A stretch of 64,000 bases of DNA. Origin: an uncultured Candidatus Rokubacteria bacterium. GTDB lineage: Bacteria > Methylomirabilota > Methylomirabilia > Rokubacteriales > DASRDR01. The notes beneath the pieces were generated by a model, which was not told the DNA's origin, ran no database searches, and saw nothing but the letters and a program-made list of their open reading frames with translations. The stretch is taken from contig CAWGVS010000010.1 of NCBI GenBank assembly GCA_963826115.1, positions 96,001-160,000 on the forward strand, in the 5' to 3' direction. How positions within the stretch are numbered: position 1 is the stretch's first letter; each line of letters starts with the position of its first letter. The position numbers were made by a program, and so were the translations under genes. Positions 1-64,000 of the stretch are shown here, one piece after another.

Positions 1-200
1 GTATCGGCCGGGCGGGGGCGGGCGCGCCCCGGGTCACGGCGCCCGGCGCGCTGGCGGCCCCGCCGCGCTTCCGGGCGGCGGGGGGCTTGGCCGGCGTCAC
101 GCGCTTGGCGGGCGTCGCGCGCTTGGCGGGTGCGGAGCGCGCCGGAGCGGGTCGGGACTGGCCGGCGCCCCCGCCCTTTGCCTTCCTCTTCACCGCGCCG

Positions 201-656
201 TCACCTCCCGCCCTTCGGCCGGGCCTTTGGAGCTTCGAGGATACCCTGAATCGCGCTCAGGAGCTGATCCGGCAGACACGGCTTCGTAATGACGAGGTCG
301 CAGCCCGCCTCGCGGGCCGCCTGGGCGTGCTCGGGCAGCGCGTGCCCCGTCAGCACGACCACCGGGATCTTCTTCGTCCGGGGGTCCCGCTTGAGCCGCC
401 GAGTGGCCTCCCAGCCGTCCATCACGGGAAGCGAGAGGTCCATGACGATGACGTCCGGCAAGAGGGTCTCCGCCTGCTCGAGCGCCTCCACCCCGTTCTC
501 GGCCTCGGCGACCCGGAACCCGGAGAACCTCAGGAACAGCACGTACACCGTGCGGTTGTCCTGGACGTCGTCCACGATGAGGACCAGCGGGCCCTTCTCG
601 GCCCCGCCCTGTGTGTCCCGGCTCGGCGCCGGGTCGGCCGGCTTGCGCGTCGTCAC
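201..656 (-). CDS. single-domain response regulator (CheY/DivK-like)
   Basis: VLIVDD...VIVMDLSLPVMDGWEATRRLK...VVVLTGH...ITKP receiver motifs; GTG start overlaps the kinase stop (GTGA at 656-653); GGGAG upstream. Confidence 0.9.
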   Translation of the reverse strand: MTTRKPADPAPSRDTQGGAEKGPLVLIVDDVQDNRTVYVLFLRFSGFRVAEAENGVEALEQAETLLPDVIVMDLSLPVMDGWEATRRLKRDPRTKKIPVVVLTGHALPEHAQAAREAGCDLVITKPCLPDQLLSAIQGILEAPKARPKGGR

Positions 657-2798
657 GACCGTTTGCTCCCCACGGGAAGGATCAGGGTGAAGGTCGAGCC
701 CTGGCGGATCTTGCTCTCCAGGGTAATCCGGCCGCCCAGCACCGCCGCGAGGCGGCGGCAGATGGCGAGCCCGAGGCCCGTGCCGCCGGCCTCTCGCGTC
801 GGCGCCGGGTCTGCCTGGGAGAAGGCCTCGAAGATCCGCGTCTGGTCCGTCTTGGCGATGCCGATGCCCGTGTCGGCGACGGCGACCGCGATCTCGTGCG
901 TGGCCCGGTGATGCACGCAGGACACGGTCACCGAGCCGTGCGGGGTGAACTTGAGGGCGTTGGTGAGCAGGTTCAGGATGATCTGCTTGACCTTCTGCCG
1001 GTCGCTTCGGATCAGCGGCAGCCGCGCCGGGACATCGGCCGACACGACCAGGTGGGACCGCGCGATCAGCGGCTCGACCTCGATCATGATCTCGTCGATC
1101 AGCTCGTTCAGCTTGATCGAGGTGATCCGGACCGGCATCTTGCCGGCCTCGATGCGCGAGATGTCCAGGATCTCGTTGATGAGGGTCAGGAGGTGCCGCG
1201 CGTTCGCGTCGACGCGCGCCAGGGACTCCCGCTGGGGGGCATCGAGCGGGCCCGAGACGCCGCGGAGGAGCAGGCTCGTGTAGCCGAGGATCGCGTTCAG
1301 CGGCGTCCGGACGTCGTGCGACACGTTCGCGAGGAACTGGGACTTCGCGCGGGACGCCTGCTCGAGCTCGATGGCCTGCCGCCGGAGGAGCTCGTTCTGG
1401 TGGACGAGGGCCGACGTGGCCTCCTGGACCCGCAGCTCCAGCTGGGCCGAGGCCAGCTTGAGCTGCTCGTAGAGCTGCTCGCGCTCGATGGCCTGCGTCT
1501 GGTCGTGGAGGATCGTGACGATGGCGGAGACCTCCGACGACTCCCCGTAGACGTTGCCCGGAGACCGCCTCCATCGGGATCGAGCGGCCGTTCTTGGGGT
1601 TGACCAGGTTCACGCCGCCCTGGTACTTCGACTCCCCGGTCTTGCCGAAGAGCAGGTTCGACACGAACGACGTGAAGTTCGCGTCGTTCGCCTGGACGCG
1701 CTGGGTCTCGGCCATGCCGGCCTTCTCCGGCGCGCTGAACAGCCGCTCCGCCGGCGCGTTCATCATCATGAGGTTGCCCGACGGGTCCGTCACCAGGATG
1801 GGATCGGCGACCGAGTCGATGACCAGGTCGAGCCGATCGCGCTCGGCGCGCACCTCCGCCTCGGCGGCCCGCAGCTTCTGGTAGTTGTCCTGGATCTCCT
1901 CGGTGGCGCGCCGCAGGTCGGACACGTTCCGCAGGATGGAGACGATGCCCATCCCCATCCGCGCGTCGCCGGCGGTGGTGCTGATCAGCTCGAACAGGAG
2001 GTCCGACCCCTCGGTCGGGTCGACGAGCACCAGCTCGCGCGGGGCCGGCGTCAGCTGCCCCAGCGCGCTCCGGCCGAGCGCGGAGGAGAACAGCATGTTA
2101 TTGATCGCGACCGCCCGCCGCCGGCCCTCGCTCTCGTCCTCGCGGGTCGCGAACAGCCGCTCGGCGTGTCCGTTCGCGATCATCATGCGCCCCTCGGTGT
2201 CGGTGAGCATGATCGGGTCGGTCACCCGGTCGATGATGCTCTGGAGCATCTCGCGGTCCCGCCGCAGCCGCCGGTCCGTTTCGAGGCTGCTCTGACGCAT
2301 CCGGGCGCGCACCAGGCGGTAGCCGAGGTACTCGGCCACCCACTCGAGCTCCTGACGGTTCGCGGTCGCCGGGCGGACCAGGAGGAGCCCGCCCGGCGTG
2401 CTCTCCTGAGCCTCCACGCCGTGGAGGGGCAGAGCGAGCGCCGGGCCCCGGCCGCGGAAGAAGCGGTCGGCGACATCGGCCGCCAGGACGGCGGGCCGGA
2501 CGGTCGAGAGGAGCCGGACCATCGGATCGTCGCGCGCGTCGAGGTCGATCGTGAGGTCGCGGAGCGGGGCGGCCGCGGTGCCGTGCCGCGCCAGGTGGAC
2601 GAGGCGCGTGCGCTCGGCGTCCAGCGCGAGGCACTGGCCCGCGTGCACACCGGCGTGCTCGGCGAGCCACTCCAGGCACCGCCCGGCCATCTCGACCGGG
2701 TCCTCGCACGCGAGCAGGAACTCGAGGAGGCCGAGCCGGACCTCGGAAGCCGGCTGCGACCACCGCGCCGCTCGCACGGACGCAGCGCCGCGGGCCAC
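653..2798 (-). CDS. PAS-PAS sensor histidine kinase, split by one frameshift near 1558
   Basis: Two PAS repeats (DPIMLTDTEGRMMIANGHAERLF; DPILVTDPSGNLMMMNAPAERLF). Removing one G in TCCGGGCAAC joins them to KSQFLANVSHDVRTPLNAI (HisKA) and the NLLTNALKFT/DTGIGI/GTGLGL HATPase boxes. Confidence 0.85.
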
Positions 2799-2801
2799 GC
2801 G

Positions 2802-3158
2802 CTAGGCCGGTTGGGACGTCCGGCGGCGAGGGCGCGCGCGCCCGGCCCGCGCCCTCCCAGCCCGCGCGCGCCCGGCGGGCTGGGCGGCGAGCTGGGCCCG
2901 GAGCGCGGCGTTCTCGGCGAGGACGGCTTCCTGGGACGCCACCGCCGCGGGCCGGGACACCGGCGAGACCTGCGCCATCGACTCGGAGTACTTGAGGTAG
3001 GTGTCGATCGAGGCCACGACGACCCGCGCCTCGACGGTGATGAGGTCGATGCCTACCAGAGACACGCGCACCCAGGCGTCGATCACGATGCCCTTGTCGA
3101 GGACGCGGTCGAGGACGTCGATGAGGCTGGTGCCGCCCGTGGTGCGCTCAATGGCCAT
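2802..3158 (-). CDS. gvpA: gas vesicle structural protein GvpA with Arg/Ala-rich C-terminal extension
   Basis: [47 protein letters not shown] is the GvpA signature. Confidence 0.92.
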
Positions 3159-3161
3159 CGC

Positions 3162-3551
3162 TTATCCTCCCGTGGAGGCCGTGGTGCTCGCGCGCCGGCG
3201 CGAAGTCCGGCGGCGGGCTGGGGCTCGCCGGGCGGCAAGCGCCGCGATCCGACGTTCGAGAAGCTTCACCTGGCGCCGCAAGGCCTCCGTCTCGAGCGAC
3301 CCGGCGCGCGTCCCGAGCGCCAGGTTCCGGTCGTACTTCCACCAGTCCAGCCCGATCTCCTGGGCCTTGTCGATCGAGCACACGATCAGGCGGATGCGGA
3401 TGGTGAGGAGCTCGACCTCGGCGAGCGAGATCCGGATGTCGCCGGCGATCAGGAGACCCTTGTCGAGGACGCGGTCCAGCAGGTCGACGAGACCGGTGCC
3501 TCGCTGACCGCCCGCCGTCAGATCGGTTCGCACGGTCCGCTCCGATCCCAT
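3162..3551 (-). CDS. gvpJ: gas vesicle protein GvpJ (GvpA family)
   Basis: [51 protein letters not shown]. Confidence 0.82.
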   Translation of the reverse strand: MGSERTVRTDLTAGGQRGTGLVDLLDRVLDKGLLIAGDIRISLAEVELLTIRIRLIVCSIDKAQEIGLDWWKYDRNLALGTRAGSLETEALRRQVKLLERRIAALAARRAPARRRTSRRRASTTASTGG

Positions 3552-3758
3552 TCACGCGTGAGACGCCCGGGTCCGCGACCCCGTTGGCGCGCAGCGACGC
3601 GAAGCGTGCGCGGCCTGGAGCCGGGAAAACGACCGCCGCTCGAGTCGAGCCAGGATAGTCGAGCCGCTGGGGTCCCGCAAGGCCGGCCCGGCCGCCGACA
3701 GATCCGTGCGATTCCGCTGGGCCTCGATCAACGGCGCCCTCACATCCGGCAGGTCCAT
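3552..3758 (-). CDS. putative 68-aa hypothetical protein leading the gvp operon
   Basis: GGAGG upstream of ATG, lies downstream of the sigma-54 promoter, stop abuts the gvpJ ATG (TGAATG); no recognisable family. Confidence 0.4.
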   Translation of the reverse strand: MDLPDVRAPLIEAQRNRTDLSAAGPALRDPSGSTILARLERRSFSRLQAAHASRRCAPTGSRTRASHA

Positions 3759-3811
3759 CGCTCGGCCACCTCCCAGCGGATTCGAGTTGCGCTGCTGGTC
3801 GGGCGCAGTCG

Positions 3812-3827
3812 TGCAAGCGGTGTGCCC
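3812..3827 (-). promoter_or_regulatory. sigma-54 promoter of gvp operon
   Basis: GGGCACACCGCTTGCA (GG-N10-GC). Confidence 0.75.
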
Positions 3828-4052
3828 CGAGTTCGCGCGGCGCGCTCGACGAGCTGCGCGCGAGCGGCCTCGAGAGGTGCGAGCCCGAGGTGCGAGCGCG
3901 TGAGCTCGACGGACCGGCCTTCGAAGTCCAAGTTTGACGGGCGTTGCGCGGGGTTCCCCGCGCAACGCCCAGGCCGCGGAGCGCTTGGAGGGCTGCGCCC
4001 CGAAGGGGGTCACCGCGGGCTCCCGTCGGCGCGGCGAGCGTCTCCGCCATGG

Positions 4053-4084
4053 CGACAGGATGTCGCCGAGACGACGCACTGTCG
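4053..4084. promoter_or_regulatory. tandem palindromic enhancer (bEBP UAS) pair
   Basis: CGACAGGATGTCG (4053) and CGACGCACTGTCG (4072), 19 bp apart. Confidence 0.75.
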
Positions 4085-4122
4085 TCCTCCGCGCCTTACC
4101 GTCCGATCTGAGGGCCTCGCCC

Positions 4123-5667
4123 TTACCGATCCGGAGGCGGATGCTTGATGAAGCTTCCGGTGAACGCCACGGAGTTCGGGAAGACGAGGGTCCGGCCGGT
4201 GGGCCCGAGCGGGTCGCCGGCGAGCTCCTGGAGCCGGGTGCGCACGAGCCCGATCTCGATCACCTCGCCGTGGAGGTACCCGAACGGCCCCTGGAGGCTG
4301 ACCCGGTCCCCGATGCGGATCCCGTTCGGCGCCACCATCGAGAAGTAGCCCGCCACGGCGAGGATCACGTTCTGGAGCGCGAAGGCGATCCCGGCGGCGG
4401 CGAATCCGAGCGCGGCAACGAGCGCCGTCAGCTCGCTCGCGAAGTGGAACACGAGCACCAGGGCGACCGCGGTCACGACGACGACGTGGCGCGCGGTCAG
4501 GACGAGCCGCCGATGGTAGCCGTTCTTGATGTAGCGGACGGCGGCGATCCGCCAGATCACCGAGCCCACCAGGATCCCGCCCAGCGCGATCGCGACGCCC
4601 ACCAGCTCGATGCCGAAGCCGCGGAGCACGTGTCCGATCTCGCGGTCGAGAGCATGCGCCCAGGCTTCCAGGTCGGCCGCGTAGCGCTGCAGGACCACGT
4701 ACTCCTCGCGGAGCGGCAGCACGACGGCCCCGGTCAGCTTGACGCGCCCGAGCAGGTCACGGAACTCCTGCTGTCCGGTGTCCAGCGCGATCCCGTCCGC
4801 GGCGGGGTCCTTGGCCAGCTGGCGGAGGCGCGTGACCATCGGGCGCACCGACTGCTGCGTCGTCCGGATGTCGGCGCCGACGGCCCGGGTCAGCTCGGCC
4901 GTCTGGCGCGTCAGCTCCTTGAGGGCGCCTCGGCTGCGTTGAAGGGCCAGGAGCCGGTACACGAGCATCCGGGGCCCGGCCGGCGGCATCCCTCGCCCCG
5001 CGGTCGTGACGACGGTCGACGGGCCAGCCGCCGGGGCGATCCCCGGCACGCTGTCCTGGAGCGCCTGGATGTCGTCCGTCAGGTCGGCGTCGTCTCCGGG
5101 GAGCGACGCGTCCACCTGGACGAGCTTGGTGACGAACTCGAGCTGGACCCGCCCGAACTCGAGCCGGTTGCTCGCGGCGGCGAGCTCCCGCTCGAGCCCC
5201 GGCCGTGTCGCGGGGGGCGCCGTGCGAAGGCGCGCCCGGAGGCGGGCGACCTCCTCCTCGTCGCGCGCGATGGCTGCCCGGATCTGGGCCTGCCGGTCCG
5301 CGCGGGCGCGCTGGCGGGACGTGGCGGCGCCGTTGGTCGAGCCGTCCTCCGTGACGATCTTGGCCTGCGCCCGCGCGGCGTCGAACGCCCGCAGGACCAC
5401 CCGCTGCGCCGTCTGCTGCTCGCCCCGGTCGAGGTCGGAGTCGAGCACGCCCCGGACGGACTGCATCGCGACGCGAGCGCCCTGGTACCAGGCGAGCGTC
5501 CGCTGGAGCGAGGCCTTGACGTCCTCCGTCGTCACCTCCGCCGCGGCTGTGGGGGCCGGCGGGTCGGCGCGGAGCGGGCGCCCGAGCACGCCCGTCTCCA
5601 GGAGCGCCAAGGTGGTGAGCGCGAGGCCGAGCGCGCGCGCCGAGCGACGTCGCGGAGTCGTGGTCAC
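4123..5667 (-). CDS. MscS-family mechanosensitive channel with long periplasmic coiled-coil N-terminus
   Basis: LGFAAAGIAFALQNVILAVAGYF...IRIGDRV...GEVIEIGLVRTRL...FPNS; signal-like N-terminus; start GTG 5667 inferred from the promoter position. Confidence 0.85.
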   Translation of the reverse strand: MTTTPRRRSARALGLALTTLALLETGVLGRPLRADPPAPTAAAEVTTEDVKASLQRTLAWYQGARVAMQSVRGVLDSDLDRGEQQTAQRVVLRAFDAARAQAKIVTEDGSTNGAATSRQRARADRQAQIRAAIARDEEEVARLRARLRTAPPATRPGLERELAAASNRLEFGRVQLEFVTKLVQVDASLPGDDADLTDDIQALQDSVPGIAPAAGPSTVVTTAGRGMPPAGPRMLVYRLLALQRSRGALKELTRQTAELTRAVGADIRTTQQSVRPMVTRLRQLAKDPAADGIALDTGQQEFRDLLGRVKLTGAVVLPLREEYVVLQRYAADLEAWAHALDREIGHVLRGFGIELVGVAIALGGILVGSVIWRIAAVRYIKNGYHRRLVLTARHVVVVTAVALVLVFHFASELTALVAALGFAAAGIAFALQNVILAVAGYFSMVAPNGIRIGDRVSLQGPFGYLHGEVIEIGLVRTRLQELAGDPLGPTGRTLVFPNSVAFTGSFIKHPPPDR

Positions 5668-5680
5668 GCGAGACTTCGGG

Positions 5681-5696
5681 TGCAAGGCGATTGCCA
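5681..5696 (-). promoter_or_regulatory. sigma-54 promoter of mscS-like gene
   Basis: TGGCAATCGCCTTGCA. Confidence 0.75.
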
Positions 5697-5719
5697 CGAC
5701 GTCTGGCGCGGACCACGTG

Positions 5720-5751
5720 AGAACGCTTGTCGCTCGCGCGACACCGTGTCG
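5720..5751. promoter_or_regulatory. tandem UAS pair between divergent promoters
   Basis: AGAACGCTTGTCG (5720) and perfect CGACACCGTGTCG (5739). Confidence 0.65.
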
Positions 5752-5782
5752 GGCCGCGCTACCGAGACGGTCCGCGCCGCCG

Positions 5783-5798
5783 GGGCATGCGGCTTGCT
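5783..5798 (+). promoter_or_regulatory. sigma-54 promoter of pafA
   Basis: GGGCATGCGGCTTGCT. Confidence 0.75.
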
Positions 5799-5812
5799 TC
5801 GTCGAGCTCGGG

Positions 5813-7165
5813 ATGAAGCGCCGCATCTTCGGCCTGGAGAACGAGTATGGCGTGACCTGCACGGCGGGCGGCCAGATGCTCCTCAGCGCCGACGTGCTCG
5901 CCCGCTACCTGTTCGAGGAGCTCCTCCCGTTCGCCATCACGCCGAACGTGTTCCAGGAGAACGGGGCGCGACTGTACGTCGACACCGGGTTCCATCCCGA
6001 GTACGCGACGCCCGAATGCGACGACCTGCTCGACCTGGTGGCGTACGACCGCGCGGGGGAGCGGATCCTTCAGGACCTGGTGCGGCGCGCGCAGCGGGCG
6101 CTGCCCGAGCGCGGGGTCCGCGGCCGCATCCAGGTGTTCAAGAACAACACGGACTCCGCCGGGAACTCCTACGGGTGCCACGAGAACTACCTCGTCTCGC
6201 GAGACACGCCCTTCGCGGCACTGGTGGAAGCGCTCATTCCGTTTCTCGTGAGCCGCCAGATCTTCGCGGGCGCCGGCAAGGTCTACCGGGGGCCGAACGG
6301 CGCCGAGTACCACCTGAGCCAGCGCGCCCAGCACATCGCGGACGAGCTGTCCGGGTCCACGGTCTCCGGGCGACCGATCATCAACACGCGCGACGAGCCG
6401 CACGCGGACGCTCAGCGCTTCCGTCGGCTGCACGTGATCGTCGGCGACTCGAACATGTCGGAGGTGGCCACCTACCTGAAGGTCGGCACGACCGCGCTCG
6501 TGCTGGACATGATCGAGGACGGGTTCCTGGAGTGTGATCTCCGGCTGGAGTCCCCCGTCGCAGCCCTGCGGGCGATCTCCGGCGATCCCACGCTGCGTGG
6601 GCGAGTGCGCCTTCGGGACGGCCGGGCCCTCAGCGCGTTGGAGCTCCAGCTGACCTATCTCGAGGCGAGCCAGGCGTACGTCCGGCGCGCGGGGTCGGAC
6701 CCGCGCGCGGAGGCGGTCCTCACGCGGTGGGCGGACGTGCTCGCGCGACTCGGCCGCGACCCGATGAGCGCGCACGGCCAGGTGGACTGGGTGGCCAAGA
6801 AGCGCCTCATCGACCGCTACCGGGAGAAGCACGGCTGCGCGCCGGAGGACCCCCGCCTGGCCTTGCTCGACCTCCAGTATCACGACGTCGACGAGGACCG
6901 CAGCCTCCACTATCTCCTCGCCCGCCGGAACGAGATCGAGCGGCTGGTCGCGGACGACCGCGTCGAGCGCGCGAAGCGCCGTCCTCCGCAGACGACGCGG
7001 GCGCGCCTCCGCGGCGACTTCATCCGCCGCGCCAACCTCCGGGGGTGGGAGTACCAGGTGGACTGGGCCTACGTGCGGACGATCGTCGGGGCGGACAGCC
7101 ACACGGTCGTCTGCCAGGATCCCTTCGTGGCCCACGACGAGCGCGTGGAGCGGCTGGTCGCCTGA
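5813..7165 (+). CDS. pafA: Pup--protein ligase PafA
   Basis: MKRRIFGLENEYG, NGARLYVDTGFHPEYATPEC, KNNTDSAGNSYGCHENYL (PafA-type; Dop has GKG here), RPIINTRDEPHAD, RRLHVIVGDSNMSE, PPQTTRARLRG, DPF. Confidence 0.92.
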   Translation: MKRRIFGLENEYGVTCTAGGQMLLSADVLARYLFEELLPFAITPNVFQENGARLYVDTGFHPEYATPECDDLLDLVAYDRAGERILQDLVRRAQRALPERGVRGRIQVFKNNTDSAGNSYGCHENYLVSRDTPFAALVEALIPFLVSRQIFAGAGKVYRGPNGAEYHLSQRAQHIADELSGSTVSGRPIINTRDEPHADAQRFRRLHVIVGDSNMSEVATYLKVGTTALVLDMIEDGFLECDLRLESPVAALRAISGDPTLRGRVRLRDGRALSALELQLTYLEASQAYVRRAGSDPRAEAVLTRWADVLARLGRDPMSAHGQVDWVAKKRLIDRYREKHGCAPEDPRLALLDLQYHDVDEDRSLHYLLARRNEIERLVADDRVERAKRRPPQTTRARLRGDFIRRANLRGWEYQVDWAYVRTIVGADSHTVVCQDPFVAHDERVERLVA

Positions 7166-7181
7166 TCCGGCCTCGGGCCTG

Positions 7182-7349
7182 TCAGTTCGGGCAGTTCACG
7201 ACCGCCCACACCGCCGGCTCACCGTCGGGCCAGGTCAGGACCGGGCAGACGACGACCTGCACGTTCTGGAGGCGCTCCACCAGCGCCCCGCCGGCGAAGA
7301 TCTGCTCCATCATCACGCTGATCAGGGTGGCCAGGTCCCGCTGATCCAT
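7182..7349 (-). CDS. 55-aa hypothetical small protein (absent from ORF track)
   Basis: GGAG RBS 7 nt before ATG; MDQRDLATLISVMMEQIFAGGALVERLQNVQVVVCPVLTWPDGEPAVWAVVNCPN; strong GC3 codon bias. Confidence 0.7.
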   Translation of the reverse strand: MDQRDLATLISVMMEQIFAGGALVERLQNVQVVVCPVLTWPDGEPAVWAVVNCPN

Positions 7350-7395
7350 GCGTCATCTCCTCGTCTCGGGCGCGACCCCCCGGCCCCGCGCACCG

Positions 7396-7427
7396 AGACA
7401 CGGCGTCGCCGGGGCGCCAGCGTGGCG
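7396..7427. promoter_or_regulatory. tandem UAS pair
   Basis: AGACACGGCGTCG (7396) and CGCCAGCGTGGCG (7415). Confidence 0.6.
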
Positions 7428-7445
7428 TGCGCGGCTGACGGCCGC

Positions 7446-8186
7446 TCAGGCGTCGCCGCGCCACGCGCGACCGCGCTCATAGCCCGCGCGGAACGCGGAC
7501 TCCTCTGACGCCGGCCCGTGACGATCGCGGAGCCGCGCGCGCGCCTCGTCGTACGGTGTCGCCTCCGCGCCGAGGCGCGCGGCGGCGTCGAATCCCTGGC
7601 GGTAGAGTGGCTCGTCCTTCTGAAAGTTGCCGCCCTGACGCGTGTACTCGACCTCCTCGGCGTTGCGGAGGCCGATCCACCACTCGTCTCGCGCGGCGTC
7701 CACGCTCTCGGCCCCGCACGACCGGAGGAGCTCGCGCACGCGGGCGGCCTCGGCCTCGTGGTCGGTCGTCACGACCACGAGGCTGCGCCCCTTGCGGAGC
7801 GCGTCCCGGTAGACGTAGAGCTCGTCGGTCGGGAGCCCCTTGGACAGGGCCTCGTCGAGCTTCGATCCGACCGCGCCACCGGTCATCGCGCCGACGAGCC
7901 CGAGGACGACCGCACCGGCCAGGAGGACGGGGCCGACGCCCGGCAGCACCAGCGACGCGGCCGCGAGGCCACCGGCGGTGCCGGCGGCGCCGCCGACCAC
8001 ACCGCCGATCGTCCCGCCGATGCCCGGCGCCTCGGCGTCGGTCGTCGGCACCGCGCGGACCGCGCGCTCCGGCTCCGCGGGCGCGAGCAGGCTCACGTGA
8101 CGGTCGGGGATTCCGATCTGGCGAAGGGCCTCGACGATGCGCTGCGCGTCCGACTGCCGGGATACCACGCCGACGACCGCCTGCAT
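7446..8186 (-). CDS. general stress protein (17M/YflT-like with glycine-zipper membrane segment)
   Basis: MQAVVGVVSRQSDAQRIVEALRQIGIP...GGVVGGAAG...LPGVGPVLLAG...GLPTDELYVYRDALRKGRSLVVV; GAGGAGGAG RBS. Confidence 0.75.
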   Translation of the reverse strand: MQAVVGVVSRQSDAQRIVEALRQIGIPDRHVSLLAPAEPERAVRAVPTTDAEAPGIGGTIGGVVGGAAGTAGGLAAASLVLPGVGPVLLAGAVVLGLVGAMTGGAVGSKLDEALSKGLPTDELYVYRDALRKGRSLVVVTTDHEAEAARVRELLRSCGAESVDAARDEWWIGLRNAEEVEYTRQGGNFQKDEPLYRQGFDAAARLGAEATPYDEARARLRDRHGPASEESAFRAGYERGRAWRGDA

Positions 8187-8230
8187 GAGACTCCTCCTCT
8201 CGGGGTCCTTCGAGCCCCTGACGACGATCG

Positions 8231-8246
8231 AGCAAGAGGGGTGCCA
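8231..8246 (-). promoter_or_regulatory. sigma-54 promoter
   Basis: TGGCACCCCTCTTGCT. Confidence 0.85.
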
Positions 8247-8280
8247 CCGGCCGGCATCGGGGTTGCACCGTGTGTGAGGC

Positions 8281-8721
8281 GTGAGACGCGCGCAGCTGGG
8301 CCGTCGGAGTGCGGGCGGTGCGGGCGTGCGGTGGCGGGCCGGGCGGGCCCGGGGCGACCGCGAGTGGCGCCGCGCCGTGCGGCCGGCGTCGTCGCCCCTC
8401 CGGGACGTCCGGCTCGTCCGGAGCGTCATCGGGCTCCTGGCGCTCTTGCTGGGGGCCTACTGTCTGCTCGCGGCCGCGACGGCGCTCTACGCCGACACGG
8501 CGTCCGGCCACCCGAATCCGGCGGAGCTGGCGGCCCGCGAGCGCTACCGGTGGCCCGGGTGGATCCCGATCGGGTTCCTCGCCCTCGTCGTGATCTACGT
8601 GGGGGCCGTCGCCGCGCGGCGGGTTGCCGGGCGGCCACGGCCCGGGCCGCCCTCCACCCAGGACCCCCCGCCGGTCACGCCGTCCGGGCGCGCCCGGCCC
8701 CGCGACCCCGCGTCGCGCTGA
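8281..8721 (+). CDS. hypothetical two-TM membrane protein (true start probably further downstream)
   Basis: Two hydrophobic segments, VIGLLALLLGAYCLLAAATAL and WIPIGFLALVVIYVGAVAA. Confidence 0.5.
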   Translation: MRRAQLGRRSAGGAGVRWRAGRARGDREWRRAVRPASSPLRDVRLVRSVIGLLALLLGAYCLLAAATALYADTASGHPNPAELAARERYRWPGWIPIGFLALVVIYVGAVAARRVAGRPRPGPPSTQDPPPVTPSGRARPRDPASR

Positions 8722-8748
8722 GCGCCTCCGGCGCGGGACGTCCGCGCG

Positions 8749-9276
8749 TCAGGCGCGGTCCGCGGCCGCGAGACCCGAGCGCCTCCGCAGCAGCACCAGC
8801 GCGACGACGAAGGCGAGGACCATGACCGTGAGGAGCCCGAGCTCCAGCATGGCGTGGAGGAACACCGTGCCGCCCTCCTGGGCGAGCTTGGCGAACTCCG
8901 CGGTGACCACGAGGATCCGCCGCGTCGCCGCGATGAGACCGACGATGAGGAATGGCTCGGGCACGAGCGTGTGCTCCCGGAAGGAGACCTGCACCGTGTA
9001 GAGGAGCTCCACGAGCATCACCACGAGCAGGACCCGGTCGAGGAGGTCGATGATCGGGCCCGGCATCGCGCCGCCGAGCAGCTGGCGTCCGAACGCCACC
9101 GTCCCGTCGACGAGGAGCGCCAGGGCGCCGGCGGCGAGCAGGAGCCCGAGCCCGACGTAGACGACGTCCTCGACGCGCGTGAAGCTCTGGGCGATCCGCT
9201 CGCGCACGGCCGGCGGGATGCCGCCGGGCGCCGGCGCGCCGGCGGCGACCCGCGGGCTCTTGTCGTGTGTCGCCAC
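8749..9276 (-). CDS. phosphate-starvation-inducible PsiE family membrane protein
   Basis: LLDRVLLVVMLVELLYTVQVSFREHTLVPEPFLIVGLIAATRRILV. Confidence 0.8.
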   Translation of the reverse strand: MATHDKSPRVAAGAPAPGGIPPAVRERIAQSFTRVEDVVYVGLGLLLAAGALALLVDGTVAFGRQLLGGAMPGPIIDLLDRVLLVVMLVELLYTVQVSFREHTLVPEPFLIVGLIAATRRILVVTAEFAKLAQEGGTVFLHAMLELGLLTVMVLAFVVALVLLRRRSGLAAADRA

Positions 9277-9293
9277 CGGGGAGAGCGCCGACG

Positions 9294-9983
9294 TCAGGGG
9301 AGCTGTTTCAACGCCTGGATGCGGTCGTTCGTTCCGGGATGCGTTGCGAACCAGCCGCCCCCATTACCGCCACCCTCGGAGGCGGCGAGCCAGGTCAGGG
9401 TGCTCACCATCGCCTCCTTCGACGATCCGACGCGCCGGAGCAGCGTCACCCCATGCTTGTCGGCCTCGAGCTCCTCCGAGCGGCTGTACTTGCGCGTGAT
9501 CAGGGTGCCCGCGATGGGGGTGATGATCGCCGCGTTGGGGATGACCTGCTCGATGATCGCCGAGCCGAGCGCGACTCCGGTCTGAAGCCGTTGCGCCTTC
9601 GCGACGTGCCCGAGATCGTTGTGCGCCATCTCGTGCGCCATCACCGCGCGTAGCTGCTCGTCGTTCGCGCGATCGAGCAGGCCGCGCGTCACGTAGAACT
9701 CGCCGTTCCCGGCGTTGGCGGCGTTGATGCTCTTGTCCGCCATGATGCCGACCGTGAGCTGCTTGGGCGGGTGGTCGGCGACCCGCGCGAGCGGCTCGAT
9801 GATCCCGCGGAGCCGTGCGGCGTCCTGGGCGCTGACCTTCTCCAGGGCGGGGCCGGAATCTGCGGCCCGGCCGCCGGACTGGCCCGCGCCGTCGGAGACG
9901 GGACCCGTGGCGCAGCCGGCGACCAGCAGGGCCGCGAGCGCGAGGCCGGCGTGTCTCGTGCGGATGGTCGACGTTGAGCGCAT
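9294..9983 (-). CDS. M48 family zinc metallopeptidase lipoprotein
   Basis: Lipobox LVAGC; INAA, VMAHEMAH (HExxH), YSRSEELEAD, FATHP; AGGAG RBS. Confidence 0.9.
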   Translation of the reverse strand: MRSTSTIRTRHAGLALAALLVAGCATGPVSDGAGQSGGRAADSGPALEKVSAQDAARLRGIIEPLARVADHPPKQLTVGIMADKSINAANAGNGEFYVTRGLLDRANDEQLRAVMAHEMAHNDLGHVAKAQRLQTGVALGSAIIEQVIPNAAIITPIAGTLITRKYSRSEELEADKHGVTLLRRVGSSKEAMVSTLTWLAASEGGGNGGGWFATHPGTNDRIQALKQLP

Positions 9984-10047
9984 GGGCGTCATCTCCTGGT
10001 GTTCGCGGGACGGGCCACGGGTGTCCCGGTTGTTTGACCAGGAAATG

Positions 10048-10063
10048 AGCAAGGCACATGCCA
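10048..10063 (-). promoter_or_regulatory. sigma-54 promoter of M48-psiE
   Basis: TGGCATGTGCCTTGCT. Confidence 0.85.
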
Positions 10064-10129
10064 CGCCGAACGCCGCGTTCCGGCGTGCGACACCGCCCGT
10101 GAGTGGCGCCGGCACGCGAGGAAACCGGA

Positions 10130-10161
10130 CGCCAGCGCGTCGCGCGCTCGACACCGTGTCG
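10130..10161. promoter_or_regulatory. tandem UAS pair
   Basis: CGCCAGCGCGTCG (10130) and CGACACCGTGTCG (10149). Confidence 0.75.
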
Positions 10162-10388
10162 TCGGCGCGCGCGTCCCAGGCTCGCGGCGCGCCGCCCTCC
10201 AGGAGACACACCGCGTCGGGCTCGAGGGTCTGCGGCGCGACCGTCTCCACGCAGGACAGGTGGAGCGCGTCGCGGTCGCGGAACCGGTACCCCACCGCGA
10301 GGTCGCCGCCGCCGGTCAGGATGAAGTCGCCTCGCCCTGGACCGCCTCGTCTACTCGGGCGAGCCCATCAGCGCGCCGCCGCTCTGCA

Positions 10389-10775
10389 TCACGAGCGACC
10401 GGTGGACCGCCGGGAGGATCGCGCGCGTGTGGCCCCGGAGGCCCCGGCGGCGCGCCGGCCGTTTCCCGTCGGAGCGTCCGGCTCGAGCGCCGTGATGGGG
10501 CGCTCCGTGAACAGGAACGCGCGTAGCACCTCGTCGAAGCTCGGGTCTCGCCGCCGGATCCACTCCAGCACCATTGCCGCGTGCTCCTTCTCCTCGTCCC
10601 GGTTGTGCCGGAGGATGGCCTTCAGCTCGCCGTCGGCGGCCGCCTCGATGCGCTGCTGGTACCAGTCGATCGCCTCGAGCTCCTCCATCAGGCTGACGAT
10701 CGCCCGGTGCATGTCGCGCGTGCCGGGCGTGAGCGCCTCCTCGGCCTCGTGAAACCCCGCGGAGCCTCCTGCCAT
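10389..10775 (-). CDS. encapsulin-associated-type ferritin-like protein (EncFtn family)
   Basis: HRAIVSLMEELEAIDWYQQR...ILRHNRDEEKEHAAMVLEWIRR...FLFTERPIT; AGGAG RBS. Confidence 0.9.
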   Translation of the reverse strand: MAGGSAGFHEAEEALTPGTRDMHRAIVSLMEELEAIDWYQQRIEAAADGELKAILRHNRDEEKEHAAMVLEWIRRRDPSFDEVLRAFLFTERPITALEPDAPTGNGRRAAGASGATRARSSRRSTGRS

Positions 10776-10819
10776 GTCGGGTCTCCTGTCTCGCGGGCGC
10801 GGGCCCGCGGCGTCATCGG

Positions 10820-13774
10820 TCAGCGCTCGTTAGCGGCCTCGAGGAGCGCGACCGGAAGGACGGCGAGCGCGGCGTCCAGCGGAAGGCCGGCCTGGCCCTC
10901 GCGGGTCGAGGGGACGACATCCTCTCCCGTCAGCGCGTTGCGGAAGACGCGAGACGCCCACGCCGTTGGCAGCGGGAGCCACGTCGCGGCCCACACCGAC
11001 GCCCCGAGCGGGGGGGCGGCGAGGTGGAGGCGCGCGAGGAAGCGCGGCGCGACCGCGATCGCCACGTCGTCGCCGAACGCGCGTCCGAACGCCACCACGT
11101 GCTCCCCGCGAAGCCCGCGGCCCTCCAGCGGCACGTAGGCTCCTTCGGCGAAGAGGGCCGCCCGGCGCCGCCGGCAGTCGAGGGCGCGATGGATGAGGTA
11201 CAGCTTGACCCGCCCGTCCTCCTTCGTCGCGAGGAGCGACGCGGCGAGCGCGGCGAGGTCGGCGTCCGGCGCCTCGAGCCGCGCCCGGATTCCGCGGAGG
11301 TCGGTCGCGAGGCGCGCGTAGTCCGGCGGCCGCCGGTTGTCCGGGTCGACCAGGCTCAGGTCCCACTCCTCGGCGCCCTGGTAGATGTCGGGCACCCCGG
11401 GCGCGGCGAGCTTCAGGAGGGTCTGCGCGAGCGAGTTGTAGACGCCCGCGTCCGCGATCCGCGCCTGGAACGGCCGGAAGTCGGCGAGGAACGGGTTGTC
11501 CCCCGGCGCGGCCGCGATGGCGCCGAGCAGGCGGCGGAGCGGGCCGCGCGCCCCCCCGGAGGGCGCGGACGGAGCGAGGATTGCCGCGACGAAGCGGGCC
11601 ACGGCCGCCTCGTACGCGGGGTTGGGGTGCACCCAGCTCGCGTGGACCTTGGCCTCGCGGATCGCCTTGAACGCGTACTGCTGGACGCGTCCCACGAAGG
11701 CGCCGCGCGTGGCCTCGTCCGAGTCGCCGGCCGGCCACGCGCCGAGCAGCGTCTGATACAAGAGGTACTCCTCGTTGGGGTCGGGCGCCGGCTGGCCGTC
11801 CACCACCGTGCGATGGCGGCGGTTGAGGCGGTGCCAGAGGCGCACCCGGGTCCGCCACTCGTGCGGGATCTCCGAGAGGACGTTGATCCGCGCGCGGACG
11901 TCCTCCCCACGCTTGGTGTCGTGGGTGGAGGTCGCCGACATCGCGTGCGGCCACCGCGCCGCGCGCTCCGCGTTCAGCCGGTGGAACTCCTCGAGGGGCG
12001 TGCCGACGCGGCCGGGCGCGCCGCCGACCTCGTTCAGCGAGATGAGCCGGAGGTAGCGGTAGAAGGCGGTGTCCTCCACGCCCTTGGCGGTGACCGGGCC
12101 CGTCAGCTGCTGGAACCGGCGCACGAAGTCGAGGTCGCCCGCGCGGCAGAGGAGGTCGGCGACGAAGTCGAAGATGGACGGGTTCGTCGTCGGGCTCCGG
12201 CGCTTCGCCTCGGCCACCGCGTTGGCCACGTGGGCGCGGTCCGGGGGGGACGCCGCCGGCCCGTCGTCGCCGATGTAGGTCCGGTATACCGGGAAACACG
12301 CGAGGATCTCGCGCAGCCCCTCGGTGAGGCTCCGGCCGGTGAAGTCGCGGGACTCGCGGCGCTCGCCGGCCAGCCGCGCGAGACGCCGGCCCAGCACGCT
12401 CACCTCGCCGGCCATGGTCGTCTCCGTGACCAGCCGGCGCGCCGCGTGCACGACGTCGGCGAAGGGCGCGGCGAGGCCCGTGAGCTGCTGGTAGGTCTGG
12501 TCGAGCCTCCGCGCGCCCTTCGGGTCCACGAAGATCCCGTTCAGCGCGTTGAGGAACTCGTACCCGGTCGTGCCGTGGACCGGCCAGTGAGCGGGCAGGG
12601 ATTCTCCCGGCATCAGAACCTTCTCGACCACCACGTAGAACGGGCGGTCGGCCGGGCCGGGCTCCCGGTCCCCCGACTGCGCGCGCGCGCACCGCTCGCG
12701 GAGCTCGGCAAGGTAGCGCGCGGGGTGGTAGAGGCCGTCGGGGTGGTCGATCCGGAGGCCGGTGATGCGTCCCTCGGCGACGAGCCGGAGGAGTAGCCGG
12801 TGGGCCGCGTCGAAGACGGCCGGATCCTCCACGCGGATGGCCGCCAGGTCGTTGACGTCGAAGAAGCGCCGGTAGTTGATCTCGTCCCCGGCGACGCCCC
12901 AGTAGGCGACGCGGTACGCCTGCGCGCGGAGGAGCGTGTCGAGGCGGTCGAAGCTCTCGGGCCGGCCGAGCGTGCCGTTCATGAGATGGAGCGTGTCCTC
13001 GACCTGCGCCTTCACCGCCGGCGTGTCCCGCACGAGGGCGTCGAGACGGCGCTTGACGGCGTCCGCCGCGCGGGCGCGCTCGGCCCCGCCTCCCGCCGCG
13101 CCGCTGCCGGCCCGGGGCGGCAGGCGGCGAGCGGCGGCGACGATGCTCCGGAGCTCGGCGCCGTGCCGGCCCTCATCCCCGAGCGAGGCGTCGGGCTCGC
13201 CCGGTCGCGTGGCCAGGATGTCGGGGTAGGTGCCGGGGTCGATCGGCAGCGCGTGCTCCCAGTAGCGGACCACGAAGGCCCCGTCCTCGTACTGGAGCCG
13301 GAGCTCCTGGCGCTCGAGCACGCGGCCGTAGTGATCCTCGAGGATCGGGAGAAGCACGCGGTCGCGGAGCTCGGGCCGGAGGGGCTCCCAGTCGATGTCG
13401 AAGAAGGACGCGAACGCCGAGGCCGGCCCGTGCTCGAGCACGTCCTGCCACCAGGCGTTCCGGCGGCACGCGATGCCCATGTGGTTCGGGACCACGTCGA
13501 CGACCTGCCCCATCCCGTGCGCCCGAAGCGCGTCGCCGAGCGCCGCGTACGCGACTTCTCCGCCCAGCGCCTCGTTGAGCTGCCCGTGATCCGCCACGTC
13601 GTAGCCGTGGGAGTCCGGCGCGCAGGGCTGGAGAATCGGCGAGAGGTAGCAGTCCGTGACGCCGAGCTCCGCCAGGTACGGGACGAGGTCGCGGGCGCCC
13701 GCGAACGTGAGCCCGGCCCCGAGCTGGAGCCGGTACGTGGCGCCGGGGAGGCGCGGGCCGGCGGCGGCCCTCAC
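10820..13774 (-). CDS. treY: malto-oligosyltrehalose synthase
   Basis: ATYRLQL, YLSPIL, HGYDV, DVVPNHM, INYRRFFDVNDLAA, GLRIDHPDGL, STHDTKRGEDVRAR, PGVPDIYQG, LVDPDNRRP; GTGA overlap with glgX. Confidence 0.95.
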   Translation of the reverse strand: MRAAAGPRLPGATYRLQLGAGLTFAGARDLVPYLAELGVTDCYLSPILQPCAPDSHGYDVADHGQLNEALGGEVAYAALGDALRAHGMGQVVDVVPNHMGIACRRNAWWQDVLEHGPASAFASFFDIDWEPLRPELRDRVLLPILEDHYGRVLERQELRLQYEDGAFVVRYWEHALPIDPGTYPDILATRPGEPDASLGDEGRHGAELRSIVAAARRLPPRAGSGAAGGGAERARAADAVKRRLDALVRDTPAVKAQVEDTLHLMNGTLGRPESFDRLDTLLRAQAYRVAYWGVAGDEINYRRFFDVNDLAAIRVEDPAVFDAAHRLLLRLVAEGRITGLRIDHPDGLYHPARYLAELRERCARAQSGDREPGPADRPFYVVVEKVLMPGESLPAHWPVHGTTGYEFLNALNGIFVDPKGARRLDQTYQQLTGLAAPFADVVHAARRLVTETTMAGEVSVLGRRLARLAGERRESRDFTGRSLTEGLREILACFPVYRTYIGDDGPAASPPDRAHVANAVAEAKRRSPTTNPSIFDFVADLLCRAGDLDFVRRFQQLTGPVTAKGVEDTAFYRYLRLISLNEVGGAPGRVGTPLEEFHRLNAERAARWPHAMSATSTHDTKRGEDVRARINVLSEIPHEWRTRVRLWHRLNRRHRTVVDGQPAPDPNEEYLLYQTLLGAWPAGDSDEATRGAFVGRVQQYAFKAIREAKVHASWVHPNPAYEAAVARFVAAILAPSAPSGGARGPLRRLLGAIAAAPGDNPFLADFRPFQARIADAGVYNSLAQTLLKLAAPGVPDIYQGAEEWDLSLVDPDNRRPPDYARLATDLRGIRARLEAPDADLAALAASLLATKEDGRVKLYLIHRALDCRRRRAALFAEGAYVPLEGRGLRGEHVVAFGRAFGDDVAIAVAPRFLARLHLAAPPLGASVWAATWLPLPTAWASRVFRNALTGEDVVPSTREGQAGLPLDAALAVLPVALLEAANER

Positions 13775-15924
13775 GGCGCGCGCCGGCCGGCCCGCAGGCG
13801 GAGCAGGGCGAGGCTCCGGGCCTCCAGGGGAAACAGGTCGCCGGCCTTGAAGGCCCGCACGCCCGGCGGCGACCAGTCCCGCGTGTCCAGGATCAGCTCC
13901 CAGCGCATCCGCGTGCGGTGGGCGGGCACGACGAAATCCAGCGGCGCGTGGTGCGCATTGAGGAGGAGCAGGAAGGTGTCGTCGCGGATGGGCTCGCCCG
14001 CGCGGTCCGTTTCTTCGATCGCGTCGCCGGCGAGCCGGAGCCCCAGGCAGCGCGTGAAGCCGTTGGTCCACTCCTCCTCGGTCATCTCCTTTCCGTCGGG
14101 CCGGAACCAGGACAGGTCCTTGACCTCGGAGCCCTCGATGCGGCGTCCCTGGAAGAAGCGGCGTCGGTGGAAGACGGGATGCGCGAGTCGGAGGCGGATC
14201 AGGCGCCGCGTGTACTCGAGCTGAGACTTGGCCGCGCGGGAGAGCGACCAGTCCATCCACGAGATCTCGTTGTCCTGGCAGTACGCGTTGTTGTTGCCCT
14301 GCTGGCTCCGCCCGAGCTCGTCGCCCGCCAGGAGCATGGGGACGCCCTGTGAGAGGAGGAGCGTGGCCAGGAAGTTGCGGAACATCCGCTCACGGAGCGC
14401 GATCACGGCGGCGTCGGCAGTGCGGCCCTCGACGCCGCAGTTCCAGGAGAGGTTGTCGGCGGTCCCGTCCCGGTTCTCCTCTCCGTTGGCCTCGTTGTGC
14501 TTGTCGTTGAAGCTGACGAGATCGAGGAGGGTGAAACCGTCGTGGGCGGTCACGAAGTTGATGCTGGCCGACGGCCGCCGCCCCCCGGACTCGTAGAGGT
14601 CGCTCGATCCGGTCAGGCGGTAGGCGAGATCGGGGACCTGGCCGCCGTCGCCCTTCCAGTACCGCCGGATCGTGTCCCGGTACCGGCCATTCCACTCGGC
14701 CCAGCCCGCCGGGAAGTTGCCCACCTGGTATCCGCCGTCCCCGAGGTCCCAGGGCTCGGCGATCAGCTTGACCTGGCTGATCAGGGGGTCCTGGTGGATC
14801 ACGTCGAAGAAGGACGACAGCCGGTCCACCTCGTGGAGCTCGCGGGCCAGGGCGGAGGCGAGGTCGAACCGGAAGCCGTCGACGTGCATCTCCGACACCC
14901 AGTAGCGGAGGCTGTCCATCAGCAGCTGGACGCAGCGGGGATGCGTCATGTCGAGCGTGTTGCCGCAGCCCGTGTAGTCCATGTAGTAGCGCCGATCGTC
15001 CGCGACCAGCCGGTAGTAGGCCGCGTTGTCGATCCCGCGGAAGCAGAGGGTGGGCCCGAGGTGGTTGCCCTCCGCCGTGTGGTTGTAGACGACGTCGAGG
15101 ATCACCTCGATGCCGGCCTCGTGGAGGGCCTTGACCATCTGCTTGAACTCGCGCACCTGGTCGCCGCGCACGCCCGCGCTCGCGTAGCGCGAGTCGGGAG
15201 CGAAGAAGCCCACGGTGTTGTAGCCCCAGTAGTTGGTCAGGCCCCGGTCGGCCAGATGGCGGTCGCGGACGAAGTGGTGGACCGGCATGAGCTCGATGGC
15301 GGTCACGCCGAGCCGGCGCAGATGGTCGATCGCCGCGGGTGAGGCGAGGCCGGCGTAGGTCCCGCGGAGCGCCTTGGGGACTCCGGGACTCCGGGCGGTG
15401 AGGCCCCGGACGTGCGCCTCGTAGATCACCGTCAGGTGCCACGGGGTCCTGAGCGGCCGGTCGTCGCCCCACGTGAAGGCGTCGTCCACGACGACGCTCT
15501 TGGGCACGAACGGCGCGCTGTCGCGGTCGTCCCGCGTGAGGTCGGCGTCGGGGTCGCCGACGCGGTACCCGAAGATGGCGTCGCTCCACTCGATGTTCCC
15601 GGCGATCGCGCGCGCGTACGGGTCGAGGACGAGCTTCCGCGCGTTGAAGCGGTGGCCGGCGGTGGGCTCCCACGGGCCGTCGACCCGGTAGCCGTAGAGG
15701 TCGCCCGGTCGGCCCTCGGGCAGGTAGAGGTGCCAGACCTGGTCGGTGCGCTCGACCATCGGCAGGCGCTGGACCTCGGCGCCGGGATCGGCGGCGTCGA
15801 ACCGGCAGAGCTCGACGCCGGTCGCGTGCTCGCTGAACAGCGCGAAGTTGACACCGGCCCCATCCCACGTGGCGCCGAGGGGATAGGGGCGGCCCGGCCG
15901 CGTCCGGGGCGGGGCGGCCCTCAT
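13771..15924 (-). CDS. glgX: glycogen debranching enzyme GlgX/TreX
   Basis: PYPLGATWDGAGVNFALFS, NYWGYNT, DVVYNHTAEG, DGFRFDLAS, KLIAEPWD, NFVTAHDGFTL, QQGNNNAYCQDN. Confidence 0.95.
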   Translation of the reverse strand: MRAAPPRTRPGRPYPLGATWDGAGVNFALFSEHATGVELCRFDAADPGAEVQRLPMVERTDQVWHLYLPEGRPGDLYGYRVDGPWEPTAGHRFNARKLVLDPYARAIAGNIEWSDAIFGYRVGDPDADLTRDDRDSAPFVPKSVVVDDAFTWGDDRPLRTPWHLTVIYEAHVRGLTARSPGVPKALRGTYAGLASPAAIDHLRRLGVTAIELMPVHHFVRDRHLADRGLTNYWGYNTVGFFAPDSRYASAGVRGDQVREFKQMVKALHEAGIEVILDVVYNHTAEGNHLGPTLCFRGIDNAAYYRLVADDRRYYMDYTGCGNTLDMTHPRCVQLLMDSLRYWVSEMHVDGFRFDLASALARELHEVDRLSSFFDVIHQDPLISQVKLIAEPWDLGDGGYQVGNFPAGWAEWNGRYRDTIRRYWKGDGGQVPDLAYRLTGSSDLYESGGRRPSASINFVTAHDGFTLLDLVSFNDKHNEANGEENRDGTADNLSWNCGVEGRTADAAVIALRERMFRNFLATLLLSQGVPMLLAGDELGRSQQGNNNAYCQDNEISWMDWSLSRAAKSQLEYTRRLIRLRLAHPVFHRRRFFQGRRIEGSEVKDLSWFRPDGKEMTEEEWTNGFTRCLGLRLAGDAIEETDRAGEPIRDDTFLLLLNAHHAPLDFVVPAHRTRMRWELILDTRDWSPPGVRAFKAGDLFPLEARSLALLRLRAGRRAP

Positions 15925-16952
15925 TTCTCCGAGCCGGCGCCGACCGGCTCGGTCAGGCGATCCAGCCACGGCGGCGTGATCCGGAGGCGCTCGAGGCTCC
16001 GCACCACCCGGCGCGGTGATCCCCAGTCGCACCAGGTCACGCCGGTCAGCATCGCGACGGCGAGCATCGGGGCCACGTGTTCCAGCACGTCGCGGGAGAA
16101 GTTGGCCACAGGGAGGGCGGCGTGAAGGCGCCGGACCGCCTCCGGCCGCGCCCCGCCGCTCGCCAGGCGCATCACCCGTTCGAGCTCCGCGTGAAGCCCC
16201 GGGACGCCCCGCCGCCCCGCTTCCACTAGCGCGCGCGCCTTTCCCACGAAGACGAACGTGTTCCATGCCGCTCCCACCGCCAGGCACCGTCGCGCCACGT
16301 CGAGGGAGGGCTTCTCGACGAATCGCCGGACGGCGCGCACGACCGTTCGGCCGGCGTGGCCGAGGCCCGCGCCCGGTTCGATCCAGCCGTACTCCGTCTC
16401 GGCCTCCGTCGCGGGTACTCCGAGGAGCACGATTCGCCCCGGGTGCGCGTCGACGTACACGGCGGCGTCCGCGACCTGGGCCATGAACGCCTCCTCGAGC
16501 ACGAGGTGATCGGACGGAAAGACGGCAACCGTCGCGTGGGGAGCCCGGCTCGCGATCCAGTGGACGGGGAGGAGCACCCCGGCTGCCGTCCCCCGATCGA
16601 CCGGCTGGAGCAGGATGCTCGGGCTCGGGTCGGGCATCGCCATTGCGAGATAGCTCGCGTGGCTCTCGACGCTGATGACGACCGTGCGAGGGGCCGGGAC
16701 TCGGAGGGCCGTGCGATCGAGCGTCTGGCGGAGGAGGGACCGGCTCCCGGTGACGGTCACGTATTGCTTTGGACGGTCGTCGCCGCAGATGACGCGTGTG
16801 AGCGGCCGGAGCCGGACGCCTTCGCCGCCGGCGAGGATGACGGCCCAGAGCCCGCCGGCGGCCTGCCGGCGCACCGACGCTGGCGGCGGGGGAGTGCCGG
16901 GTGACGTTGCGGTCTCGGTGACGGAAGAATCGACCGCGATGGGCAGCGTCAT
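15921..16952 (-). CDS. sugar-phosphate nucleotidyltransferase (mannose-1-phosphate guanylyltransferase-like)
   Basis: VILAGGEGVRLRPL...PKQY, QPVDRGTA, FPSDH, EYGWIEPG, FVEKP, WCDWGS. Confidence 0.85.
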   Translation of the reverse strand: MTLPIAVDSSVTETATSPGTPPPPASVRRQAAGGLWAVILAGGEGVRLRPLTRVICGDDRPKQYVTVTGSRSLLRQTLDRTALRVPAPRTVVISVESHASYLAMAMPDPSPSILLQPVDRGTAAGVLLPVHWIASRAPHATVAVFPSDHLVLEEAFMAQVADAAVYVDAHPGRIVLLGVPATEAETEYGWIEPGAGLGHAGRTVVRAVRRFVEKPSLDVARRCLAVGAAWNTFVFVGKARALVEAGRRGVPGLHAELERVMRLASGGARPEAVRRLHAALPVANFSRDVLEHVAPMLAVAMLTGVTWCDWGSPRRVVRSLERLRITPPWLDRLTEPVGAGSEK

Positions 16953-16964
16953 GCCGGCGGAGGA

Positions 16965-16980
16965 TGCAACCGCGATTCCA
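16965..16980 (-). promoter_or_regulatory. sigma-54 promoter of NTase-glgX-treY-EncFtn operon
   Basis: TGGAATCGCGGTTGCA. Confidence 0.7.
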
Positions 16981-17091
16981 CGCGCGATGCCGTGGCGTCC
17001 TGCCGCGCGGGTGCAGATGCAACATGCGACGGACGCACGTGGCGGCGCGCGGACCGCCGGTTCTCGGTCCGGACCGGTATGCGACTTGCGG

Positions 17092-17123
17092 CGACACGAT
17101 GTCGTGCGCGCGACATCGTGACG
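17092..17123. promoter_or_regulatory. tandem UAS pair
   Basis: CGACACGATGTCG (17092) and CGACATCGTGACG (17111). Confidence 0.8.
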
Positions 17124-17169
17124 GCGCACTCGATGGAGCGCCGGATCGAGACGAGAGGTCCGAAGGCGA

Positions 17170-17412
17170 TCAGGCGGGGACGGGCTTGGCGCACTCCGGG
17201 CAGATCTCGCGCTCGCTGTCGAACGCGATACCGTGGATCGAACAGCGGATCATGCGGGTTTCGGAACCCTTGGTGCGCTGCTCGGGCGGGCGCGGGATCA
17301 CGGGGCAGGTCGGGCACGGCATGTCGTCCTCGGGGAGCGTGCTCGCTGCCGGCACGGACCGTGCACCGGCTCCGTCAATCGTGATGCCGCGCCACATTGC
17401 TCCAACCGCCAT
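17170..17412 (-). CDS. 80-aa Cys-rich small protein (putative metal binder)
   Basis: AAGGAGG RBS; CPTC, CSIH and CPEC motifs. Confidence 0.65.
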   Translation of the reverse strand: MAVGAMWRGITIDGAGARSVPAASTLPEDDMPCPTCPVIPRPPEQRTKGSETRMIRCSIHGIAFDSEREICPECAKPVPA

Positions 17413-17440
17413 GCTCGACCTCCTTCACGCAGCAGGGGAG

Positions 17441-17456
17441 AGCAAGGCACGTGCCA
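17441..17456 (-). promoter_or_regulatory. sigma-54 promoter
   Basis: TGGCACGTGCCTTGCT (consensus). Confidence 0.9.
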
Positions 17457-17531
17457 CGAAACGCTCTCGAGCCGCTCGTCGAGAACGCTCGCAAGCATGC
17501 GCGAAATCAGCGCGAATCGATCGCGCGTCCA

Positions 17532-17585
17532 CGCCACCATGTCGTGCGCGCGCCGCCGTGTCATGCGCGAGACGCGTGATAGACT
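17532..17585. promoter_or_regulatory. tandem UAS pair overlapping the putative sigma-70 promoter of the two-component operon
   Basis: CGCCACCATGTCG (17532) and CGCCGCCGTGTCA (17551); -35-like GTGTCA 17558-17563 and extended -10 TGaTAGACT 17577-17585. Confidence 0.65.
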
Positions 17586-17594
17586 GAGGCCCCC

Positions 17595-19073
17595 GTGGGA
17601 CTGCGATTTCGCCTGGTCCTACTGCTCTTGGTGCCGATGACGCTCGTCGTCGCGGCCTTCGCGTACGTCTTGGTCCGGGAGCAGCGAGCCCAGCGGCGGG
17701 CGGAGTTCGACCTGCGCGTGAGCGTCACGAGCGCGGCGATTCGGCTCGCGGTGGAGAACGCGCTCCGGAGCGGGACCCTCGCCGACGTCGAGCGGCTGGC
17801 TCACGACCTGGTCGTGAAGCAGACGGAGATCGTGCGGATCCGGCTGCTGGATCGCGGCCTCGTCTCCCGCGTCGACGTGAACCTCTTCGCCGGGGGCGCC
17901 GGGGTGTCTCCCGACGAGCCCCGTCGGGTCCGCGACACGGGCCAGCCGACGGCCGTCGAGTACAAGGGCGGGGACACTCGCTTCCAGAGCGTGCTCCTGC
18001 CCGCCCGATCGGCCATCGACGGCGACGGCGTCCTGGAGGTCACCTTCCTGTCGGGCCGCCTGGAGGCCGATCTCCTCGGCGAGACCTACAAGATCGCGTT
18101 CCGTGGGGCGGTGCTGGTTCTCCTGTTGGGCCTGGTCGTGTGGGTCGCGTTCCAGCGCCTGGTGTTCCGTCCGGTCGCCGACCTCATGCAGGGGATCGAG
18201 CGCGTGGCGGCCGGGGAGGCGAGCGCGTCGGTTCCCGTGCGGCGCCGCGACGAGCTGGGTCAGGTGGCGGCGGCGTTCAACCGGATGGCCGAGCGGGTGC
18301 GGGAGGCCCGGCACCAGGTCGAGACCGAGACCGACCGGTCGCTCGAGCTCATGCGCCGGCTCCGGCAGACCGAGTCGCTGGCGATCGCCGGCAAGCTCTG
18401 CTCGAGCATCGCGCACGAGGTGGGGACGCCGCTCAACATCATCGCGGGGCGCGCGGAGCTCATGCTCCGAGCCCTTCCCAAGGACTCGCCACTCCGCGAG
18501 GACCTGAACGTCATCGTCACGCAGATCGACCGGATCTCGCGGATGATCCGGGCGGCCCTCGATCCCTTCCGGCAGCGCCAGCCCGAGCGGGCCGCGGTCG
18601 CGCCCGGTTCGGTGACCGAGGGGCTCCGGCCGCTCCTCCAGCACTTTGCCAAGAGCCGTGGCGTCACCCTGTCGGTGTCCATCCCGCCCGGGATCGCGCC
18701 GGTGTACGTCGACTCGGGCCATCTCCAGCAGGTCCTGATCAATCTCCTGACGAATGCCATCGAAGCCACCCCGTCCGGCGGGCGCGTCGAGGTGACGGCC
18801 GCGCCCAGCGCCAACGACGACCGGCCGGGCGTGGCCGTCGTCGTGCGGGACACGGGGTCGGGCATCTCGGAGGACGTCCTCCCCCGGATCTTCGATCCGT
18901 TCTTCAGCACGAAGCCGGCCCGCGACGGCGCGGGCCTCGGACTCGCGATCTGCCGAGACCTCGTCCGGTCGAACGGCAGCGACATCCAGGTTGCGAGCAA
19001 GCTCGGCGAAGGCACGGCCTTTACCGTCTGGCTGCCCGAGGCTGGGTCCGAAGGCAGGAAGGAGCAGTCATGA
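17595..19073 (+). CDS. membrane HAMP sensor histidine kinase
   Basis: Two TMs, HAMP (RRDELGQVAAAFNRMA), IAHEVGTPLNII, QVLINLLTNA, DTGSGI, FDPFFSTK, GAGLGL. Confidence 0.93.
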   Translation: MGLRFRLVLLLLVPMTLVVAAFAYVLVREQRAQRRAEFDLRVSVTSAAIRLAVENALRSGTLADVERLAHDLVVKQTEIVRIRLLDRGLVSRVDVNLFAGGAGVSPDEPRRVRDTGQPTAVEYKGGDTRFQSVLLPARSAIDGDGVLEVTFLSGRLEADLLGETYKIAFRGAVLVLLLGLVVWVAFQRLVFRPVADLMQGIERVAAGEASASVPVRRRDELGQVAAAFNRMAERVREARHQVETETDRSLELMRRLRQTESLAIAGKLCSSIAHEVGTPLNIIAGRAELMLRALPKDSPLREDLNVIVTQIDRISRMIRAALDPFRQRQPERAAVAPGSVTEGLRPLLQHFAKSRGVTLSVSIPPGIAPVYVDSGHLQQVLINLLTNAIEATPSGGRVEVTAAPSANDDRPGVAVVVRDTGSGISEDVLPRIFDPFFSTKPARDGAGLGLAICRDLVRSNGSDIQVASKLGEGTAFTVWLPEAGSEGRKEQS

Positions 19074-20437
19074 GATCCCGGATCCTGGTGGTGGACAACG
19101 ACGCCGACATGGTGGCGCTCCTGCGCCGTCACCTCGAGGTGGAGGGCTGGTCGGTGACGGCCGTGACGACCGGCGAGGACGCCCATGCCGCGCTGGCGCG
19201 CGAGGAGTACGCGGTCGTCCTGACCGACCTGGTCATGGAGCCGGTGGATGGGCTGGCCGTGCTGCGCGAGGCCCAGAAGGTCCAGCCGCGAGCGCGCGTC
19301 GTCCTCATGACGGCGTTCGGCAGTCTCGAGAGCGCGATCGACGCCATGCGCCAGGGTGCGTACGACTACCTCATGAAGCCGTTCAAGCTGCCGGAGCTGT
19401 CGGTGGTCGTCAACCGCGCCGTCGAGGACCAGCAACTGCGGGAGGAGAATCGCCGGCTCCGGGCCGAGGTCGAGCGCCGGTACAGCTTCGACAACATGCT
19501 CGGCCGCTCGAAGGCGATGCAGTCCGTGTTCGACCAGATCCGGGCGGTGGCGGACACCGACGCGCCGGTCCTCCTGCTCGGGGACAGCGGGTCGGGAAAG
19601 GAGCTGGTCTCGCGGGCCATCCACTGGCACAGCGGTCGCCGGGACGGGCCGTTCGTGGCCGTCAACTGCGCCGCGATTCCCGAGACCCTGCTGGAGTCCG
19701 AGCTCTTCGGCCACGAGCGGGGCGCCTTCACCGGCGCCGACCGGAAGCGCCGGGGCCTGTTCGTCGAAGCCCAAGGGGGCACGCTGCTGCTCGACGAGAT
19801 CGCTGAGATGCCGCAGTCGCTCCAGGTCAAGCTCCTGCGGGCCCTGCAGGACCGCGTGGTGCGGCCGGTCGGCGGGAACGAGGAGATCAAGGTGGACCTG
19901 CGCCTGATCAGCGCGACCAACCGCGACCTCCCGACGTTCGTGCGTCAGGCGAAGTTCCGGGAGGACCTCTACTACCGACTGGCGGTCATCCCGATCCGGA
20001 TCCCGAGCCTCCGGGAGCGGCCGGAGGACATCCCGCTTCTCGCCGAGCACTTCCTGAAGCGCGCGGCCGGGGGCATGGGCAAGGAGATCGAAGGCTTCGA
20101 CGAAGAGGCGCTCAAGTGGCTCCACGAGCACACGTGGCCGGGCAACGTCCGCGAGCTGGAGAACGTCGTGGAGCGCGCGGCGACGCTCGCCCGCGGGCGA
20201 CTCATCACGCGGGACGACCTCCGGATCGAGTTCACGCCGGGCTCCAGCAGCGAGCTGGGCGTGCGTCCCACGCTGGCCGAGGTCGAGACCCAGTACATCC
20301 GCCGAATCCTCGACGAGGTCCGGGGTGACAAGCGGGCGGCGGCCCGCATCCTCGGGATCAGCGTGCGGACGCTCCAGCGGATGCAGGCCAACCTGGTGCG
20401 GGTGGGTCCCGGCTTGCCTGAACCCCCGCAGCCGTGA
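19070..20437 (+). CDS. sigma-54-dependent NtrC-family response regulator (REC-AAA+-Fis HTH)
   Basis: Receiver domain; GDSGSGKE Walker A; ESELFGHERGAFTGA; LLLDEI; FREDLYYRL; WPGNVRELEN; GDKRAAARILGISVRTLQR. Confidence 0.96.
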   Translation: MRSRILVVDNDADMVALLRRHLEVEGWSVTAVTTGEDAHAALAREEYAVVLTDLVMEPVDGLAVLREAQKVQPRARVVLMTAFGSLESAIDAMRQGAYDYLMKPFKLPELSVVVNRAVEDQQLREENRRLRAEVERRYSFDNMLGRSKAMQSVFDQIRAVADTDAPVLLLGDSGSGKELVSRAIHWHSGRRDGPFVAVNCAAIPETLLESELFGHERGAFTGADRKRRGLFVEAQGGTLLLDEIAEMPQSLQVKLLRALQDRVVRPVGGNEEIKVDLRLISATNRDLPTFVRQAKFREDLYYRLAVIPIRIPSLRERPEDIPLLAEHFLKRAAGGMGKEIEGFDEEALKWLHEHTWPGNVRELENVVERAATLARGRLITRDDLRIEFTPGSSSELGVRPTLAEVETQYIRRILDEVRGDKRAAARILGISVRTLQRMQANLVRVGPGLPEPPQP

Positions 20438-20439
20438 TG

Positions 20440-20455
20440 TGGCACGGGCCTTGCT
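20440..20455 (+). promoter_or_regulatory. sigma-54 promoter
   Basis: TGGCACGGGCCTTGCT (consensus). Confidence 0.9.
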
Positions 20456-20467
20456 CCTCGAGGGGGT

Positions 20468-20908
20468 ATGGCCCTCTCGGGGACTGCCCCCGGTGTCGCC
20501 GTGGATGAGGCCGACTACCGGCCCGCCACCCGCGTGCTCGTCGTCGACGACGACGACGAGATGCGCGCGCTCGTGCGCCGGACCCTCGAGTTCGAGGGCT
20601 ACGAGGTCAGCGAGCGCGATCGCGGCACGCACGTCGTGGAGGCGCTCCGGCGGACGCCGTGCGACCTGATCATCCTGGACAAGGAGATGCCGGGGGTTAC
20701 CGGCGTCGATCTGCTGCCGATTCTGCGGCGTGAGTTTCCGGAGGTGCCTGTCCTGTTCGTGACGGCGTTCGGCGGTCGACAGGTCGCCGACACCGCCCTC
20801 CGGCTTGGCGCCGCGCGCTACCTCGAGAAGCCCTTCCGGCTCGCCCAGCTCCGCGAGGCGGTGGACGAATTGCTGCGTCCGCCGGCCGACGAGCCGCGCG
20901 CGAGCTGA
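20468..20908 (+). CDS. single-domain response regulator
   Basis: VLVVDDDDEM...LIILDKEMPG...FVTAF...YLEKPF. Confidence 0.9.
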   Translation: MALSGTAPGVAVDEADYRPATRVLVVDDDDEMRALVRRTLEFEGYEVSERDRGTHVVEALRRTPCDLIILDKEMPGVTGVDLLPILRREFPEVPVLFVTAFGGRQVADTALRLGAARYLEKPFRLAQLREAVDELLRPPADEPRAS

Positions 20909-20919
20909 CGGTCGCTTCC

Positions 20920-21882
20920 GTGGACGGACAGCTCGCCGCGAAGCCGGCGGCACGCGACGCCGGTGCTGACGCCGGAACCCGGCGCGCGCGGTATGGGGCC
21001 GACTCGGCGGTCCTCGATCCCGAGACACGCCGGATCTACCGGATGGCCCTCTCGGCGCTCCGGGAGGCGCGGATCGAGTTCATGATCGGCGGCGCGCACG
21101 CGCTCGCGCCATACACGGGCGTCGTCCGGGACACGAAGGACCTGGACGTCTTTCTCCGGAAAGAGGACTGCCCGCCCGCGCTTGCGGTCCTGGAGTCCGC
21201 GGGGTATCGGACCGAGCTCGCGTTCCCGCACTGGCTGGCCAAGGCGCACGCCGGGGAGCGCTTCATCGACCTGATCTTCGGCGCCGGGAACGCGGTCGCG
21301 ATGGTGGACGACCTCTGGTTCACCCACGCCACGCCCGGCCGCGTGCTGGGGATTCCCGTGCTCCTCTGCCCGCCCGAGGAGATGATCTGGTCGAAGGCGT
21401 TCATCATGGAGCGCGAGCGCTACGACGGCGCCGACATCGCGCACCTGATCCTCGCGTGCGGGGGCAATCTGGACTGGGGCCGCATCCTGGGGCGCTTCGG
21501 GCGGCGGTGGCGCGTCCTCCTGAGCCACCTCGTCCTGTTCGGCTTCATCTATCCGGGCGATCGCGATCTCGTGCCGGATGCCGTGCTGGCCCACCTCGTG
21601 CACCGGCTCAACCGGGAGCGCGCCGCCCCCCCGGATGACGCGCGGGTCTGCGACGGCACCCTGCTGTCGCGGCAGCAGTACCTGCTGGACGTCGGCGACC
21701 GCGGGTACGCCGACGGCCGACTCCTGCCCCGCGGCGAGATGACCGCGGCCGAGATCGCCGACTGGACCGCGGCGATCCCCGCGAGCGCGCACCCGCGCCC
21801 CGCCAGACCGGCCGCGCGCCGCGCCCTCTCTCCGGTTCGCTCCGGCACCCCGGCGTCCCATGCGCGTCGCCGCGGTCGGTGA
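20920..21882 (+). CDS. polymerase-beta-superfamily nucleotidyltransferase
   Basis: FMIGGAHAL...RDTKDLDVF (GG-x-DxD), FIDLIF, ERERYDGAD. Confidence 0.75.
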   Translation: MDGQLAAKPAARDAGADAGTRRARYGADSAVLDPETRRIYRMALSALREARIEFMIGGAHALAPYTGVVRDTKDLDVFLRKEDCPPALAVLESAGYRTELAFPHWLAKAHAGERFIDLIFGAGNAVAMVDDLWFTHATPGRVLGIPVLLCPPEEMIWSKAFIMERERYDGADIAHLILACGGNLDWGRILGRFGRRWRVLLSHLVLFGFIYPGDRDLVPDAVLAHLVHRLNRERAAPPDDARVCDGTLLSRQQYLLDVGDRGYADGRLLPRGEMTAAEIADWTAAIPASAHPRPARPAARRALSPVRSGTPASHARRRGR

Positions 21883-22615
21883 CCTCCACTGCACCCGGTC
21901 GTCGCAGGGGGCGCTCCAGCCCCTGTTCGCGGCCGCCAGCGCGGGTGCAGACGTCCTGCTCCTCTGCGGAGACCTGACGGACTACGGGCTGCCGGACGAG
22001 GCCCGCGTGCTGGCCAAGGAGCTGGCGGCGACCCTCCGGATCCCGGCGGTCGCGGTCCTGGGCAATCACGACTACGAGTCGGGGCAGCACGAGGAGGTCG
22101 TGGCCATCCTCCGCGACGCAGGGGTCACCGTGCTGGACGGTGACGGCTGCGAGGTCGCCGGCGTGGGCATCGCCGGCGTGAAGGGGCTCGGCGGGGGCTT
22201 CGGGGAGCGGGCGCTCCAGCCGTGGGGCGAGGACATCATGAAGCGGTTCGTCCGGGAGACCGTGGACGAGGCGCTCAAGCTCGAATCGGCCCTCGCGCGC
22301 CTGCGGACCGCGCGGCGGATCGCGCTCCTCCACTACTCACCGATCCAGGCGACGGTGGAGGGCGAGCCGCCCGAGCTCTACCCGTTCCTCGGGTCGAGCC
22401 GGCTGGAGGAGCCGCTCCACCGGGTCCCGGTCGACCTCGTGTTCCATGGCCACGCGCATGGGGGCCAGCCCGAGGCGCGGACCCGCGCCGGAGTGCCCGT
22501 GTACAACGTGTGCCTGCCCCTCCTGCGCCGGCTCGATCCGGACCGACCGCCCGTCCGGATCGTCGAGCTGGCGGAGCCGCCGGGCGCTAGCCCCGGGCCC
22601 GGCGGCTCAGCGTGA
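21860..22615 (+). CDS. calcineurin-like metallophosphoesterase (Icc-like)
   Basis: GDLH, CGDLTD, LGNHD, LLHYSP, FHGHAH. Confidence 0.9.
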   Translation: MRVAAVGDLHCTRSSQGALQPLFAAASAGADVLLLCGDLTDYGLPDEARVLAKELAATLRIPAVAVLGNHDYESGQHEEVVAILRDAGVTVLDGDGCEVAGVGIAGVKGLGGGFGERALQPWGEDIMKRFVRETVDEALKLESALARLRTARRIALLHYSPIQATVEGEPPELYPFLGSSRLEEPLHRVPVDLVFHGHAHGGQPEARTRAGVPVYNVCLPLLRRLDPDRPPVRIVELAEPPGASPGPGGSA

Positions 22616-23054
22616 GGGTCCCGAACCGCGCCGGGACGTCCGGGCCGCCGGCGAACTCGCCCGTCAGCTGATCACCGGACTCCAGCGTCAGCACCAGCGC
22701 GCCCCCGCCGACCAGGTCGAAGAAGAGCCCCGAACGGGTGAGGCGTCCCTCGCGGCGGACGGTGTCCGCGACGCCGCCGTCGACGAAGGTGACGTGGGCC
22801 ACCACCGTCGACGTCCCGACTTCTGGCGCGATGATTACCTCCGCAGCCCCGTTCCGTCCGCTGTCGCCCGCGACCCACCGCCCGGTCCAGGCCCCGCCCA
22901 GGCGGGCCGCGGCCTCGGGCGCCCCGCTGGCGGCGGCGGAGCGCGACCCGGCGGGCCCGACTTCCGCGAGGGCCGCCAGCAGGACGACCGCGGCCACGGC
23001 CAGGAGGCGGCCGGTGCGGAGCACGACCGTGGTCCCACCCCCTCGCGCCATCAT
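22587..23054 (-). CDS. hypothetical secreted protein
   Basis: Signal-like hydrophobic N-terminus; beta-rich body (GAWTGRW); overlaps the upstream stop. Confidence 0.55.
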   Translation of the reverse strand: MMARGGGTTVVLRTGRLLAVAAVVLLAALAEVGPAGSRSAAASGAPEAAARLGGAWTGRWVAGDSGRNGAAEVIIAPEVGTSTVVAHVTFVDGGVADTVRREGRLTRSGLFFDLVGGGALVLTLESGDQLTGEFAGGPDVPARFGTLTLSRRARG

Positions 23055-23683
23055 TGCCCCTTCCGGTGGCCCTTCTTGACGTGCTGCTTCATGACGGTGC
23101 GCGCGGCCACCTCCGCGGCGCGCCCGCCGTAGCGTCCCTCCCGCTGGGCCGCTTCCTTGATGTGCTCGTACTGCCGCTGCTCCTTGGTTCCAACGCCGCG
23201 CAGATGCCGCCGTTCGGGCATGGACCGATCCTCCCGTGTCGAGGCCGTGTTCTCGAGATCGATCAGGGCCAGCCTGGACGCGGGGTCGTAGCGCCGCTGG
23301 AGGTGTCCGGGCGGCTGGATCAGGATCACCTCGAGCGTCGGCCGGACGCGCGCCGCGAGGAGGTGCCCTCCGTGGGCGCTTCCGTCACGCTTGCCGACGA
23401 CCACGTGCGCGTGGACCTTCGGGGCCGAGCCCTCGAGGGCCACGTCCCCGACCAGGGACAGGACCTCGACCTGCTCGTCGATCGCGATCCGCACGTAGTC
23501 CTTGCGCGTCCAGTCGAAATAGCCGAGGGTCGCGGCCTCGAAGGCGCCGATCGCCGTGAAGTGGCCGGCCCTGAGACCTTCCCGCATCGCGAAGTCGAGG
23601 AGGCCCTGCATCGGCTCCTCGCCCGTGTCGAACACCAGCGCGATCGTGCGGGCTGCACCGGCGTGGAGGACCTTCGCGTTCAT
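23051..23683 (-). CDS. PPC/DUF296 protein in frame with a ~56-aa basic ChaB-like small protein
   Basis: FTAIGA, EVLSLVGDV, VHAHVVVG, AHGGHL, VRPTLEV; then an internal GGGAGG-ATG (23221) MPERRHLRGVGTKEQRQYEHIKE...AAEVAARTV. Confidence 0.8.
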   Translation of the reverse strand: MNAKVLHAGAARTIALVFDTGEEPMQGLLDFAMREGLRAGHFTAIGAFEAATLGYFDWTRKDYVRIAIDEQVEVLSLVGDVALEGSAPKVHAHVVVGKRDGSAHGGHLLAARVRPTLEVILIQPPGHLQRRYDPASRLALIDLENTASTREDRSMPERRHLRGVGTKEQRQYEHIKEAAQREGRYGGRAAEVAARTVMKQHVKKGHRKGQ

Positions 23684-23744
23684 GGCGCGTTCATGGCGGG
23701 CCGCGCGACCCCGCGCGGGGAGATCGCTCCGCGCGGGGCAGAGC

Positions 23745-23993
23745 TCACGCGGCCCCGGTGAGGCCCGTCTCGCTCGCCAGGAGCTCCCGCACGACCCACA
23801 GCCGGCCGCACGTGCCGCAGAGCACCCCGGGGCCCAGGCGACGCGTCACGAGGCCGTTGCAGTTGGGGCAGCGATCGCTGACGTCGCTGGTGCGATCGTA
23901 GGTGACACGGGCGTCAGACCAGCGCCGAGCCCGCTGGAGCAGCGTGTCTCGGCCGAACTCCTCGGAATGACGGGGACGCCGCTGGCGTGGCAT
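23745..23993 (-). CDS. small zinc-ribbon protein
   Basis: AAGGAG RBS; CPNC...CGTC. Confidence 0.6.
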   Translation of the reverse strand: MPRQRRPRHSEEFGRDTLLQRARRWSDARVTYDRTSDVSDRCPNCNGLVTRRLGPGVLCGTCGRLWVVRELLASETGLTGAA

Positions 23994-24052
23994 CGGGGGT
24001 CTCCTTTCTCCTCTCGGAGTGAACTCGCGCGCTGCCCTGACCTTGTCCATGG

Positions 24053-24068
24053 AGCAAGCTCTGTGCCG
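24053..24068 (-). promoter_or_regulatory. sigma-54 promoter
   Basis: CGGCACAGAGCTTGCT. Confidence 0.8.
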
Positions 24069-24133
24069 AGGGGGTTACCAGCGCGAAAGATTCGAACGGC
24101 GGCGCATGCGGCACCATGGGACTGGATCATCAC

Positions 24134-24165
24134 GGACACGCTGTCGCCTTCCGGACACCGTGTCG
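24134..24165. promoter_or_regulatory. tandem UAS pair
   Basis: GGACACGCTGTCG (24134) and GGACACCGTGTCG (24153). Confidence 0.8.
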
Positions 24166-24241
24166 CGTGAATGCGTCACCGAGGCGAGCCCGAGACGTGC
24201 CCGGTCGCGCCGGCTCCTCGAGGGAACCGGCGACCGGGGCG

Positions 24242-24667
24242 TCAGGCGGCCTCGAGGGAGATGTCGCGCGGGGACTCCCGAGCGGGGACCAGGGACTCGC
24301 GCCGGGCGCGGCGCTCGGCTTCTCCCTGGCAGTCCCGGCAGCGCTGGGCGAACGGGAGCGCGCGGAGGCGCGGCACCCCGATGAAGCCGTCGCACTCCTG
24401 GCAGAAGCCGTACCGTCCCTCGGACAGCCGCACGAGCGCGTCCTGGATCTGCACGACCTGCCGAGTGCGCCGGTCCATCAGGGCGACCTGGATCTCCGTG
24501 TGGAGGGTCTCCGCGGCGTGGACGGATATGTCGGTCAGACTCGTGCTCTCCGTGGTCCGGCTCTCGGAGACCACGGCGCGAAGAGACCCCTGCAGCCGTG
24601 CCAGCTCGGTTTCCAGGAATCCTTCGAGCTCGCCGATGATGCGCCGGTCCAGCTTCGTTGGGCTCAT
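24242..24667 (-). CDS. TraR/DksA family C4 zinc-finger protein
   Basis: ALVRLSEGRYGFCQECDGFIGVPRLRALPFAQRCRDCQ; AAGGAG RBS. Confidence 0.88.
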   Translation of the reverse strand: MSPTKLDRRIIGELEGFLETELARLQGSLRAVVSESRTTESTSLTDISVHAAETLHTEIQVALMDRRTRQVVQIQDALVRLSEGRYGFCQECDGFIGVPRLRALPFAQRCRDCQGEAERRARRESLVPARESPRDISLEAA

Positions 24668-25188
24668 GCCATGCTCCTTCCGCCCGCGTCCTGAGCGGGC
24701 ATGCGATCGGAGGCCGGCCGTCGGGCCGGCGCCCCTCCCGGGCCGCCGAGAAACGCCTCGACCGCGCCTGTCAGGGCGGGCAGGACGGCCCGCTCGAGGG
24801 CGTCGGCGACGTCGTCGATGATGCGATTCACGAGACCCTCGACGCGGCCGCCCAGCCGTTCCCACGAGGCTGACGCCATGGTGGGCCCGGAGCCGCCCGC
24901 CTCCAGGCGCGCCGGGATGCGAGTGACCGCCTCCCGCCCCGCCGCCGCGACCCAGGGCCCGGCGTCCCGCTCGCTCTCGATCTCCCGGGCGAGACGTCGG
25001 CCGACCGCGGCGCCGAGGAGCACCGCGCCCAGCAGGCTCGAGACGGGGTAGCGCTCGACGTAGGTCTGCCACTGCATCGCGTCACCCGCCTTCCCGCGCA
25101 GCGCGCTCGCGGTTCGTGAGATGGAAGCCCGCGTCGCGTCGATGTCGCGACGCAGATCCTCGATGTCTACGCTCCGTGCCGGATCCAT
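24664..25188 (-). CDS. DUF3618-like protein
   Basis: DIEDLRRDIDATRASISRTASAL...WQTYVERYP plus a TM segment. Confidence 0.7.
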   Translation of the reverse strand: MDPARSVDIEDLRRDIDATRASISRTASALRGKAGDAMQWQTYVERYPVSSLLGAVLLGAAVGRRLAREIESERDAGPWVAAAGREAVTRIPARLEAGGSGPTMASASWERLGGRVEGLVNRIIDDVADALERAVLPALTGAVEAFLGGPGGAPARRPASDRMPAQDAGGRSMA

Positions 25189-25559
25189 TCCGCATCCTTC
25201 CGCAGCTCGCGACGGGTTTCCTCGGCGAGCCGCTGGTGTTGGAGCCGCCGCACCGCCAGCGCGCCGGCGCCCACACCGAGGATCCCCAGGCCCGCGCCCA
25301 CGAGGGCAAAGCCCTCCGGCGCCGACCCGACGAGCTCGCCGACCCACAGCCCCACGCCGAGCAGGAGAAAGGCCAGGCCCACGCTCGCCGCGAGGGCGCC
25401 GACCGTCAGCAGGCCTGCCGTCCTCGCGAGCGCCACGGCATCCCTCGCGAGCTCGGCCTTCAGGAGCGCGAGTCGCTGGTCGACCAGGCGCCCGACATCG
25501 GCAAGAAGCCGGAGCCCGAGCTCCGCGAAGCTCGCCGACTGACCGTTCCGGTGGATCAC
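25167..25559 (-). CDS. phage-holin-like (YqjE-type) membrane protein
   Basis: LLADVGRLVDQRLALLKAEL, two TMs, ETRRELRKDAEWI. Confidence 0.75.
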   Translation of the reverse strand: MIHRNGQSASFAELGLRLLADVGRLVDQRLALLKAELARDAVALARTAGLLTVGALAASVGLAFLLLGVGLWVGELVGSAPEGFALVGAGLGILGVGAGALAVRRLQHQRLAEETRRELRKDAEWIRHGA

Positions 25560-25586
25560 CGGCGGGCCTCGCGCGTTCGCCCGCGC

Positions 25587-25970
25587 CTAGCGCCGGCCCG
25601 CGGAGCTCAGCCAGCCGAGCACGAGCCCGGCACCGGCGGCGATGCAAAGGGCCGTCACGGGCTGCTGGCGCGTGTACCCGACGACGTCGTGCCGCACCTT
25701 CTCCATGCCGCCGTCCCGGTATTCGGCGACCTTGTCACGGGCCTGCTGCACCGCGTCGCCCAGGTACTCCCGGGCGCCGTCGACGTAATCCTTGGTCTGC
25801 TGGATCGTGTCCTGGACGTACTCCTTCGCCTCGGCGGCGTAGTCCCTCATCTCGCGCCCGGATTCCTGAGCGCACTGTCGTGTCGTGTCGGCGAAGTCGC
25901 GCGCCTCAGACTTGGCCCACTCGCCCATCGATTCGTGTGCGATGCCATCCCAGCGAACGCGGTCTTCCAT
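25587..25970 (-). CDS. DUF883/ElaB/YqjD-like protein
   Basis: LEA-like helical repeats ending YTRQQPVTALCIAAGAGLVLGWL; GGGAGG RBS. Confidence 0.75.
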   Translation of the reverse strand: MEDRVRWDGIAHESMGEWAKSEARDFADTTRQCAQESGREMRDYAAEAKEYVQDTIQQTKDYVDGAREYLGDAVQQARDKVAEYRDGGMEKVRHDVVGYTRQQPVTALCIAAGAGLVLGWLSSAGRR

Positions 25971-26011
25971 GGTCGTCCTCCCGTGAAGGAAATCGCTCTC
26001 TGGCAGCGATG

Positions 26012-26027
26012 AGCAAGTCATGTGCCA
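26012..26027 (-). promoter_or_regulatory. sigma-54 promoter
   Basis: TGGCACATGACTTGCT. Confidence 0.88.
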
Positions 26028-26112
26028 CGTCGAGGTCGTGCGTGATTGCGCCTGGGACTCCCTCTTCTGCGCTGGTCCAGCTCGGGTGGCATGTCGCGCG
26101 ACCTCGAGCGGG

Positions 26113-26144
26113 CGTCACCGCGTCGTGCGCCCGACAGCGTGGCA
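26113..26144. promoter_or_regulatory. tandem UAS pair between divergent promoters
   Basis: CGTCACCGCGTCG (26113) and CGACAGCGTGGCA (26132). Confidence 0.7.
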
Positions 26145-26210
26145 TCGGACCATACGCGCCGGACAGCGGGGGCGGGATGCCACCCCGCCGAAAGCACACC
26201 GCTCCTCCAG

Positions 26211-26226
26211 AGGCACATGCCTTGCA
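26211..26226 (+). promoter_or_regulatory. sigma-54 promoter
   Basis: AGGCACATGCCTTGCA. Confidence 0.82.
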
Positions 26227-26286
26227 GCCAAGGACACGACGGCCGGGACGTCGACGAACTGCACGGCCTGGCCTCAAGGAGGGACC

Positions 26287-26568
26287 ATGAACACGAAGAA
26301 GCCGACCGATAAGCCCATCGAGCGCCGGCCCGACGACTCGATCGACCAGCGTCAGGGACCGTACGATCCGGCGAGGCCGGGCAGCCCGGGTCAGTCCGAG
26401 GCGTCCGAGGGTCGGAAGGACGTCGGGAAGCCGGAAGGCCGTTCGCCGGGCAAGCCGGCCTCCAAGCCCGGCGAGCGCGGCCCTGGCCAGGATGGGCGGA
26501 GCGACCGGGACGCGGGACGCCCGGTGCAGCTGGACGACCGCCGCGAGGACGAGTCGGCCCTGCGCTGA
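26287..26568 (+). CDS. 93-aa hydrophilic, probably disordered (hydrophilin-like) protein
   Basis: AAGGAGG RBS; G/P/D/R/K/S-rich with GKP repeats. Confidence 0.65.
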   Translation: MNTKKPTDKPIERRPDDSIDQRQGPYDPARPGSPGQSEASEGRKDVGKPEGRSPGKPASKPGERGPGQDGRSDRDAGRPVQLDDRREDESALR

Positions 26569-26647
26569 TCGGCGGCCAGGGACACGACGACGGCCCTGGA
26601 GGGAATCCCCTCCGGGGCCGTGTCGCGTCGATCGGACGGAACGGGCG

Positions 26648-26800
26648 TCAGACCCGTCCGGTGAGGAACAGGACCAGGACGACGAGCAGCACGACGCCCA
26701 GCGTCCCGCTCGGATAGTAGCCCCAGCCGCTGCTGTATGGCCACGCCGGCAACGCTCCGACGAGCAGCAGAATCAGCAGGACGAGAAGGATGGTTGGCAA
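26648..26800 (-). CDS. DUF3309 family small membrane protein
   Basis: TTG start after GGAGGT; TILLVLLILLLVGALPAWPYSSGWGYYPSGTLGVVLLVVLVLFLTGRV. Confidence 0.85.
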   Translation of the reverse strand: MPTILLVLLILLLVGALPAWPYSSGWGYYPSGTLGVVLLVVLVLFLTGRV

Positions 26801-26881
26801 CGCTCTTATCACCTCCCTCGGTGAGACTTCGCGGGCGAGGCCGCCCCGGCGGCCGGCCGGGACGACCTCCCCCGATCCGCG

Positions 26882-27187
26882 CTACTGGATCTTGATGTTG
26901 TTGACGACGTCGTTGACGCCCGACACCTCGCGGGCGAGCTGCGTGGCGCGCGCCTTGATGGTCTCGCTCTCGACGTTGCCCGTGAGGTAGACGGTGCCCT
27001 TGTTGGTGTCGACGTCGACCTTGGTCAGGGTCGACGGTTTCTCGGCCGCGAGCTTGCTCTTCACCGTGGCCGTGATCTTCGCGTCGTCCACGTTCTCCCC
27101 GGCCGATTTGCCGGTCATCGACGTGCAGCCGGCGGTGAACGCCATCAGCAGCGTCAGCACCAGCATGGAGCGGAGCAGGTATCGCAT
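26882..27187 (-). CDS. BON-domain (OsmY-like) lipoprotein
   Basis: Lipobox TAGC; DDAKITATVKSKL...VDVDTNKGTVYLTG...VSGVNDVVNNI. Confidence 0.9.
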   Translation of the reverse strand: MRYLLRSMLVLTLLMAFTAGCTSMTGKSAGENVDDAKITATVKSKLAAEKPSTLTKVDVDTNKGTVYLTGNVESETIKARATQLAREVSGVNDVVNNIKIQ

Positions 27188-27226
27188 TGGTCAGCCCCTC
27201 CTTTTGGTGTCCTGGTCGTTGAGGCG

Positions 27227-27469
27227 CTACGGCCGCGGTGTGCCGGCCCGCTCCGACGGGGCCATCGCCGCGTCGATCTCGCGCAGCCGGCGCGCCACCT
27301 CGTCCTCCGCGTCGCGCCTGGCCCAGCCGTACTTCTCCTGCAGCTTGCCGACGAGCTTGTCGCGCTTTCCCGCGATCACGTCGAAGTCGTCGTCGGTGAG
27401 CTTGCCCCACCACTCCTTCACCTGGCCACGCATCTGCTTCCACTTGCCTTCCACGATGTCCGTGTTCAT
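27227..27469 (-). CDS. CsbD/YjbJ family general stress protein
   Basis: MNTDIVEGKWKQMRGQVKEWWGKLTDDDFDVIAGKRDKLVGKLQEKYG; AAGGAGG RBS. Confidence 0.92.
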   Translation of the reverse strand: MNTDIVEGKWKQMRGQVKEWWGKLTDDDFDVIAGKRDKLVGKLQEKYGWARRDAEDEVARRLREIDAAMAPSERAGTPRP

Positions 27470-27538
27470 CCGGACCTCCTTGCGACGTCGACCTCGCCGC
27501 TCGGGTGCGAGGGCGTGGTCCCGCCAGGCCCTTCTCAT

Positions 27539-27554
27539 AGCAACAAGGCTGCCT
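27539..27554 (-). promoter_or_regulatory. sigma-54 promoter of csbD-BON-DUF3309
   Basis: AGGCAGCCTTGTTGCT. Confidence 0.75.
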
Positions 27555-27665
27555 GGCTGACCGCCCGGCGGGTGCACGGACGAAAACGCTGATACCGTCT
27601 GCACATGAGATCGCATGGCGCTGCTGGCGCGATGTCGTCGCTCGCGTCGCGTCGTTCTCCGACGT

Positions 27666-27697
27666 TGTCATGGTGGCGTCGAGGCGACACCCTGACG
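27666..27697. promoter_or_regulatory. tandem UAS pair
   Basis: TGTCATGGTGGCG (27666) and CGACACCCTGACG (27685). Confidence 0.65.
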
Positions 27698-27725
27698 AAA
27701 CACACGCATCCTCCGCGCCGCGGCA

Positions 27726-27741
27726 TGGCACTGCCCTCGCT
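27726..27741 (+). promoter_or_regulatory. sigma-54 promoter
   Basis: TGGCACTGCCCTCGCT. Confidence 0.65.
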
Positions 27742-27782
27742 CCATCGACGGAAAAAGCCCGCGTGGGCAGAGGGAGACACCG

Positions 27783-27971
27783 ATGCGAGGGCCTTGGAGG
27801 GACACGTCGATCGCGCGAGGCAGGCACCCCATGATCGCGCCCGTCGCGCGCGCCGCCACCCAGGACGCGCGGGAATCCACGACTCTCACCGCGGCCGTGG
27901 TGGGCTTCGTCGTTGCCCTCGTGACCTCGGTGGGCGTGTCGGTCGCGTGCGTCGCCTATCTGCACTGGTAG
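27783..27971 (+). CDS. 62-aa small protein with C-terminal TM helix
   Basis: GAGGGAG RBS; LTAAVVGFVVALVTSVGVSVACVAYLHW. Confidence 0.55.
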   Translation: MRGPWRDTSIARGRHPMIAPVARAATQDARESTTLTAAVVGFVVALVTSVGVSVACVAYLHW

Positions 27972-28041
27972 GCGGTTGAGCAGGGAGGGAGTTTCGCCCC
28001 ACGCGGTGACGTCACCGACGGCAAGTGGCGTGTCGACGCGC

Positions 28042-29913
28042 TCAGCGTGCCGAGGCAAGCTCGATTGCGTCGGGCGTGGCCGCGCGCTGCAGCGGCGCCA
28101 GCTCCTGTAGCTGCGCGCATGCCTCGGCGAGCGTGGTCGTCACCCGATCGGCGCCCGCCGTGACCATGGCCTGACGCGCGCTCTCGTCACCGCCGTCGAC
28201 GCCCCACCATCCCACGACGATCGGCAGGTCCGGAAAGCGTGCCCGGAGACGCTTGCACAGGTGTCGGAGGTGCAGGGGATGGCCCGCGCCGGCCAGCGCG
28301 CCGATCACGACCGCGACGGGCGTCTCCTCCTCGACGCGCGTGACGGCCTCGCTGACCAGGAGGTCGGGTGACGCGATGCTCACCGCGAACCGTGTCGGGT
28401 CGAGGCGCTGCTTCAGCATGAGAAGCGCGACCTCGTCCGCCTCTTCCTGGGCGGGCAGCCCGAGAATGGACGTGGCGGGCCGCGTCGGCGGCTCGGCCAG
28501 GGACGCCGGCAGCTCGAGGTCCTCGACGATCTGACGGGTCACGCGCTCGACGTAGCGCACGTCCTCGTCCGTGATTCGGCCGCGCTCGTGGTCGCGCCGC
28601 GCGTGACTCAGGGCAGGCACGAGGACCTCGTCGAAGACGTCGTGGCCGGCCTGTGCGGCGACGTACTCCTGGACCAGGGCCGCGCCCTCGTTCTCGTCCC
28701 GGGCCACGAGCCGCTGGTAGTAGCTCCGGGCGGGTCCCATGACCGGCTCGTCCGACATGAGCACGGACAGGATCTCGAGGTCGGGGATGTACTTGGCGAG
28801 GACGACGAGGCAGACGGTGAGCGGCGTCGCCAGCGCCAGCCCGACGGCGCCCCACACCCAGGTCCAGAAGGCGACTGCCAGCAGGAGCGCGACCTGGGAG
28901 ACGCCCGCGCTCTGGCTGTAGAAGTACGGCTCCAGGATGAAGCCGGTGAAGACCTCCAGCCCGACGAAGAGCCCGGCGATCAGAATGGGCTGGAGCCAGC
29001 CATCGAAGACGGCCAGCCCCGCCAGCGATACCAAGAGCGCGCCCACCCAGGGGCCGACGTACGGGATGAACCGGAGGACCCCGGCCAGCGCGCCCCAGAG
29101 GAAGGCGTACGGAAGACCGATCACGAGCGCGCCGACCGTCACCCCGAGCCCGAAGGCGCCATTGATCAGGCACTGGCGCGTCAGGTAGTGGGTGATCCGC
29201 TGGGCGGCCTCGTCCATGGCCTTGGTGGTGGTGGCGATCCGACCGAACCCGATGACCCGGATCACGCGGTCCCGGAGCTGGAGCCGCTCCAGGAGCATGA
29301 AGATCACGAGGACCAGCACGAGACCGACGTTTGCCAGCGCCTCCAGCAGGACCGGCAGCGACCACAGCGTCGACGACGGTGACTTCACGACCACCGGCAC
29401 CGGCTTGTCGGCCGGCTTGACGGGCTTGTCCTCCTTCTGGAGCTCCTCGACCACCTCCTTGGTGGCCGTCTGCACCTTCTCGATGACGCTCCCGCGGCTG
29501 GCGCCGCGGATCGCGGCGATCTTCTGCTTGAGATGGTCGCGGTAGATCGGGATCTCCTCGCCGAGCCCGGCGGCCTGCAGTCCCACCGCCCACGCGAAGA
29601 CGCCCAGCGCGGAGAACGCCAGGAGCACCACCAGGATCACGGCGACCACGCGCGGCAACCATCGCTCGAACGAGCGGACGATCGGGTTCAGGACGAAGGT
29701 GAGGAGGCTGGCGACCGCGACGGGGACCAGGAACACCCGCCCGAGATAGAGCGCGCCCACCGTCATGAGGACACCGGCGAGCAGGATGACGGGGCGGACG
29801 CCGCGGAGATTCGCCTGGGGCGAACGCGAGCTCCGGGCATGGGACCCCGGCGCCGGATCCCTGGCGACATTCCCGAGCGTGGGGTAACCCGAGATCGAGC
29901 GCGTGTCCGTCAC
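28042..29913 (-). CDS. AI-2E family transporter with C-terminal cytoplasmic domain
   Basis: FLVPVAVASLLTFVLNP, DRVIR, LRFIPYVG, LALATPLTVCL; start GTG 29913 inferred from the promoter position. Confidence 0.85.
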   Translation of the reverse strand: MTDTRSISGYPTLGNVARDPAPGSHARSSRSPQANLRGVRPVILLAGVLMTVGALYLGRVFLVPVAVASLLTFVLNPIVRSFERWLPRVVAVILVVLLAFSALGVFAWAVGLQAAGLGEEIPIYRDHLKQKIAAIRGASRGSVIEKVQTATKEVVEELQKEDKPVKPADKPVPVVVKSPSSTLWSLPVLLEALANVGLVLVLVIFMLLERLQLRDRVIRVIGFGRIATTTKAMDEAAQRITHYLTRQCLINGAFGLGVTVGALVIGLPYAFLWGALAGVLRFIPYVGPWVGALLVSLAGLAVFDGWLQPILIAGLFVGLEVFTGFILEPYFYSQSAGVSQVALLLAVAFWTWVWGAVGLALATPLTVCLVVLAKYIPDLEILSVLMSDEPVMGPARSYYQRLVARDENEGAALVQEYVAAQAGHDVFDEVLVPALSHARRDHERGRITDEDVRYVERVTRQIVEDLELPASLAEPPTRPATSILGLPAQEEADEVALLMLKQRLDPTRFAVSIASPDLLVSEAVTRVEEETPVAVVIGALAGAGHPLHLRHLCKRLRARFPDLPIVVGWWGVDGGDESARQAMVTAGADRVTTTLAEACAQLQELAPLQRAATPDAIELASAR

Positions 29914-29926
29914 TCGCGTGCATCGG

Positions 29927-29942
29927 TGCGAAACGCATGCCG
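29927..29942 (-). promoter_or_regulatory. sigma-54 promoter of AI-2E gene
   Basis: CGGCATGCGTTTCGCA. Confidence 0.65.
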
Positions 29943-29995
29943 GCCGCTTTCTAGCCCTTGGCCGCGGTCCACGCGACGCGAATGTCGCCGATTCG

Positions 29996-30027
29996 CGTCG
30001 TCGTGTCGCCACCACGACACCGTGGCG
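29996..30027. promoter_or_regulatory. tandem UAS pair between divergent promoters
   Basis: CGTCGTCGTGTCG (29996) and CGACACCGTGGCG (30015). Confidence 0.7.
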
Positions 30028-30082
30028 CTCACTCGCTCGCGGGAACGCGCGGGATATCCCGGAACCGACGTTGCGCCGGCGG

Positions 30083-30098
30083 CGGCACAGGGATTGCC
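30083..30098 (+). promoter_or_regulatory. sigma-54 promoter
   Basis: CGGCACAGGGATTGCC. Confidence 0.75.
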
Positions 30099-30130
30099 TC
30101 TCTCGGCAACAACCGAGAGGAGGTGGCTCG

Positions 30131-30208
30131 ATGCGCGCGTTGATCCTGTATCTGCTGGGCGTTCCGGTTCTCGTGATCGTGGTCCTGTGGGTGTTCGGTG
30201 TCGTGTAG
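30131..30208 (+). CDS. 25-aa single-TM peptide
   Basis: GAGGAGG RBS; MRALILYLLGVPVLVIVVLWVFGVV. Confidence 0.7.
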   Translation: MRALILYLLGVPVLVIVVLWVFGVV

Positions 30209-30558
30209 CGGATGGTCGCGGCGGGCCGCGGCCCGACGGGCGGGTCGCGGGCGTGCACGGTGGGGCGCGGCCTGCGATGTCTTCTCTCGTCTCCTCGCCG
30301 GAGGGGGCGACGCGTGGTCGCGCGCGCCTCGGCGGGTCCCCGTCGCCGCCGCGGTGACCCGGGCGGTCCCGCTCGCCGCCATCGCGGGCCTGACCGTGTG
30401 GGCGGAGACGACCGTGGCCCGCCTGGACCTCGACGCCGTCCAGCAGGCGCCGCTGGTCCCGTCCGCCGGCCGGCCACTACGCTCCGGCATCGCCGTCCGC
30501 GCTGTCGCGGGACGCTTGCCGCCGACAGCCGGGGACCGATGAGGGCGCCGACCTCGCG

Positions 30559-32292
30559 ATGACCCTCGACGACCTGTTCCTCTTCGTGCAGCGTGGGATC
30601 GATCGGCTGATCCGGCGGCTCAGGCTCGGCGCCCCGCCGCCCGTGGGCCGGCGACGCCTCCTGGTGGTCCAGATCGACGGGCTGTCGCGTGCCGTGCTCG
30701 AGGCGGCCCTGGCTCGCGGGGACATGCCGGTCCTCCACGAGCTCCTCGGGCATCCAGCCGGACGGCCCCGCCGGGGCCGGCGCCCATCGCGACGGGGCCA
30801 CGGCAGTCACCGGCTCTGCTCGATGACGGTCGGCCTCCCGACGTCGACGCCGGCGTTCCAGATGGCGGCGATGTACGGCGTCCAGCCGGACATCCCGGGC
30901 TTCCACTATCACGACAAGCGGCGCGGGACCGACATCCACTTCCCCCACGCGGGTCACGCCGCCTTCGTCGAGGCGAGCCAGGCGGGCGGGCGGTCCGGCA
31001 TCCTCCGGGGCGGCAGCGTCTACGGATGCGCGTTCACGGGGGGCGCCGAGCACGACTTCTTCAGCTTCGCCCGGCTCACGCGGCCGCGCGCCCCCGGGCT
31101 CGTCCGCGTCCTGTCGGCGTTCGTGCTCGTCGGATGGGTGACGGCCAAGAGCGCGGCGCTCTCCGGCGCCGAGGTCGTCCGGACGCTGGGCGGTGTCGCG
31201 CGGCACCCCCGCCGGCGCGCCGACGCGTGGCGATGGCTGAAGAAGCGGATCGGCGTATCGGTGTGGACGCGCCAGTGGTTCACGTTCGCGGTGGCCCGCG
31301 ATGTCTACGACGGGGTGCCGGCCATCTACGTCAACTACCTCGACCACGACGAGGGGGCGCACGCCTTCGGCCCGCGGAGCGCGGCCGGGTTCGCGGGCCT
31401 CCGCGCGGTCGACCGCTCGCTCCGGCAGATCCGGCGCGCGCTCCGGCGCGTGCCCGAGCATCGCTACGACCTCTACATCCTCTCGGATCACGGCCAGGCC
31501 GCCTGCACCGCATACTCCACGCTGCGCGGCGGCCGGCGGTTCGAGCGGGCCTTCTTCGACGAGGTCCTGCCGGGCATCGGCGGGGCAGGCTCCCGGTCGA
31601 CGAGGCCGTGGCTGGCCGGCCCGCTCGCGTCCGGCGCCGCGGCCGGCCGCGGGCGGGCGATCGAGCTCGGCTTCGCGCCCTATCTCGACGTGCGCGAGTC
31701 GTGGGAGCAGGACGGCGTCCGCGTGGTCTCGGCCGGGCCGAACGCGTTCGTCTACTTCCTCGACGCGCCCGAGCCGCTCCTGCTCGACGCGATCGAGTCC
31801 CGCCGACCCGGATTGCCCGCCGTCCTCTCCAAGAGTCCCGGCGTCGGGTTCGTGCTCGCTCGATCGGCGGCCGGCCCCGTCTGCTTCTGGCGCGGCCTGA
31901 CCTATCGTCTCGGGGACCACGCCGGTCCGTTCGCCGACCGGGAGGACCGCGCGGTCCTGGTCCGGGACCTCTCGACCCTGATGGCGATGCCGAGCGCCGG
32001 CGATCTCGTGGTCTACGGCACCGGGGCCCCGGAAGGCCACGTGTCCTTCATCGACGAGATCGGCGCCCACGCCGGCCCGTCGCCGGAGGAGCTCCATACC
32101 TTCGTCGTCGCACCCGCGTCGGCGCGCATGCCGGAGTCGATCGACCACCCGCTCCAGCTGTACCCGCTGTTCCTCGCCTACCAGTTCGGCGGCGCGGAGT
32201 CCGAGGTCGAGCCGGTCGAGGACGATGACAAGCTGTCGGCGCGGCGACACGGCCACGGGTCGCCGCCCTGGCGGTGCGCGGTCTCGGCTTGA
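30559..32292 (+). CDS. alkaline phosphatase superfamily (type I phosphodiesterase-like) protein
   Basis: LVVQIDGLS, LPTSTPAFQ, YLDHDEGAHAFGP, ILSDHGQ, GAHAG. Confidence 0.8.
   Translation: MTLDDLFLFVQRGIDRLIRRLRLGAPPPVGRRRLLVVQIDGLSRAVLEAALARGDMPVLHELLGHPAGRPRRGRRPSRRGHGSHRLCSMTVGLPTSTPAFQMAAMYGVQPDIPGFHYHDKRRGTDIHFPHAGHAAFVEASQAGGRSGILRGGSVYGCAFTGGAEHDFFSFARLTRPRAPGLVRVLSAFVLVGWVTAKSAALSGAEVVRTLGGVARHPRRRADAWRWLKKRIGVSVWTRQWFTFAVARDVYDGVPAIYVNYLDHDEGAHAFGPRSAAGFAGLRAVDRSLRQIRRALRRVPEHRYDLYILSDHGQAACTAYSTLRGGRRFERAFFDEVLPGIGGAGSRSTRPWLAGPLASGAAAGRGRAIELGFAPYLDVRESWEQDGVRVVSAGPNAFVYFLDAPEPLLLDAIESRRPGLPAVLSKSPGVGFVLARSAAGPVCFWRGLTYRLGDHAGPFADREDRAVLVRDLSTLMAMPSAGDLVVYGTGAPEGHVSFIDEIGAHAGPSPEELHTFVVAPASARMPESIDHPLQLYPLFLAYQFGGAESEVEPVEDDDKLSARRHGHGSPPWRCAVSA
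32226..32257. promoter_or_regulatory. tandem UAS pair inside the 3' end of the upstream CDS
   Basis: TGACAAGCTGTCG (32226) and CGACACGGCCACG (32245, weaker). Confidence 0.5.
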
Positions 32293-32340
32293 TTCTGGCC
32301 GCGTTCGAGCCGATCCGTACCTACTCGACGCGGGCGCGAC

Positions 32341-32356
32341 TGGCATGCCACTCGCA
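32341..32356 (+). promoter_or_regulatory. sigma-54 promoter
   Basis: TGGCATGCCACTCGCA. Confidence 0.7.
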
Positions 32357-32416
32357 CACCAGTAGACAACGAAGCGCGCGGCTCGAGCGAGCTGGCGTGC
32401 GAGAAAGGCGGACCAG

Positions 32417-32803
32417 ATGACACGCACGCTGCTCGGCGTCACGTTCGCGATCGGCCTCGTGGCGAGCCTGCCCGGCCCGACCCACGCCGGCGGCGCCCTG
32501 ATCGAGACCACGGCCCCGCTCGCGGATCGCTCCGAAGAGTCCGTCAAGGCGGCGGTCGTCGCGGCGATCGACAAGGCGATGCGCGGCGCCGCGGCCATGG
32601 GCTTCGCGTGGGTCCAGCTCCGCGACGCGCAGGTGTCGGAGGGTGAGGTGGCGATCCAGATCCTGGCGACCGACGAGAAGCCAGGAGCCGTGGACGGGGT
32701 CCAGCCGGATCCCGCTCCGGACGCGAGCCCGGGCGACGACGCGCTCTCGGGCGAGACGGACCGGGGGCCGGCGATTCCGGAAGGCGCGCGGCTCCACATC
32801 TGA
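32417..32803 (+). CDS. hypothetical secreted protein
   Basis: Signal peptide ending THA; acidic C-terminus; lies downstream of a sigma-54 promoter. Confidence 0.6.
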   Translation: MTRTLLGVTFAIGLVASLPGPTHAGGALIETTAPLADRSEESVKAAVVAAIDKAMRGAAAMGFAWVQLRDAQVSEGEVAIQILATDEKPGAVDGVQPDPAPDASPGDDALSGETDRGPAIPEGARLHI

Positions 32804-32833
32804 GCGACGCGCGCGGCGCCGCCCCGGCCGCGG

Positions 32834-34127
<1,294 letters not shown>

Positions 34128-34422
34128 GGGCCGGCGACTCGGCTCGGGCAGGGAGGGGCCGACGGGTCCGACGAGCGCAGGCGAGGCCGCCCGGCGGCGG
34201 TCACGCCGACCGGCCGGCGGTCGCCGCCGTCACGGGCTAGGACCCGAACGGGCCGCATGAAGGCATCGCCGTCCTTCCCTGGCATCCCGATGTCGGGACA
34301 CTAGCACGTCGGGCTGCCGGGAGGCGAGAGGTTGTCGGCGGCAGCCGGTGGGAGCGGGCGTGGGCGTCACGGCGCGCCGCTCGGCCGCGGCGCGGTCGAG
34401 CCCGGGCGCGTCGGCTCCGCGG

Positions 34423-36473
34423 TCAGGACGAGTGCGCGGAGCACCTCGGCCACGCTCCACGCCTGCGCGATGCACCCGCGCGGCGTGAACGGCGCCTCGG
34501 CGTCGAAGATCTCGCTGATACTGCCGACGCACGCCTCGTCGAGGTGCGGCCAGAAGCCGTCGAGCAGGCTGCGGGCCGTCGCCCGGTCCTCGGGGTGGAC
34601 GCGGAGCCAGGCGTCGACGAACGGGCCGATGAGCCAGGCCCAGACCGTGCCCTGGTGGTAGGCCGCGTCGCGCGCTCGGAGGTCGCCGTCATACGTCGCC
34701 TTGTAGTCGGGGTGGCCGGGGGCCAGCGATGCGAAGTCCGACCGGCGTGAGGAGGCGGGTCCGGACCACCGTCAGCACCGGCGGCCACCGCGCCTCGGTC
34801 CAGGACCGGGTGGCGGAGCGAGATGGCGAACAGCTGGTTGGGCCGGCAGGCCGCATCGTCGCCTGCTCGCCGTCGACCACGTCGTAGAGGTAGCCGCCGT
34901 CGGCGTACCAGAAGCGGCGGTTGAACGACGCGCGCGCGTTCGGCGGCCCGGGCCGCCAACGCCGCCGCGGGCTCGTCGCCCTCTTCCTCCCGGAGCCACC
35001 CCTCGAGGAGCCGGAGGGCGTTGTACCAGAGCGCGTTGATCTCGACCGCCTTGCCGCGCCGCGGCGTCACCACCCAGTCGTCGACCTTGGCGTCCATCCA
35101 GGTGAGCTGGTAGCCGTCCGCGCCCTGGCGGAGCAGACCGTCCGCCGGGTCGACGCCGATGCCGAACCGCGTGCCGGCGAGGTGGTGGTCCACGATCGCG
35201 ACCAGGGTCGGCAGGAGGAGCGCGGAGCGTGCCGCGGTCCGCCGTCGCCGCGAGGTAGCGGTCGAGGGCGTGGAAGTACCAGAGGCGTCGCGTCGGCCGT
35301 GTGGTAGAGCCCGTCCCGCGCGCCTTCCGGGAACATGTTGGGGATCAGGCCGTCGCGCACGTAGTGGGCGAACGTGCGCAGGATGTAGCCGGCCTCGACG
35401 TGGCGGCCCGTGAGCAGGGTCAGGCCCTCGAGGCTGATCATCGTGTCGCGTCCCCAGTCGGTGAACCAGTGGTAGCCGGCGATGATCGTGCCGCGCCTCG
35501 TCGCCGGTCGCCGCGCGCGAGCGCGGCGTCCGCCACGCGCCCCGCCGGCGTGATGACGAACTGGTCGGCGGCCAGCACGAGCTCCGCGGCCGGCCCGGTC
35601 CGGGCGAGCGGATGCGCGGCCGCGAGCAGGCGCCGTCGCCGCACGCGCTCGGCGCGCTCGGCGGTCTCGGGATCGAGCGCGTCGCATGGCCTCCCACGAC
35701 TCGGTCGAGGCGACGAGGGTGCTCGCTTCGCTCCGGCTCGAGCGTCACGCGGAAGTACCCGGGGCTCCAGAGGTCACCGGTCGCCTCGTAGCCGCGACTC
35801 TCCTCCACCGGGTACAGGACCTGCTGGATCGTGTGCCCCGACACGCGGAAGGCGGCGGCCGGGCCGTGCATGCGGAACCGGAGCGCGCGGGAGCTCCGGC
35901 GTCGCGAAGAGCTCGTAGCGATCGCCCACGACCGTGAGCCGCGTAGGGCCCGGCCAGGGGATCGCTCACGGGCCGCTCGTGCGGGCGGAAGTGGACCGCC
36001 GGCCGCACGTGGAGATCGAACGGGGCCGGCGCCGGCGATGCAGCCGGTAGCTCACGTGGACGGTGTTCTGGCGGTAGGGCAGCAGCAGGCGCTTCTCGAG
36101 GGCGACCGCGGCCGAGCTCGTACCGCCAGACCGGCAGCCCGCTCTCCAGGCGGAACTCCGCGAGGTCCAGGAGCTCGCGCCGGCTTCGCCGCTCGCCGTC
36201 GACCTCCCGCCCGTCGCGGGAGCGGCGACGCCGGCGTCCGCCAGGTCGAGTCGCTCGTGCAGGTGGCTCAGCATGATCATCCGGCCGAGCGGCGCCGGGA
36301 GCGCGGCGATCAGCAGCCCGTGGTAGCGGCGCGTCATGCGCGCCGGACACCGTTCCCGACGCGTAGCCGCCGAGCCCGTTGGTCACCAGCCACTCGCGCG
36401 TGCGCCGCGCCGCCGGGTCTCGGCGGACGTCACGTGCGGGCCAGGCGGATGCGGCGCGACCAGCTCGGCTCAT
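34423..36473 (-). CDS. amylo-alpha-1,6-glucosidase (glycogen debranching enzyme family), multiply frameshifted
   Basis: Fragments EWLVTNGLGGYASGT, TRRYHGLL, IIAGYHWFTDWGRDTMISLEGL, GLIPNMFP, QLTWMDAK, PRRGKAVEINALWYNAL, RPNQLFA. Confidence 0.8.
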
Positions 36474-38389
36474 CCCACACGCCGTCGAAGCACCAGCGCC
36501 GCGCTGGCCCGGGAGGCCCCACGCACGCCGTCGGGATCCACCGCCGGCGTCCCGAGCCGCCGTAGCGGATCGCTTCGCTCGACCAGCGGAGCTGCCAACG
36601 CGCCCCGGCCGGCGGTGCGAGCAGCGGCTCGGCGACCGAGGGCAGCGTGAGGTCACGGCCGAGGTTGACGCAGCAGCAGGCGGTCGCCCGCCTCGGCGCG
36701 TTCCCCGAAGAAGCGCAGCACGAACGCCTCCGGTCCGAGCACGGCGCCGTCGACCCCGCTTCGCCGCTGCGCGCGGAAGACCGGGTCCTCCCGGCGCAGG
36801 CGGAGCAGGTCGCGGTGGAGCGCATAGGCGGCGGCGTGTCGCTCGCGCTCCGCGAAGTCGAGCTTGCAGCGCTCGAACGTCGCCGGTCGCGCCGGGTCGG
36901 GGACCGCCGCCTGCGCCTCGGCGCCGCGCGAGGCTCGGGAACTGGCGCGAGGAACTGGCGCGCGCCCCGCCCGGACCCGCTTCGCCAGCTCGGGCTCGTG
37001 GTCGGCGAAGTAGAGGAACGGGCTGGACGCGGCGAACTCCTGCCCCTGGAACAGCATCGGCGTGCCCGGCGCCGAGCAGCAGCAGCGCCGTCATCGCGCG
37101 GTAGCGCCCGGGGCTGGTCAGCGCGGTCGCCGCGGAGCCCGCCGGGCGGAGTTGGCGACCTGGTCGTGGTTCTGCGATGAAGTGCACGAAGCGACGCGGG
37201 CGCGAGGTCCGAGCGCCGGCGTGCCGCGCCGCTTGCCTCTGCCACGCGTAGCGCTGCCCCTGGTAGAGGTAGCCGCGCTTGACCGCCGAGATGAGCTCCT
37301 GCGGCGTGCCCGCGGTAGTCGCGTGTAGTAGGCCTCGGCGCGGCCGGTCAGCGCGACGATCGCGCGCGTGGTGGAAGTCGTCGTTCCACAGCGCGTCGAG
37401 GCCGTAGCCGCCGCTGCTCGGCGGGCGCGACGAGGCGCGCGTCCTGCGGCTCGTTCTCGGCGACGACGAAGATCGCGCGGCCGCCGGCCGCCGGCCCGCG
37501 CCTGGCGCGCGATCGCGGCCAGGATGTGCTCGCGGCGAGCGCGTCGAAGATCGTCCTGCGTCGCGTCGAGCCGCAGGCCGTCGAGGTGGAACTCGTCGAT
37601 CCAGTAGCCGGCGTTGGCGACGAAGAACTCGCGCACCGGCCCGGCGCCCGCGCCGTCGAAGTTGATCGCCTCGCCCCACTCGGTGCGCGTGACGCGTCGG
37701 TGAAGTAGGCCGGCGCAGAACTGCGCCAGGTAGTTGCCGTCGGGCCCGAGGTGGTTGTAGACGACGTCGAGGATCACGCCGAGGCCGAGCGCGTGGGCGC
37801 GGTCGACGAAGCGCGCGGAAGTCGTCGGGCCGGCCGTAGAGGCGCGTCGGCGCGAACAGATCGACGCCGTCGTAGCCCCAGCCGAAGTCGCCCGGGGAAC
37901 TCGGCGACCGGCATGACCTCGAGCACGGTGATGCCCGAGCGTCGGCCAGCTCCGGCAGCTCGCGGCGCGGCCGCGTCCCAGGTGCCCTCCGCGCGTGAAC
38001 GTGCCGACGTGCATCTCGTAGACGACCTGGCCCTCGCGCCGGACGCCCGGCCAGCGCGCCGTCGGTCCACGCGAAGGCGCCCGGGTCGACGACCTGCGAC
38101 GGGCCGTGCGGCCCCTCCGGCTGGAAGCGCGACGCGGGATCGGGCAGCGGCCCGGCCCGCCGTCGAGCCGGTACGCGTAGGTCGCTCCCGCCCGGACGCC
38201 GGCGACGAGACCGGCGTGGTACCCGTCGGGCTCCGTGGCGAGGGCGACGTGGCGATCGTGGAGCTCGACCTCCACGCTCGTGGCCGCCGGCGCCCACACG
38301 CGGAAATGCGCGCCGCTGCCGTCGGGGACGAGCTCCGCGCCGACCGGCAGGCGGCGCCATGCGGGGGGCGAGGGGGGGCGCGTTCGCAC
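36470..38389 (-). CDS. treZ: malto-oligosyltrehalose trehalohydrolase, multiply frameshifted
   Basis: HFRVWAP, PDPASRFQPEGPHGPSQVVDP, YEMHVGTF, WGYDGV, DVVYNHLGPDGNYL, DEFHLDGLRLDATQ, WNDDFHH, QNHDQVAN, MLFQGQEF. Confidence 0.82.
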
Positions 38390-38402
38390 AGCGGGACCTC
38401 GG

Positions 38403-38418
38403 GGCAACTTCTATACCA
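38403..38418 (-). promoter_or_regulatory. sigma-54 promoter of treZ operon
   Basis: TGGTATAGAAGTTGCC. Confidence 0.75.
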
Positions 38419-38493
38419 GACAACGGCCGCGTGCGCCGCTCCGGTCCGGCCGGAGAACGCCGCCCGCGCTCGAAGACGGTCTCACGGCCCGGG

Positions 38494-38525
38494 CGCCACC
38501 GTGTCGCCGCGACGACACCGTGACG
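38494..38525. promoter_or_regulatory. tandem UAS pair between divergent promoters
   Basis: CGCCACCGTGTCG (38494) and CGACACCGTGACG (38513). Confidence 0.82.
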
Positions 38526-38628
38526 TTAGTAGGCCGGGATCTGACACGGCTTCGTCCCGGTCGTGATCGCGCACAAATGCGCGCGTGGAGCGCTCCGCGG
38601 CCCACGCCGCCCGCGCTCCGGATCGCGG

Positions 38629-38644
38629 TGGCACCCGGCTTGCT
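38629..38644 (+). promoter_or_regulatory. sigma-54 promoter
   Basis: TGGCACCCGGCTTGCT. Confidence 0.88.
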
Positions 38645-38699
38645 CCGACACCCTGGTATGCGCAATGAGCGGATCGTGGACATTCAGGGAGGCGTGAGC

Positions 38700-39383
38700 A
38701 TGACGACTGAGTTCCGTACCCTCATCACCGTGGCGGCGCTGGCGGCCCTCGTCGGCACGGCCGATGCCGGTTCGGCGCCCGCGCCGAAGACCGTGGCGGC
38801 GACGTCGGCCAAGGCGACGGAGCCCATCAAGGACACGAAGCGGTTCGCCGAGAACGCCGGCCTCTCGCGGGCGAGCTCGGTGATCGGAAGCAGCGTGAAG
38901 GATCTGTCCGGCAAGGACGCCGGAAAGGTCGAAGACCTCCTGCTCGACTACCGCGGACACGTCGGCTACGCCGTGGTGTCGTTCGGCGGGTTCCTGGGCA
39001 TCGGCGACAAGCTGTACGCGGTGCCGTGGGACGCCGTGATCGTGGATCAAGAGAAGCGGACGGTCTACCTCGACGTGAAGAAGGAAGCACTCGAGCACGC
39101 CCCGAGCTTCTCGTCCGACAAGTGGCCCGAGCAGAACGATCGCACGTGGGGCCAGGCAGTCAAGAAGGCCTGGAGCGATGCCTCGATCACCGCTTCGGTC
39201 AAGACGAAGCTGGCGGGCACGGCGCCCGCCACGCTCCTGAAGGTCGACGTCGACACGACCAACGGGATCGTGCAGCTGAACGGCACGGTCGACAGCGACA
39301 AGACGCGCCAGCGCGCGACCGAGCTGGCCCGTCAGGTCGACGGGGTGCGCCGCGTGGTGAACAACCTCAGGGTGCAGAGCTAG
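38700..39383 (+). CDS. secreted PRC-barrel + BON domain protein
   Basis: RASSVIGSSV...GKVEDLLLD...YAVVSFGGFLGIGDKLYAVPW, then a BON domain (DASITASVKTKL...VDGVRRVVNNL); GGGAGG RBS. Confidence 0.88.
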   Translation: MTTEFRTLITVAALAALVGTADAGSAPAPKTVAATSAKATEPIKDTKRFAENAGLSRASSVIGSSVKDLSGKDAGKVEDLLLDYRGHVGYAVVSFGGFLGIGDKLYAVPWDAVIVDQEKRTVYLDVKKEALEHAPSFSSDKWPEQNDRTWGQAVKKAWSDASITASVKTKLAGTAPATLLKVDVDTTNGIVQLNGTVDSDKTRQRATELARQVDGVRRVVNNLRVQS

Positions 39384-39496
39384 CGCTCGCATCTCGAGGG
39401 GGCTCGTCTCGCGGCCTCGCGGAGCCCGGGAGCGCCGGCTTGGCGCCGCCCGGGCTCCGTCCGTCGACCGCATCACCGAACCGCAAGGAGGGTCTC

Positions 39497-40144
39497 GTGG
39501 CGAAGAACGCCGGTTCCAGCGCGCCGAAAGCCTACCGCCCGCGTGAGTTCGATCTCGCGGGACTTGCAGGCATCTCCGACGCCCAGATCGAGGAGCACCT
39601 CGCGCTCTACGCGGGATACGTGAAGCAGGTGAACGCCTTGAACCAGGGGCTGGCCGAGCTGCGCGGTCGCGGCCAGGCGTCGAGCAAGAGCCCGGAGTTC
39701 GCCGAGCTCACGCGCCGGCTCGGCTTCGAGTACAACGGCATGATCCTGCACGAGTACTACTTCGGCAACCTGCGCGCCGCCGCGGACCCTGCGCCGCCAG
39801 GGCGGTCGGGCCTGTCGGAGGCGCTCGCCGGCTCGTTCGGGTCCGTCGAGCACTGGCGGACGGACTTCCAGGCGATCGGCGGGATGCGAGGGGTTGGCTG
39901 GGCGGTCCTCTTCCAGGATCCGGTCACCGAGCGCCTGACCAATCACTGGATCTCGCTGCACCAGGACGGCGTGCCCGCGGGATTCAAGCCGCTCCTGGTG
40001 ATGGACGTCTGGGAGCACGCGTACATGCGCGACTACAAGGCGACCGAGCGCGACCGGTACATCGAGGCGTTCTTCCGGAACATCGACTGGTCCGCGGTCG
40101 AGACGCGGCTCCAGGACGAGCGCGCCGTCCGGCCCGCGGCCTGA
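39497..40144 (+). CDS. Fe/Mn superoxide dismutase family protein
   Basis: EEHLALYAGYV, LHEYYF, GWAVL, PLLVMDVWEHAY...YIEAFFRNIDW; AAGGAGG RBS. Confidence 0.88.
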   Translation: MAKNAGSSAPKAYRPREFDLAGLAGISDAQIEEHLALYAGYVKQVNALNQGLAELRGRGQASSKSPEFAELTRRLGFEYNGMILHEYYFGNLRAAADPAPPGRSGLSEALAGSFGSVEHWRTDFQAIGGMRGVGWAVLFQDPVTERLTNHWISLHQDGVPAGFKPLLVMDVWEHAYMRDYKATERDRYIEAFFRNIDWSAVETRLQDERAVRPAA

Positions 40145-40169
40145 GCGGTCGTCATGCTGTCCGGCGTCC

Positions 40170-40201
40170 CGTCACGCTGTCGTCGCGACGACACCGTGGC
40201 G
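40170..40201. promoter_or_regulatory. tandem UAS pair
   Basis: CGTCACGCTGTCG (40170) and CGACACCGTGGCG (40189). Confidence 0.8.
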
Positions 40202-40265
40202 AGGACGACCGAGAGGAACACCCGGCCTGGCGGGCGTTTCAGCGTCACGGGCCACGGGATCGACC

Positions 40266-40281
40266 CGGCACGCGACTTGCC
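40266..40281 (+). promoter_or_regulatory. sigma-54 promoter
   Basis: CGGCACGCGACTTGCC. Confidence 0.8.
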
Positions 40282-40355
40282 CTGACTAACGTCGGGGGCC
40301 GCGTGACGCGGCCGCAGCTAGAAACGGGCCGCGATCGCGCGGCGCGGAGGGCAGC

Positions 40356-40544
40356 ATGCGAGGCGCACGGGGCTGGATCGGAATCGCACTGGGGCTCGGC
40401 GTGCTTCTCGCCTGATGCGACCAGGGCCCGGCCCAGAAGGCGGGCGAGAAGATCGACCGGGCTCTCGACCGGCTGAGTGGCAAGGGGCCGCTCGAGAAGG
40501 CCGGCGAGCGGATCGACAAGGCGGTCGAGGAGCTCAAGAAGTAA
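40356..40544 (+). pseudogene. small stress lipoprotein with an in-frame TGA inside its lipobox
   Basis: GGAGG RBS; MRGARGWIGIALGLGVLLA*CDQGPAQKAGEKIDRALDRLSGKGPLEKAGERIDKAVEELKK; TGA at 40413-40415 where the Gly of LAGC is expected. Confidence 0.7.
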
Positions 40545-40619
40545 GGCGGCCGGGCCGGGCGCGCGTCCGGGACACAGCGGACCCGGGCAACGAGCGAACC
40601 GGCGAAGGAGGACATGACG

Positions 40620-40790
40620 ATGCTGTCGATGGCCCTGACGTTCCTGATCGTGGGGCTCGTGGCCGGGCTCCTCGGGCTCTACGGCGTCGCCGCCGTGGCG
40701 ACGCAGATCGCGTGGGTGCTGTTCCTGGTGGGCGTGGTGCTGCTCGTGGTGCACGTGGCCCGGGCGCGACGGCTCCCGCCTGTTGTGTGA
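40620..40790 (+). CDS. DUF1328 (YtjA-like) small membrane protein
   Basis: AAGGAGG RBS; MLSMALTFLIVGLVAGLLGLYGVAAVATQIAWVLFLVGVVLLVVH. Confidence 0.85.
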   Translation: MLSMALTFLIVGLVAGLLGLYGVAAVATQIAWVLFLVGVVLLVVHVARARRLPPVV

Positions 40791-40804
40791 AGGGGGAACG
40801 AACC

Positions 40805-40888
40805 ATGGGCGCTCTGCGGAGCCTGATCACGGCGATCGGCATCTGGCTCGCGTTCGTCCTGGTGTTCACCTCGATCGTCGGCGCCTAG
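40805..40888 (+). CDS. 27-aa single-TM peptide
   Basis: AGGGGGA RBS; MGALRSLITAIGIWLAFVLVFTSIVGA. Confidence 0.55.
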   Translation: MGALRSLITAIGIWLAFVLVFTSIVGA

Positions 40889-40996
40889 GGGCGTGTCAGC
40901 GCCCAGGCGCGCGGTGAGCCGGCGCACCGAGTCGCCGGCGGCAACGCGCGGCCACCCCGCGGTGACCGCGATTCACGCAGTCGAGGAGGTGACGAC

Positions 40997-41086
40997 GTGG
41001 CTCATCAGTACCGCTGTGAGAAGTGCGGACACGTGTCGGACCGGCCGGGCAGCTGCTGCGGTCAGCCGATGAAGGAAATCTCCTAG
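40997..41086 (+). CDS. 29-aa desulforedoxin-like metal-binding peptide
   Basis: GAGGAGG RBS, GTG start; AHQYRCEKCGHVSDRPGSCCGQPMKEIS (CxxC...CCG-x-PM); followed by a terminator. Confidence 0.75.
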   Translation: MAHQYRCEKCGHVSDRPGSCCGQPMKEIS

Positions 41087-41106
41087 CCCACTCGCGGGCC
41101 TACTCG

Positions 41107-41145
41107 GGGAGCGGGACGGCGAGAGCCGCCCCGCTCTCTCTTTTT
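41107..41145 (+). terminator. Rho-independent terminator
   Basis: GGGAGCGGGACGGC-GAGA-GCCGCCCCGCTCTC hairpin followed by TCTTTTT. Confidence 0.75.
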
Positions 41146-41212
41146 CGCCTCGCCGCGCGCCCCACCCGGCGCTTTGACAGCGGCGCTCCCGTGGGGCATC
41201 GTGCCCAGGGTC

Positions 41213-42259
41213 ATGCACGTCGGGATCTTCGTCGAGGAGCGGCGCCGCGGCGCCAGGGAGGCCGTCGCCTTCCGGGACGCCGTCGAGCTCGCCGAGGCGG
41301 CGGAGGCCGGGGGCCTCGACGGCGTGTGGCTGGGCGAGATCCACTTCACCCCGACCCGCTCCGTCCAGTCGGCGCCGATGGCGCTGGCGAGCTACCTGGC
41401 CGCCCGCACCCGCCGGGTGCGCATCGGCACGGCCGTGACGGTGCTGCCGCTCGTCCACCCGCTGCGCATCGCGGAGGAAGCGGCGACCGTGGACCAGCTG
41501 AGCGAGGGCCGCTTCGACCTCGGGATCGGGCGGAGCGGCGCCGCCTCGACCTACGACGCGCTCGGAATCCCGTACGGGGAGAGCCAGGCGCGCTTCGAGG
41601 AGGCGCTGGCGATCATCCGCGAGGCGTGGAAGGGCGAGCCCTTCTCCTACGAGGGCCGGTTCCACCGGATCCGGAACACCGTGGTCACGCCGCGGCCCCA
41701 CCAGGTGCCGCACCCGCCGATCCGGATGGCGGCCAACTCGCCCGAGACCTTCCCCTGGGTCGGCCGGGCCGGCCTGTCACTGTTCGCGGGCCTGCGCGAC
41801 CTCGGCATCCCGGAGATGGGCGAGCACCTCGCGGCGTATCGCGCGGCGTGGCGCGGCGCCGGGCACGCGGGGGCCGGCGACGTCTGCCTCCGCATCCCGC
41901 TTTACGCCGCGCCAACGGAGGCAGAGGCCCGCGAGGAGCCGCGCGAGAACATGACGTACTTCTTCAATCGCCACACGGAGCTCGCGCGGGCGCGCCTGGG
42001 CCGGGCGGGCGCCGGCCCCGTGGAGCGCGGCCAGGCTCGCGTGGCCGACCTGGAGGACCTCTCGTACGACCGGATCCTCGAGACCCGCGCGGCGTTCGGG
42101 ACGGGGGCGAGTCTCGTCGAGCGCCTCCGGCGCCTCCGCGACGAGCTCGGGCTCGACGGCATCATCGCCGAGCTGAACCCGGGCGGCCTCCTCTCGCTCC
42201 CGCAGATGCGCCGCACGCTCGACATCCTCGCCCGCGAGGTCGTCCCCGCGCTCCGCTGA
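41213..42259 (+). CDS. LLM-class flavin-dependent oxidoreductase
   Basis: VWLGEIHF, RVRIGTAVTVLP, HPLRIAEEAATVDQLSEGRFDLGIGR; TTGACA upstream at 41174. Confidence 0.9.
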   Translation: MHVGIFVEERRRGAREAVAFRDAVELAEAAEAGGLDGVWLGEIHFTPTRSVQSAPMALASYLAARTRRVRIGTAVTVLPLVHPLRIAEEAATVDQLSEGRFDLGIGRSGAASTYDALGIPYGESQARFEEALAIIREAWKGEPFSYEGRFHRIRNTVVTPRPHQVPHPPIRMAANSPETFPWVGRAGLSLFAGLRDLGIPEMGEHLAAYRAAWRGAGHAGAGDVCLRIPLYAAPTEAEAREEPRENMTYFFNRHTELARARLGRAGAGPVERGQARVADLEDLSYDRILETRAAFGTGASLVERLRRLRDELGLDGIIAELNPGGLLSLPQMRRTLDILAREVVPALR

Positions 42260-42332
42260 CGCGACATCGCGGCGTGCTAAGCTGGCTGCGGATCGAGCGC
42301 CACCCTCTCCGAGGCCAGCCGAGGAAGAGCCC

Positions 42333-42968
42333 ATGGACGAGCTGCCGTTTCGCGACGTCGTCACGTCCGAGGACGCGCTCCGAGCGATGGTCGGCCGCCC
42401 GAGCGAGCTGGCGATCCGCAAGGAGATCTCGCACCTCGACGCCCACTGCCGAGCCTTCATCGCGCGCTCGCCCTTCGTCCTGATCGCCACCGCGGGGGGG
42501 ACCGGGCGGGCCGACGTGTCGCCGAAGGGCGATCCCCCGGGGTTCGTCCAGGTCCTCGACGAGCACCGGCTCGTCATCCCGGACCGGCCGGGCAACAAGC
42601 GGCTCGACGGCATGCGGAATCTCCTGGAGAACCCCCACGTCGGACTCCTGTTTCTCATCCCGGGCCTGGAGGAGACCCTCCGGGTCAACGGGCGCGCGTG
42701 GATCATCCGCGACGAGGAGATCCTGGCGCGGTGCAGCGTGCAGGGGAAGCGGCCCACGCTGGGCATCGGCGTGTACGCGGAGGAGTGCTTCATCCACTGC
42801 GCCAAGGCCTTCAAGCGCTCGGGCCTGTGGCAGCCGGACCGCTGGCCGGACCGCGCGGGTCTCGCGTCGCCGTCGGAGATGCTGGTCGACCAGGCCCGGC
42901 CGACGGACATGACCGTGCCCCAGATGGACCGGCTGCTCCAGGAGTCCTACGCGAAGAACCTCTACTGA
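42333..42968 (+). CDS. pyridoxamine 5'-phosphate oxidase-like FMN-binding protein (MSMEG_1061 type)
   Basis: DVSPKGDPPGFV, IPDRPGNKRLD, VGLLFLIPG, ETLRVNG, FIHCAKA. Confidence 0.85.
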   Translation: MDELPFRDVVTSEDALRAMVGRPSELAIRKEISHLDAHCRAFIARSPFVLIATAGGTGRADVSPKGDPPGFVQVLDEHRLVIPDRPGNKRLDGMRNLLENPHVGLLFLIPGLEETLRVNGRAWIIRDEEILARCSVQGKRPTLGIGVYAEECFIHCAKAFKRSGLWQPDRWPDRAGLASPSEMLVDQARPTDMTVPQMDRLLQESYAKNLY

Positions 42969-43054
42969 CCGGCGGCGCCGCTCTCCGCCTCCGGCCCGGA
43001 CGAGCCCATGAGGTAATGTGGAAGATGACGGGCACGCCCGGCGGGAGGTTGGTC

Positions 43055-43555
43055 ATGGACGCAAGACGGTCGCTGTTCGGTGGCTCGGTCATCGCGGCGT
43101 CGATGCTGGTGAGCGCGGCCTCGGCCCAGATGCCGGAGGCCATCGCGGCGCCCGGCGAGACGGCCGTCGCCACGCTGCACGCGGAGGGCGCGCAGGTCTA
43201 CGAGTGCAAGGCCGACTCGAGCGGCAAGCTCGCCTGGCAGTTTCGCGAGCCCATCGCCACGCTCCTCCTGGACGGAAAGACGGTTGGGCGGCACTTCGCG
43301 GGCCCGACGTGGGAGCACGGCGACGGGAGTGCGATCGTCGGCAAGGTCGCCGGCCGGGCTCCGGGCGCGACGGCCCAGGACATTCCGTGGCTCAGGCTCG
43401 AGGTCACGGAGCGGCGGGGGAGCGGAGCGCTCTCCGGGGTCACGACGGTCCAGCGCATCCAGACGCGCGGCGGCGCCGCGGAGGGGCCCTGCGACACGGC
43501 CGGCGCCTACCGGAGCGTGCCCTACGCCGCGGACTACGTGTTCCTCCGGAAGTAG
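43055..43555 (+). CDS. DUF3455 secreted protein
   Basis: GAQVYEC, WQFREPIATL, GRHFAGPTW, IPWLRL, VQRIQTRGG, VPYAADYVF. Confidence 0.85.
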   Translation: MDARRSLFGGSVIAASMLVSAASAQMPEAIAAPGETAVATLHAEGAQVYECKADSSGKLAWQFREPIATLLLDGKTVGRHFAGPTWEHGDGSAIVGKVAGRAPGATAQDIPWLRLEVTERRGSGALSGVTTVQRIQTRGGAAEGPCDTAGAYRSVPYAADYVFLRK

Positions 43556-43577
43556 CCGAGAGCCCGAGGAGGCGGCC

Positions 43578-43874
43578 ATGTGCCGGAACATCAAGACCCT
43601 CTACAACTTCGCGCCGCCCGCCACCGAGGACGAGGTCCGCGCGTCGTCCCTCCAGTTCGTCCGGAAGCTGAGCGGCTTCAACCGGCCGTCCCGGGCGAAC
43701 CAGGCCGCGTTCGACCGCGCGGTGGACGAGGTAACCCGCGCCGCGCGCGAGCTCCTCGACTCGCTCGTGACGACCGCGCCCGCGCGCGATCGGGCGGTCG
43801 AGTCCGCGAAGGCCCGCGCCCGGTCGGCCGACCGCTTTGCCGTGCCCCGCGCCGGGAACGCCGCCCGGGGCTGA
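43578..43874 (+). CDS. DUF2277 family protein
   Basis: MCRNIKTLYNFAPPATEDEVRASSLQFVRKLSGF; GAGGAGG RBS. Confidence 0.88.
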   Translation: MCRNIKTLYNFAPPATEDEVRASSLQFVRKLSGFNRPSRANQAAFDRAVDEVTRAARELLDSLVTTAPARDRAVESAKARARSADRFAVPRAGNAARG

Positions 43875-43878
43875 GCCC

Positions 43879-44664
43879 TCAGCGCCCGCGGTAGCGCGGC
43901 GGGCGCTTCTCCACGAAGGCGCGCGCGCCTTCCTGCGCGTCCTCGGTCAGGAAGCAGGCGACGGTCGACGCGGTCTCGAGCGCCATCGCCGTCGCGAGGT
44001 CGCTCTGGCACCCGGACTCGAGCGCGCCCTTCAGCATCGCGATGGGGATCGGCGCCTTCGCCATGATCGTTCGCGCCAGCGCCTCCACCGCCGGGAGGAC
44101 CTGGTCGGCGGGCACGGCGCGGTTCGCGAGCCCCAGGCGCGCGGCCTCCCGGCCGTCGAAGAACTCGCCCGTCATGATGAGCTCCTTGGCCCGCGCGAGG
44201 CCCACGGCGCGAGGCAGGAAGTGGGTGACGCCGCCGGTGCAGAAGAGCCCGACGCCCATCTCCGTGAACGCGAACTTCGCGTCCTCGGCCGCCACCACGA
44301 GGTCGCAGTCGAGGGCGAGCTCGCAGCCGCCGCCCACCGCGTAGCCGTGGACGGCCGCGATGACGGGCTTCGGCATCGTCTTGATGTCGACGGTCACCTG
44401 CTGGATCTCGTCGACGAACGCGCGGACCTCGGCCACGCCGCCGTGTCCCCGGGCGGACTCCTTCAGGTCGTCGCCCGCGCAGAAGGCGCGCCCCTCGCCG
44501 GACAGGATGACGACCCGGACGGCCGGGTCGCGCCCGGCCTCGGCGAAGGCCTGGTGGAGGTCCCGCATCAGCTGCGGCACCATCGCGTTCAGCCGGTGTG
44601 GCCGGTTCAGGCGGATCCGGGCGAGCCCGTCCCGCGCGTCGTACAGGACCGTCTCGAGCGTCAT
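43879..44664 (-). CDS. enoyl-CoA hydratase/isomerase
   Basis: LNRPHRLNAM, AFCAGDDL, KPVIAAVHGYAVGGGCELALDCD. Confidence 0.92.
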   Translation of the reverse strand: MTLETVLYDARDGLARIRLNRPHRLNAMVPQLMRDLHQAFAEAGRDPAVRVVILSGEGRAFCAGDDLKESARGHGGVAEVRAFVDEIQQVTVDIKTMPKPVIAAVHGYAVGGGCELALDCDLVVAAEDAKFAFTEMGVGLFCTGGVTHFLPRAVGLARAKELIMTGEFFDGREAARLGLANRAVPADQVLPAVEALARTIMAKAPIPIAMLKGALESGCQSDLATAMALETASTVACFLTEDAQEGARAFVEKRPPRYRGR

Positions 44665-46277
44665 GCGAGGTCCTCCATGAGGTAGCGTCCGTGCTCGGCG
44701 TCCCACGTCGTCGCCGTCCGCCAGCGGGTGCGGAGGGCGGTCTTCATCACCTTCTGGGTGTCGGTGCGCGGGAGGTCGTCGACCAGCTCCACGTAGCGGA
44801 CGGTCATGTACCGCGGCAGCCGCTCGGCGAGCCAGCCGGCCAGCGCGGGCGCCGCGAGGCCCGTTCCGGGGCGGGGGATCGCCGCCACCTTGATGTCGTC
44901 CTCCGTGAGCTCCGACGGGACCCCGATTGCCGCGGCCTCGACGAGGTCCGGGTGTGCCTGGACCAGCTCCTCCAGCTCCTGGGCCGACACGTTCTCGCCG
45001 CGGCGGCGGATGGAGTCGCTCAGCCGGCCCTCGAAGTAGAGGTAGCCGTCCCGGTCGAGGCGCCCGCGGTCGCCCGTGTGGTGCCAGAGCCCGCGCCGGG
45101 TCCTGAGCGTCGCCTCGGGATCGCCGACGTAGCCCTCCATGATCGCGTGGGGCTCGGTGGCGCGCAGCGCGATCTCGCCGGACTCGCCCGGCGGGAGGCG
45201 CTCGCCTTCCGGCGACAGGATCGCGAGGTCGTAGCCCTCGGCGACCTGGCCGCACGAGCCCGCGGGCTTGGGCCGGCTGGGCCGCCCGCACACCGGGAGG
45301 CCCACGTCGGTCGAGCCGTAGCAGTCGATGAGCGCGCAGCCGAACCGCTCCTCGAAGCCGGGCGCGAAGTCGGGGAGCGGCACGCCCCAGCCGAGCCGCG
45401 CGGGGTTGTCGCGGTCGTCGGGCCGCGGATCCTTCTTCCAGAGGAGCGAGAGCGTGCTCCCCATGAAGTCGAACACGGTGGCCCGAAACTCGCGGATCTC
45501 GTCCCAGAACCGGCGGACCGAGAATCGGACCCCGATCGCCGCCGTCGTCGCGTGATAGAGGGCGGGCGCCACCGTGATGGCCAGCGCGTCGATGTGGTAG
45601 AGCGGGAAGGGGGAGTAGAAGATGTCGCGCCCGCTGAAGTCCCAGTAGCGCTCGGTCGTCTCGCAGATCTTCGTGAACCACCGGTGGGACAGCGCCACGG
45701 CCTTGGACGGTCCCGTCGTCCCCGACGTGCAGAGGATCGCCGCGAGGTCGCCGTCCCCGACGTCCGCCCAGCCCGGGTCGTCGCCGGGCCGCTCGATGTC
45801 GGCCCAGCCGATCCAGCCCGGCGGGATCGGGCCGAGCGCCACCGCGGGCACGTGGACCTCGGCCCGCGCGAGGCCCGCCGCGACGGCGTCGACCGCGAAT
45901 GGCTGCGCGATGAGCAGGGAGGGCGTCGTCCGCCGGAGGACGTTCGCGAGCTGCCCGGCCGTGAAGCCGGGGTTGATCGGGCAGAAGCACGCGCCGACCC
46001 GGAGGCACGCGATCCAGAGCGCGATCATCTCCGGCCGGTTGGTCGACACGATCGCCACGCGGTCGCCGCGCCCGACGCCCCGCGCCGCGAGCCCACCCGC
46101 GAGAGCTGCGGACCAGTCGGCCAGCTCGGCATAGGTGAGGGAGGCTTGCTCCATGGCGAGCGCGGTCTTGCCGGGCGCGGCCCCGAGCGCCGCGCGGAAC
46201 ACGGCGGACACCGTCCGCGGGCGCGGGCGGGCCGGCGCTGGGCCGGCTGCCGCCCGCGAGGCGTCGGGATCTGGCAT
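44661..46277 (-). CDS. ATP-dependent acyl-CoA ligase (CaiC-like)
   Basis: TSGTTGPSK, YGSTD, HTGDRG, IRRRGENVS, LPRTDTQK. Confidence 0.88.
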   Translation of the reverse strand: MPDPDASRAAAGPAPARPRPRTVSAVFRAALGAAPGKTALAMEQASLTYAELADWSAALAGGLAARGVGRGDRVAIVSTNRPEMIALWIACLRVGACFCPINPGFTAGQLANVLRRTTPSLLIAQPFAVDAVAAGLARAEVHVPAVALGPIPPGWIGWADIERPGDDPGWADVGDGDLAAILCTSGTTGPSKAVALSHRWFTKICETTERYWDFSGRDIFYSPFPLYHIDALAITVAPALYHATTAAIGVRFSVRRFWDEIREFRATVFDFMGSTLSLLWKKDPRPDDRDNPARLGWGVPLPDFAPGFEERFGCALIDCYGSTDVGLPVCGRPSRPKPAGSCGQVAEGYDLAILSPEGERLPPGESGEIALRATEPHAIMEGYVGDPEATLRTRRGLWHHTGDRGRLDRDGYLYFEGRLSDSIRRRGENVSAQELEELVQAHPDLVEAAAIGVPSELTEDDIKVAAIPRPGTGLAAPALAGWLAERLPRYMTVRYVELVDDLPRTDTQKVMKTALRTRWRTATTWDAEHGRYLMEDLA

Positions 46278-46294
46278 GGACGCGGCCGAGTCGC

Positions 46295-46732
46295 TCAGGG
46301 GAGGTGGAGCGGCGCCCCGTCCAGGTCCTCGGCCCGCTCGACCCGGATCAGCACGGCGAAGCCCTTCTTCTCCGGATCGCGATCCTTCTCCGGCTGCACC
46401 AGGCGCCGCCAGACCTCCTCGTAGGCCGGGCCGGAGCGGTGAATCGTGGCGATCCCGTAGAAGCGCGCGATGCCGCCCTTCGGGAGGAGGCCCGACTCCC
46501 GGAGCGGCGGCTTCCGCAGGAACACCGTGACCTTGCTGCCGTCGTGGAGGTGCGCCGTCGTGGAGCCCTTGCCGCGCTCCCAGAGCGCCAGGTGGTCGTC
46601 GTCGAAGACCATGGTGCTGCCGCGCGGCGTCACCTGGGCGAAGCCGTTCGGCAGCACCGTGGCGACGAGGCACACGTGCGCGGGGAACGCGGTGTTGATG
46701 TGCTCGTGGAGCGCCTTGGGGATCGTGGCCAC
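46295..46732 (-). CDS. pyridoxamine 5'-phosphate oxidase-like split-barrel protein
   Basis: CLVATVLPNGFAQVTPRGSTMVFDDDHLALWER; GGGAGG RBS. Confidence 0.65.
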   Translation of the reverse strand: MATIPKALHEHINTAFPAHVCLVATVLPNGFAQVTPRGSTMVFDDDHLALWERGKGSTTAHLHDGSKVTVFLRKPPLRESGLLPKGGIARFYGIATIHRSGPAYEEVWRRLVQPEKDRDPEKKGFAVLIRVERAEDLDGAPLHLP

Positions 46733-46885
46733 GCTGTCCTCCCTGTCGTCGCGGCGGCGCCGCGTCGGTCCAAGCACCCGGGACGAAGTCCCTATGATCC
46801 TCGCCGGCCGCCGCCGGCTGTCAAGGGACGACCCCCGCCGGCGCGGCCCTTGAACGACCCGCGGCCGTCGGGCAGAATCGCGGTG

Positions 46886-48001
46886 GTGTCAGCGCTGACC
46901 GAGACACGCCCGCCTCCGTTTCGCGCCGAGCACATCGGCAGCCTCCTCCGGCCCCCGGCGCTGCTCGCAGCGCGGCAGGCCGCCGACGAGGGCCGGCTCG
47001 CCCCCGAGGCCCTCCGGGCCGAGGAGGACGTGCACGTCCGCGACGCGGTCCGCCTCCAGGAGGACGTCGGCCTCCAGGTCGTGACCGACGGCGAGTTCCG
47101 GCGCGGCATCTACTTCGGCCACTTCGGCGCGGCGGTGAGCGGCTTCACCGAGATGGACGCCGAGATGAGCTTCCGCGGCGCGGGCGGCGCGCCGCTCCGC
47201 TACCGCGCGGCGGTCGTGACCGGCCGCCTCGTCCGCCACCGCGGGATCGCCACCGACGAGTTCCGCTTCGTGCGGGCGCTGACCCGCCGGACCCCGAAGG
47301 TCACGCTGCCGAGCCCCTCCTCGCAGCACTTCCTCCGGTGGCGCCCCGGCGTGTCCGACCGCGCGTATCCGGACCTCGAGGCGTTCTTCGCCGACGTCGT
47401 CACGATCTACCGGGCCGAGCTGGCCGATCTGGCGGCGCTCGGCGCCACGTACGTCCAGCTGGACGACGTCCCCCTCGGCCTCCTCTGCGATCCGCAGCAC
47501 CGCGAGGCGTTCCGGGCGAAGGGCTACGATCCCGCGGCGATGCTTGACCGGTACGTGTCGCTCGTGAACGCGGCGGTCGCGGAGCGGCCGCCGGGCCTCG
47601 CGGTCGGCGTTCACGTCTGCCGGGGCAACAACCAGGGGAAGTGGCTGGGGGAGGGCGCCTACGACTACGTCGCCGAGCGCGCCTTCGGCGGGCTCGACGT
47701 CGACGCCTTCTTCCTCGAGTACGACTCCGCGCGGGCCGGCGGGTTCGAGCCGCTCCGCCACGTCGGCCCGGGGCGGACCGTGGTGCTGGGCCTCGTGTCG
47801 ACGAAGACGGGGGCCCTCGAGGACCCCGACGACCTCCGCCGGCGCATCGACGCGGCCGGGCGGTTCGTGCCGCTGGCGCGCCTCGCGCTCAGCCCCCAGT
47901 GCGGCTTCGCGAGCACCGCGCCGGGCAACCCCGTGACCCCCGACGAGCAGCGGCGGAAGCTCGCCCTCGTGGTCGACGTCGCCGGCCGGGTGTGGAGCTG
48001 A
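46886..48001 (+). CDS. cobalamin-independent methionine synthase II family (MetE catalytic-domain-only) protein
   Basis: FRAEHIGSLLRP, TDGEFRR, VHVCRGN, FLEYD, VVLGLVSTK, LSPQCGFAS. Confidence 0.9.
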   Translation: MSALTETRPPPFRAEHIGSLLRPPALLAARQAADEGRLAPEALRAEEDVHVRDAVRLQEDVGLQVVTDGEFRRGIYFGHFGAAVSGFTEMDAEMSFRGAGGAPLRYRAAVVTGRLVRHRGIATDEFRFVRALTRRTPKVTLPSPSSQHFLRWRPGVSDRAYPDLEAFFADVVTIYRAELADLAALGATYVQLDDVPLGLLCDPQHREAFRAKGYDPAAMLDRYVSLVNAAVAERPPGLAVGVHVCRGNNQGKWLGEGAYDYVAERAFGGLDVDAFFLEYDSARAGGFEPLRHVGPGRTVVLGLVSTKTGALEDPDDLRRRIDAAGRFVPLARLALSPQCGFASTAPGNPVTPDEQRRKLALVVDVAGRVWS

Positions 48002-48003
48002 CG

Positions 48004-48414
48004 ATGCCCCTCGAGCACCGGATCGACCACCGTCTGCGGCTCGTGCTGACGCGCGCCGTCGGGACGCTGACCGACGACGAGGTGTTCGCGTACCAGCGCG
48101 AGGTCTGGTCGAGGCCCGACGTCGCGGGCTACGACGAGCTGGTGGACATGAGCGCGGTCCAGCAGGTGTCGGTGCCGTCGATCGAGCGGGTGGCGCAGCT
48201 GGCGTCGCTGTCCGCGGGCATGGACCCGCAGGCGCCCGTCTCCCGCTTCGCCATCGTCGCGCCGCGGGACTTCGAGTACGGGCTGGGGCGCCTCTACGGG
48301 GCGCGCCGCGAGATGGACACGCGGGGCACCAAGCGGGTCGGGGTCTTCCGGACGCGGGCGGAGGCGCTGGCCTGGCTCGGCCTCGAGCGCGAGCCGCCGG
48401 CCGACCCCACCTGA
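48004..48414 (+). CDS. hypothetical protein (STAS/SEC14-like)
   Basis: ELVDMS...FAIVAP...YGLGRLY...VFRTRAEALAWL. Confidence 0.65.
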   Translation: MPLEHRIDHRLRLVLTRAVGTLTDDEVFAYQREVWSRPDVAGYDELVDMSAVQQVSVPSIERVAQLASLSAGMDPQAPVSRFAIVAPRDFEYGLGRLYGARREMDTRGTKRVGVFRTRAEALAWLGLEREPPADPT

Positions 48415-48462
48415 CGGCGCCCGCCACCGCTCGACCAGCCGTCGTGGGCGCGACCATGTCCC

Positions 48463-48972
48463 ATGCGCATCGCTGAGCGGAACGGCGTCTTGGTCCTCCA
48501 GGACTCACCGGGTCTGCACTGGTTCCTCGGGCTCCTGTTCGCGGTGGTCGGCGCGGTCTTCGTCCTCGGCCCGGTGTGGCTCTTCACGAACCGCGCGAGC
48601 GTGTCCTGGGAGGTGCGCGCGCTGGCCGTGCTGATGGGCGGCGTCGGGGTCGCCACGGGCGTCTGGGTTCTCACGCGCGCCCCGCGCTCGACACTCGAGA
48701 TCGATCGCCGGGCCGACCGCGTCCGGATTCGCCGGCGGGGTGTCGGCGGCACCGAGGCGCACGCGTGGCCCATCCAGGAGATCGCGGGCGTCCGCCTGGC
48801 CGACGACCGGGATGACGAGGGTGACGCGGTGTTCCGGGTGGAGGTCGTGCTCCGGAATGGTGACGGCGTGCCGATCTCGCTCCTGTGGACCCATGGGCGC
48901 GAGCCGGCGGAGACGGTGGTGCGGCGCCTGCAGGAGGCGCTCGCGATGCCCCGGCCTGACAGCTCGCGCTGA
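48463..48972 (+). CDS. hypothetical two-TM membrane protein
   Basis: Two hydrophobic helices followed by a soluble domain. Confidence 0.6.
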   Translation: MRIAERNGVLVLQDSPGLHWFLGLLFAVVGAVFVLGPVWLFTNRASVSWEVRALAVLMGGVGVATGVWVLTRAPRSTLEIDRRADRVRIRRRGVGGTEAHAWPIQEIAGVRLADDRDDEGDAVFRVEVVLRNGDGVPISLLWTHGREPAETVVRRLQEALAMPRPDSSR

Positions 48973-49019
48973 ACTCGCCCGAGAGACGCCCCGTCGCACG
49001 GGGCGGGAAAGGACCGGCG

Positions 49020-49292
49020 ATGCTCTACATGCTCATCGAGCGCTTCAAGAACGGGGACCCCGTGCCGGTGTACCGGCGGTTCCGGGACCAGGGCCGCCGG
49101 CTCCCCGACGGCCTCACGTACATCGCGAGCTGGGTGACCCTCGACATGACGACGTGCTACCAGATGATGGAGTGCGAGGAGCGGCGCCGCCTGGACGAGT
49201 GGATCGCCGCCGGCAGCGACCTGGTCGACTTCGAGGTGATCCCCGTGATGACCTCGGCCGAGGCGGTCCAGCAGATCGCGCCGCGTCTCTAG
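49020..49292 (+). CDS. DUF3303 family protein
   Basis: MLYMLIERF...VYRRFRDQGR...SWV...CYQMMEC...DLVDFEVIPVMTS. Confidence 0.8.
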   Translation: MLYMLIERFKNGDPVPVYRRFRDQGRRLPDGLTYIASWVTLDMTTCYQMMECEERRRLDEWIAAGSDLVDFEVIPVMTSAEAVQQIAPRL

Positions 49293-49328
49293 CCCGGTCG
49301 CGGGCGGCGGGCGCCGCCGGGCCAGGCG

Positions 49329-50627
49329 TCAGCGCATCAGGCTCGGCAGCCAGAGGCTCAGCCAGGGGAACAGGACCAGGATGGCGAGTCGCAGCACGTC
49401 GGCCCACATGAACGGGAGCACGCCGCTGAACACCGTCCCCGTCGACACCTCCGGGAGGAGCGTTCGCAGCACGAACATGTTCATCCCGACCGGCGGGCTG
49501 ATGAGCCCGATCTCCACGACGCACACGATGATGATCCCGAACCAGATCGGGTCGTATCCGAGGTGCACGATGACCGGGAAGAACACCGGCATCGTGAGGA
49601 GCACCATCGAGAGCTCCTCCATGGCGGTCCCGAGGAGGACGTAGATCCCGGCGATGGCCAGCACGACCACGATCGGGCTCACCTCGAAGCGCGTGACGAA
49701 GGCCTTCAGGTCGGCCGGCATCGTGGTGATGTTGATGAACTCCGCGAACATCAGCGCGCCGATGAGGATCATGAAGAGCATGGCGGTGGTCCGCGCGCTC
49801 TCCAGCAGCGCCTCGTAGAGAGTCCGCCAGGTGAGCGCGCGCCGCGCCAGCGCGAAGAGGAGGGCGCCGAACGCGCCCATGCCCGCGCCCTCGGTGGCGG
49901 TGAAGAGCCCGCCGTAGATCCCGCCCATCACGAACAGGAAGAGCGCGGCGACCGCCCAGACGTCCTTCAGGGCGAGGACGCGCTCCCGCCAGCTGGAGCG
50001 CTCGCCCGGCGGCCCCGAGGTCGGGTCGCGCCAGGTCATGTACTGGACCGCGCCGCACAGGAGGACCGCGCCCAGGATGCCCGGCAGGATCCCGGCGGCG
50101 AAGAGCTTCGCGATGTTGGTCTCGGTGAAGACGCCGTAGATCACCATGATCGTGGACGGCGGGATCATGATGCCGAGCGTGCCACCGCCGGCCACGACGC
50201 CGGCGGCCAGGCGGTCGGAGTAGCCGAAGCGCTTCATGGACGGGTAGGCCACCTTCGCGAAGGTCGCGGCCGTCGCGATCGAGGAGCCGCAGATCCCGCC
50301 GAAGCCCGCCGAGGCCCACACGGTCGCCATGGCGAGGCCGCCCCGCAGGTGGCCGATGAAGGCGTAGGCGGCCCGGAACAGCTCCTGCGACATGCCGGCG
50401 CGCGTCACGAGGTTCCCCATCAGGATGAAGAGGGGCACCACCGACAGCGTGTAGTTGCGTCCGGTCTCGTAGAGCTTCGTCTGCGTCATGGCGAACGCGA
50501 CCGTCCAGTTCCAGTCGCGCATGTAGGCGTAGCCGCAGATCCCGACGGCGGCCATGGAGAACGAGATGGGCACCCGCAAGAAGGCGAGCGCCATCATGAC
50601 GACCAGGCCGACCAGTCCTTCGATCAT
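49329..50627 (-). CDS. dctM: TRAP transporter large permease
   Basis: VPLFILMG, GGICGSSIATA, GGTLGIMIPPS, EIGLISPPVGMN. Confidence 0.92.
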   Translation of the reverse strand: MIEGLVGLVVMMALAFLRVPISFSMAAVGICGYAYMRDWNWTVAFAMTQTKLYETGRNYTLSVVPLFILMGNLVTRAGMSQELFRAAYAFIGHLRGGLAMATVWASAGFGGICGSSIATAATFAKVAYPSMKRFGYSDRLAAGVVAGGGTLGIMIPPSTIMVIYGVFTETNIAKLFAAGILPGILGAVLLCGAVQYMTWRDPTSGPPGERSSWRERVLALKDVWAVAALFLFVMGGIYGGLFTATEGAGMGAFGALLFALARRALTWRTLYEALLESARTTAMLFMILIGALMFAEFINITTMPADLKAFVTRFEVSPIVVVLAIAGIYVLLGTAMEELSMVLLTMPVFFPVIVHLGYDPIWFGIIIVCVVEIGLISPPVGMNMFVLRTLLPEVSTGTVFSGVLPFMWADVLRLAILVLFPWLSLWLPSLMR

Positions 50628-51100
50628 CGGCGCCCGGCGGCCACGGTACAGGTGGATCACGCCGGCGAGCCCGACCATCGACCGCCATGAAGTAGACGAA
50701 CGGGCCGTACACGATGCGGAGCACGTCGGTGGCGTCCCGGTAGGCCCAGATGCGGTCGGCCTTCCGCCAGAGCAGCCAGGCGAGGAGGAACATGAACGCG
50801 CCGCACGCCACCTGGACGGCGCGCCAGAGCGACGCGCTGCGCGGCCGGGCCCAGGAGGCGGTCGATGAAGTCCATGACCGCGTGCTCGTCGGCGTACGAC
50901 ACGAGCGGCAGGCCGGCGAAGATCAGCACGACCAGCATGAGCTCGGTGACTTCGAATGCGCCGCGCACCGGTCGGTTGAAGACGTAGCGGCCCACGACGT
51001 CGACGACCGTGAGCAGCATCATGGCGAGGAGGATGGCGGAAGCGGCGCCGCCGAGGACGACGTCGGCGCGCCGCTTCCCGCCGTCGGGGGGACCGCTCAC
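50624..51100 (-). CDS. dctQ: TRAP transporter small permease, frameshifted
   Basis: DVVGRYVFNRPVRGAFEVTELMLV; the C-terminal TMs continue in other frames. Confidence 0.78.
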
Positions 51101-52125
51101 TGACCGGCGGCGACCTTCTTCAGCTCCGCGTAGAACTCGTCGAGGATCTTCCGGGCGTCCACGCCCTTGGCGCTCGCCTGCTTCACCCAGTCGTCGATGA
51201 TGGGCGCGGAGCGCTTCTTGACCTCGGCGACGAAGGCGGGTCGGCGTTGACGATCTTGATGTTGGCCTTCCGCATTCCTTCCAGGCCCTTCTTGTCCGCC
51301 TCGTCCCACGACTGCCCGGCGAGCCGCGCGAGGTGCTCGCCGGAGACCTTCTCGATGGCGTCCTGGTCCTGCTTCGGCAGCTTGTTCCACTTGTCCTCGT
51401 TCATGAAGAACCCGAACGCCGAGCTGTACATTCCGCCCGGGAACAGCGTGGCCTGCTCGAGCACCGTGTCGAGCTTGAAGGAGACGATCGACTCCAGCGG
51501 GAAGAACACGCCGTCGGCGACGCCCGACTTCAGGAGCTCGAAGGACTCCGGCGCGGGCTTCACGAACGCCGAGGTCCCCAGCGCCTTGGCGACCGCCTCG
51601 GCGACGCCGCCGCCGGTGCGGATCTTGAGGCCCTGGATGTCGTCGATGCCGCGGACCGGTCTTCTTCGTGTACATCTGGCCGGGCCCGTGGGTGAACACG
51701 CCGAGGAGCTTGACGCCCTTGTACTCGCCGACCTGCTGGAAGTACTTCCAGTGGATCCGGGAGTACGCGACCGAGTTAATCAGGGCGGTATCGCCTGAGC
51801 CGGGAAGCTCCGGCATGAGCGGCAGGATGTGGCGCGCCGGCGTGTAGCTGGCCGTGACGTAGGAGACGTCCACCAGACCGTCCTTGACCGCGTCGAACGT
51901 GCCCGGCGGCGCCGACGGGTGCTTCGGCAGCATCGTGAGCTTCACGCGGCCGCCGGTGGCCTTCTCGACCTCGTTCGCCCAGCCCTGGAGCACGACGGCC
52001 GTCAGGTGGTGTGTCGGCCCGACCCACGACGACATGGTCAGCGTCGTCTGGGCCAGCGCCGGCGGCGCGGCGACGAGGCAGGCGGCCGCGAGGATCGTGA
52101 GCAGGATTGCCGTCAGTCTCTGCAT
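51097..52125 (-). CDS. dctP: TRAP transporter substrate-binding protein, frameshifted near 51665 and 51240
   Basis: Signal peptide; WANEVEKATGGRV; shifted frame GLKIRTGGG...FELLKSGVADG...FMNEDKWNKLP. Confidence 0.82.
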   Translation of the reverse strand: MQRLTAILLTILAAACLVAAPPALAQTTLTMSSWVGPTHHLTAVVLQGWANEVEKATGGRVKLTMLPKHPSAPPGTFDAVKDGLVDVSYVTASYTPARHILPLMPELPGSGDTALINSVAYSRIHWKYFQQVGEYKGVKLLGVFTHGPGQMYTKKTGPRHRRHPGPQDPHRRRRRRGGRQGAGDLGVREARAGVLRAPEVGRRRRRVLPAGVDRLLQARHGARAGHAVPGRNVQLGVRVLHERGQVEQAAEAGPGRHREGLRRAPRAARRAVVGRGGQEGPGRNAEGQHQDRQRRPAFVAEVKKRSAPIIDDWVKQASAKGVDARKILDEFYAELKKVAAGQ

Positions 52126-52191
52126 GCTCTTCTCCTTGGTCGCGGAGTCGGAAGGGGGGGTCCCGGCCGGTAGTGTAGCAGGGGAGGCGCC

Positions 52192-53553
52192 TCAGCCGAT
52201 CACCGGCCACTTCGACGGGACGGTCAGCCCGGCCCGCGCGATCTGCTGCCGCGCGAGCGCCTCCACCCGATCGAAGACCTCCCGCTCGTCGAGCGTGGTG
52301 AGGTGGCCGTCGTCGAGCACCACGCGCCCGTCGATGAGGACGGTCCGGACGCTGGCCCCGGTCGCCGCGTAGACGAGGTTGTTGACCGGGTTCAGGAGCG
52401 GCCGCCACTCGGGCGCGTCGAGGTCGTAGAGGACGAGGTCCGCGCGCTTCCCCGGCTCGATCGAGCCGATTCGGCTCTCGAGCCCGAGGGCCTCGGCGCC
52501 GTGGAGCGTGGCCATCTCGAGCACGCGCTCGGGCGGCATCACGCCGACGTCGAGGCGGGCGTCCTTGTAGATCGTGGCGGCCAGGTACATGAGGCGGAGC
52601 ATGTCGAAGTGGTTCGACCCGTTTCCGCTGTCGCCGCCGAGCGAGACCGAGACGCCGGCGTCCAGCATCTCGGGGAACCGGCCGTGCGCCGCCAGGCCCT
52701 TGATGTGCTTCAGCCCCGCCGTCGGGCAGTGAGAGACCTTGACGCCTCGCCGCGCCAGGAGGGCGATGTCGGCGTCGTCCACGTACACCATGTGGGCGAG
52801 CTTGGTGCGGGGCGTCAGGATCCCGAGGGCGTCGAGGTCCGCGAGCGGGACGCGGTCGGAGGTCCGGCGCGAGGGATGGGACGCGAAGTGCATCATGCCC
52901 CACCCGGTGCCGTGCCGGTCGGCCAGCGCCCGGGCCCCCTGCATGAGCGCGGGCGAGCAGGTGCCGAAGCCGAGGAGGAGCGGCCAGGCGCCGATCCGCC
53001 CGCCGGCCCGCCCGTTCACGCGCTCGAGCATCGCCTCGTTCTCCCGGAGCGCGTCCGCCGTCGTCTGCCGGAGGGGTCCTGGGCCGGCGGCGAGGTCCCA
53101 CGACCACCGGCCCAGCACGGCGCGCATCCCGACCGTCTCGACCGCCTCGGCGACCGCCGGGACGTCGAGGAGCGTGCCCGCCTCGCAGAACGTCGTCGTC
53201 CCGGTCCGGATCATCTCGATGCAGGCGAGGAGGGCGGAGACCTGCTCCTCCTCCGGCGTGATGGCGGCGTAGAGCGGGATCAGCCAGTCGGGCAGGTACC
53301 GGTCGACCGGCACGTCGTCGAGGAGGAGCCCGCGGTTCAGGTGCTCCGAGAGGTGGACGTGTGTGTCCACGAAGCCCGGGAGCACGATGCGCCGCCGGCC
53401 GTCGATGACCCGGACGGGCGGGCGCGGCGGGCGCACGGTCGCGGCGCGCCCGACCTGGACGACGTCGCGGCCGTCCACGAGGATCGAGCCGTCGGTCAGG
53501 ATCCGGCGCTCTGGGTCCAGCGTGATGATGGTCGCGTGCTCGATCAGGATCAC
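52192..53553 (-). CDS. amidohydrolase (MTA/SAH deaminase-like)
   Basis: PGFVDTHVH, EMIRTGTTTF, LAHMV, SLGGD, GSIEPGKRADLV. Confidence 0.88.
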   Translation of the reverse strand: MILIEHATIITLDPERRILTDGSILVDGRDVVQVGRAATVRPPRPPVRVIDGRRRIVLPGFVDTHVHLSEHLNRGLLLDDVPVDRYLPDWLIPLYAAITPEEEQVSALLACIEMIRTGTTTFCEAGTLLDVPAVAEAVETVGMRAVLGRWSWDLAAGPGPLRQTTADALRENEAMLERVNGRAGGRIGAWPLLLGFGTCSPALMQGARALADRHGTGWGMMHFASHPSRRTSDRVPLADLDALGILTPRTKLAHMVYVDDADIALLARRGVKVSHCPTAGLKHIKGLAAHGRFPEMLDAGVSVSLGGDSGNGSNHFDMLRLMYLAATIYKDARLDVGVMPPERVLEMATLHGAEALGLESRIGSIEPGKRADLVLYDLDAPEWRPLLNPVNNLVYAATGASVRTVLIDGRVVLDDGHLTTLDEREVFDRVEALARQQIARAGLTVPSKWPVIG

Positions 53554-53563
53554 GCCCGGGACC

Positions 53564-54017
53564 TCAGAGCAGCTCGAAGGCCGTCAGCTCGACGACGCGC
53601 GGCCGGCGCGTCCCGCGCGCGACGGCGATGATGCGGCTCAGCCAGGCCAGGTGGTCCGCGCCCGTCTCGAATCGCAGCACGGTCCGGAAGTAGTAGCTCG
53701 CCGGGTCGACCGTCTCGCCCGCGGCGAGCCGGGCGAGGACCTCGGGTGGGCCGTGACGGAGCCCCTGGCTGTGGACCTCGATCAGCGCGCCGTCGTCCGT
53801 CTCCAGGGTGTAGTGCGCGTCGAGCCGGGCGGCCCCGTCGTCGCCGATCCACTGCCAGTCCGCGCCGCCCGGGGCGGACACGCCCGCCGAGCCGCTCGCC
53901 GCGGAACCACCCGCCACGGATGTCGACGACGCGGCGCTCGCCGAGCGGGGCGTGGCCGAGCGTCACGACGTCCGCCACCTCGACGTGGGCGTCGAACAGG
54001 GGCTGGAAGGCGAGCAT
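53564..54017 (-). CDS. DUF3237 family protein, frameshift near 53875
   Basis: GERRVVDIRGGWF and PGGADWQ...LDAHYTLETDDGALI...YYFRT...FET. Confidence 0.8.
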
Positions 54018-54133
54018 GGCGCATGGTGCCGCGCGGGCCAGGCGCGGGCAAGCCCCCTCGAGACCGCCGCCACGCGGTCCCTTGACGGTCGCGCGACGCG
54101 AATGGTCTAGTGCGTCCCGGGAGGGCCCGAGAC

Positions 54134-55036
54134 ATGAAGATCGGCTTCATCGGCACAGGGGCCATGGGACGGCCCATGGCGCGGAACCTCGTCAAGAAGG
54201 GATTTCCGGTCGCGGCGTTCGACCTCCAGCCGGCGGTGCTGGCCGCGGCGGTGGAGGCGGGGGCGAGCGCGACGGGCTCGGCGGCCGCGGCGGCGGCGGC
54301 GGGCGACCTCGTCGTCACCATGCTGCCGTCGTCCTCCCACGTGGAGCGCGCGTACTTCGGGCCCGGCGGCGTGGTGGAGGGGCTCGCGCCGGGGCGGCTC
54401 TGCGTCGACATGTCCACGATCGATCCGGCGACCGCGCGCCGCGTCGCCGCGCGCCTCGGCGAGCGCGGCCTGCGCTTCATCGACGCGCCGGTGTCGGGCG
54501 GGGTCGGCGGGGCGGAGGACGGGACGCTCGCCATCATGGTGGGCGGCGATGCGCGGGACCTGGAGGAGGCCCGCCCGGCCCTCGCGGCGATGGGCGCGCA
54601 CATCGTCCACGTCGGCGCGGTCGGGGCCGGCGCGGTGGCGAAGCTCTGCAACAACCTGATCGCGGGCGTGACCACGGTGGCGGTCAGCGAGGCCTTCCGC
54701 ATCGCCGAGGGGTTCGGCGTCGACCCGAAGCTCCTGACCCAGGTGATCGCCAACTCGTCGGGCCGCACCTGGATCATGGAGCACAGCCACCCGGTGCCCG
54801 GCATCGTGCCCCGCGCCGCCTCGAACCGCGACTACGCGCCCGGGTTCACCGTCGACCTCATGTGCAAGGACCTGGGGCTCGCGGTCAACGCGGCGCGCGA
54901 GCTCCGGGTGCCGGTCGCGGTGTCCTCGGCCGCCCAGCAGGTCCTCCGGATGGCCTCGTCGCACGGTTACGGGCGGAAGGACGTCTCGGCCGTGTACCAG
55001 TTCCTCCAGGCCTCGCAGGGCGACGCGCCCGTCTAG
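54134..55036 (+). CDS. NAD(P)-dependent beta-hydroxyacid dehydrogenase (3-hydroxyisobutyrate dehydrogenase family)
   Basis: IGFIGTGAMGRPMA, DAPVSGG, KLCNN, FTVDLMCKDL. Confidence 0.9.
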   Translation: MKIGFIGTGAMGRPMARNLVKKGFPVAAFDLQPAVLAAAVEAGASATGSAAAAAAAGDLVVTMLPSSSHVERAYFGPGGVVEGLAPGRLCVDMSTIDPATARRVAARLGERGLRFIDAPVSGGVGGAEDGTLAIMVGGDARDLEEARPALAAMGAHIVHVGAVGAGAVAKLCNNLIAGVTTVAVSEAFRIAEGFGVDPKLLTQVIANSSGRTWIMEHSHPVPGIVPRAASNRDYAPGFTVDLMCKDLGLAVNAARELRVPVAVSSAAQQVLRMASSHGYGRKDVSAVYQFLQASQGDAPV

Positions 55037-55064
55037 CGCGGATCAGAGCCGGACGGAGGACGCC

Positions 55065-56585
55065 CTGAACATCGCGCGAGCCCTCGAGGGCGCGGCGCGC
55101 CACCTCCCGGACACGCCCGCGATCCTGTTCGAGGGCGGCCGCACCAGCTACCGGGAGCTCGACCGCGCCGCCAGCCGGACCGCCGGCGCGCTGGCCGCCT
55201 GGGGCGTCGCTTCCGGCGATCGGGTGGTCCTCTTCCTTCCGAACATTCCCGCGTTCGCGGTCGCGTACCAGGCCGTCCAGAAGCTGGGCGCGATCGCCGT
55301 GTCGGCGAGCGCGATGCTGACCACCCCGGAGCTCACCGCGCTCCTCGAGGACGCCGGGGCCCGCGCGGTGTTCACGGTGGAGGCGCTCTGGCCGCGGCTC
55401 GCGCCGCTCGTGGGAGACCTGGTTCCCCGGGACCGGGCGGTGATCTGCGAGGGCGAGGTGCCCGGCGTGCCCGGGCTCGAGGCCTTCGGCGCGGACCGAC
55501 CCGACGCCCGGCCCGCGCGCGACATGGAGCCCGACGCGCCGGCGGCGATCCTGTTCACGTCGGGGACGACCGGGCGGCAGAAGGGCGCCACGCTGAGCCA
55601 CGCCAACATCGCGTCCAACGTCTCCGCCGTGAACCGCTACATGCGTCTCGGTCCGGGTGACCGCCTGCTCGTCGCTCTGCCGCTGTTCCACGTCGCTGCC
55701 CAGAACGTTCTCATGAACGGCGGTTTCGCGGCCGGGGCGACGCTCGCGCTCCACCGCCGGTTCGACGTCCGGCGCTGCGTGGACGCGATCGAGGAGCACC
55801 GGATCACGGTCGTCGTCGGCGTGCCCACCATCTACATCGCGATGCTCGACGCCGGCGTGCGCCCGGAGTCGCTCTCGAGCGTGCGCTTCTACAAGTCGGC
55901 GGCGGCCACGATGCCGGTGGAGGTGGCGCGGCGCTGGCGCGCCACGTACGGGCGGACCGTGATGGAGGGTTACGGGCTCACCGAGACCTCGCCGGCCGCC
56001 ACCTTCAACCACGAGCTCGAGTACCGCGAGGGCTCGGTGGGCACGCCCATCGACCTGGTGGACGTGCGGGTGGTGGACGAGGAGGACCGGGACGTCCCGC
56101 CGGGCGCGTGGGGCGAGGTCGTCTTCCGCGGTCCCAACGTCATGCTCGGCTACTGGAACCGCCCGGAGGACACGCGCGTGGCCCTCCGCGGCGGCTGGTT
56201 CCACACGGGCGACGTGGGGCACCTGGACGCGGATGGCTACCTCTACCTGGTCGACCGCCTGAAGGACATGATCAACACGGCCGGCCTCAAGATCTGGCCT
56301 CGAGAAGTGGAGGAGGTGCTCTACCGCCATCCGGCGGTCCGGGAGTGCGCGGTCGTCGGCGTTCCCGATCGCGTCAAGGGCGAGATCGCGAAGGCCGTGC
56401 TGGTGGCGCGGCCCGGCGCCGCGCCCACGGCCGCCGAGCTCGAGGCGTACTGCCGCGAGCGCCTGGCGGCCTACAAGGTGCCGCGCGCCTGGGAGCTGGT
56501 CGACGAGCTGCCGAAGAGCGCATCGGGCAAGATCCTGAAGCGCGTGCTGCGCCAGGGGACCCCGGACGAGGGGCCGGTCCGGTGA
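55065..56585 (+). CDS. long-chain acyl-CoA ligase (probable CTG start)
   Basis: GGAGGA RBS then CTG AAC ATC GCG; FTSGTTGRQKG, GYGLTE, HTGDVG, DRLKDMI, LPKSASGKI. Confidence 0.88.
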   Translation: MNIARALEGAARHLPDTPAILFEGGRTSYRELDRAASRTAGALAAWGVASGDRVVLFLPNIPAFAVAYQAVQKLGAIAVSASAMLTTPELTALLEDAGARAVFTVEALWPRLAPLVGDLVPRDRAVICEGEVPGVPGLEAFGADRPDARPARDMEPDAPAAILFTSGTTGRQKGATLSHANIASNVSAVNRYMRLGPGDRLLVALPLFHVAAQNVLMNGGFAAGATLALHRRFDVRRCVDAIEEHRITVVVGVPTIYIAMLDAGVRPESLSSVRFYKSAAATMPVEVARRWRATYGRTVMEGYGLTETSPAATFNHELEYREGSVGTPIDLVDVRVVDEEDRDVPPGAWGEVVFRGPNVMLGYWNRPEDTRVALRGGWFHTGDVGHLDADGYLYLVDRLKDMINTAGLKIWPREVEEVLYRHPAVRECAVVGVPDRVKGEIAKAVLVARPGAAPTAAELEAYCRERLAAYKVPRAWELVDELPKSASGKILKRVLRQGTPDEGPVR

Positions 56586-57701
56586 CGCCCTCCCGCCCGG
56601 GGCCGTTCCGCGCCGAGCACGTCGGGAGCTTCCTGCGCCCGGAGCGTCTCCTCGCGGCCGCGCGCGAGGTCCGGAGCGGCGCGCTCCCCGCCGAGCGGCT
56701 CCGCGCCGTCCAGGACGAGTGCGTTCGCGAGGTCGTTACCCTTCAGGAGGGGCTCGGCTTCCGGTCCGTGACCGACGGGGAGTTCCGGCGACGCGGGTGG
56801 TCGGCGGGCTTCATCGATGCGGTCGAGGGCTTCGGGCTCCGGGAGTCCGCGCTCGGCTTCCGCGACGACGCCGGCGAGCGGGGCGTGCTCCCGTCGCCCT
56901 ACGCGCGCGCGCCGCTCCGGCGCGCGCGCGAGATCGCGGCCGGGGAGTTTCGCTTCCTCCGGGACGCGGTGACCACCGGCATCCCGCGGGTGACGATTCC
57001 CGCGCCGGACGTGATGCACTTCTTCCTCGGCCCGACGAGCGTGGACCCCGCGGTCTACCCGGACATCGAGCGCTACTACGCGGACCTCGTCGCGATCTAC
57101 CAGGCCGAGCTCCGGGACCTGGTGGCGCTGGGCTGCCGGGCCGTCCAGCTGGACGACACCGCGCTGCCCTGCAATTGTGACGCGCGAGTGCGCGCCGAGG
57201 TGCGGGCGCGTGGCGAGGATCCGGACGCGCTCACCCGGCGCTACGTCCGCCTGATCAACGACGCGCTGACGGCCTGCCCGCCCGGGCGTCGCGCGCTCCG
57301 TCCACATGTGCCGCGGCAACCTGAAGGGCGCGTGGATGGCGGAGGGCGGGTACGAGCCGATCGCCGATGCGGCGTTCACCGACCTTCAGGTCGACGCCTT
57401 CCTCCTCGAGTTCGACACTCCGCGCGCCGGGGACTTCCAGGCGCTTCGCTTCGTGCCCGCTCCGGCGCGCGTGGTGCTGGGGCTGGTCAGCACGAAGACG
57501 CCCATCCTCGAGTCGGCCGACGCGTTGAAGCGCCGGATCGACGAGGCCGCGCGCTACGTGCCCCTCGAGCGGCTCGGGCTCTCGCCCCAGTGCGGGTTCA
57601 GCTCCGCGCCGGGGTCGGGCCAGCCGATCACCGCCGACGACCAGCGACGGAAGCTGGAGCTGGTGCTCCGAGTCGCGCGGGACGTCTGGGGGGCGAGCTA
57701 G
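56582..57701 (+). CDS. second MetE-like (methionine synthase II family) protein, frameshift near 57287
   Basis: PFRAEHVGSFLRP, TDGEFRR; then HMCRGN, LLEFD, VVLGLVSTK, LSPQCGFSS. Confidence 0.85.
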
Positions 57702-58002
57702 GCTAGGCCGGACGGCGCGGCGCGCGGCGGGCCGTTAGCCCGCCCGGGCGCCGCCGGCCCGCGCCACCTGACACCACGGACCCAGCCAGGGAAACGCTTG
57801 CGGGAAGTGCAGCACGCTCCGGCGCGCCGACCGAGTGATCCAGACGGGGAGCTTGATCAGGCGCTCCCGCAGCGTCGCGACCTGGGCCTCCGCGCAGGTC
57901 GTCCCCTGGCGTAGATACTTCAGACGCGAGAGCCATTCTTGTCACTCGCCGAACGACAGTGGTACTCTTCGCTGAATCTAGCTGAATTTGCGTGACGCGC
58001 CA

Positions 58003-61000
58003 ATGACGGCCCACAAGGTTCCACCGGGATGGACGGGCGAGCGGTATGTCCCTGAGATCGGTGGGAACATCCGCTTCGAGCACCTGCACCGGTACCTCAT
58101 CGCCAGAGAGTTATCCCGGAACAAGCGTGTTCTCGACATCGCGTGCGGCGAAGGGTACGGCGCGGCGATTCTCGCTTCCGTCGCGTCGCACGTGGTCGGA
58201 GTCGATATTGCCGGCGACGTCGTGGCGCAAGCGTCTTCCGCGTACGCCGCTCCGAATGTCGAGTTCATCGAGGGATCGTGTGAGGCGATCCCATTGCCAG
58301 ATCACGCCGTCGACGTCGTGGTGAGTTTCGAAACGATCGAACACGTTGGCGATCACCAGGGCATGATGCGCGACATTCGCCGGGTTCTGCGCCCCGGCGG
58401 ACTACTGGTGATGTCGAGCCCGGATCGTTGCGAGTACTCGGACGCGATCGGCACCCGGAACCCGTTTCACGTCAAAGAGCTCGATCGCGAGGAGCTCGAA
58501 CGCCTGTTGCGATCATATTTCTCGAACGTGGCTCTGGCCGGTCAGCGCATTCAGGGCGGATCGATCGTGGGCCCTCTCGACGAATCGACCAGGAGCCGAT
58601 TCGTGAGCTTTCCTTCTGCGGACTCGAACGCGACCGGTGTGCGGGGAATGCACGCGCCCGTCTATCTCCTCGCGCTGGCCTCTGATGAAGGGCTTCCGGC
58701 CATGCCCGTCGGACTGCTTGATGGCGGCGCGTTCACGTGGCAGTCGAACCTCGAGGAATTGTTGTCGCAGGCTCACGCTCAATGCGCCGTTGAGATCGGC
58801 AGACGTCTCGGCGATGTTGTCCGGCTCGGAGGGGCCACCACCGAGACCATCCGCGCGGAGTTCATTCGGCAGGTCGATCGAGTCTCAGCGCTGTCACACG
58901 CAACCTCGGAGGTCCGCGGCGCCCTCGCGGCCGCACACAGCGAACTGGCGGCCGCCCGCGAGCATGGGCGTCGGTTGGAAGAGCACGTCGCCGAGTTGGC
59001 GTTTCGACTGGATATCTTGGAACAGAGCCATTCATGGCGGCTCACCGCGCCATTTCGAGCCGCCCGTCGCGTCCTGGCAACGGCAATGCGTCGCGTTCGA
59101 TCGCGCCCCCGTCTACCTCTCGATGGTCCCACGTCTCCCAAGCACGAGCCAGCTCCTGTCGCCAAAACCGTCGAGCAGCGTTCCGCCAACGCAAACCGAC
59201 CGTCAATCGTGTGCGTCTCTCACGACGCGCACCTCCATGGAGCTCAGCTGATTGCCCTGAATCTGGTGCGCGTCCTGGAACGCACGCTGAACTACGACGT
59301 GCACGTCATCATGTACGGTCCGGGTCTCCTGATGCCGGAGTTTGAGGCGGTGTCCCAGGTGTACGATTTCGCGCGTCCGGCGCTGACCCGGGAAGACAAG
59401 CTTGCCGTCGTCCGTGAGCTGTTTGCGCGCGGCGCCCGTATCGCCATCTGCAATACCTCGGTCGTGGGCGAGGCGGTGGAGTTGTTCAAGAGTGCCGGGT
59501 TGTCGGTCGTGTCGCTGGTCCACGAGCTCCCGCAGACCATTCGAGAGCTTTCCCTGCAAGAGTCTGTCGAGCGCATCGCGACTCACGCCGATCACGTCGT
59601 GTTTCCCGCCGACATGGTGAGGGACACCTTCAGGTCGCTTGTCGATCTGCCCTTGACGCGTTGCGTCGTTCAACCGCAAGGTTTGTTCGCCCCGAGCGCG
59701 TACTTTGGGCGGCGAGACGCGGCCAGGCGAGAACTACGGGCTCGGCTTGGGCTGCCCGCCAGCGCCCGAATCGTGCTCGGTGTGGGCTTTGCGGATCAAC
59801 GGAAGGGCATCGACTGGTTCGTTCAGGCGGGCCTCCGCGTCATCGCTCGGCGAGACGATGTCGTTTTCGTGTGGGTCGGGGCCCAGGAGCCGTCGGCGTT
59901 CGCGACGGTCCGCGCCCGCCTGGACAGTGCGGGATCGAATGCACGCTTTCTGTTTCCCGGGCCGATCAGAGATGCCCAGCTCTTCTATGCCGGCGCCGAT
60001 GCGTATCTGATGACGTCACGCGAAGACCCGTTTCCGAGTGTGATACTCGAAGCGCTGGACGCCGGGCTTCCGGTGATTGGATTCGAGGGCGCGGGCGGTT
60101 TTGCCGAGCTGCTTCGACGCGGCTGCGGCGTCCTGGTTCCGTTCGGCGACACCAGCGAAATGGCGGCCGCTCTGCTGCGACTGCTCGACTCTCCCGCCGA
60201 AGGCAACGACTTCGCGAGAGTGGGCCGCGAGATCCTCGCGCGGGAGTTCTCATACGTGAACTACGCGCGAGTTCTCGTCGAGCTGGTCTCGGCCCGCAGG
60301 CCGAAGGTGTCTGTCGTCGTGCCGAACTACAACTACGCACGGCACCTTCCGGCGCGACTCAAGTCGATCGTCCGGCAGACGTATCCGCCGCATGAAATCA
60401 TCTTCCTCGACGATTGCTCGAGCGACGACAGCGTCGACGTCGCGACGCCCATTCTGCACGCGTCAGGGCTGTCCTATCGCATCATCACCAACGTGGCGAA
60501 TCAGGGAACGTACCGCCAGTGGCTGCGGGGAATGCGCGAGGCGACCGGTGATCTGATCTGGATCGCCGAGGCAGACGACGACTGCGCCCCTGAGCTGCTG
60601 GAGCGGCTGGTGCCGCAGTTCGAGCGTCCCGACGTGATGCTGGCGTACTGCCAGTCCCGGCCGATCGACGAGCAGGGACGCGAGATCGCGCCGGACTACC
60701 TCGCGCATACCGCTGACATCAGCGACACGAAGTGGCGTCGAGCGTACGTTCGACCTGGGCTCGACGAGATCACCGACACGTTGGTCGTGAAGAACACCAT
60801 CCCGAATGTCAGTGCGGTTCTGATGCGCCCCCCCGACCTATCCGGAATCGAACAGCAACTGCTCGGCCTCAGAAACACCGGCGACTGGCTGGTGTACGTC
60901 CACATTCTCGAACAGGGGAGCATCGCCTTCGTGGCAGAGGCCCTGAACTTCCATCGCCGCCATTCCGCGAGCGTCACGATCGGGCACGGCGGTCTCAACC

Positions 61001-61188
61001 TGATGCGAGAAACCCTGATCGTGCAGCAGCACGTGCTCCATCGCCATGGGATTTCGCCGGACGTCGAGACGAAGCGCCAAGCCAGCCTCCAGGCGACCTA
61101 CGAGATTCTAGGCCTTCACGCCGAGGGCCCGCCATCCTACAGGGATCACGACTCCCTAAGGATGGCCGATCCAACGTCGACCGGGTAA
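58003..61188 (+). CDS. SAM methyltransferase-coiled coil-GT4-GT2 fusion (surface glycan synthase/terminator)
   Basis: EHLHRY, VLDIACGEGYG, SFETIEH; coiled coil ending SHSWRLTAPFR; GT4 (RKGID, SREDPFPSVILEA); GT2 (VSVVVPNYN, DDCSSD, AEADD). Confidence 0.9.
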   Translation: MTAHKVPPGWTGERYVPEIGGNIRFEHLHRYLIARELSRNKRVLDIACGEGYGAAILASVASHVVGVDIAGDVVAQASSAYAAPNVEFIEGSCEAIPLPDHAVDVVVSFETIEHVGDHQGMMRDIRRVLRPGGLLVMSSPDRCEYSDAIGTRNPFHVKELDREELERLLRSYFSNVALAGQRIQGGSIVGPLDESTRSRFVSFPSADSNATGVRGMHAPVYLLALASDEGLPAMPVGLLDGGAFTWQSNLEELLSQAHAQCAVEIGRRLGDVVRLGGATTETIRAEFIRQVDRVSALSHATSEVRGALAAAHSELAAAREHGRRLEEHVAELAFRLDILEQSHSWRLTAPFRAARRVLATAMRRVRSRPRLPLDGPTSPKHEPAPVAKTVEQRSANANRPSIVCVSHDAHLHGAQLIALNLVRVLERTLNYDVHVIMYGPGLLMPEFEAVSQVYDFARPALTREDKLAVVRELFARGARIAICNTSVVGEAVELFKSAGLSVVSLVHELPQTIRELSLQESVERIATHADHVVFPADMVRDTFRSLVDLPLTRCVVQPQGLFAPSAYFGRRDAARRELRARLGLPASARIVLGVGFADQRKGIDWFVQAGLRVIARRDDVVFVWVGAQEPSAFATVRARLDSAGSNARFLFPGPIRDAQLFYAGADAYLMTSREDPFPSVILEALDAGLPVIGFEGAGGFAELLRRGCGVLVPFGDTSEMAAALLRLLDSPAEGNDFARVGREILAREFSYVNYARVLVELVSARRPKVSVVVPNYNYARHLPARLKSIVRQTYPPHEIIFLDDCSSDDSVDVATPILHASGLSYRIITNVANQGTYRQWLRGMREATGDLIWIAEADDDCAPELLERLVPQFERPDVMLAYCQSRPIDEQGREIAPDYLAHTADISDTKWRRAYVRPGLDEITDTLVVKNTIPNVSAVLMRPPDLSGIEQQLLGLRNTGDWLVYVHILEQGSIAFVAEALNFHRRHSASVTIGHGGLNLMRETLIVQQHVLHRHGISPDVETKRQASLQATYEILGLHAEGPPSYRDHDSLRMADPTSTG

Positions 61189-61321
61189 CGCGGCCAGCAG
61201 GCGTCCCGTGGACCACGCCCAGTTCATAGCGTGTGGACCGCGCCCGGGAGCTCAGCGTGGCCATGGCAGGCAGCGTACACGCGTTGGCTTCGATGCCGGA
61301 GCCTCTGCCCAGTTCGTCGGC

Positions 61322-62356
61322 TCAGGTCGCGCGCGCGATGACGTGGAACCGGTCTGCGCGACCGGCCAGCGCCGCAATGCGCGCCGGAGGGCGCAGCACG
61401 GACGTCAGGACAGGGCGCACCATCATCCCGCTCGCGCTCGTATCGTCGAGGACTCCGAGTCCACGCAAGAGGTAGCCCAGGCTTCTGGCCGTGTCCTTGG
61501 TGAGTACCTCGTCGTACGTGCTCACTTGGCTGAAGCCCGTGAGCGCCAGCAGGCGGCGCAGCGTGTCCGGAGAGTACAGGATGACGTGTCGCGGGCATTC
61601 GAGCGGGAACCAGTTGTGCCGGAAGAGGCGGAACGCGAGACTCCTCGCGTTCGGCGTGGCCACGTGCAGCCGTCCGCCCGGGCGCAGGACGCGGCGTAGC
61701 TCCGTCAGCACCGTCCGTGGATGGTAGAGATGCTCGATGACGTGGTTCATCCGTACGACGTCGACCGACCCAGCCGGCAGGGCGCGCCAGAACTCCGGGG
61801 AGGCCAGCGACGCGCGGTGGCCCGCCCGCCGCACCGACTCGACGACGGCGGGCAGGAAATCGACGCCGAGGGTTTGCCAACCCCGCCGCCTGGCTTCGTT
61901 CAGGAATGCGGCCGACCCGCAGCCGAAATCGAGCACCATCGCGGCCGTTCGGTCCGGCGTATACACGGCGTCGAGCAGCGCGGGCAGCGGATCCGGGTAG
62001 CGCCGCGTGATCGCGGCGTCGATACGATTCGCGATCCGCCGGACCAGGCGGGTGAGAACCGCCCTTCCGTCGGCACGATCCGTCGGCCCCCCTTCCGTTA
62101 TCGCAGTGTCCCCGGAGCGGGGGAGACCGTCTGCGCCTTCGAACGGGCCGTAGTCGTCGTAGTAGTATTCCTCGATGCGCAACTCGTCGGGCCGTAGGGA
62201 TTGGTAGACCGCGCCGCAGCCATGACACTGCGAGTACACGAACATCCGCGCGTTCCGGCGGTGCCGCTGGTCACGGGCTCTGCAGATCGTCCGGCGCCGT
62301 TCGCTGTCGCACAGCGGACAGCGGGCCACGGACTCGATTGCGATGACGGTGGGCAT
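61322..62356 (-). CDS. class I SAM-dependent methyltransferase with N-terminal Zn motif
   Basis: CPLC...CHGC, VLDFGCGSA, NHVIEHL, LRPGG, ATPN. Confidence 0.85.
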   Translation of the reverse strand: MPTVIAIESVARCPLCDSERRRTICRARDQRHRRNARMFVYSQCHGCGAVYQSLRPDELRIEEYYYDDYGPFEGADGLPRSGDTAITEGGPTDRADGRAVLTRLVRRIANRIDAAITRRYPDPLPALLDAVYTPDRTAAMVLDFGCGSAAFLNEARRRGWQTLGVDFLPAVVESVRRAGHRASLASPEFWRALPAGSVDVVRMNHVIEHLYHPRTVLTELRRVLRPGGRLHVATPNARSLAFRLFRHNWFPLECPRHVILYSPDTLRRLLALTGFSQVSTYDEVLTKDTARSLGYLLRGLGVLDDTSASGMMVRPVLTSVLRPPARIAALAGRADRFHVIARAT

Positions 62357-62428
62357 GGCCATCCCCGGAGTCCGCGCTGCCCCCGTGCCGCCGGTCCCCT
62401 CTGTCGAATCGGGCAAGGCTGATCGATA

Positions 62429-63565
62429 GTGCGCAGCCCCAACATCAGGTACGTCAGCGGCGTCGATCACCTGCGAGCGTACGCTGCGATACTGGTTCTT
62501 TTTTATCACGGCATGCTGCTGATCGGCCAGCGGCAGGTGTATGGTAGACGTGTCGAGGAGGCGTGGTTCGAGACCGGCAATCCGTTGCTGGCCGTCGTCT
62601 ACGAAGGGCACTCGGCCGTCGGGTTGTTCCTGGTGCTGAGCGGCTTCATTTTCGCCTACGGAAACCGGCGCGACGACGTCTCGTGGTCGGGCTTCATGAA
62701 GAACCGGGTGTTGCGCATCGCGCCGCTCGCGGTGGTGTTGATGGTCGTGGGGACCTACGCGTTTCCGTCGTCGTTCAATCTCGTCGGTCTGCTCCAGCAT
62801 GTCGCCCTGATGTCGAACCTGCCCGGCGCGACCCCGCTGGGGCCCTTCGGCGTGCTCTTCTGGACGATCGCCGTCGAGTTTCAGTTCTACCTGATCTTCC
62901 CGTTCCTCCTCCCGTTCGTGCGCGATCGGGGCCCGCGCTACGGGGTGGCGCTCATCGGGTTGGCGATCCTGTTGCGATGCGTCGCCGTGTTGCACGGCGC
63001 AAACCCTCGCGACCTGTCGTACTGGTCGATCGTCGGCCGCATCGATCAGTTCATGCTCGGGATCCTGCTCGGACTGTACGGTCCAGTGGTGCCATCGCGC
63101 ACCGCGACGGCGAGGATCGGGATGTTCGCCGGATCGGCGGTCCTTGTCGTTGCGACGCTCTTTGCGTTTCACCGCGCCGGAGGCTGGCCGGTCGTTGCCT
63201 GGTGGAAGATCGCCTGGCCGACCCTCGAGGGTCTGATGTGGGCGGTCTTCGTCGCCGCCTACCTCCAAGTCTCGGCGCTGTTGCCCGGCCGGTTGTCGAC
63301 CGTGCTCTGCTCGCTCGGTTCGACGACGTTCTCGATCTACCTGCTCCACCGGGTCGTCATCGACACGATGACGCTCCGGAGCTGGTTGATCCCGTTGTCG
63401 GTCGTCGGCGGCACGCTCAACCATCTGCTGAACGTGCTCGTGATCGTGACACCGATCTCGATCGGGCTGTCGTACCTGACGTTTACCCTCATCGAGAAGC
63501 CATTCCTCGAGCGGCGCGTTCGCTACAAGAAACAACCCGTGGCCGCGGTGTCACAGGTCGTCTGA
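62429..63565 (+). CDS. acyltransferase 3 (OafA-like O-acyltransferase)
   Basis: VDHLRAYAAILVLFYH, VGLFLVLSGF, NRVLRIAP, WTIAVEFQFY, SIYLLH, IEKPF. Confidence 0.9.
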   Translation: MRSPNIRYVSGVDHLRAYAAILVLFYHGMLLIGQRQVYGRRVEEAWFETGNPLLAVVYEGHSAVGLFLVLSGFIFAYGNRRDDVSWSGFMKNRVLRIAPLAVVLMVVGTYAFPSSFNLVGLLQHVALMSNLPGATPLGPFGVLFWTIAVEFQFYLIFPFLLPFVRDRGPRYGVALIGLAILLRCVAVLHGANPRDLSYWSIVGRIDQFMLGILLGLYGPVVPSRTATARIGMFAGSAVLVVATLFAFHRAGGWPVVAWWKIAWPTLEGLMWAVFVAAYLQVSALLPGRLSTVLCSLGSTTFSIYLLHRVVIDTMTLRSWLIPLSVVGGTLNHLLNVLVIVTPISIGLSYLTFTLIEKPFLERRVRYKKQPVAAVSQVV

Positions 63566-63593
63566 TCATGCACGCTGGCTGCCGAACGTCGCG

Positions 63594-64000
63594 ATGATCT
63601 TCCTGTCGGAATGGGCCCGTCGGTTCGATCCCGCCGCGAGCCAGTGGCTGATCCTGGGCAAGGGTCCGTCGTTCGCCCGACTTCGAAACTACGATCTCGG
63701 CCGCTACCGGACCGCGTCCCTCAACCACGTCGTCCGGGAGCTGCCGGTCGACGTCGCCCACTTCATCGACCTCGAAGCGCTGGCGACCTGCGCCGACTCG
63801 GTCATCCGCAACGCCCGCTGGCTTCTCGTCCCACGGCAACCGCACGTTCAATTTCATCCGTCGCTGCGCCCGATCGAGGAGTACTTCGCCGAGGTTCCCG
63901 TGCTCGCGGAGATGAGCCGGGCCGGCCGACTCGTTTGCTATCACCACGAGGTGCCCTGGTCGCGAGCGGCCGGAGTGCCGGTGCCACCGGGCGAGCAGCG
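63594..64000 (+). CDS. partial glycosyltransferase-like protein (runs off the window)
   Basis: MIFLSEW...WLILGKGPSF...SLNHVV...AHFID, reminiscent of DUF115/Maf-type folds; located in a glycan locus. Confidence 0.5.
   Translation, partial: MIFLSEWARRFDPAASQWLILGKGPSFARLRNYDLGRYRTASLNHVVRELPVDVAHFIDLEALATCADSVIRNARWLLVPRQPHVQFHPSLRPIEEYFAEVPVLAEMSRAGRLVCYHHEVPWSRAAGVPVPPGEQ

Follow-up and report, generated by a model that had tools for sequence, protein, structure and literature searches.

In the genome of an uncultured soil bacterium of the Methylomirabilota (Rokubacteria), the 3.8-41 kb stretch (~37 kb) of the 64-kb window, as we call the whole piece of DNA analysed here, probably forms one clustered regulon in which sigma-54 governs stress-protection genes by the mechanism proposed below. 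About 20 predicted sigma-54 promoters and 13 enhancer dyads front these genes, ~41 of which lie downstream of the predicted promoters. Given ~20 sigma-54 promoters and 13 copies of what would be one activator-binding site, it is probable that the entire set is turned on by a single two-component activator. Intergenic DNA accounts for 5045 of the 37415 bp of the cluster, whose base composition (72% G+C) is the same as that of the 41-64 kb region. On the left, the cluster may extend past position 1 of the window.

Predicted sigma-54 promoters of the cluster

The original prediction, that RpoN and one enhancer-binding protein control a stress island, listed GG-N10-GC elements at 19 coordinates, and all 19 carry the element within 1 nt. 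The promoter observation is thereby confirmed, while the interpretation as a one-activator sigma-54 stress regulon is partly supported. The description of the elements as mostly TGGCA-N6-TTGC was slightly overstated: 14 of the 19 read GGCA-N6-TTGC, but only 7 read TGGCA-N6-TTGC, and 5 are weaker variants. The predicted promoters are as follows (SD and start-codon distances are counted past the GC).

3813-3827, minus: predicted promoter GGGCACACCGCTTGC of orf68, GvpA/J-like and GvpA; SD and ATG at 54 nt; dyad 242 bp upstream
5682-5696, minus: predicted promoter TGGCAATCGCCTTGC of the 488-aa MscS-like gene; dyad 40 bp upstream, common with the 5783 promoter
5783-5797, plus: predicted promoter GGGCATGCGGCTTGC of PafA; ATG at 15 nt (near-leaderless)
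8232-8246, minus: predicted promoter TGGCACCCCTCTTGC of the 246-aa YflT-like gene; SD GAGGAGG, ATG at 45 nt; no dyad within 300 bp
8252-8266, plus: predicted promoter CGGCATCGGGGTTGC of a 131-aa membrane protein; back to back with 8232-8246; no dyad nearby; added here, missing from the original list
10049-10063, minus: predicted promoter TGGCATGTGCCTTGC of an M48 lipoprotein protease and PsiE; dyad 84 bp upstream
16966-16980, minus: weaker predicted promoter TGGAATCGCGGTTGC (TGGAA..TTGC) of the nucleotidyltransferase-GlgX-TreY-EncFtn operon; ATG at 13 nt; dyad 129 bp upstream
17442-17456, minus: predicted promoter TGGCACGTGCCTTGC of an 80-aa Cys-rich ORF; SD GAAGGAGG, ATG at 29 nt; dyad 93 bp upstream
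20440-20454, plus: predicted promoter TGGCACGGGCCTTGC of a single-domain response regulator, NTP_transf_5 and metallophosphoesterase; ATG at 13 nt; no dyad within 300 bp
24054-24068, minus: predicted promoter CGGCACAGAGCTTGC of orf82, a PCC-domain protein and a 155-aa ORF; dyad 83 bp upstream
26013-26027, minus: predicted promoter TGGCACATGACTTGC of DUF883-like, Holin-X/YqjE-like, a 137-aa ORF and DksA/TraR; dyad 103 bp upstream, shared
26211-26225, plus: predicted promoter AGGCACATGCCTTGC of a 93-aa hydrophilic ORF; dyad shared with the 26013 promoter, 84 bp upstream
27540-27554, minus: predicted promoter AGGCAGCCTTGTTGC of CsbD, BON and DUF3309; dyad 129 bp upstream, shared
27726-27740, plus: weaker predicted promoter TGGCACTGCCCTCGC (..TCGC) of a 62-aa membrane peptide; dyad shared with the 27540 promoter, 46 bp upstream
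29928-29942, minus: weak predicted promoter CGGCATGCGTTTCGC (CGGCAT..TCGC) of an AI-2E-family transporter; GTG at 14 nt; dyad 71 bp upstream, shared
30083-30097, plus: predicted promoter CGGCACAGGGATTGC of a 25-aa hydrophobic peptide and a 577-aa phosphodiesterase-like protein; dyad shared with the 29928 promoter, 73 bp upstream
32341-32355, plus: weaker predicted promoter TGGCATGCCACTCGC (..TCGC) of a 128-aa secreted protein; dyad 101 bp upstream
38404-38418, minus: weak predicted promoter TGGTATAGAAGTTGC (TGGTA..TTGC) of TreZ, a GDE-type debranching enzyme, a response regulator and an MBL-fold gene (several frameshifted); dyad 93 bp upstream, shared
38629-38643, plus: predicted promoter TGGCACCCGGCTTGC of PRC-BON and superoxide dismutase; dyad shared with the 38404 promoter, 121 bp upstream
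40266-40280, plus: predicted promoter CGGCACGCGACTTGC of a small lipoprotein-like ORF and DUF1328; dyad 82 bp upstream

The agreement of these promoters with the sigma-54 consensus far exceeds what chance would give. GGCA-N6-TTGC occurs 16 times in the window against 1.13 expected from 100 dinucleotide-preserving shuffles (largest 5; none of the 100 reached 16), and TGGCA-N6-TTGC 7 times against 0.13 expected (100 shuffles, largest 2). With at most one mismatch allowed, TGGCAC-N5-TTGC was found 14 times against 2.21 expected from shuffles, one of the 14 (at 19625) lying within the activator gene. A promoter PWM adds nothing independent, because it was trained on the sites that it scores. All 16 strict GGCA-N6-TTGC matches fall at 3.8-40.3 kb and 15 of them are intergenic; the match at 16633 (+), antisense within a gene, is probably the approximately one chance match expected. 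None occurs in the 26.6 kb of the window outside the cluster, in agreement with the claim that such elements are missing at 41.2-64 kb. Around 80 other activator genes, 90 strict matches were counted in 1.21 Mb (summed from table), or 0.074 per kb versus 0.43 per kb in the cluster. The accompanying claim that sigma-70-like boxes replace the sites at 41.2-64 kb was not supported: a consensus scan returned 1 against 0.5 expected, no excess over chance, and intergenic TTGAC[AG] boxes number 2 outside the cluster versus 1 inside.

Orientation is as predicted, all seven sites in co-directional intergenic regions facing the downstream gene; the other 13 lie in divergent regions. Twelve promoters precede an SD-preceded start codon at 29-75 nt past the GC. 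For the promoter at 10062 the SD-linked start is an ATG at 65 nt, and the gene table uses the ATG at 9992; starts lacking an SD lie at 59 nt (8253 +) and 92 nt (5695 -). At 5 of the 20 promoters (5784 +, 16979 -, 20441 +, 29941 -, 38417 -) an in-frame start of the downstream gene lies 13-15 nt past the GC, where a sigma-54 transcript should begin. Bearing on the near-leaderless start of PafA, the profile alignment begins at residue 3 of the 5813 (+) protein; the start at 38700 is consistent with stored protein P0243. In five promoters strongly conserved positions are altered: the C that follows GG is A or T, or TTGC reads TCGC.

The putative enhancer dyad and its candidate activator

A second common element is a pair of palindromes of 13 bp each, CGACACnGTGTCG, set at a spacing of exactly 19 bp, with the core TGTCG-N6-CGACA. 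Dyads matching at least 18 of 24 positions number 13 in the window against 0.37 expected (30 shuffles, largest 2). All 13 are within the cluster, 12 of them upstream of promoters and 5 common to divergent promoter pairs; matches to the 24 positions are given for each putative enhancer dyad.

4053-4084: 20/24
5720-5751: 19/24, right half perfect, between divergent promoters
7396-7427: 19/24, no convincing promoter adjoining
10130-10161: 21/24
17092-17123: 21/24
17532-17563: 19/24, immediately upstream of the kinase-activator operon
24134-24165: 21/24
26113-26144: 19/24, between divergent promoters
27666-27697: 18/24, between divergent promoters
29996-30027: 20/24, between divergent promoters
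32226-32257: 18/24
38494-38525: 22/24, between divergent promoters
40170-40201: 21/24

The 13 dyads score 21.7-35.2 bits and everything else at most 17.0 bits. Half-sites pair 12 times at the 19-bp spacing versus 0-2 times at each other spacing from 13 to 29. The exact core occurs 6 times in the window, always in dyads, whereas 1.21 Mb of sequence from other loci has it once; the 80 other activator loci contain one dyad at the 18/24 threshold. For 17 of the 20 promoters, all 5 weak ones included, a dyad lies upstream within less than 250 bp (~40-242 bp), which is what control by one enhancer-binding protein predicts; three (8245 -, 8253 +, 20441 +) have none within 300 bp. HTH_8 activators typically use enhancers built as palindrome pairs ahead of -24/-12 promoters, and characterised enhancers usually lie 80-150 bp from the promoter; at three promoters here no more than 40-48 bp separate the dyad centre from the -24 GG. 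The dyad has the appearance of an enhancer that serves one activator.

A complete candidate for the one enhancer-binding protein of the original prediction is encoded mid-cluster, its gene adjoining that of a membrane histidine kinase.

17595-19073, plus: sensor histidine kinase (HAMP, HisKA and HATPase by HMM)
19070-20437, plus: NtrC-type enhancer-binding protein (REC, AAA+ with GAFTGA, HTH_8)

By eye, the N-terminal part of the kinase contains a ~140-aa stretch between two hydrophobic segments, ahead of HAMP. HMM searches gave REC, Sigma54_activat (1e-70), AAA_lid_14 and HTH_8 for the activator, which carries the motifs GAFTGA, GSGKE and LLLDE and is the only Sigma54_activat protein among the ORFs scanned. 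Because of its location and because it is the only activator seen, it is the best candidate for the dyad-binding protein. The rpoN gene is absent from the 64-kb window; a supplement of PMC12316311 lists one for Ca. Methylomirabilis.

The activator has at least 120 homologues, with 72-94% identity among the matches listed, and the 10 of these that have an NCBI organism name are all labelled Methylomirabilota, Rokubacteria or Rokuibacteriota. The TreZ and PRC-BON homologue tables have 8 'longest_contig' values in common, five of them contigs of 13-173 kb, and the activator and PRC-BON tables have 3 large contigs in common; such matching values point only indirectly to linkage of these genes in relatives. 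A genome scan returned only paralogues of at most 50% identity.

Gene content

The putative transcription units are listed below.

2802-3758, minus: orf68, GvpA/J-like, GvpA
4123-5589, minus: 488-aa protein, MscS-like by language-model lead only
5813-7165, plus: PafA-type Pup ligase (Pup_ligase 4e-159; TIGR03686 562.8 bits, cutoff 551.3)
7182-8186, minus: 246-aa protein (YflT/Gly-zipper lead) and 55-aa ORF
8326-8721, plus: 131-aa membrane protein
8749-9992, minus: M48 lipoprotein protease (LoiP/HtpX-like) and PsiE
10389-16952, minus: operon of sugar-1-P nucleotidyltransferase, GlgX, TreY and encapsulated ferritin
17170-17412, minus: 80-aa Cys-rich ORF
20468-22615, plus: single-domain response regulator, NTP_transf_5 protein, metallophosphoesterase
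22587-23993, minus: orf82, PCC-domain protein, 155-aa ORF
24242-25970, minus: DUF883-like (by architecture only), Holin-X/YqjE-like, 137-aa ORF, DksA/TraR zinc finger
26287-26568, plus: 93-aa hydrophilic ORF
26648-27469, minus: CsbD, BON, DUF3309
27783-27971, plus: 62-aa membrane peptide
28042-29913, minus: AI-2E-family transporter with B12-binding_2-like tail
30131-32292, plus: 25-aa hydrophobic peptide and 577-aa phosphodiesterase-family protein
32417-32803, plus: 128-aa secreted protein
32834-38389, minus: TreZ (one frame change), GDE-type debranching enzyme (pieces in at least 3 frames), REC-domain protein, MBL-fold protein
38700-40144, plus: PRC-barrel and BON protein, Fe/Mn superoxide dismutase
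40356-40790, plus: small lipoprotein-like ORF (in-frame TGA at 40413) and DUF1328

HMM searches confirmed CsbD, BON, PRC-BON, DUF1328, TreY, TreZ, GlgX, EncFtn, PsiE, M48, SOD and GvpA, with GlgX at 1067.9 bits (cutoff 640.9), TreY at 951 bits (cutoff 498.65) and ferrit_encaps at 135.9 bits (cutoff 125). The stress families named in the original prediction were thus recovered for CsbD, BON, DUF1328, TreY, TreZ, GlgX and EncFtn, but not for DUF883, which has no HMM match at E<=0.01, or for MscS. The 488-aa protein has no Pfam or NCBIfam match, and its MscS-like lead has a score of 0.98, the three best clusters having MS_channel_2nd in 42-83% of their members. The supposed gvp cluster contains GvpA but amounts to only two GvpA-like genes. 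Several frame changes fall within 5 kb (33.2-38.4 kb), and some members may therefore be pseudogenes, or the assembly may be poor there. In Sphingopyxis, EcfG directly targets csbD and mscS in the general stress response (PMC7083833). For the present cluster, the 'general stress' label is borrowed from gene families known in other phyla.

Alternative readings and proposed mechanism

Bare GG-N10-GC is very common in DNA of 72% G+C, and the antisense match at 16633 (+) lies within a gene, as would be expected if the motif pattern were a by-product of composition or a repeated intergenic element. We consider this scarcely credible, since the shuffles never reach the observed counts, the 23 kb of the same composition at 41-64 kb contain no strict match, the site flanks are mutually unrelated, and orientation, start-codon distance and dyad pairing are all non-random; as far as statistics go, it is refuted. 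A different reading accepts the sigma-54 promoters and assigns the dyad to another protein, such as an activator encoded elsewhere, a repressor, or the REC-domain protein at 33.2-34.1 kb, leaving the local kinase-activator pair in control of some units or none. The activator is indeed linked to the dyad by location only, three promoters lack a dyad and one dyad lacks a promoter, and distinct homologues of 44-45% identity, one each at a Rokubacteria locus (L006) and a Methylomirabilota locus (L022), indicate that the phylum has more than one activator of the family. However, the sole Sigma54_activat protein among the ORFs scanned sits centrally in the cluster, a dyad immediately precedes its own operon, and the paired-palindrome layout is the one standard for HTH_8 activators, so that we regard another binder as improbable.

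It is possible, although we think it rather unlikely, that the cluster is a narrowly triggered programme, in which one kinase responds to just one cue, whether envelope, osmotic or desiccation, or to dormancy entry, and that a separate sigma-70-family general stress system exists elsewhere. A two-component system that is dedicated to the cluster and has its sensor in the membrane is closer to ZraSR-type or dormancy regulons than to partner-switching general stress cascades, and the content is weighted to trehalose, envelope and osmoprotection. On the other hand, oxidative (SOD), iron (EncFtn), proteolysis (M48, PafA) and transcription (DksA-like) functions are represented too, as are CsbD, BON, PRC and DUF1328, families that typify general stress regulons.

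Under the single clustered regulon that we favour, the computed promoters, dyads and their arrangement, the domain content of the regulators and the gene families would be connected as follows. The membrane histidine kinase (17595-19073) would sense a signal, probably outside the cytoplasm, which may be osmotic stress, desiccation or dormancy, and would phosphorylate the NtrC-type activator (19070-20437) on its receiver domain. The activator would then assemble on the dyads and, using ATP, open sigma-54 RNA polymerase complexes parked at the ~20 -24/-12 promoters, so that ~41 genes would be switched on jointly. These would provide trehalose synthesis from glycogen (TreY, TreZ, GlgX, GDE); envelope and periplasm protectants (CsbD, BON, PRC-BON, DUF1328, DUF3309, the DUF883-like/YqjE-like operon, small membrane peptides and PsiE); and a probable mechanosensitive channel, M48 protease, SOD, encapsulated ferritin, GvpA, PafA and a DksA-like factor. 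The single-domain response regulator, with its own predicted sigma-54 promoter, may feed back on signalling, and the dyad immediately upstream of the kinase operon may allow autoregulation.

A literature search found no description of such a clustered sigma-54 stress system. The type of architecture, clustered sigma-54 promoters with their activator, is already known from nif, from which the present cluster differs in gene content and scale; it is this gene content and this scale that are new.

Predicted −24/−12 promoters and their placement

The original prediction had read 19 GG-N10-GC elements as promoters of a sigma-54 general-stress regulon, and we found such an element within 1 nt of all 19 positions. 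Because the bare element is uninformative in DNA so rich in G+C (64–75% over the whole window), the extended sigma-54 consensus, TGGCAC-N5-TTGCW with GG and GC exactly 10 nt apart, was tested instead. TGGCA-N6-TTGC occurred 7 times in the window, compared with 0.13 expected from 100 dinucleotide-preserving shuffles; GGCA-N6-TTGC, hereafter the strict match, occurred 16 times, compared with 1.13 expected and a shuffle maximum of 5; and TGGCAC-N5-TTGC with at most one mismatch occurred 14 times, compared with 2.21 expected. The expectation that shuffling would not reproduce this density was borne out, the extended patterns being far commoner in the window than in shuffles. As a natural-DNA background we used 80 activator loci listed from a protein search of genome contigs with generic AAA+ peptide patterns. 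They held 90 strict matches in 1,212,398 bp, with at most four in any one locus, and the strict-match density was 0.43 per kb in the window versus 0.074 per kb in these loci. They served for this purpose only: all 80 are paralogues with 39–50% identity to the activator, tblastn with 35 cluster proteins gave a single weak match (to M48), and one dyad, the paired palindrome treated below, reached 18/24 among them, and we rejected them as orthologous clusters.

All 16 strict matches fell within 3.8–40.3 kb, a region of 37,415 of the 64,000 bp, for which simple arithmetic gives a chance of ~2e-4. Fifteen were intergenic (intergenic DNA makes up 5,045 bp of the cluster); the remaining one, 16633 (+), is intragenic and antisense and matches the approximately one occurrence expected by chance. 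The 19 sites listed earlier comprise 14 strict matches and five weaker variants, and a further strict site absent from that list, 8252–8266 (+), lies back to back with 8232–8246 (−), such that 5 of the 20 promoters in the final set are weak variants. By GG/GC spacing and extended consensus, the 20 sites would belong to the sigma-54 (−24/−12) class. The back-to-back pair (8232–8266) has 5 bp between its 15-mers and a 7-bp gap between the GGs, so close that the upstream region of each is the transcribed region of the other. A PWM scan, which is circular for its 15 training sites and was used only for ranking other sites, had its best match outside the cluster at 60933, within coding sequence, with 9.2 bits. 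Sigma-70-like boxes had been thought to take over past 41.2 kb; this idea found no support beyond chance, as a scan for the sigma-70 promoter consensus yielded one match outside the cluster versus 0.5 expected and none inside versus 0.4 expected.

In co-directional spacers the site faced the downstream gene in 7 of 7 cases, and the remaining 13 sites lie in divergent spacers. Start-codon distance, which is only a proxy for transcription start mapping, was examined on the same sites, and the direction was as predicted. At 12 sites, a start codon lies 29–75 nt past the GC with a Shine-Dalgarno match just upstream. Promoter 10062 has a Shine-Dalgarno-led ATG 65 nt past the GC, where the gene table uses the ATG at 9992 instead. 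Starts with no Shine-Dalgarno match lie 59 nt past the GC of promoter 8253+ and 92 nt past that of 5695− (handles give position and strand). At 5 of the 20 promoters, an in-frame start lies 13–15 nt past the GC, over the following intervals:

5797–5813 (+), GC to start codon at promoter 5784+
16952–16966 (−), GC to start codon at promoter 16979−
20454–20468 (+), GC to start codon at promoter 20441+
29913–29928 (−), GC to start codon at promoter 29941−
38389–38404 (−), GC to start codon at promoter 38417−

Since sigma-54 transcription starts approximately 11–13 nt downstream of the GC, the mRNAs of these five genes would be leaderless or nearly leaderless. For the PafA gene, the one behind promoter 5784+, the start is confirmed by the family profile, which aligns from residue 3, and the GTG of the kinase gene lies 9 nt past a −10-like TAGACT (17580–17597). 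These distances suggest that leaderless mRNAs may be frequent in this organism, those from sigma-54 promoters included. A leaderless start for the PRC-BON gene, the ATG at 38658, was rejected in favor of the Shine-Dalgarno-led ATG at 38700, from which the protein has an N-terminal signal peptide and is identical to the stored protein P0243.

A paired palindrome upstream of the promoters

Alignment of the 260 bp upstream of each promoter site brought out a recurring palindrome. With at most two mismatches, CGACACnGTGTCG occurred 27 times in comparison with 8.9 expected, and it was often paired 19 bp apart. A dyad with a 7-nt spacer, our first guess, gave one match versus 2.86 expected and was ruled out; the model adopted consists of two palindromes with a 6-bp spacer and 24 specified positions. 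Thirteen dyads matched at 18/24 or better, compared with a mean of 0.37 and a maximum of 2 in 30 shuffles, and the 80 background loci (1.21 Mb) held one at that threshold. In a half-site matrix the 13 dyads scored 21.7–35.2 bits and everything else at most 17.0. Good half-sites were paired 12 times at 19-bp spacing and 0–2 times at any other spacing from 13 to 29. The best-conserved part is the inner arms, whose exact core, TGTCG-N6-CGACA, was present six times in the window, always in dyads, while the 1.21 Mb of background contained it a single time.

All 13 dyads lie within the cluster (~9e-4 by position alone, by simple arithmetic), and 12 of them are upstream of promoters, including five between divergent promoter pairs (named by their starts: 5720, 26113, 27666, 29996 and 38494). 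Conversely, 17 of the 20 promoters have a dyad 40–243 bp upstream. All five weak promoters are among these, and their support is thus independent of their own score. No dyad was found within 300 bp of promoters 8245−, 8253+ and 20441+. As inverted repeats that recur ahead of the regulon's promoters, the dyads have the form of enhancers (UAS) and are predicted to act as such. The dyad at 7396–7427 (19/24, 24.8 bits) stands between a 246-aa gene and a 55-aa ORF; a promoter beside it was not accepted, the one candidate, a GGCC-N6-TCGC at a distance of about 33 bp, being poor. Downstream of the MscS-like gene, the interval from dyad 4053 to the gvp promoter also contains a near-perfect 32-bp hairpin (3939–3970) with a stem of about 15 bp and a central AA, which could be either a site of protein binding or a terminator that lacks a T tract.

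Gene content and predicted regulators of the cluster

The high G+C content of the window gives rise to ORFs in all six frames; a model trained on the window's own codon bias was used to call genes, which were checked with Pfam and NCBIfam. Rfam at gathering thresholds and a tRNA search of the window returned no matches. Approximately 41 genes in 20 units stand behind the predicted sigma-54 promoters:

Trehalose and glycogen: a nucleotidyltransferase-GlgX-TreY-EncFtn operon; TreZ (37118–38389, −) and a GDE-type debranching enzyme
Envelope and periplasm protectants: CsbD-BON-DUF3309; PRC-BON and SOD
A small lipoprotein-like ORF (40356–40544, +) and DUF1328
An operon of a DUF883-like gene (by architecture only), a Holin-X/YqjE-like gene and DksA/TraR
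An M48 lipoprotein protease and PsiE
A 488-aa protein, MscS-like by language-model features only
A YflT-like protein (a weak lead)
An AI-2E-family transporter (28042–29913, −) and a phosphodiesterase-family protein
A PafA-type Pup ligase (5813–7165, +)
Two GvpA-like genes (2802–3158 and 3162–3551, −)
Several peptides of 25–93 residues

Of the hallmark stress families, CsbD, BON (two genes), PRC, DUF1328, PsiE, TreY, TreZ, GlgX, EncFtn and SOD were identified by HMM, while DUF883 went unconfirmed and MscS is only a lead. The cluster therefore has the hallmark stress-protein content of general stress regulons, among whose typical members are BON/OsmY, DUF883/ElaB, DUF1328/YtjA, PRC-barrel and trehalose genes. 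A gas vesicle cluster has, besides GvpA, accessory genes such as GvpN, F/L, G, J and K. The window has only the two Gas_vesicle-domain genes, no accessory gvp family was found among the window ORFs scanned, and these genes do not form a gas vesicle cluster of GvpA with accessory genes; it is doubtful that real gas vesicles are made. The Pup ligase scored 562.8 bits with TIGR03686, above cutoff, in a non-actinobacterial genome and with a sigma-54 promoter ahead of it; no Pup, Dop or proteasome genes were noticed among the window ORFs scanned. In the AI-2E-family transporter the C-terminus is extended, and the extension matches B12-binding_2 weakly (6e-05). Tiny hydrophobic peptides of 25 aa (30131–30208, +), 62 aa (27783–27971, +) and 50 aa (26648–26800, −; DUF3309) are among the first genes of the regulon and recall small stress-induced membrane proteins.

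Several genes are split over frames, within 32834–38389 (−), 201–2798 (−) and 51097–52125 (−). Pieces of the debranching enzyme lie in at least three frames, the C-terminal DUF3459 part of TreZ is in another frame near 37.1 kb, the PAS and REC domains of a hybrid kinase (201–2798) are out of frame with its HisKA-HATPase, and a DctP fragment is off-frame. Since the neighbouring TreY (984 aa) and GlgX (717 aa) are unbroken, the breaks are local, and they reflect either pseudogenes or a poor stretch of assembly. The lipoprotein-like ORF has a good Shine-Dalgarno sequence, and its reading frame is interrupted by a TGA (40413) immediately ahead of the Cys in a lipobox-like LLA-x-C; this TGA could be a sequencing error, the mark of a pseudogene or a site of read-through. 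At the end of the window (58000–64000), G+C falls to 64–66% versus 69–75% elsewhere, and the genes there form a surface-polysaccharide-type cluster, possibly of different origin: they encode a methyltransferase/GT4/GT2 fusion of 1066 aa, a further methyltransferase and an acyltransferase_3 protein.

The predicted regulators are encoded within the cluster:

17595–19073 (+), histidine kinase
19070–20437 (+), NtrC-type activator

In the kinase, two hydrophobic segments flank a stretch of ~140 residues (judged by eye), and HAMP, HisKA and HATPase domains follow; the end of the kinase gene overlaps the start of the activator gene by 4 nt. The activator comprises Response_reg (8.8e-23), PF00158 Sigma54_activat (1.2e-70), a lid domain and HTH_8 (2.4e-08), carries GAFTGA and the Walker motifs GDSGSGKE and LLLDE in its translation, and is the sole Sigma54_activat protein among the window ORFs scanned. 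Its receiver, AAA+ domain with GAFTGA, HTH_8 and adjacent histidine kinase are those of an NtrC-type enhancer-binding protein. Its NCBIfam scores (AtoC, 454.9 versus a cutoff of 714; NtrC, 429.9 versus 558.6; ZraR, 408.1 versus 760; NifA, 364.7 bits versus 528.85) all fall below cutoff, so it is no named equivalog (AtoC, NtrC, ZraR, GlrR or another). A dyad at 17532–17563 lies directly upstream of the kinase-activator operon, beside the −10-like TAGACT, and autoregulation of this operon is possible. The shared dyad enhancer makes the reading of a single activator considerably stronger than the original prediction could know. A single-domain response regulator stands behind its own sigma-54 promoter, and the window also encodes the hybrid PAS kinase and the DksA/TraR protein. 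Among the ORFs scanned in the window, which alone was examined, no domain of the sigma, anti-sigma, PhyR or Rsb type was found; the window thus shows neither the sigma-70-family driver nor the anti-sigma or partner switch of the SigB/RpoS/EcfG type, and the promoters are −24/−12. Nor was rpoN found among these ORFs. In the portions of PMC12316311 available to us, sigma-54 always accompanies activators in the data set, and a supplement contains an rpoN entry for Ca. Methylomirabilis.

Comparison with known systems and relatives

The closest organizational likeness is to nif. The Klebsiella-type nif cluster is contiguous, nearly every operon has a −24/−12 promoter and the same activator site, and the activator gene lies inside it. 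The present cluster is likewise contiguous, with promoters, a common upstream site and an activator encoded within, and the dyad core also reads TGT-N10-ACA, which is the UAS of NifA. However, it has ~20 promoters and serves stress protection rather than nitrogen fixation, and whereas NifA is regulated by NifL through a sensory N-terminus of another type, the activator here is built with a phospho-receiver and is paired with a kinase. ZraSR (HydHG) and PspF of enterobacteria are sigma-54 envelope-stress systems, and a ZraR site is common to divergent promoters. ZraSR shares with our cluster a sensor kinase, an NtrC-type activator and sigma-54 promoters, and some database copies of the activator are labelled HydG, but ZraSR and PspF each control one or a few operons, compared with ~20 here. 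In the Rrp2-RpoN-RpoS cascade of Borrelia, sigma-54 and one enhancer-binding protein also sit atop a global adaptive response; there sigma-54 acts at essentially one promoter, that of rpoS, and RpoS runs the regulon, whereas here the sigma-54 promoters are directly on effector genes. SigB, RpoS and EcfG, whose regulons overlap this one in gene content, are sigma-70-family factors that are released through a partner switch or protected from proteolysis, and they use −35/−10 promoters, in contrast to the −24/−12 promoters and control via an ATPase activator here.

According to the accessible text of PMC9765219, Nla28 of Myxococcus xanthus is a starvation-responsive enhancer-binding protein that directly activates many sigma-54 promoters (12 supported and 58 proposed), and a resistant state follows. 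Many sigma-54 promoters under one predicted activator are common to both cases; as far as that text goes, Nla28 sites are tandem 8-bp repeats and most of its new target promoters are intragenic, whereas our dyads are palindromic, the promoters intergenic and all within 37 kb, and the gene content is different. In Serratia sp. ATCC 39006, the available part of PMC4982088 places the gvpA1 operon behind a consensus sigma-54 site and reports that the NtrC-family GvrA is needed. A gas-vesicle structural gene behind a sigma-54 site is therefore shared with that case, but gvpA here is one of ~20 units, with two GvpA-like genes only. The accessible portion of PMC7083833 lists csbD and mscS of Sphingopyxis as direct EcfG general-stress targets, and that of PMC12316311 predicts sigma-54 control of MscS channels in Planctomycetia. 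In the sigma-54 regulon survey PMC3162934, as far as available, "general stress response" appears only for SigB and RpoS and in references; the phrase is absent from the available main text and eight supplementary files of PMC12316311. Trehalose, gas vesicles and a link from sigma-54 to general stress are likewise absent from the accessible parts of both surveys. Among the papers listed, our literature searches found no sigma-54 regulon with hallmark general-stress families as direct targets, and nothing on sigma-54 in Rokubacteria.

Relatives of the cluster proteins were found by database search. Homologues of the activator are 72–94% identical across the at least 120 matches listed, and the ten rows with an NCBI organism name are all Methylomirabilota, Candidatus Rokubacteria or Rokuibacteriota. 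For PRC-BON, the search at E≤1e-20 found 227 relatives, with 57–86% identity among the matches listed and up to about 80% for full-length homologues. By contrast, no database relative of TreZ exceeds 48% identity, versus activator homologues at 93%, and this TreZ may be a divergent or decaying copy. Leaving aside 605,443, the value of the window's own contig, the TreZ and PRC-BON tables have eight 'longest_contig' values in common, of which five are 13–173 kb, and the activator and PRC-BON tables have three (690,742, 103,447 and 67,068); shared small values can be chance, large ones hardly. This suggests that parts of the cluster remain together in relatives, which bears on the genes and not on the DNA sites.

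Taken together, the clustered sigma-54 stress feature is real and coherent. We know of no characterised bacterium whose general stress response runs other than via sigma-70-family factors (RpoS, SigB, EcfG) and, to our knowledge, sigma-54 has no agreed biological theme and this phylum, abundant in soil, has never been cultured. We tentatively propose, with more doubt than confidence, that the general stress and desiccation response of Rokubacteria may be wired directly to sigma-54, one two-component activator and one dyad replacing RpoS, SigB and EcfG; this would be a fourth general-stress architecture, held in one nif-like cluster and expressed partly from leaderless mRNAs. The case is unusually clean and legible from sequence, with ~20 promoters and 13 enhancer copies before textbook stress genes. 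If the reading of the cluster as a sigma-54 stress regulon is right, the pair of cis-elements would allow the same regulon to be found in other genomes, its transcripts would serve as markers for drought and dormancy of Rokubacteria in soil metatranscriptomes, and the compact kinase-activator-enhancer-promoter module would be testable in a laboratory host that contains sigma-54, with no need to culture the organism itself. That reading would also mean that the tight off-state and all-or-none activation of sigma-54 are usable for a survival programme.

Follow-up and report, generated by a model that had tools for sequence, protein, structure and literature searches.

A probable sigma-54 regulon of general-stress-type genes with a candidate kinase-activator pair in a genus of uncultured Rokubacteriales

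The window, a stretch of 64,000 nucleotides from an uncultured Rokubacteria genome, probably contains the core of a regulon through which one Rokubacteriales genus expresses general-stress-type genes from sigma-54 promoters; this regulon would be controlled by a kinase-activator pair encoded in the same island (3812-41145) through 32-bp enhancers. The features are listed in Table 1.

Table 1. Coordinates of sigma-54 sites, enhancers and genes (positions in the window)
Feature	Position	Strand	Remarks
Sigma-54 site, gvpJ-gvpA-hybrid kinase-gvp operon	3813..3826	-	14.7 bits; closest enhancer 242 bp
Enhancer	4053..4084	.	26.6 bits; 93 bp upstream of weak site 3975
Sigma-54 site, MscS-type gene 4123-5667	5682..5695	-	17.8 bits; start 14 nt downstream; MscS assigned from ESM Atlas, not from Pfam
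Enhancer common to divergent mscS/pafA promoters	5720..5751	.	20.9 bits
Sigma-54 site, second Pup ligase pafA 5813-7165	5784..5797	+	14.3 bits; start 15 nt downstream
Enhancer-like site	7396..7427	.	21.5 bits; no partner promoter found
Back-to-back sigma-54 sites	8232..8266	.	8245 (-) 19.2 bits, 8253 (+) 17.5 bits; 0 enhancers within 800 bp; pair kept in three relatives
Sigma-54 site, M48 peptidase and PsiE genes	10049..10062	-	20.3 bits
Enhancer	10130..10161	.	27.8 bits; 83 bp upstream of site 10062
Operon: sugar-phosphate nucleotidyltransferase, glgX, treY, encapsulin-type ferritin	10389..16952	-	glgX and treY above TIGR cut-offs
Sigma-54 site, glgX-treY operon	16966..16979	-	14.6 bits
Enhancer	17092..17123	.	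36.9 bits; 128 bp upstream of site 16979
Sigma-54 site divergent to regulator operon	17442..17455	-	20.6 bits
Enhancer	17532..17563	.	23.9 bits; 92 bp upstream of site 17455; covers regulator operon -35 region
Extended -10-like box TGATAGACT	17577..17585	+	9 nt ahead of kinase start
Sensor histidine kinase	17595..19073	+	two membrane helices, single periplasmic PAS/Cache-like domain, HAMP, HisKA, HATPase (Pfam)
NtrC-family sigma-54 activator	19070..20437	+	receiver, AAA+ with GAFTGA, Fis-type HTH
Sigma-54 site, 4 bp past activator stop codon	20441..20454	+	20.1 bits; without enhancer; start 13 nt downstream; found at 9/9 genus loci
Stand-alone receiver protein, nucleotidyltransferase, metallophosphoesterase	20468..22615	+	domain search
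Sigma-54 site 24067 and enhancer 24134-24165, PCC-domain gene	24054..24165	-	site 15.9 bits
Divergent sigma-54 sites 26026 (-) and 26212 (+)	26013..26225	.	one enhancer 26113-26144 between
Operon left of 26026: small helical protein, holin-X-like, DksA/TraR finger			domain search
csbD, BON-domain and DUF3309 genes	26648..27469	-	Pfam
Divergent sigma-54 sites 27553 (-) and 27727 (+)	27540..27740	.	one enhancer 27666-27697 between
Divergent sigma-54 sites 29941 (-, weak, AI-2E transporter) and 30084 (+)	29928..30097	.	one enhancer 29996-30027
Enhancer 32226-32257 and sigma-54 site 32342, dodecin-like gene	32226..32355	+
treZ, glycogen debranching enzyme, receiver-metallo-beta-lactamase-fold genes	32834..38407	-	fragmented in this assembly, intact in relatives
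Divergent sigma-54 sites 38417 (-) and 38630 (+)	38404..38643	.	best enhancer 38494-38525 (37.5 bits) between
PRC-barrel/BON protein and Fe/Mn superoxide dismutase	38658..40144	+	domain search
Enhancer 40170-40201, sigma-54 site 40267, small-protein cluster with DUF1328	40170..40888	+

The island promoters are real sigma-54 (-24/-12) elements by sequence criteria. A scoring matrix was trained on 96 sites, all outside C10:80-140 kb; it gave 16.6 and 17.8 bits at textbook sigma-54 targets, which we take to be glnA and glnK from our own reading of the sequences. All 19 GG-N10-GC elements listed by a sequence-only reading were located, and 18 of them scored 12.5-20.6 bits; the element at 29927 was weak (7.0 bits), with an enhancer nevertheless 70 bp upstream. 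The site at 8253 was absent from that list. The description of the elements as mostly TGGCA-N6-TTGC was wrong, because the exact string occurred in 7 of 19 only. At 11 bits the island had 21 matches, whereas 60 third-order Markov simulations gave 2.2 (maximum 5). GGCA-N6-TTGC occurred 16 times, and nine other spacings pooled occurred once. At 13 bits, 16 matches were found in 9.1 kb of intergenic DNA of the island versus 127 (matrix training sites included) in 762 kb for the rest of the genome, an enrichment of about tenfold per intergenic base, and the island was the densest sigma-54 stretch in the 6.2-Mb genome. The left end of the cluster lies about 9 kb outside the window.

Between gvpJ and the DUF1328 cluster, both included, we counted 20 transcription units, of which 19 had a co-oriented site in front, in agreement with the sequence-only reading; the sole exception was the kinase-activator operon. 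As that reading also held, the matrix found no match at 11 bits in 41.2-64 kb. Its contrast with sigma-70-like boxes was weak: five intergenic TTGACA/TTGACG boxes did lie right of the island, but three lay inside it, and none was paired with a -10 box. With our own gene caller, the start codon was 13-15 nt past the -12 C in 12 of the 31 promoters having a start at most 44 nt away, as expected for leaderless mRNA beginning about 12 nt downstream.

The 32-bp palindrome CGnCA-N3-TGTCG-N6-CGACA-N3-TGnCG, whose TGT-N10-ACA core presumably resembles a NifA site, was found 40-130 bp upstream of 16 of the 19 claimed sites; 3812, 8231, 20440 and the added 8253 had no enhancer within 200 bp. With at most one mismatch, the core occurred at 16 of 22 promoters of the extended island, at 6 of 147 elsewhere and at 1% of 1500 random genes. 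The enhancer matrix was built from orthologous sites of relatives, and its scores are therefore biased towards island sites. The palindrome is no general sigma-54 feature, because the remaining groups of sigma-54 promoters in this genome are accompanied by other palindromes. Across 54 enhancer-promoter distances there was a tendency towards 10.5-bp phasing (R 0.40, p 1.5e-4), which was weak when this genome was taken by itself (p 0.02, best period 9.4). A strict IHF consensus had no match between enhancer and promoter in 54 kb of this 72% GC genome.

The putative master activator is encoded at 19070..20437, next to the kinase gene, and has Walker A/B, GAFTGA and a C-terminal Fis-type HTH. It scored below the curated NCBIfam cut-offs of NtrC, AtoC, ZraR, GlrR and PrsR (best against AtoC, 455 versus 714 bits; NtrC, 430 versus 559), and the kinase scored under those of AtoS and ZraS. 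The activator had 91-93% identity in four genus genomes, and neighbouring proteins mostly had 57-91%. The recognition helix S(V/I)RTLQR was retained in 30 of 30 activator ortholog loci. One HTH residue had seemed linked to the presence of the enhancer, but this was dropped, as enhancers were also found near activators with other residues. The kinase model (pLDDT 79) had the WalK extracellular domain as its nearest match (E 1e-6), and the fold search yielded the PAS/Cache-like fold only, with no ligand. The -10-like box likely provides the regulator operon with a leaderless promoter of sigma-70 type. The motif TGnTA(G/A)ACT with an overlapping weak enhancer was found at this operon in 9 of 9 genus loci, and the overlap suggests negative autoregulation. 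In other genera, a receiver gene was the commonest first target of enhancer-promoter units.

Comparative analysis showed that gene order, sigma-54 sites and enhancers were conserved across four genomes of the genus. Among Rokubacteriales, the enhancer was found in 45 of 50 genomes with an activator ortholog (E 1e-20 on the C-terminal 103 residues, a cut-off of our choice) versus 3 of 71 without one; these counts include kin genomes and are not independent, and the co-occurrence is partly physical linkage, because the enhancer is within 3 kb of the activator in many genomes and a missing contig removes both. The co-occurrence was also seen inside genera having both states. Genus member G026 (91% complete), without the activator, had no csbD or topIB match and one enhancer match. 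The common enhancer, the co-occurrence and the conservation in the genus support the prediction that one activator serves most island promoters. A recently acquired genomic island was rejected: composition was typical (GC 69-75%, genome-like; GC3 0.93 versus 0.94), no integrase was found among the 80 window proteins scanned, and synteny was present in four relatives.

Genomes of this genus had 13-28 enhancers, versus 1-6 in other genera, where the targets were otsB, otsA, treT, glgX, mscS, BON and DUF748, mainly trehalose-synthesis and MscS genes. A sigma-54 site preceded csbD at 24 of 29 loci of relatives versus 0 of 77 csbD loci outside the lineage, and topoisomerase IB at 27 of 29. Outside the order the topIB site was found at 1 of 14 loci (1 of 12 without two unpublished genomes), where many genes apparently lie inside operons and where a matrix tuned to Rokubacteria was applied. 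In other genera, 22 csbD and 23 topIB loci were without enhancer, even where an activator ortholog was present, and 55 upstream regions yielded no convincing substitute. The earlier proposal of one enhancer-binding protein for the whole lineage thus holds for most island promoters of this genus but not for these sites.

The regulon had also been called self-contained and wholly clustered. This was not the case: 154 of 172 genome-wide sigma-54 sites (13 bits) were outside the island, and nine enhancer-plus-promoter units lay on other contigs or far off, including those before TopIB, DUF6496 and the Ku operon; ligD and sodC had no directly adjoining sigma-54 site. The genome encodes one intact rpoN, with all three domains and the RpoN box, and about 28 sigma-54 activators. 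An RpoS-like sigma was present in a surE-pcm-nlpD context (288 bits versus the RpoS cut-off of 379) and is conserved across the order, with a near-full-length match in about 95 of 121 genomes. The claim that general stress runs through RpoN therefore stands as far as sigma-54 control of general-stress-type genes is concerned, but "instead of RpoS" was too strong. An RpoN-to-RpoS cascade was rejected, as rpoS, nlpD and surE had no sigma-54 site or enhancer before them (best 8.3 bits). By consensus strings, the island contained no SigB-type and no RpoS-type (CTAYACT) matches and one intergenic EcfG-type GGAAC...GTT. Neither Pfam nor NCBIfam confirmed the DUF883 label. In two contig sets from soil metatranscriptomes, small shares (0.08 and 0.05) of a segment of the island were present, which says nothing on expression.

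Three other explanations were weighed. That the motifs are not working sigma-54 promoters but arose by chance in GC-rich DNA, are copied repeats or serve another factor is very improbable: the GC content and the one claimed site of just 7 bits agree with it, but the spacing control, the Markov null, orientation, the paired enhancer and the leaderless spacing do not, nor do order-wide conservation with changed spacers and the absence of sites at csbD loci outside the lineage. Alternatively, the main activator could be another order-wide protein needing no nearby enhancer, and the island activator would only add genus-specific input at some promoters. Four strong island sites without enhancer fit this, as do several enhancer-less sites that abut the next gene, leaving no space for one, and the csbD (17 of 22 loci, other family) and topIB sites without enhancer, which also occur in genomes without an ortholog. 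It is nevertheless improbable, given that within the genus the enhancer is kept at orthologous positions of most promoters, that the activator is better conserved than its neighbours, and that G026, which has no activator, also gave no csbD or topIB match and one enhancer match.

Somewhat less improbable, though still unlikely, is a real regulon with the island activator in charge of a specific osmotic/desiccation or envelope programme, with starvation and cross-protection handled by the RpoS-like sigma or another regulator. Trehalose synthesis and MscS as the targets conserved across genera, the periplasmic WalK-like sensor and the widespread RpoS-like gene point in this direction. However, the genus enhancer also marks TopIB, the Ku operon, SOD, CsbD, DUF6496 and pafA, a breadth like that of EcfG, the island has no RpoS-type -10 box, and the RpoS-like sigma falls below the RpoS cut-offs.

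For the preferred reading, a general-stress-type regulon under the island pair, a mechanism was proposed from the computed motifs, positions, conservation, co-occurrence and gene families, from which we infer binding, phosphotransfer, start sites, signal, autoregulation and co-induction. The membrane kinase would phosphorylate the adjoining activator, which would bind the four half-sites of the palindrome, probably as two dimers side by side. From there, often from one enhancer between two divergent promoters, it would loop to the sigma-54 polymerase and open the promoter by ATP hydrolysis. Predicted targets are treY, treZ and glgX (trehalose/glycogen turnover), MscS, the CsbD/BON/DUF1328/DUF3309 small proteins, superoxide dismutase, ferritin and the second Pup ligase; elsewhere in the genome, the predicted targets are topoisomerase IB, DUF6496 and the Ku operon. 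The regulator operon itself may be negatively autoregulated at its sigma-70-type promoter. In other genera the same pair would run a small trehalose/MscS module, and the cue is therefore most likely water or osmotic stress; this genus would have extended the module. It is conceivable, with slightly less than even confidence, that sigma-54 with a two-component ATPase activator is a further general-stress design beside RpoS, SigB and EcfG, that all Rokubacteriales wire these genes to sigma-54, and that in this genus a gain of enhancers turned one activator into a master regulator.

A sigma-54 activator usually has a narrow range of targets, and NtrBC, ZraSR and AtoSC are NtrC-family sigma-54 regulons. 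CsbD, BON and DUF1328 are hallmark members of general stress regulons. Acinetobacter baumannii is without RpoS, and its BfmR is an OmpR-type regulator acting with sigma-70. In the Borrelia Rrp2-RpoN-RpoS cascade, sigma-54 transcribes rpoS, upstream of a stress-type programme; the island likewise would place sigma-54 above such a programme, but its targets would be direct. The comparisons below refer to the consulted parts of the cited papers. The regulon contains typical general-stress targets (trehalose, MscS, NHEJ, TopIB, small conserved proteins), and TopIB, Ku, MscS and treY/treZ/glgX are EcfG-dependent in Sphingomonas melonis (PMC6599016). The EcfG (ECF15) regulons of this species and of Sinorhizobium meliloti (RpoE2; PMC6180224) have these common targets together with PRC-barrel and CBS proteins, and like the island have two-component input and single-domain receivers among targets; however, the ECF sigma is freed via PhyR-NepR partner switching and uses GGAAC...GTT promoters, in contrast to -24/-12 promoters. 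NmpRSTU of Myxococcus xanthus resembles the island in its kinase, receiver-AAA+-HTH activator and dyad enhancers upstream of -24/-12 elements of several operons, but the NmpR site GCGCA-N5-TGCGC differs (PMC11841059). The targets of NtrC-family regulons (oxygen use, nitrogen, zinc/envelope, acetoacetate) differ from the stress-type targets here. In A. baumannii, genes for desiccation and general stress, those for trehalose synthesis among them, are coordinated by the two-component system BfmRS and not by a stress sigma (PMC6181384), as the island genes would be by their kinase-activator pair; unlike in A. baumannii, the output here would need sigma-54 together with an ATPase activator, and the genome has an RpoS-like sigma. 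Sigma-54 promoters before osmotic or stress genes have also been predicted in other non-model phyla, for MscS and UspA in Planctomycetia (PMC12316311) and for DVU3305 of Desulfovibrio vulgaris, which has two operons and carries the label "general stress response" (PMC4641369); unlike the island, the consulted parts of both describe no multi-operon general-stress set with defined enhancer and activator. The main text of PMC12316311, as consulted, does not mention Methylomirabilota or Rokubacteria. In the consulted text, the words stress, trehalose and catalase are absent from Ray et al. 2015 on Ralstonia rpoN2 (PMC4371752), and trehalose, OsmY and CsbD from Francke et al. 2011 (PMC3162934).

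The switch type and the gene set are thus each known, and this wiring was not found in the literature searched, most subscription journals and bioRxiv supplements lying outside the search; the earlier reader, who was aware of no description of such a system, agrees with this. The predicted control wiring is unlike that of the stress sigma factors known from model bacteria. Should one sigma-54 activator control a general-stress set, it would represent a further architecture, with a tight off-state and ATP-driven switching replacing sigma competition. Rokubacteria are uncultured soil bacteria, and their survival of drying now has a named candidate kinase and activator, a predicted binding site and a target list, testable in E. 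coli without culture. The contrast in enhancer number between genera offers a readable case of regulon growth.

Outside the order, one-mismatch enhancer matches were found in 2 of 5 genomes of another family of the class, none with a paired sigma-54 site. In the phylum Acidobacteriota, 13 of 251 genomes had matches and the reversed control gave 11; a paired sigma-54 site was present at 3 of 12 loci examined. These matches are therefore at background level with a few leads. At one Acidobacteriota locus, a DUF2383 gene has a sigma-54 site in front of it and, 72 bp ahead of that site, a similar palindrome.

The window corresponds to C10:96001-160000 of the 6.24-Mb genome (12 contigs, 72% GC), in which genes were called with a codon-score script written for the analysis; start positions are therefore approximate. 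All 19 GG-N10-GC elements proposed as sigma-54 promoters by the sequence-only reading were found, seven of them with the exact TGGCA-N6-TTGC. In the island, GGCA-Nn-TTGC occurred 16 times at n = 6 and once over nine other spacings combined. A sigma-54 matrix was built from 96 sites, all outside C10:80-140 kb; its invariant positions are fixed by design because the training set was seeded with the known consensus. With this matrix, 18 of the 19 sites scored 12.5-20.6 bits, site 29927 scored 7.0 bits, and one further site was added at 8253 (+). The island had 21 matches at 11 bits vs. 2.2 in 60 Markov simulations, and the 41.2-64 kb region had none at this threshold. Among 37.5-kb bins of the whole genome, the island was the densest (17 sites at 13 bits; median bin, 1); the next unrelated cluster had 10 sites. 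The composition of the island equalled that of the genome.

When spaced palindromes ahead of the island promoters were counted without a preset motif, TGTCG-N6-CGACA emerged. With at most one mismatch, it was present at 16 of 22 promoters of the extended island, at 6 of 147 other sigma-54 promoters and at 1% of 1500 random genes. A matrix built from 37 sites of four relatives gave the longer form CGnCA-N3-TGTCG-N6-CGACA-N3-TGnCG; it matched the genome 40 times at 14 bits, and 15 of the best 23 matches fell within the island or the stretch that extends it to the left. This enhancer lay 40-130 bp upstream of 16 of the 19 proposed sites, and five copies were located between divergent promoter pairs; four strong island sites had no enhancer nearby. 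Enhancer-promoter distances leaned to helical phasing with a 10.5-bp period (for 54 pooled, non-independent distances, R 0.40 and p = 1.5e-4; for the source genome alone, p = 0.02). Enhancer-like palindromes were also seen 51-145 bp before sigma-54 sites at three compared loci, L291 (from an Acidobacteriota-phylum genome of 41% GC), L292 and L296; the gene that follows in L291 was DUF2383.

The NtrC-type activator encoded in the island contained a receiver, GAFTGA and an HTH, and a kinase was encoded there too. Both scored under the cut-off of every named NCBIfam family, and the kinase sensor domain was modelled as a single PAS/Cache-like fold, nearest to WalK. Named homologs of the activator belonged to Methylomirabilota/Rokubacteria, and when csbD was compared with named genomes, its three closest loci were all from Candidatus Rokubacteria. 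Among the matches listed, the island was syntenic in four genomes of the genus, with 15-18 sigma-54 sites, enhancers at orthologous positions and activator identities of 91-93%.

Of 121 genomes from the order, 50 had an ortholog of the activator, and 45 of these carried the enhancer pattern, vs. 3 of the 71 that lacked the ortholog (44 of 48 vs. 3 of 70 when three unpublished genomes were removed); a reversed control pattern matched in two genomes. The association persisted within genera having both states, but part of it reflects linkage, since many enhancers lie less than 3 kb from the activator. Nine of the ten genus members had 13-28 enhancers vs. 0-6 in other genera. Thirty loci of other genera were examined, with a scan of 65 of their 114 called genes. 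What came after the enhancer-promoter unit there was most often a stand-alone receiver gene followed by otsB, otsA or treT, or glgX, mscS, BON or DUF748 genes; some enhancers preceded unrelated transporters or had no paired promoter. In all nine genus loci, the kinase start is preceded by an extended -10-like box at a distance of 9-10 nt and by a weak enhancer whose centre lies 44-48 bp upstream of the start; this suggests that the regulator operon may be autorepressed. The assembly of one relative, G024, carried two identical-scoring copies of kinase, activator and csbD (its contigs C17 and C26), either a duplication or an assembly artefact.

A self-contained regulon had been proposed, which was not borne out: the sigma-54 cluster extends 9 kb left of the window, and nine enhancer-promoter units lie elsewhere in the genome (see the table). 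The dedA-ligD cluster had a sigma-54 site of 12.3 bits and no enhancer, and no sigma-54 site was found at sodC.

Features located in the window and elsewhere in the genome (C, contigs of the assembly; L, compared loci)
Feature	Position	Remark
Second sigma-54 cluster (upstream of USP, CBS and HPF genes)	C3:138-198 kb (L133-L135), C6:956-960 kb (L141)	palindrome TGGGGC-N6-GCCCCA
Activator gene near the second cluster	C3:187223-188605	
Third enhancer type	C1:22.4 kb, C6:566 kb, C6:778 kb, C10:60.5 kb, C10:282 kb	TGCAC-N8-GTGCA
surE-pcm-acylphosphatase-nlpD-rpoS-like cluster	C5:746615-750413 (L137)	non-proteobacterial phylum
Fragmented genes: hybrid PAS kinase, treZ, debranching enzyme, receiver-MBL	window 201-2798, 32834-38407	
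Gas vesicle genes gvpA/J, G, L/F, K	window 2802-3551 and 3.2 kb left of window (L131)	
Off-island enhancer-promoter unit		before topoisomerase IB
Off-island enhancer-promoter unit		before DUF6496 with phospholipase D gene
Off-island enhancer-promoter unit		before DUF748-Ku-hemerythrin
Off-island enhancer-promoter unit		before CBS protein gene
Off-island enhancer-promoter unit		before cation efflux gene
Four off-island enhancer-promoter units		before four less clear genes

csbD gave a match in 63 genomes, from which the best 30 loci were taken; 24 of 29 relatives' loci had a site of at least 11 bits no more than 300 nt away (7/7 in the genus, 17/22 in the other large family), and no sigma-54 site was present in 77 csbD loci outside the lineage (Variovorax, Chloroflexota, Paracoccus and others). 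TopIB (30 loci of 34 genomes) had a sigma-54 site in 27 of 29 relatives' loci vs. 3.4% of random genes; in two other phyla, 1 of 14 TopIB loci had one. Outside the genus, these csbD and TopIB promoters kept the sigma-54 site but not the enhancer, and no substitute motif was found in them; therefore, this gene set seems to be under sigma-54 throughout the order but under the island activator in the genus only. By eye, a conserved TCCTAC ... ACAGT/ACATT about 18 nt apart, with no sigma-54 site, was seen upstream of csbD in Variovorax and Xenophilus (L038-L101), and GGAAC...GTT was seen instead at Paracoccus loci.

A sigma-54 regulon of general-stress-type genes, with one two-component activator and a defined enhancer, is predicted from these patterns and considered likely. 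The sequence-only interpretation, a stress response run by RpoN and one enhancer-binding protein, was partly supported: one activator with a shared enhancer stood for the genus, and neither a self-contained regulon nor one activator order-wide did. Its strongest reading, a stress response run by sigma-54, has two points against it: the four strong island sites that lack a nearby enhancer, and an RpoS-like sigma, which fell below the RpoS cut-off and was conserved across the order. The gene of this sigma had no sigma-54 site, and the island had no RpoS-type box. Three further RpoD-like paralogs were encoded elsewhere in the genome.

The EcfG regulon of Sphingomonas melonis includes TopIB, Ku, MscS and treY/treZ/glgX, at which it overlaps the Rokubacteria target set (PMC6599016); NmpR of Myxococcus is, like the Rokubacteria activator, a standard NtrC-type switch (PMC11841059). 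A two-component system that controls general stress has a precedent in Acinetobacter, BfmRS (PMC6181384). Published sigma-54 surveys record MscS and UspA for Planctomycetia (PMC12316311) and, for Desulfovibrio, a single small regulon labelled 'general stress' (PMC4641369). In the literature searched, mainly open-access papers, a sigma-54 general-stress regulon of several operons was not found.

The genome contained a single intact rpoN and 154 sigma-54 sites at 13 bits outside the island, including those of glnA, glnK, pilins, lpxC and glmS (named by reading downstream sequences). Where the start codon lay within 44 nt of the promoter, it was 13-15 nt past the -12 C in 12 of 31 cases, the spacing expected for leaderless mRNA and indirectly in keeping with the predicted start sites. 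A TAnnnT peak 6-9 nt upstream of start codons (275 of 5331 genes genome-wide) points to leaderless mRNAs also at sigma-70-type promoters. Seven of the approximately 28 activator-domain genes encoded giant proteins (1100-1430 aa; e.g., C10:519354-522713 and C12:99990-104063) with an N-terminal activator domain lacking the canonical GAFTGA, and several of these genes were divergent from a strong sigma-54 site.

Each of the five genome copies of TGGGGC-N6-GCCCCA preceded a sigma-54 site, at USP/CBS genes; the second cluster looks like a low-oxygen/dormancy programme. TGCAC-N8-GTGCA, the palindrome of another sigma-54 promoter group, was often in tandem, 21-22 bp apart, and adjoined an activator gene in two cases.

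In the window, a second pafA copy (5813-7165), encoding a Pup ligase, lay behind an enhancer and a sigma-54 site; the other copy, 63% identical, was near a dop-like gene on C6. At 10179-10431, only remnants matched the 270-residue gene that follows encapsulin ferritin in relatives, by context like a putative encapsulin shell. Assembly indels are likely among the fragmented genes, because treZ, debranching and MBL genes were whole in relatives. The gas vesicle operon also held a cytoplasmic PAS kinase and a receiver under a sigma-54 site, and a MEDS-domain gene adjoined it. GC content was lower (64-66%) at 57988-64000, a stretch that contained glycosyltransferase, methyltransferase and acyltransferase genes.

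Follow-up and report, generated by a model that had tools for sequence, protein, structure and literature searches.

A 32-bp tandem palindrome across a Rokubacteria stress/dormancy gene cluster: a predicted enhancer of sigma-54-dependent promoters

A 32-base double palindrome with the consensus CGNCA-N3-TGTCG-N6-CGACA-N3-TGNCG occurs in 13 copies over a 37-kb stress/dormancy gene cluster within the 64-kb stretch, from an uncultured soil-type Rokubacteria genome, analysed here (the window); the names of its proteins also point to Methylomirabilota (Rokubacteria). We consider it probable that this element is the enhancer (UAS) of a sigma-54-dependent stress/dormancy regulon run by the kinase/activator pair encoded in the same island. 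Most likely, the regulon is real and of the textbook kind.

Occurrence, spacing and symmetry of the element

All 13 pairs listed in the earlier note were found at their given starts, each consisting of two 13-mers placed 19 bp apart. The form proposed there, CG[N]CA-N3-TG[N]CG taken twice, is exact in three sites (17092, 38494 and 40170), while the other ten show one to three mismatches over the 16 fixed positions. The sites, scored in bits by a symmetric PWM and with their centres given relative to predicted start points, are as follows:

4053..4084, tandem site 1: PWM 31.8; the start point of 3812(-), ahead of two GvpA-like genes, is about 268 bp away
5720..5751, tandem site 2: PWM 23.7; divergent pair, centre about -66 of 5681(-) and -74 of 5783(+)
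7396..7427, tandem site 3: PWM 28.7; between genes 7446-8186(-) and 7182-7349(-)
10130..10161, tandem site 4: PWM 30.5; centre about -108 of 10048(-), ahead of M48 protease and PsiE
17092..17123, tandem site 5, best match: PWM 39.8; centre about -154 of 16965(-)
17532..17563, tandem site 6, adjoining the kinase/activator operon: PWM 29.6; centre about -118 of 17441(-)
24134..24165, tandem site 7: PWM 28.7; centre about -108 of 24053(-), ahead of a PCC-domain gene
26113..26144, tandem site 8: PWM 30.4; divergent pair, centre about -128 of 26012(-) and -108 of 26211(+)
27666..27697, tandem site 9: PWM 32.3; divergent pair, centre about -154 of 27539(-) and -70 of 27726(+)
29996..30027, tandem site 10: PWM 31.0; divergent pair, centre about -96 of 29927(-) and -98 of 30083(+)
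32226..32257, tandem site 11, within the 3' end of gene 30559-32292: PWM 24.3; centre about -126 of 32341(+)
38494..38525, tandem site 12: PWM 38.4; divergent pair, centre about -146 of 38629(+) and -118 of the weaker 38403(-)
40170..40201, tandem site 13: PWM 38.8; centre about -106 of 40266(+), ahead of DUF1328

The exact degenerate tandem form had three matches in the window and none in any of 100 shuffles. When up to three mismatches were allowed, 18 matches were found compared to 2.33 expected (largest shuffle, 9), i.e. the 13 sites and five others, the latter all with three mismatches and at about chance level. Since all 11 matches with at most two mismatches belong to the list of 13, that list is complete and not cherry-picked. 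Exact single palindromes were likewise in excess (19 vs 3.18 expected), 13 of these 19 lying within the pairs.

PWM scores of the sites ranged from 23.7 to 39.8 bits, with the next best window position at 16.2 and the maxima of 30 Markov simulations averaging 12.8 (largest 20.2). Leave-one-out scores were between 14.4 and 36.9; sites 5720 (14.4) and 32226 (18.9), in both of which the inner core is perfect, fell below the largest null maximum, and the remaining 11 reached at least 24.0. Mean information was 0.86 bit per position within the site and 0.14-0.16 in the 40-bp flanks on each side, where no conservation past the 32 bp was found.

The motif is confined to the island: no site lies outside 4-40 kb of the window. 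A scan of genome contigs around paralogous activators of at most 50 % identity (80 loci, 1,212,398 bases, including two Rokubacteria/Methylomirabilota loci) likewise gave no site of at least 14 bits. Gene calls place 11 of the 13 sites between genes, 12 of 13 being the better figure, as 10130 lies within an over-extended ORF call; intergenic DNA makes up about a quarter of the island (9402 of about 38200 positions).

The 19-bp spacing noted earlier is the only enriched one: at up to one mismatch per palindrome, nine pairs were found at this distance vs three at most at any other spacing from 5 to 60. At up to two mismatches (978 palindrome matches), 19 pairs lay 19 bp apart compared to a null mean of 11.1, and spacings other than 19 bp score higher, the signal being drowned. 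Within the element, the inner half-sites carry 4 and 5 mismatches per 65 positions and the outer ones 15 and 12. The earlier proposal of two dimers, one on each 13-mer, is therefore not favoured: conservation is higher in the inner dyad TGTCG-N6-CGACA, which also has the one-turn half-site spacing of the regulator class, than in the outer half-sites, and the register on two 13-mers is unproven. According to the accessible part of PMC11841059, such one-turn spacing is usual in NtrC-like regulators and is seen in the NmpR dyad GCGCA-N5-TGCGC.

Sigma-54-like promoters and their genes

Promoters are defined here solely as matches to the -24/-12 consensus (GG-N10-GC), with a top score of 22 and strong matches scoring at least 20. 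There are 17 strong matches, where 2.3 are expected and none of 30 simulations gave more than 5; all 17 lie within 2.8-41 kb of the window, and 16 are outside gene calls. The matches assigned to tandem sites, including weaker ones, are:

3812..3827 (-): sigma-54-like promoter, score 21
5681..5696 (-): sigma-54-like promoter, score 21, ahead of MscS-like gene 4123-5610 (gene identity from an Atlas lead)
5783..5798 (+): sigma-54-like promoter, score 20, ahead of pafA 5813-7165
10048..10063 (-): sigma-54-like promoter, score 21
16965..16980 (-): weaker sigma-54-like promoter, score 19, preceding the nucleotidyltransferase-GlgX-TreY-EncFtn genes
17441..17456 (-): sigma-54-like promoter, score 22, ahead of a small CxxC ORF, 17170-17322
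24053..24068 (-): sigma-54-like promoter, score 21
26012..26027 (-): sigma-54-like promoter, score 22
26211..26226 (+): sigma-54-like promoter, score 21
27539..27554 (-): sigma-54-like promoter, score 20, preceding CsbD, BON and DUF3309
27726..27741 (+): sigma-54-like promoter, score 20
29927..29942 (-): weaker sigma-54-like promoter, score 18, preceding an AI-2E transporter gene
30083..30098 (+): sigma-54-like promoter, score 20
32341..32356 (+): weaker sigma-54-like promoter, score 19
38403..38418 (-): weaker sigma-54-like promoter, score 18
38629..38644 (+): sigma-54-like promoter, score 22, preceding PRC-BON and SOD
40266..40281 (+): sigma-54-like promoter, score 20

Sites and promoters are coupled. 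A strong, outward-pointing promoter with its start point 60-160 bp from the site centre was found at 9 of the 13 sites, whereas 2000 random draws of intergenic positions from the island gave 1.55 on average and 5 at most; 12 of the 13 have a match scoring at least 18 within 40-300 bp. Five sites are common to divergent promoter pairs. The element thus shows what is expected of a UAS, i.e. dyad-symmetric sites in twos or more (13 sites of a single spacing, each with two 13-bp dyads) some tens to a few hundred bp upstream of -24/-12 promoters. A distance of 55-110 bp, as given in the earlier note, is roughly right, though only if both strands are read: site edge and -24 element are separated by 24-112 bp in 16 site-promoter pairs and by 226 bp in one, and site 7396 has no sigma-54-like match up to 300 bp away. 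The 16 distances from site to promoter showed no significant helical phasing (Rayleigh test at 10.5 bp, p 0.075).

Evidence independent of the list of sites comes from the DNA upstream of the 17 strong promoters (-220 to -40, 2715 bp), where CGACA/TGTCG ranked second in enrichment among 386 5-mers (22 vs 7.7 expected, p 2e-5); apart from promoter-derived words, the 5-mers brought out no further motif in common. Of note, the strong promoters 8231(-), 8252(+) and 20440(+) have no tandem site nearby, so one or more further activators or site types must be at work in the island.

The genes behind the promoters encode GvpA, PafA (5813-7165; 562.8 bits against a cutoff of 551.3), an MscS-like channel, M48 protease, PsiE, TreY, GlgX and EncFtn, as well as CsbD, BON, PRC-BON, SOD and small membrane proteins, and their predicted functions form a coherent stress/dormancy set.

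The candidate activator and alternative readings

The island also encodes a two-component pair:

17595..19073 (+): sensor histidine kinase, candidate signal input (HAMP, HisKA and HATPase_c by Pfam; translation)
19070..20437 (+): NtrC-type response regulator/sigma-54 activator, candidate binder of the sites (Pfam, sequence)

The activator contains the Pfam domains Response_reg, Sigma54_activat, AAA_lid_14 and HTH_8, and its GAFTGA loop, Walker A motif GDSGSGKE and LLLDEI can be read directly, i.e. it has the receiver, the AAA+ domain with GAFTGA and the C-terminal Fis-type helix-turn-helix of an NtrC-family bEBP. It scored below the NCBIfam cutoffs of all equivalogs considered, namely AtoC (454.9 vs 714), NtrC (429.9 vs 558.6), the PEP-CTERM regulator (429.5 vs 502.6), ZraR (408.1 vs 760), GlrR (395 vs 763) and NifA (364.7 vs 528.85). 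Sigma54_activat was found in this single protein among the 83 ORFs scanned, and rpoN is absent from the 64-kb window.

Judging from its location, the local activator is likely the binder of the sites, and one motif common to about 17 promoters fits a single activator. The earlier claim of a single-activator signature bound by two dimers stands as far as the UAS-like behaviour goes, whereas the identity of the activator is inferred and the dimer register is the part not favoured. In the mechanism that we propose, the kinase would phosphorylate the activator, whose C-terminal Fis-type helix-turn-helix dimers would engage the four half-sites as the protein assembles into an ATPase ring; from about 65-155 bp upstream, this ring would open the sigma-54 RNA polymerase complexes of promoters lying to one side of the site or to both. 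Trehalose/glycogen turnover, gas-vesicle-type proteins, Pup ligase, the MscS-like channel and proteases would thereby be turned on, together with encapsulated ferritin, superoxide dismutase, CsbD, BON, PRC and small membrane stress proteins. The inducing signal is probably osmotic, desiccation or starvation stress.

It is less likely, at perhaps one chance among several, that the sites are sigma-54 enhancers for some other activator, whose gene lies beyond the window, with the local pair merely a member or neighbour of the island. Only 64 kb of the genome are visible, and the remainder probably encodes many further activators; besides the three promoters lacking the motif, site 17532 is oddly placed for autoregulation, as its 3' edge is 32 bp ahead of the kinase-gene GTG at 17595, too close for a normal upstream enhancer of the operon. 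Yet such regulators are commonly encoded near their targets and often bind their own promoter, e.g. NmpR and Nla28, as described in the accessible parts of PMC11841059 and PMC9765219. The local activator is moreover the sole one in the island, and 2 of the 13 sites fall within the 720 bp of intergenic DNA that precede its operon.

A conventional repressor or co-regulator, rather than an AAA+ activator, could also use a palindromic operator to modulate these promoters, and the position of site 17532 directly upstream of a start codon and of site 7396 between two genes of a likely operon would suit it. We regard this as very improbable: site centres precede the predicted start points by 66-154 bp, with no overlap with the -24/-12 elements, and one site often serves two divergent promoters, as is typical of enhancers. 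Furthermore, since sigma-54 promoters do not fire without an activator, an activator site is needed at these promoters, and the 5-mer counts brought out no shared motif but this one, promoter-derived words aside. Least probable of all is a repeated extragenic palindrome or RNA hairpin (REP-like or terminator) instead of protein-binding DNA, for although three of six sites tested gave a stable RNA fold (z -3.2 to -3.8), complementary spacer positions are frequent (18/39 vs about 30 % expected from composition) and sites 4053, 7396 and 40170 come soon after stop codons, the remaining three showed no advantage over shuffles (z -0.8 to +1.4), the flanks are unconserved, no T-run terminator was found in the stretch scanned (16800-17700), the window has no Rfam match and the majority of sites lie upstream of promoters rather than in 3' ends.

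Returning to the enhancer reading, the 32-bp site together with some 17 promoters and the candidate activator amounts to a ready-made testable regulon, and the motif could be used to map the stress regulon over metagenome-assembled genomes. It joins Pup ligase, GvpA-like, encapsulated ferritin, CsbD, BON and PRC genes in one proposed response, and to our knowledge sigma-54 control of such genes is rarely seen. Rokubacteria/Methylomirabilota are common in soils, and we know of no cultured member for genetics. Our literature search gave nothing relevant on sigma-54 in Rokubacteria or RpoN in Methylomirabilota, the latter turning up only work that, to judge from title and abstract, concerned a soil community. 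One may speculate, with more doubt than confidence, that the general stress/dormancy response of the Methylomirabilota (Rokubacteria) is run by sigma-54 and one kinase/activator pair through a four-half-site, bidirectional enhancer, and not by a sigma-B-, sigma-S- or EcfG-type factor. If so, an abundant soil lineage without cultured members would have one master switch, shared across the phylum, for surviving desiccation and starvation, and the better-conserved inner dyad with its weaker outer half-sites would reflect a nucleating dimer recruiting further subunits, not two equal dimers.

Comparison with known systems

The closest solved structure to the activator by sequence is NtrC1 of Aquifex aeolicus (PDB 4l4u, 1ny5), which matches over the full length (residues 4-438, E 1.1e-107) with the same three-domain layout, a likeness at the level of the protein only. 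The NifA upstream activating sequence is TGT-N10-ACA, and the inner dyad TGTCG-N6-CGACA formally corresponds to it in 7 of the 13 sites. Unlike NifA, for which it scores well below the cutoff, the activator has a receiver and no GAF domain, and the outer half-sites and target genes are unrelated to nitrogen fixation.

Nla28 of Myxococcus xanthus, which acts in starvation and spore formation, uses tandem 8-bp half-sites, CT(C/G)CG(C/G)AG (PMC9765219, accessible part). Common to both systems would be a sigma-54 activator that serves many promoters as cells become resistant and dormant, each promoter having several half-sites, as proposed here. Nla28 half-sites are variably spaced (mean 25 bp), whereas our element is a four-half-site palindrome of invariant spacing.

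As far as described in the accessible parts of these two sources, NtrC-like regulators are known to use dyads that occur in pairs, with a favoured distance between the two, close to sigma-54 promoters (PMC11841059; PMC9765219). Thus, 'novel', as the operator had been called, applies to the regulon, which is undescribed, but not to its architecture, which is the standard one. The enhancers of NmpR, also from M. xanthus, consist of two GCGCA-N5-TGCGC dyads with a preferred gap of 14-15 bp near sigma-54 promoters (PMC11841059). Our element, known from sequence alone, differs in its half-site words and geometry (13-bp dyads, a 6-bp gap and centres 19 bp apart vs about 29-30), in the confinement of 13 sites to one 37-kb island, and in its link to stress/dormancy rather than oxygen use. 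In both systems, nevertheless, the response regulator is of the NtrC type and is partnered by a kinase, the regulon, here a proposed one, spans several operons and has a site at the regulator's own operon, and two dyads at a preferred spacing lie, mostly in intergenic DNA, no more than a few hundred bp from a -24/-12 promoter.

A tandem site of fixed spacing

All 13 pairs listed by the earlier note were present in the window (72 % G+C), each consisting of two 13-mers whose starts are 19 bp apart. The degenerate consensus proposed for them, i.e. CGNCA-N3-TGNCG twice with a 6-bp gap, is exact in three of the sites, while the other ten carry one to three mismatches in the 16 fixed positions. The exact tandem consensus has three matches in the window and zero in every one of 100 dinucleotide-preserving shuffles. 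At up to three mismatches, 18 matches were found against 2.33 expected (largest shuffle, 9), namely the 13 listed sites and five extra ones, each with three mismatches and together about the number expected by chance. At up to two mismatches, all 11 matches were already on the list; the list is therefore complete rather than a selection from a wider set.

When the 13 sites were used to build a strand-symmetric weight matrix, they scored 23.7–39.8 bits and the best non-site position 16.2, the maxima of 30 first-order Markov simulations having a mean of 12.8 and a largest value of 20.2. In leave-one-out scoring (14.4–36.9), sites 5720 (14.4) and 32226 (18.9) fell individually within chance and the remaining 11 beyond it; the inner core is perfect in both weak sites, and a promoter adjoins each. 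The spacing is likewise distinctive, with nine pairs at 19 bp against at most three at any other spacing from 5 to 60 bp when one mismatch per palindrome is allowed; at two mismatches, the background (978 matches) masks this signal. As regards frequency outside the island, no site occurs at 41–64 kb of the window, and a weight-matrix scan of 80 outside loci (1,212,398 bases) gave no position of at least 14 bits. These loci came from a search of the genome contigs with the candidate activator protein, are all paralogues (39–50 % identity) and serve as a negative control only.

Taken whole, the element spans 32 bp and is palindromic, with four half-sites numbered H1 to H4 (CGACA, N3, TGTCG, N6, CGACA, N3, TGTCG). 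Mismatches per 65 positions across the 13 sites number 15 and 12 in the outer half-sites and 4 and 5 in the inner ones, and the information content (4.9, 6.8, 6.6 and 5.5 bits for H1 to H4) follows the same order, although these figures are partly circular because the sites had been chosen by pattern. As exact words, TGTCG-N6-CGACA occurs six times in the window and CGACA-N3-TGTCG four times, nearly all other spacings being found at most once; at up to one mismatch, the inner dyad has 14 matches against 4.7 expected, 11 of them within listed sites. Half-site centres lie 11 bp apart in the inner dyad, i.e. about one helical turn, as in the NmpR site GCGCA-N5-TGCGC (PMC11841059), and 8 bp apart in the 13-mers. 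With the inner dyad better kept and spaced by one turn, and half-site centres 8 bp apart within each 13-mer, the sequence would be compatible with two dimers on the two 13-mers, as first proposed, or with a single dimer that nucleates on the inner dyad, the outer half-sites being taken up by additional subunits.

The flanks are unconserved, with 0.14–0.16 bit per position over 40 bp against 0.86 within the site. Of note, the right-hand N3 spacer (site positions 25–27) reads CCG in seven of 13 sites, whereas the mirror word CGG occurs once in the left spacer. This asymmetry gives the element a plus-strand polarity independent of promoter direction, albeit on small numbers.

Promoters and genes linked to the sites

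The sigma-54 -24/-12 form TGGCAC-N5-TTGCW was used as scoring consensus, and the promoters described here are predicted matches to it. A nearly identical consensus is printed in PMC9765219. Seventeen matches scored at least 20 of 22, where 2.3 would be expected (at most 5 in any of 30 simulations). All lie within 2.8–41 kb and 16 of them outside gene calls. Coupling between sites and sigma-54 promoters was seen at nine of the 13 sites, which have a strong outward promoter with its predicted start point 60–160 bp from the site centre. Over 2000 draws, such coupling averaged 0.30 for random positions (maximum 4) and 1.55 for random intergenic positions in the island (maximum 5). With promoters scoring at least 18 inside 300 bp, 12 of the 13 sites are coupled. 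Centre-to-start distances for 16 pairs were 66, 74, 108, 154, 118, 108, 128, 108, 154, 70, 96, 98, 126, 118, 146 and 106 bp; the start point at site 4053 is farther away (268 bp). Five sites, i.e. 5720, 26113, 27666, 29996 and 38494, are flanked by divergent promoters.

In a check independent of the site list, covering the 2715 bp that lie between -220 and -40 relative to the 17 strong promoters, CGACA/TGTCG ranked second in enrichment among 386 5-mers (22 occurrences, 7.7 expected, p 2e-5), behind GCATG/CATGC, whose enrichment is probably due to neighbouring -24 elements. Sites and promoters showed no significant helical phasing at 10.5 bp (p 0.075), and the lower p values at 9.5–10 bp arise from trying several periods.

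Genes were called from third-position G+C, 83 ORFs being scanned against Pfam and 35 against NCBIfam, and operon extents were deduced from gene order.

Genes linked to the tandem sites (sites named by start coordinate)
Site 4053: 2802–3551, minus; two GvpA-like genes
Site 5720: 4123–5610, minus; MscS-like channel (ESM Atlas lead only, score 0.99)
Site 5720: 5813–7165, plus; Pup ligase PafA (above curated cutoff)
Site 10130: 8749–9992, minus; M48 protease and PsiE
Site 17092: 10389–16874, minus; sugar-phosphate nucleotidyltransferase, GlgX, TreY, encapsulin-type ferritin
Site 17532: 17170–17322, minus; 50-residue CxxC protein
Site 24134: PCC-domain protein
Site 26113: YtxH/GvpQ-like, holin-X-like and DksA-like proteins; other strand, small unknown protein
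Site 27666: CsbD, BON, DUF3309
Site 29996: AI-2E-type transporter; other strand, 25-residue hydrophobic peptide and phosphodiesterase-like protein
Site 32226: 128-residue unknown protein
Site 38494: PRC-barrel/BON protein and superoxide dismutase; other strand, second, apparently frameshifted, TreZ and debranching-enzyme region
Site 40170: DUF1328

The site-linked genes form a coherent set concerned with osmotic, desiccation and oxidative stress and with dormancy. The MscS-like gene 4123–5610(-) is a direct predicted target of site 5720; its product (495 residues) has no Pfam or NCBIfam match, and its nearest ESM Atlas clusters carry an MscS channel domain (240 of 256 features). PafA (TIGR03686, 562.8 bits against a cutoff of 551.3) stands behind a sigma-54-like promoter in a Methylomirabilota-like genome, and neither proteasome nor Pup genes were recognised within the window. 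The encapsulin-associated ferritin-like protein at 10389–10775(-) (TIGR04535, 135.9 bits against a cutoff of 125) is encoded last in the trehalose/glycogen operon, and a gene for the encapsulin shell was not recognised within the window. Two tiny ORFs directly behind site-linked promoters, the hydrophobic one at 30131–30208(+) and that at 17170–17322(-), which has two CxxC pairs, gave no family match.

Elsewhere in the window, family matches are split across adjacent ORFs in different frames at 34423–38423(-) and 51097–52125(-), involving TreZ-like CBM48/amylase/DUF3459, the debranching enzyme domains GDE_N/GDE_C, and DctP, which suggests frameshifts, either in pseudogenes or through assembly indel errors. 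At 58000–64000, G+C drops from ~72–74 % to 64–66 % across a group of genes for glycosyl-, methyl- and acyltransferases, which may represent a polysaccharide locus that was acquired.

Candidate activator and alternative readings

A single ORF of the 83 scanned, at 19070–20437(+), encodes a sigma-54 interaction domain; its product is an NtrC-type response regulator comprising a receiver, an AAA+ domain with GAFTGA loop, a lid and HTH_8. Its gene is translationally coupled to that of a membrane histidine kinase at 17595–19073(+) (HAMP, HisKA, HATPase), and the 720-bp gap that precedes the operon holds two of the 13 sites. The location of the regulator and its uniqueness in the island make it the candidate binder of the sites. 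It scored below all curated equivalog cutoffs, those for AtoC, NtrC, ZraR, GlrR, the PEP-CTERM regulator and NifA among them, and the closest relative of solved structure is Aquifex NtrC1 (4l4u, E 1.1e-107). Its best 120 database relatives are 71–94 % identical, all organism-named ones among them being labelled Methylomirabilota or Candidatus Rokubacteria/Rokuibacteriota; the window is assigned to this lineage on the strength of these names. In an alignment with 16 orthologues from these 120, chosen to span 71–93 % identity, hardly any variation is seen in the HTH segment; since this segment is conserved class-wide, its near-invariance says little about DNA specificity.

Several placements deviate from the general geometry. 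Site 7396, between two same-strand genes, has no promoter within 300 bp and lies ~820 bp from the motif-less divergent promoters 8231/8252. Site 17532 stops 32 bp short of the earliest start codon available to the kinase gene, and the only plus-strand sigma-54-like match nearby, 17350, has an atypical -12 element; if used, it would place site 17532 at ~+172 and site 17092 at ~-268. No sigma-70-type promoter for the kinase operon was found in 16800–17700. The Desulfovibrio regulome includes a few enhancer sites more than 300 bp upstream or 40–70 bp downstream of promoters (PMC4641369), so such placements have precedents.

Conversely, three strong promoters lack a nearby tandem site: 8231(-) and 8252(+), a divergent, almost overlapping pair at 8231–8267, and 20440–20455, which starts 3 bp past the activator stop codon, ahead of a single-domain response regulator (20468–20908). 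Neither the weight matrix nor inspection by eye revealed degenerate sites near them, and they may be served by another activator or by a distant site such as 7396.

Instead of the regulator at 19070–20437, the binder of these sites could be another activator whose gene lies elsewhere. An operator for a repressor is an unlikely reading, given that the sites keep clear of the -24/-12 elements and are often common to two promoters. An RNA hairpin or REP-like element is a weak reading: three of six sites tested fold as stable hairpins and spacer complementarity is mildly raised (18 of 39 against ~30 % expected), but the other three fold no better than shuffles, the flanks are not conserved and the window has zero Rfam matches (and no tRNAs).

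Relation to known systems

The literature search returned no paper describing sigma-54 regulation in the phylum Methylomirabilota, and the main text of a 2025 survey of sigma-54 regulons (PMC12316311) has no occurrence of Methylomirabil- or Rokubacter-. Searches combining the half-site words with sigma-54 gave no such site by title or abstract, and those on stress, trehalose and enhancer-binding proteins returned no description of this regulon.

Paired dyad sites of preferred spacing near -24/-12 promoters, recognised by an NtrC-type response regulator whose binding targets include its own operon promoter, are the standard design, exemplified by NmpR (PMC11841059) and by Nla28, which acts at many promoters of the starvation and spore programme (PMC9765219). 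Particular to the present system are the word TGTCG/CGACA, the tight 19-bp centre spacing, the palindrome of four half-sites, the gene set and the lineage, as well as the density, i.e. 13 sites and ~17 promoters in 37 kb.
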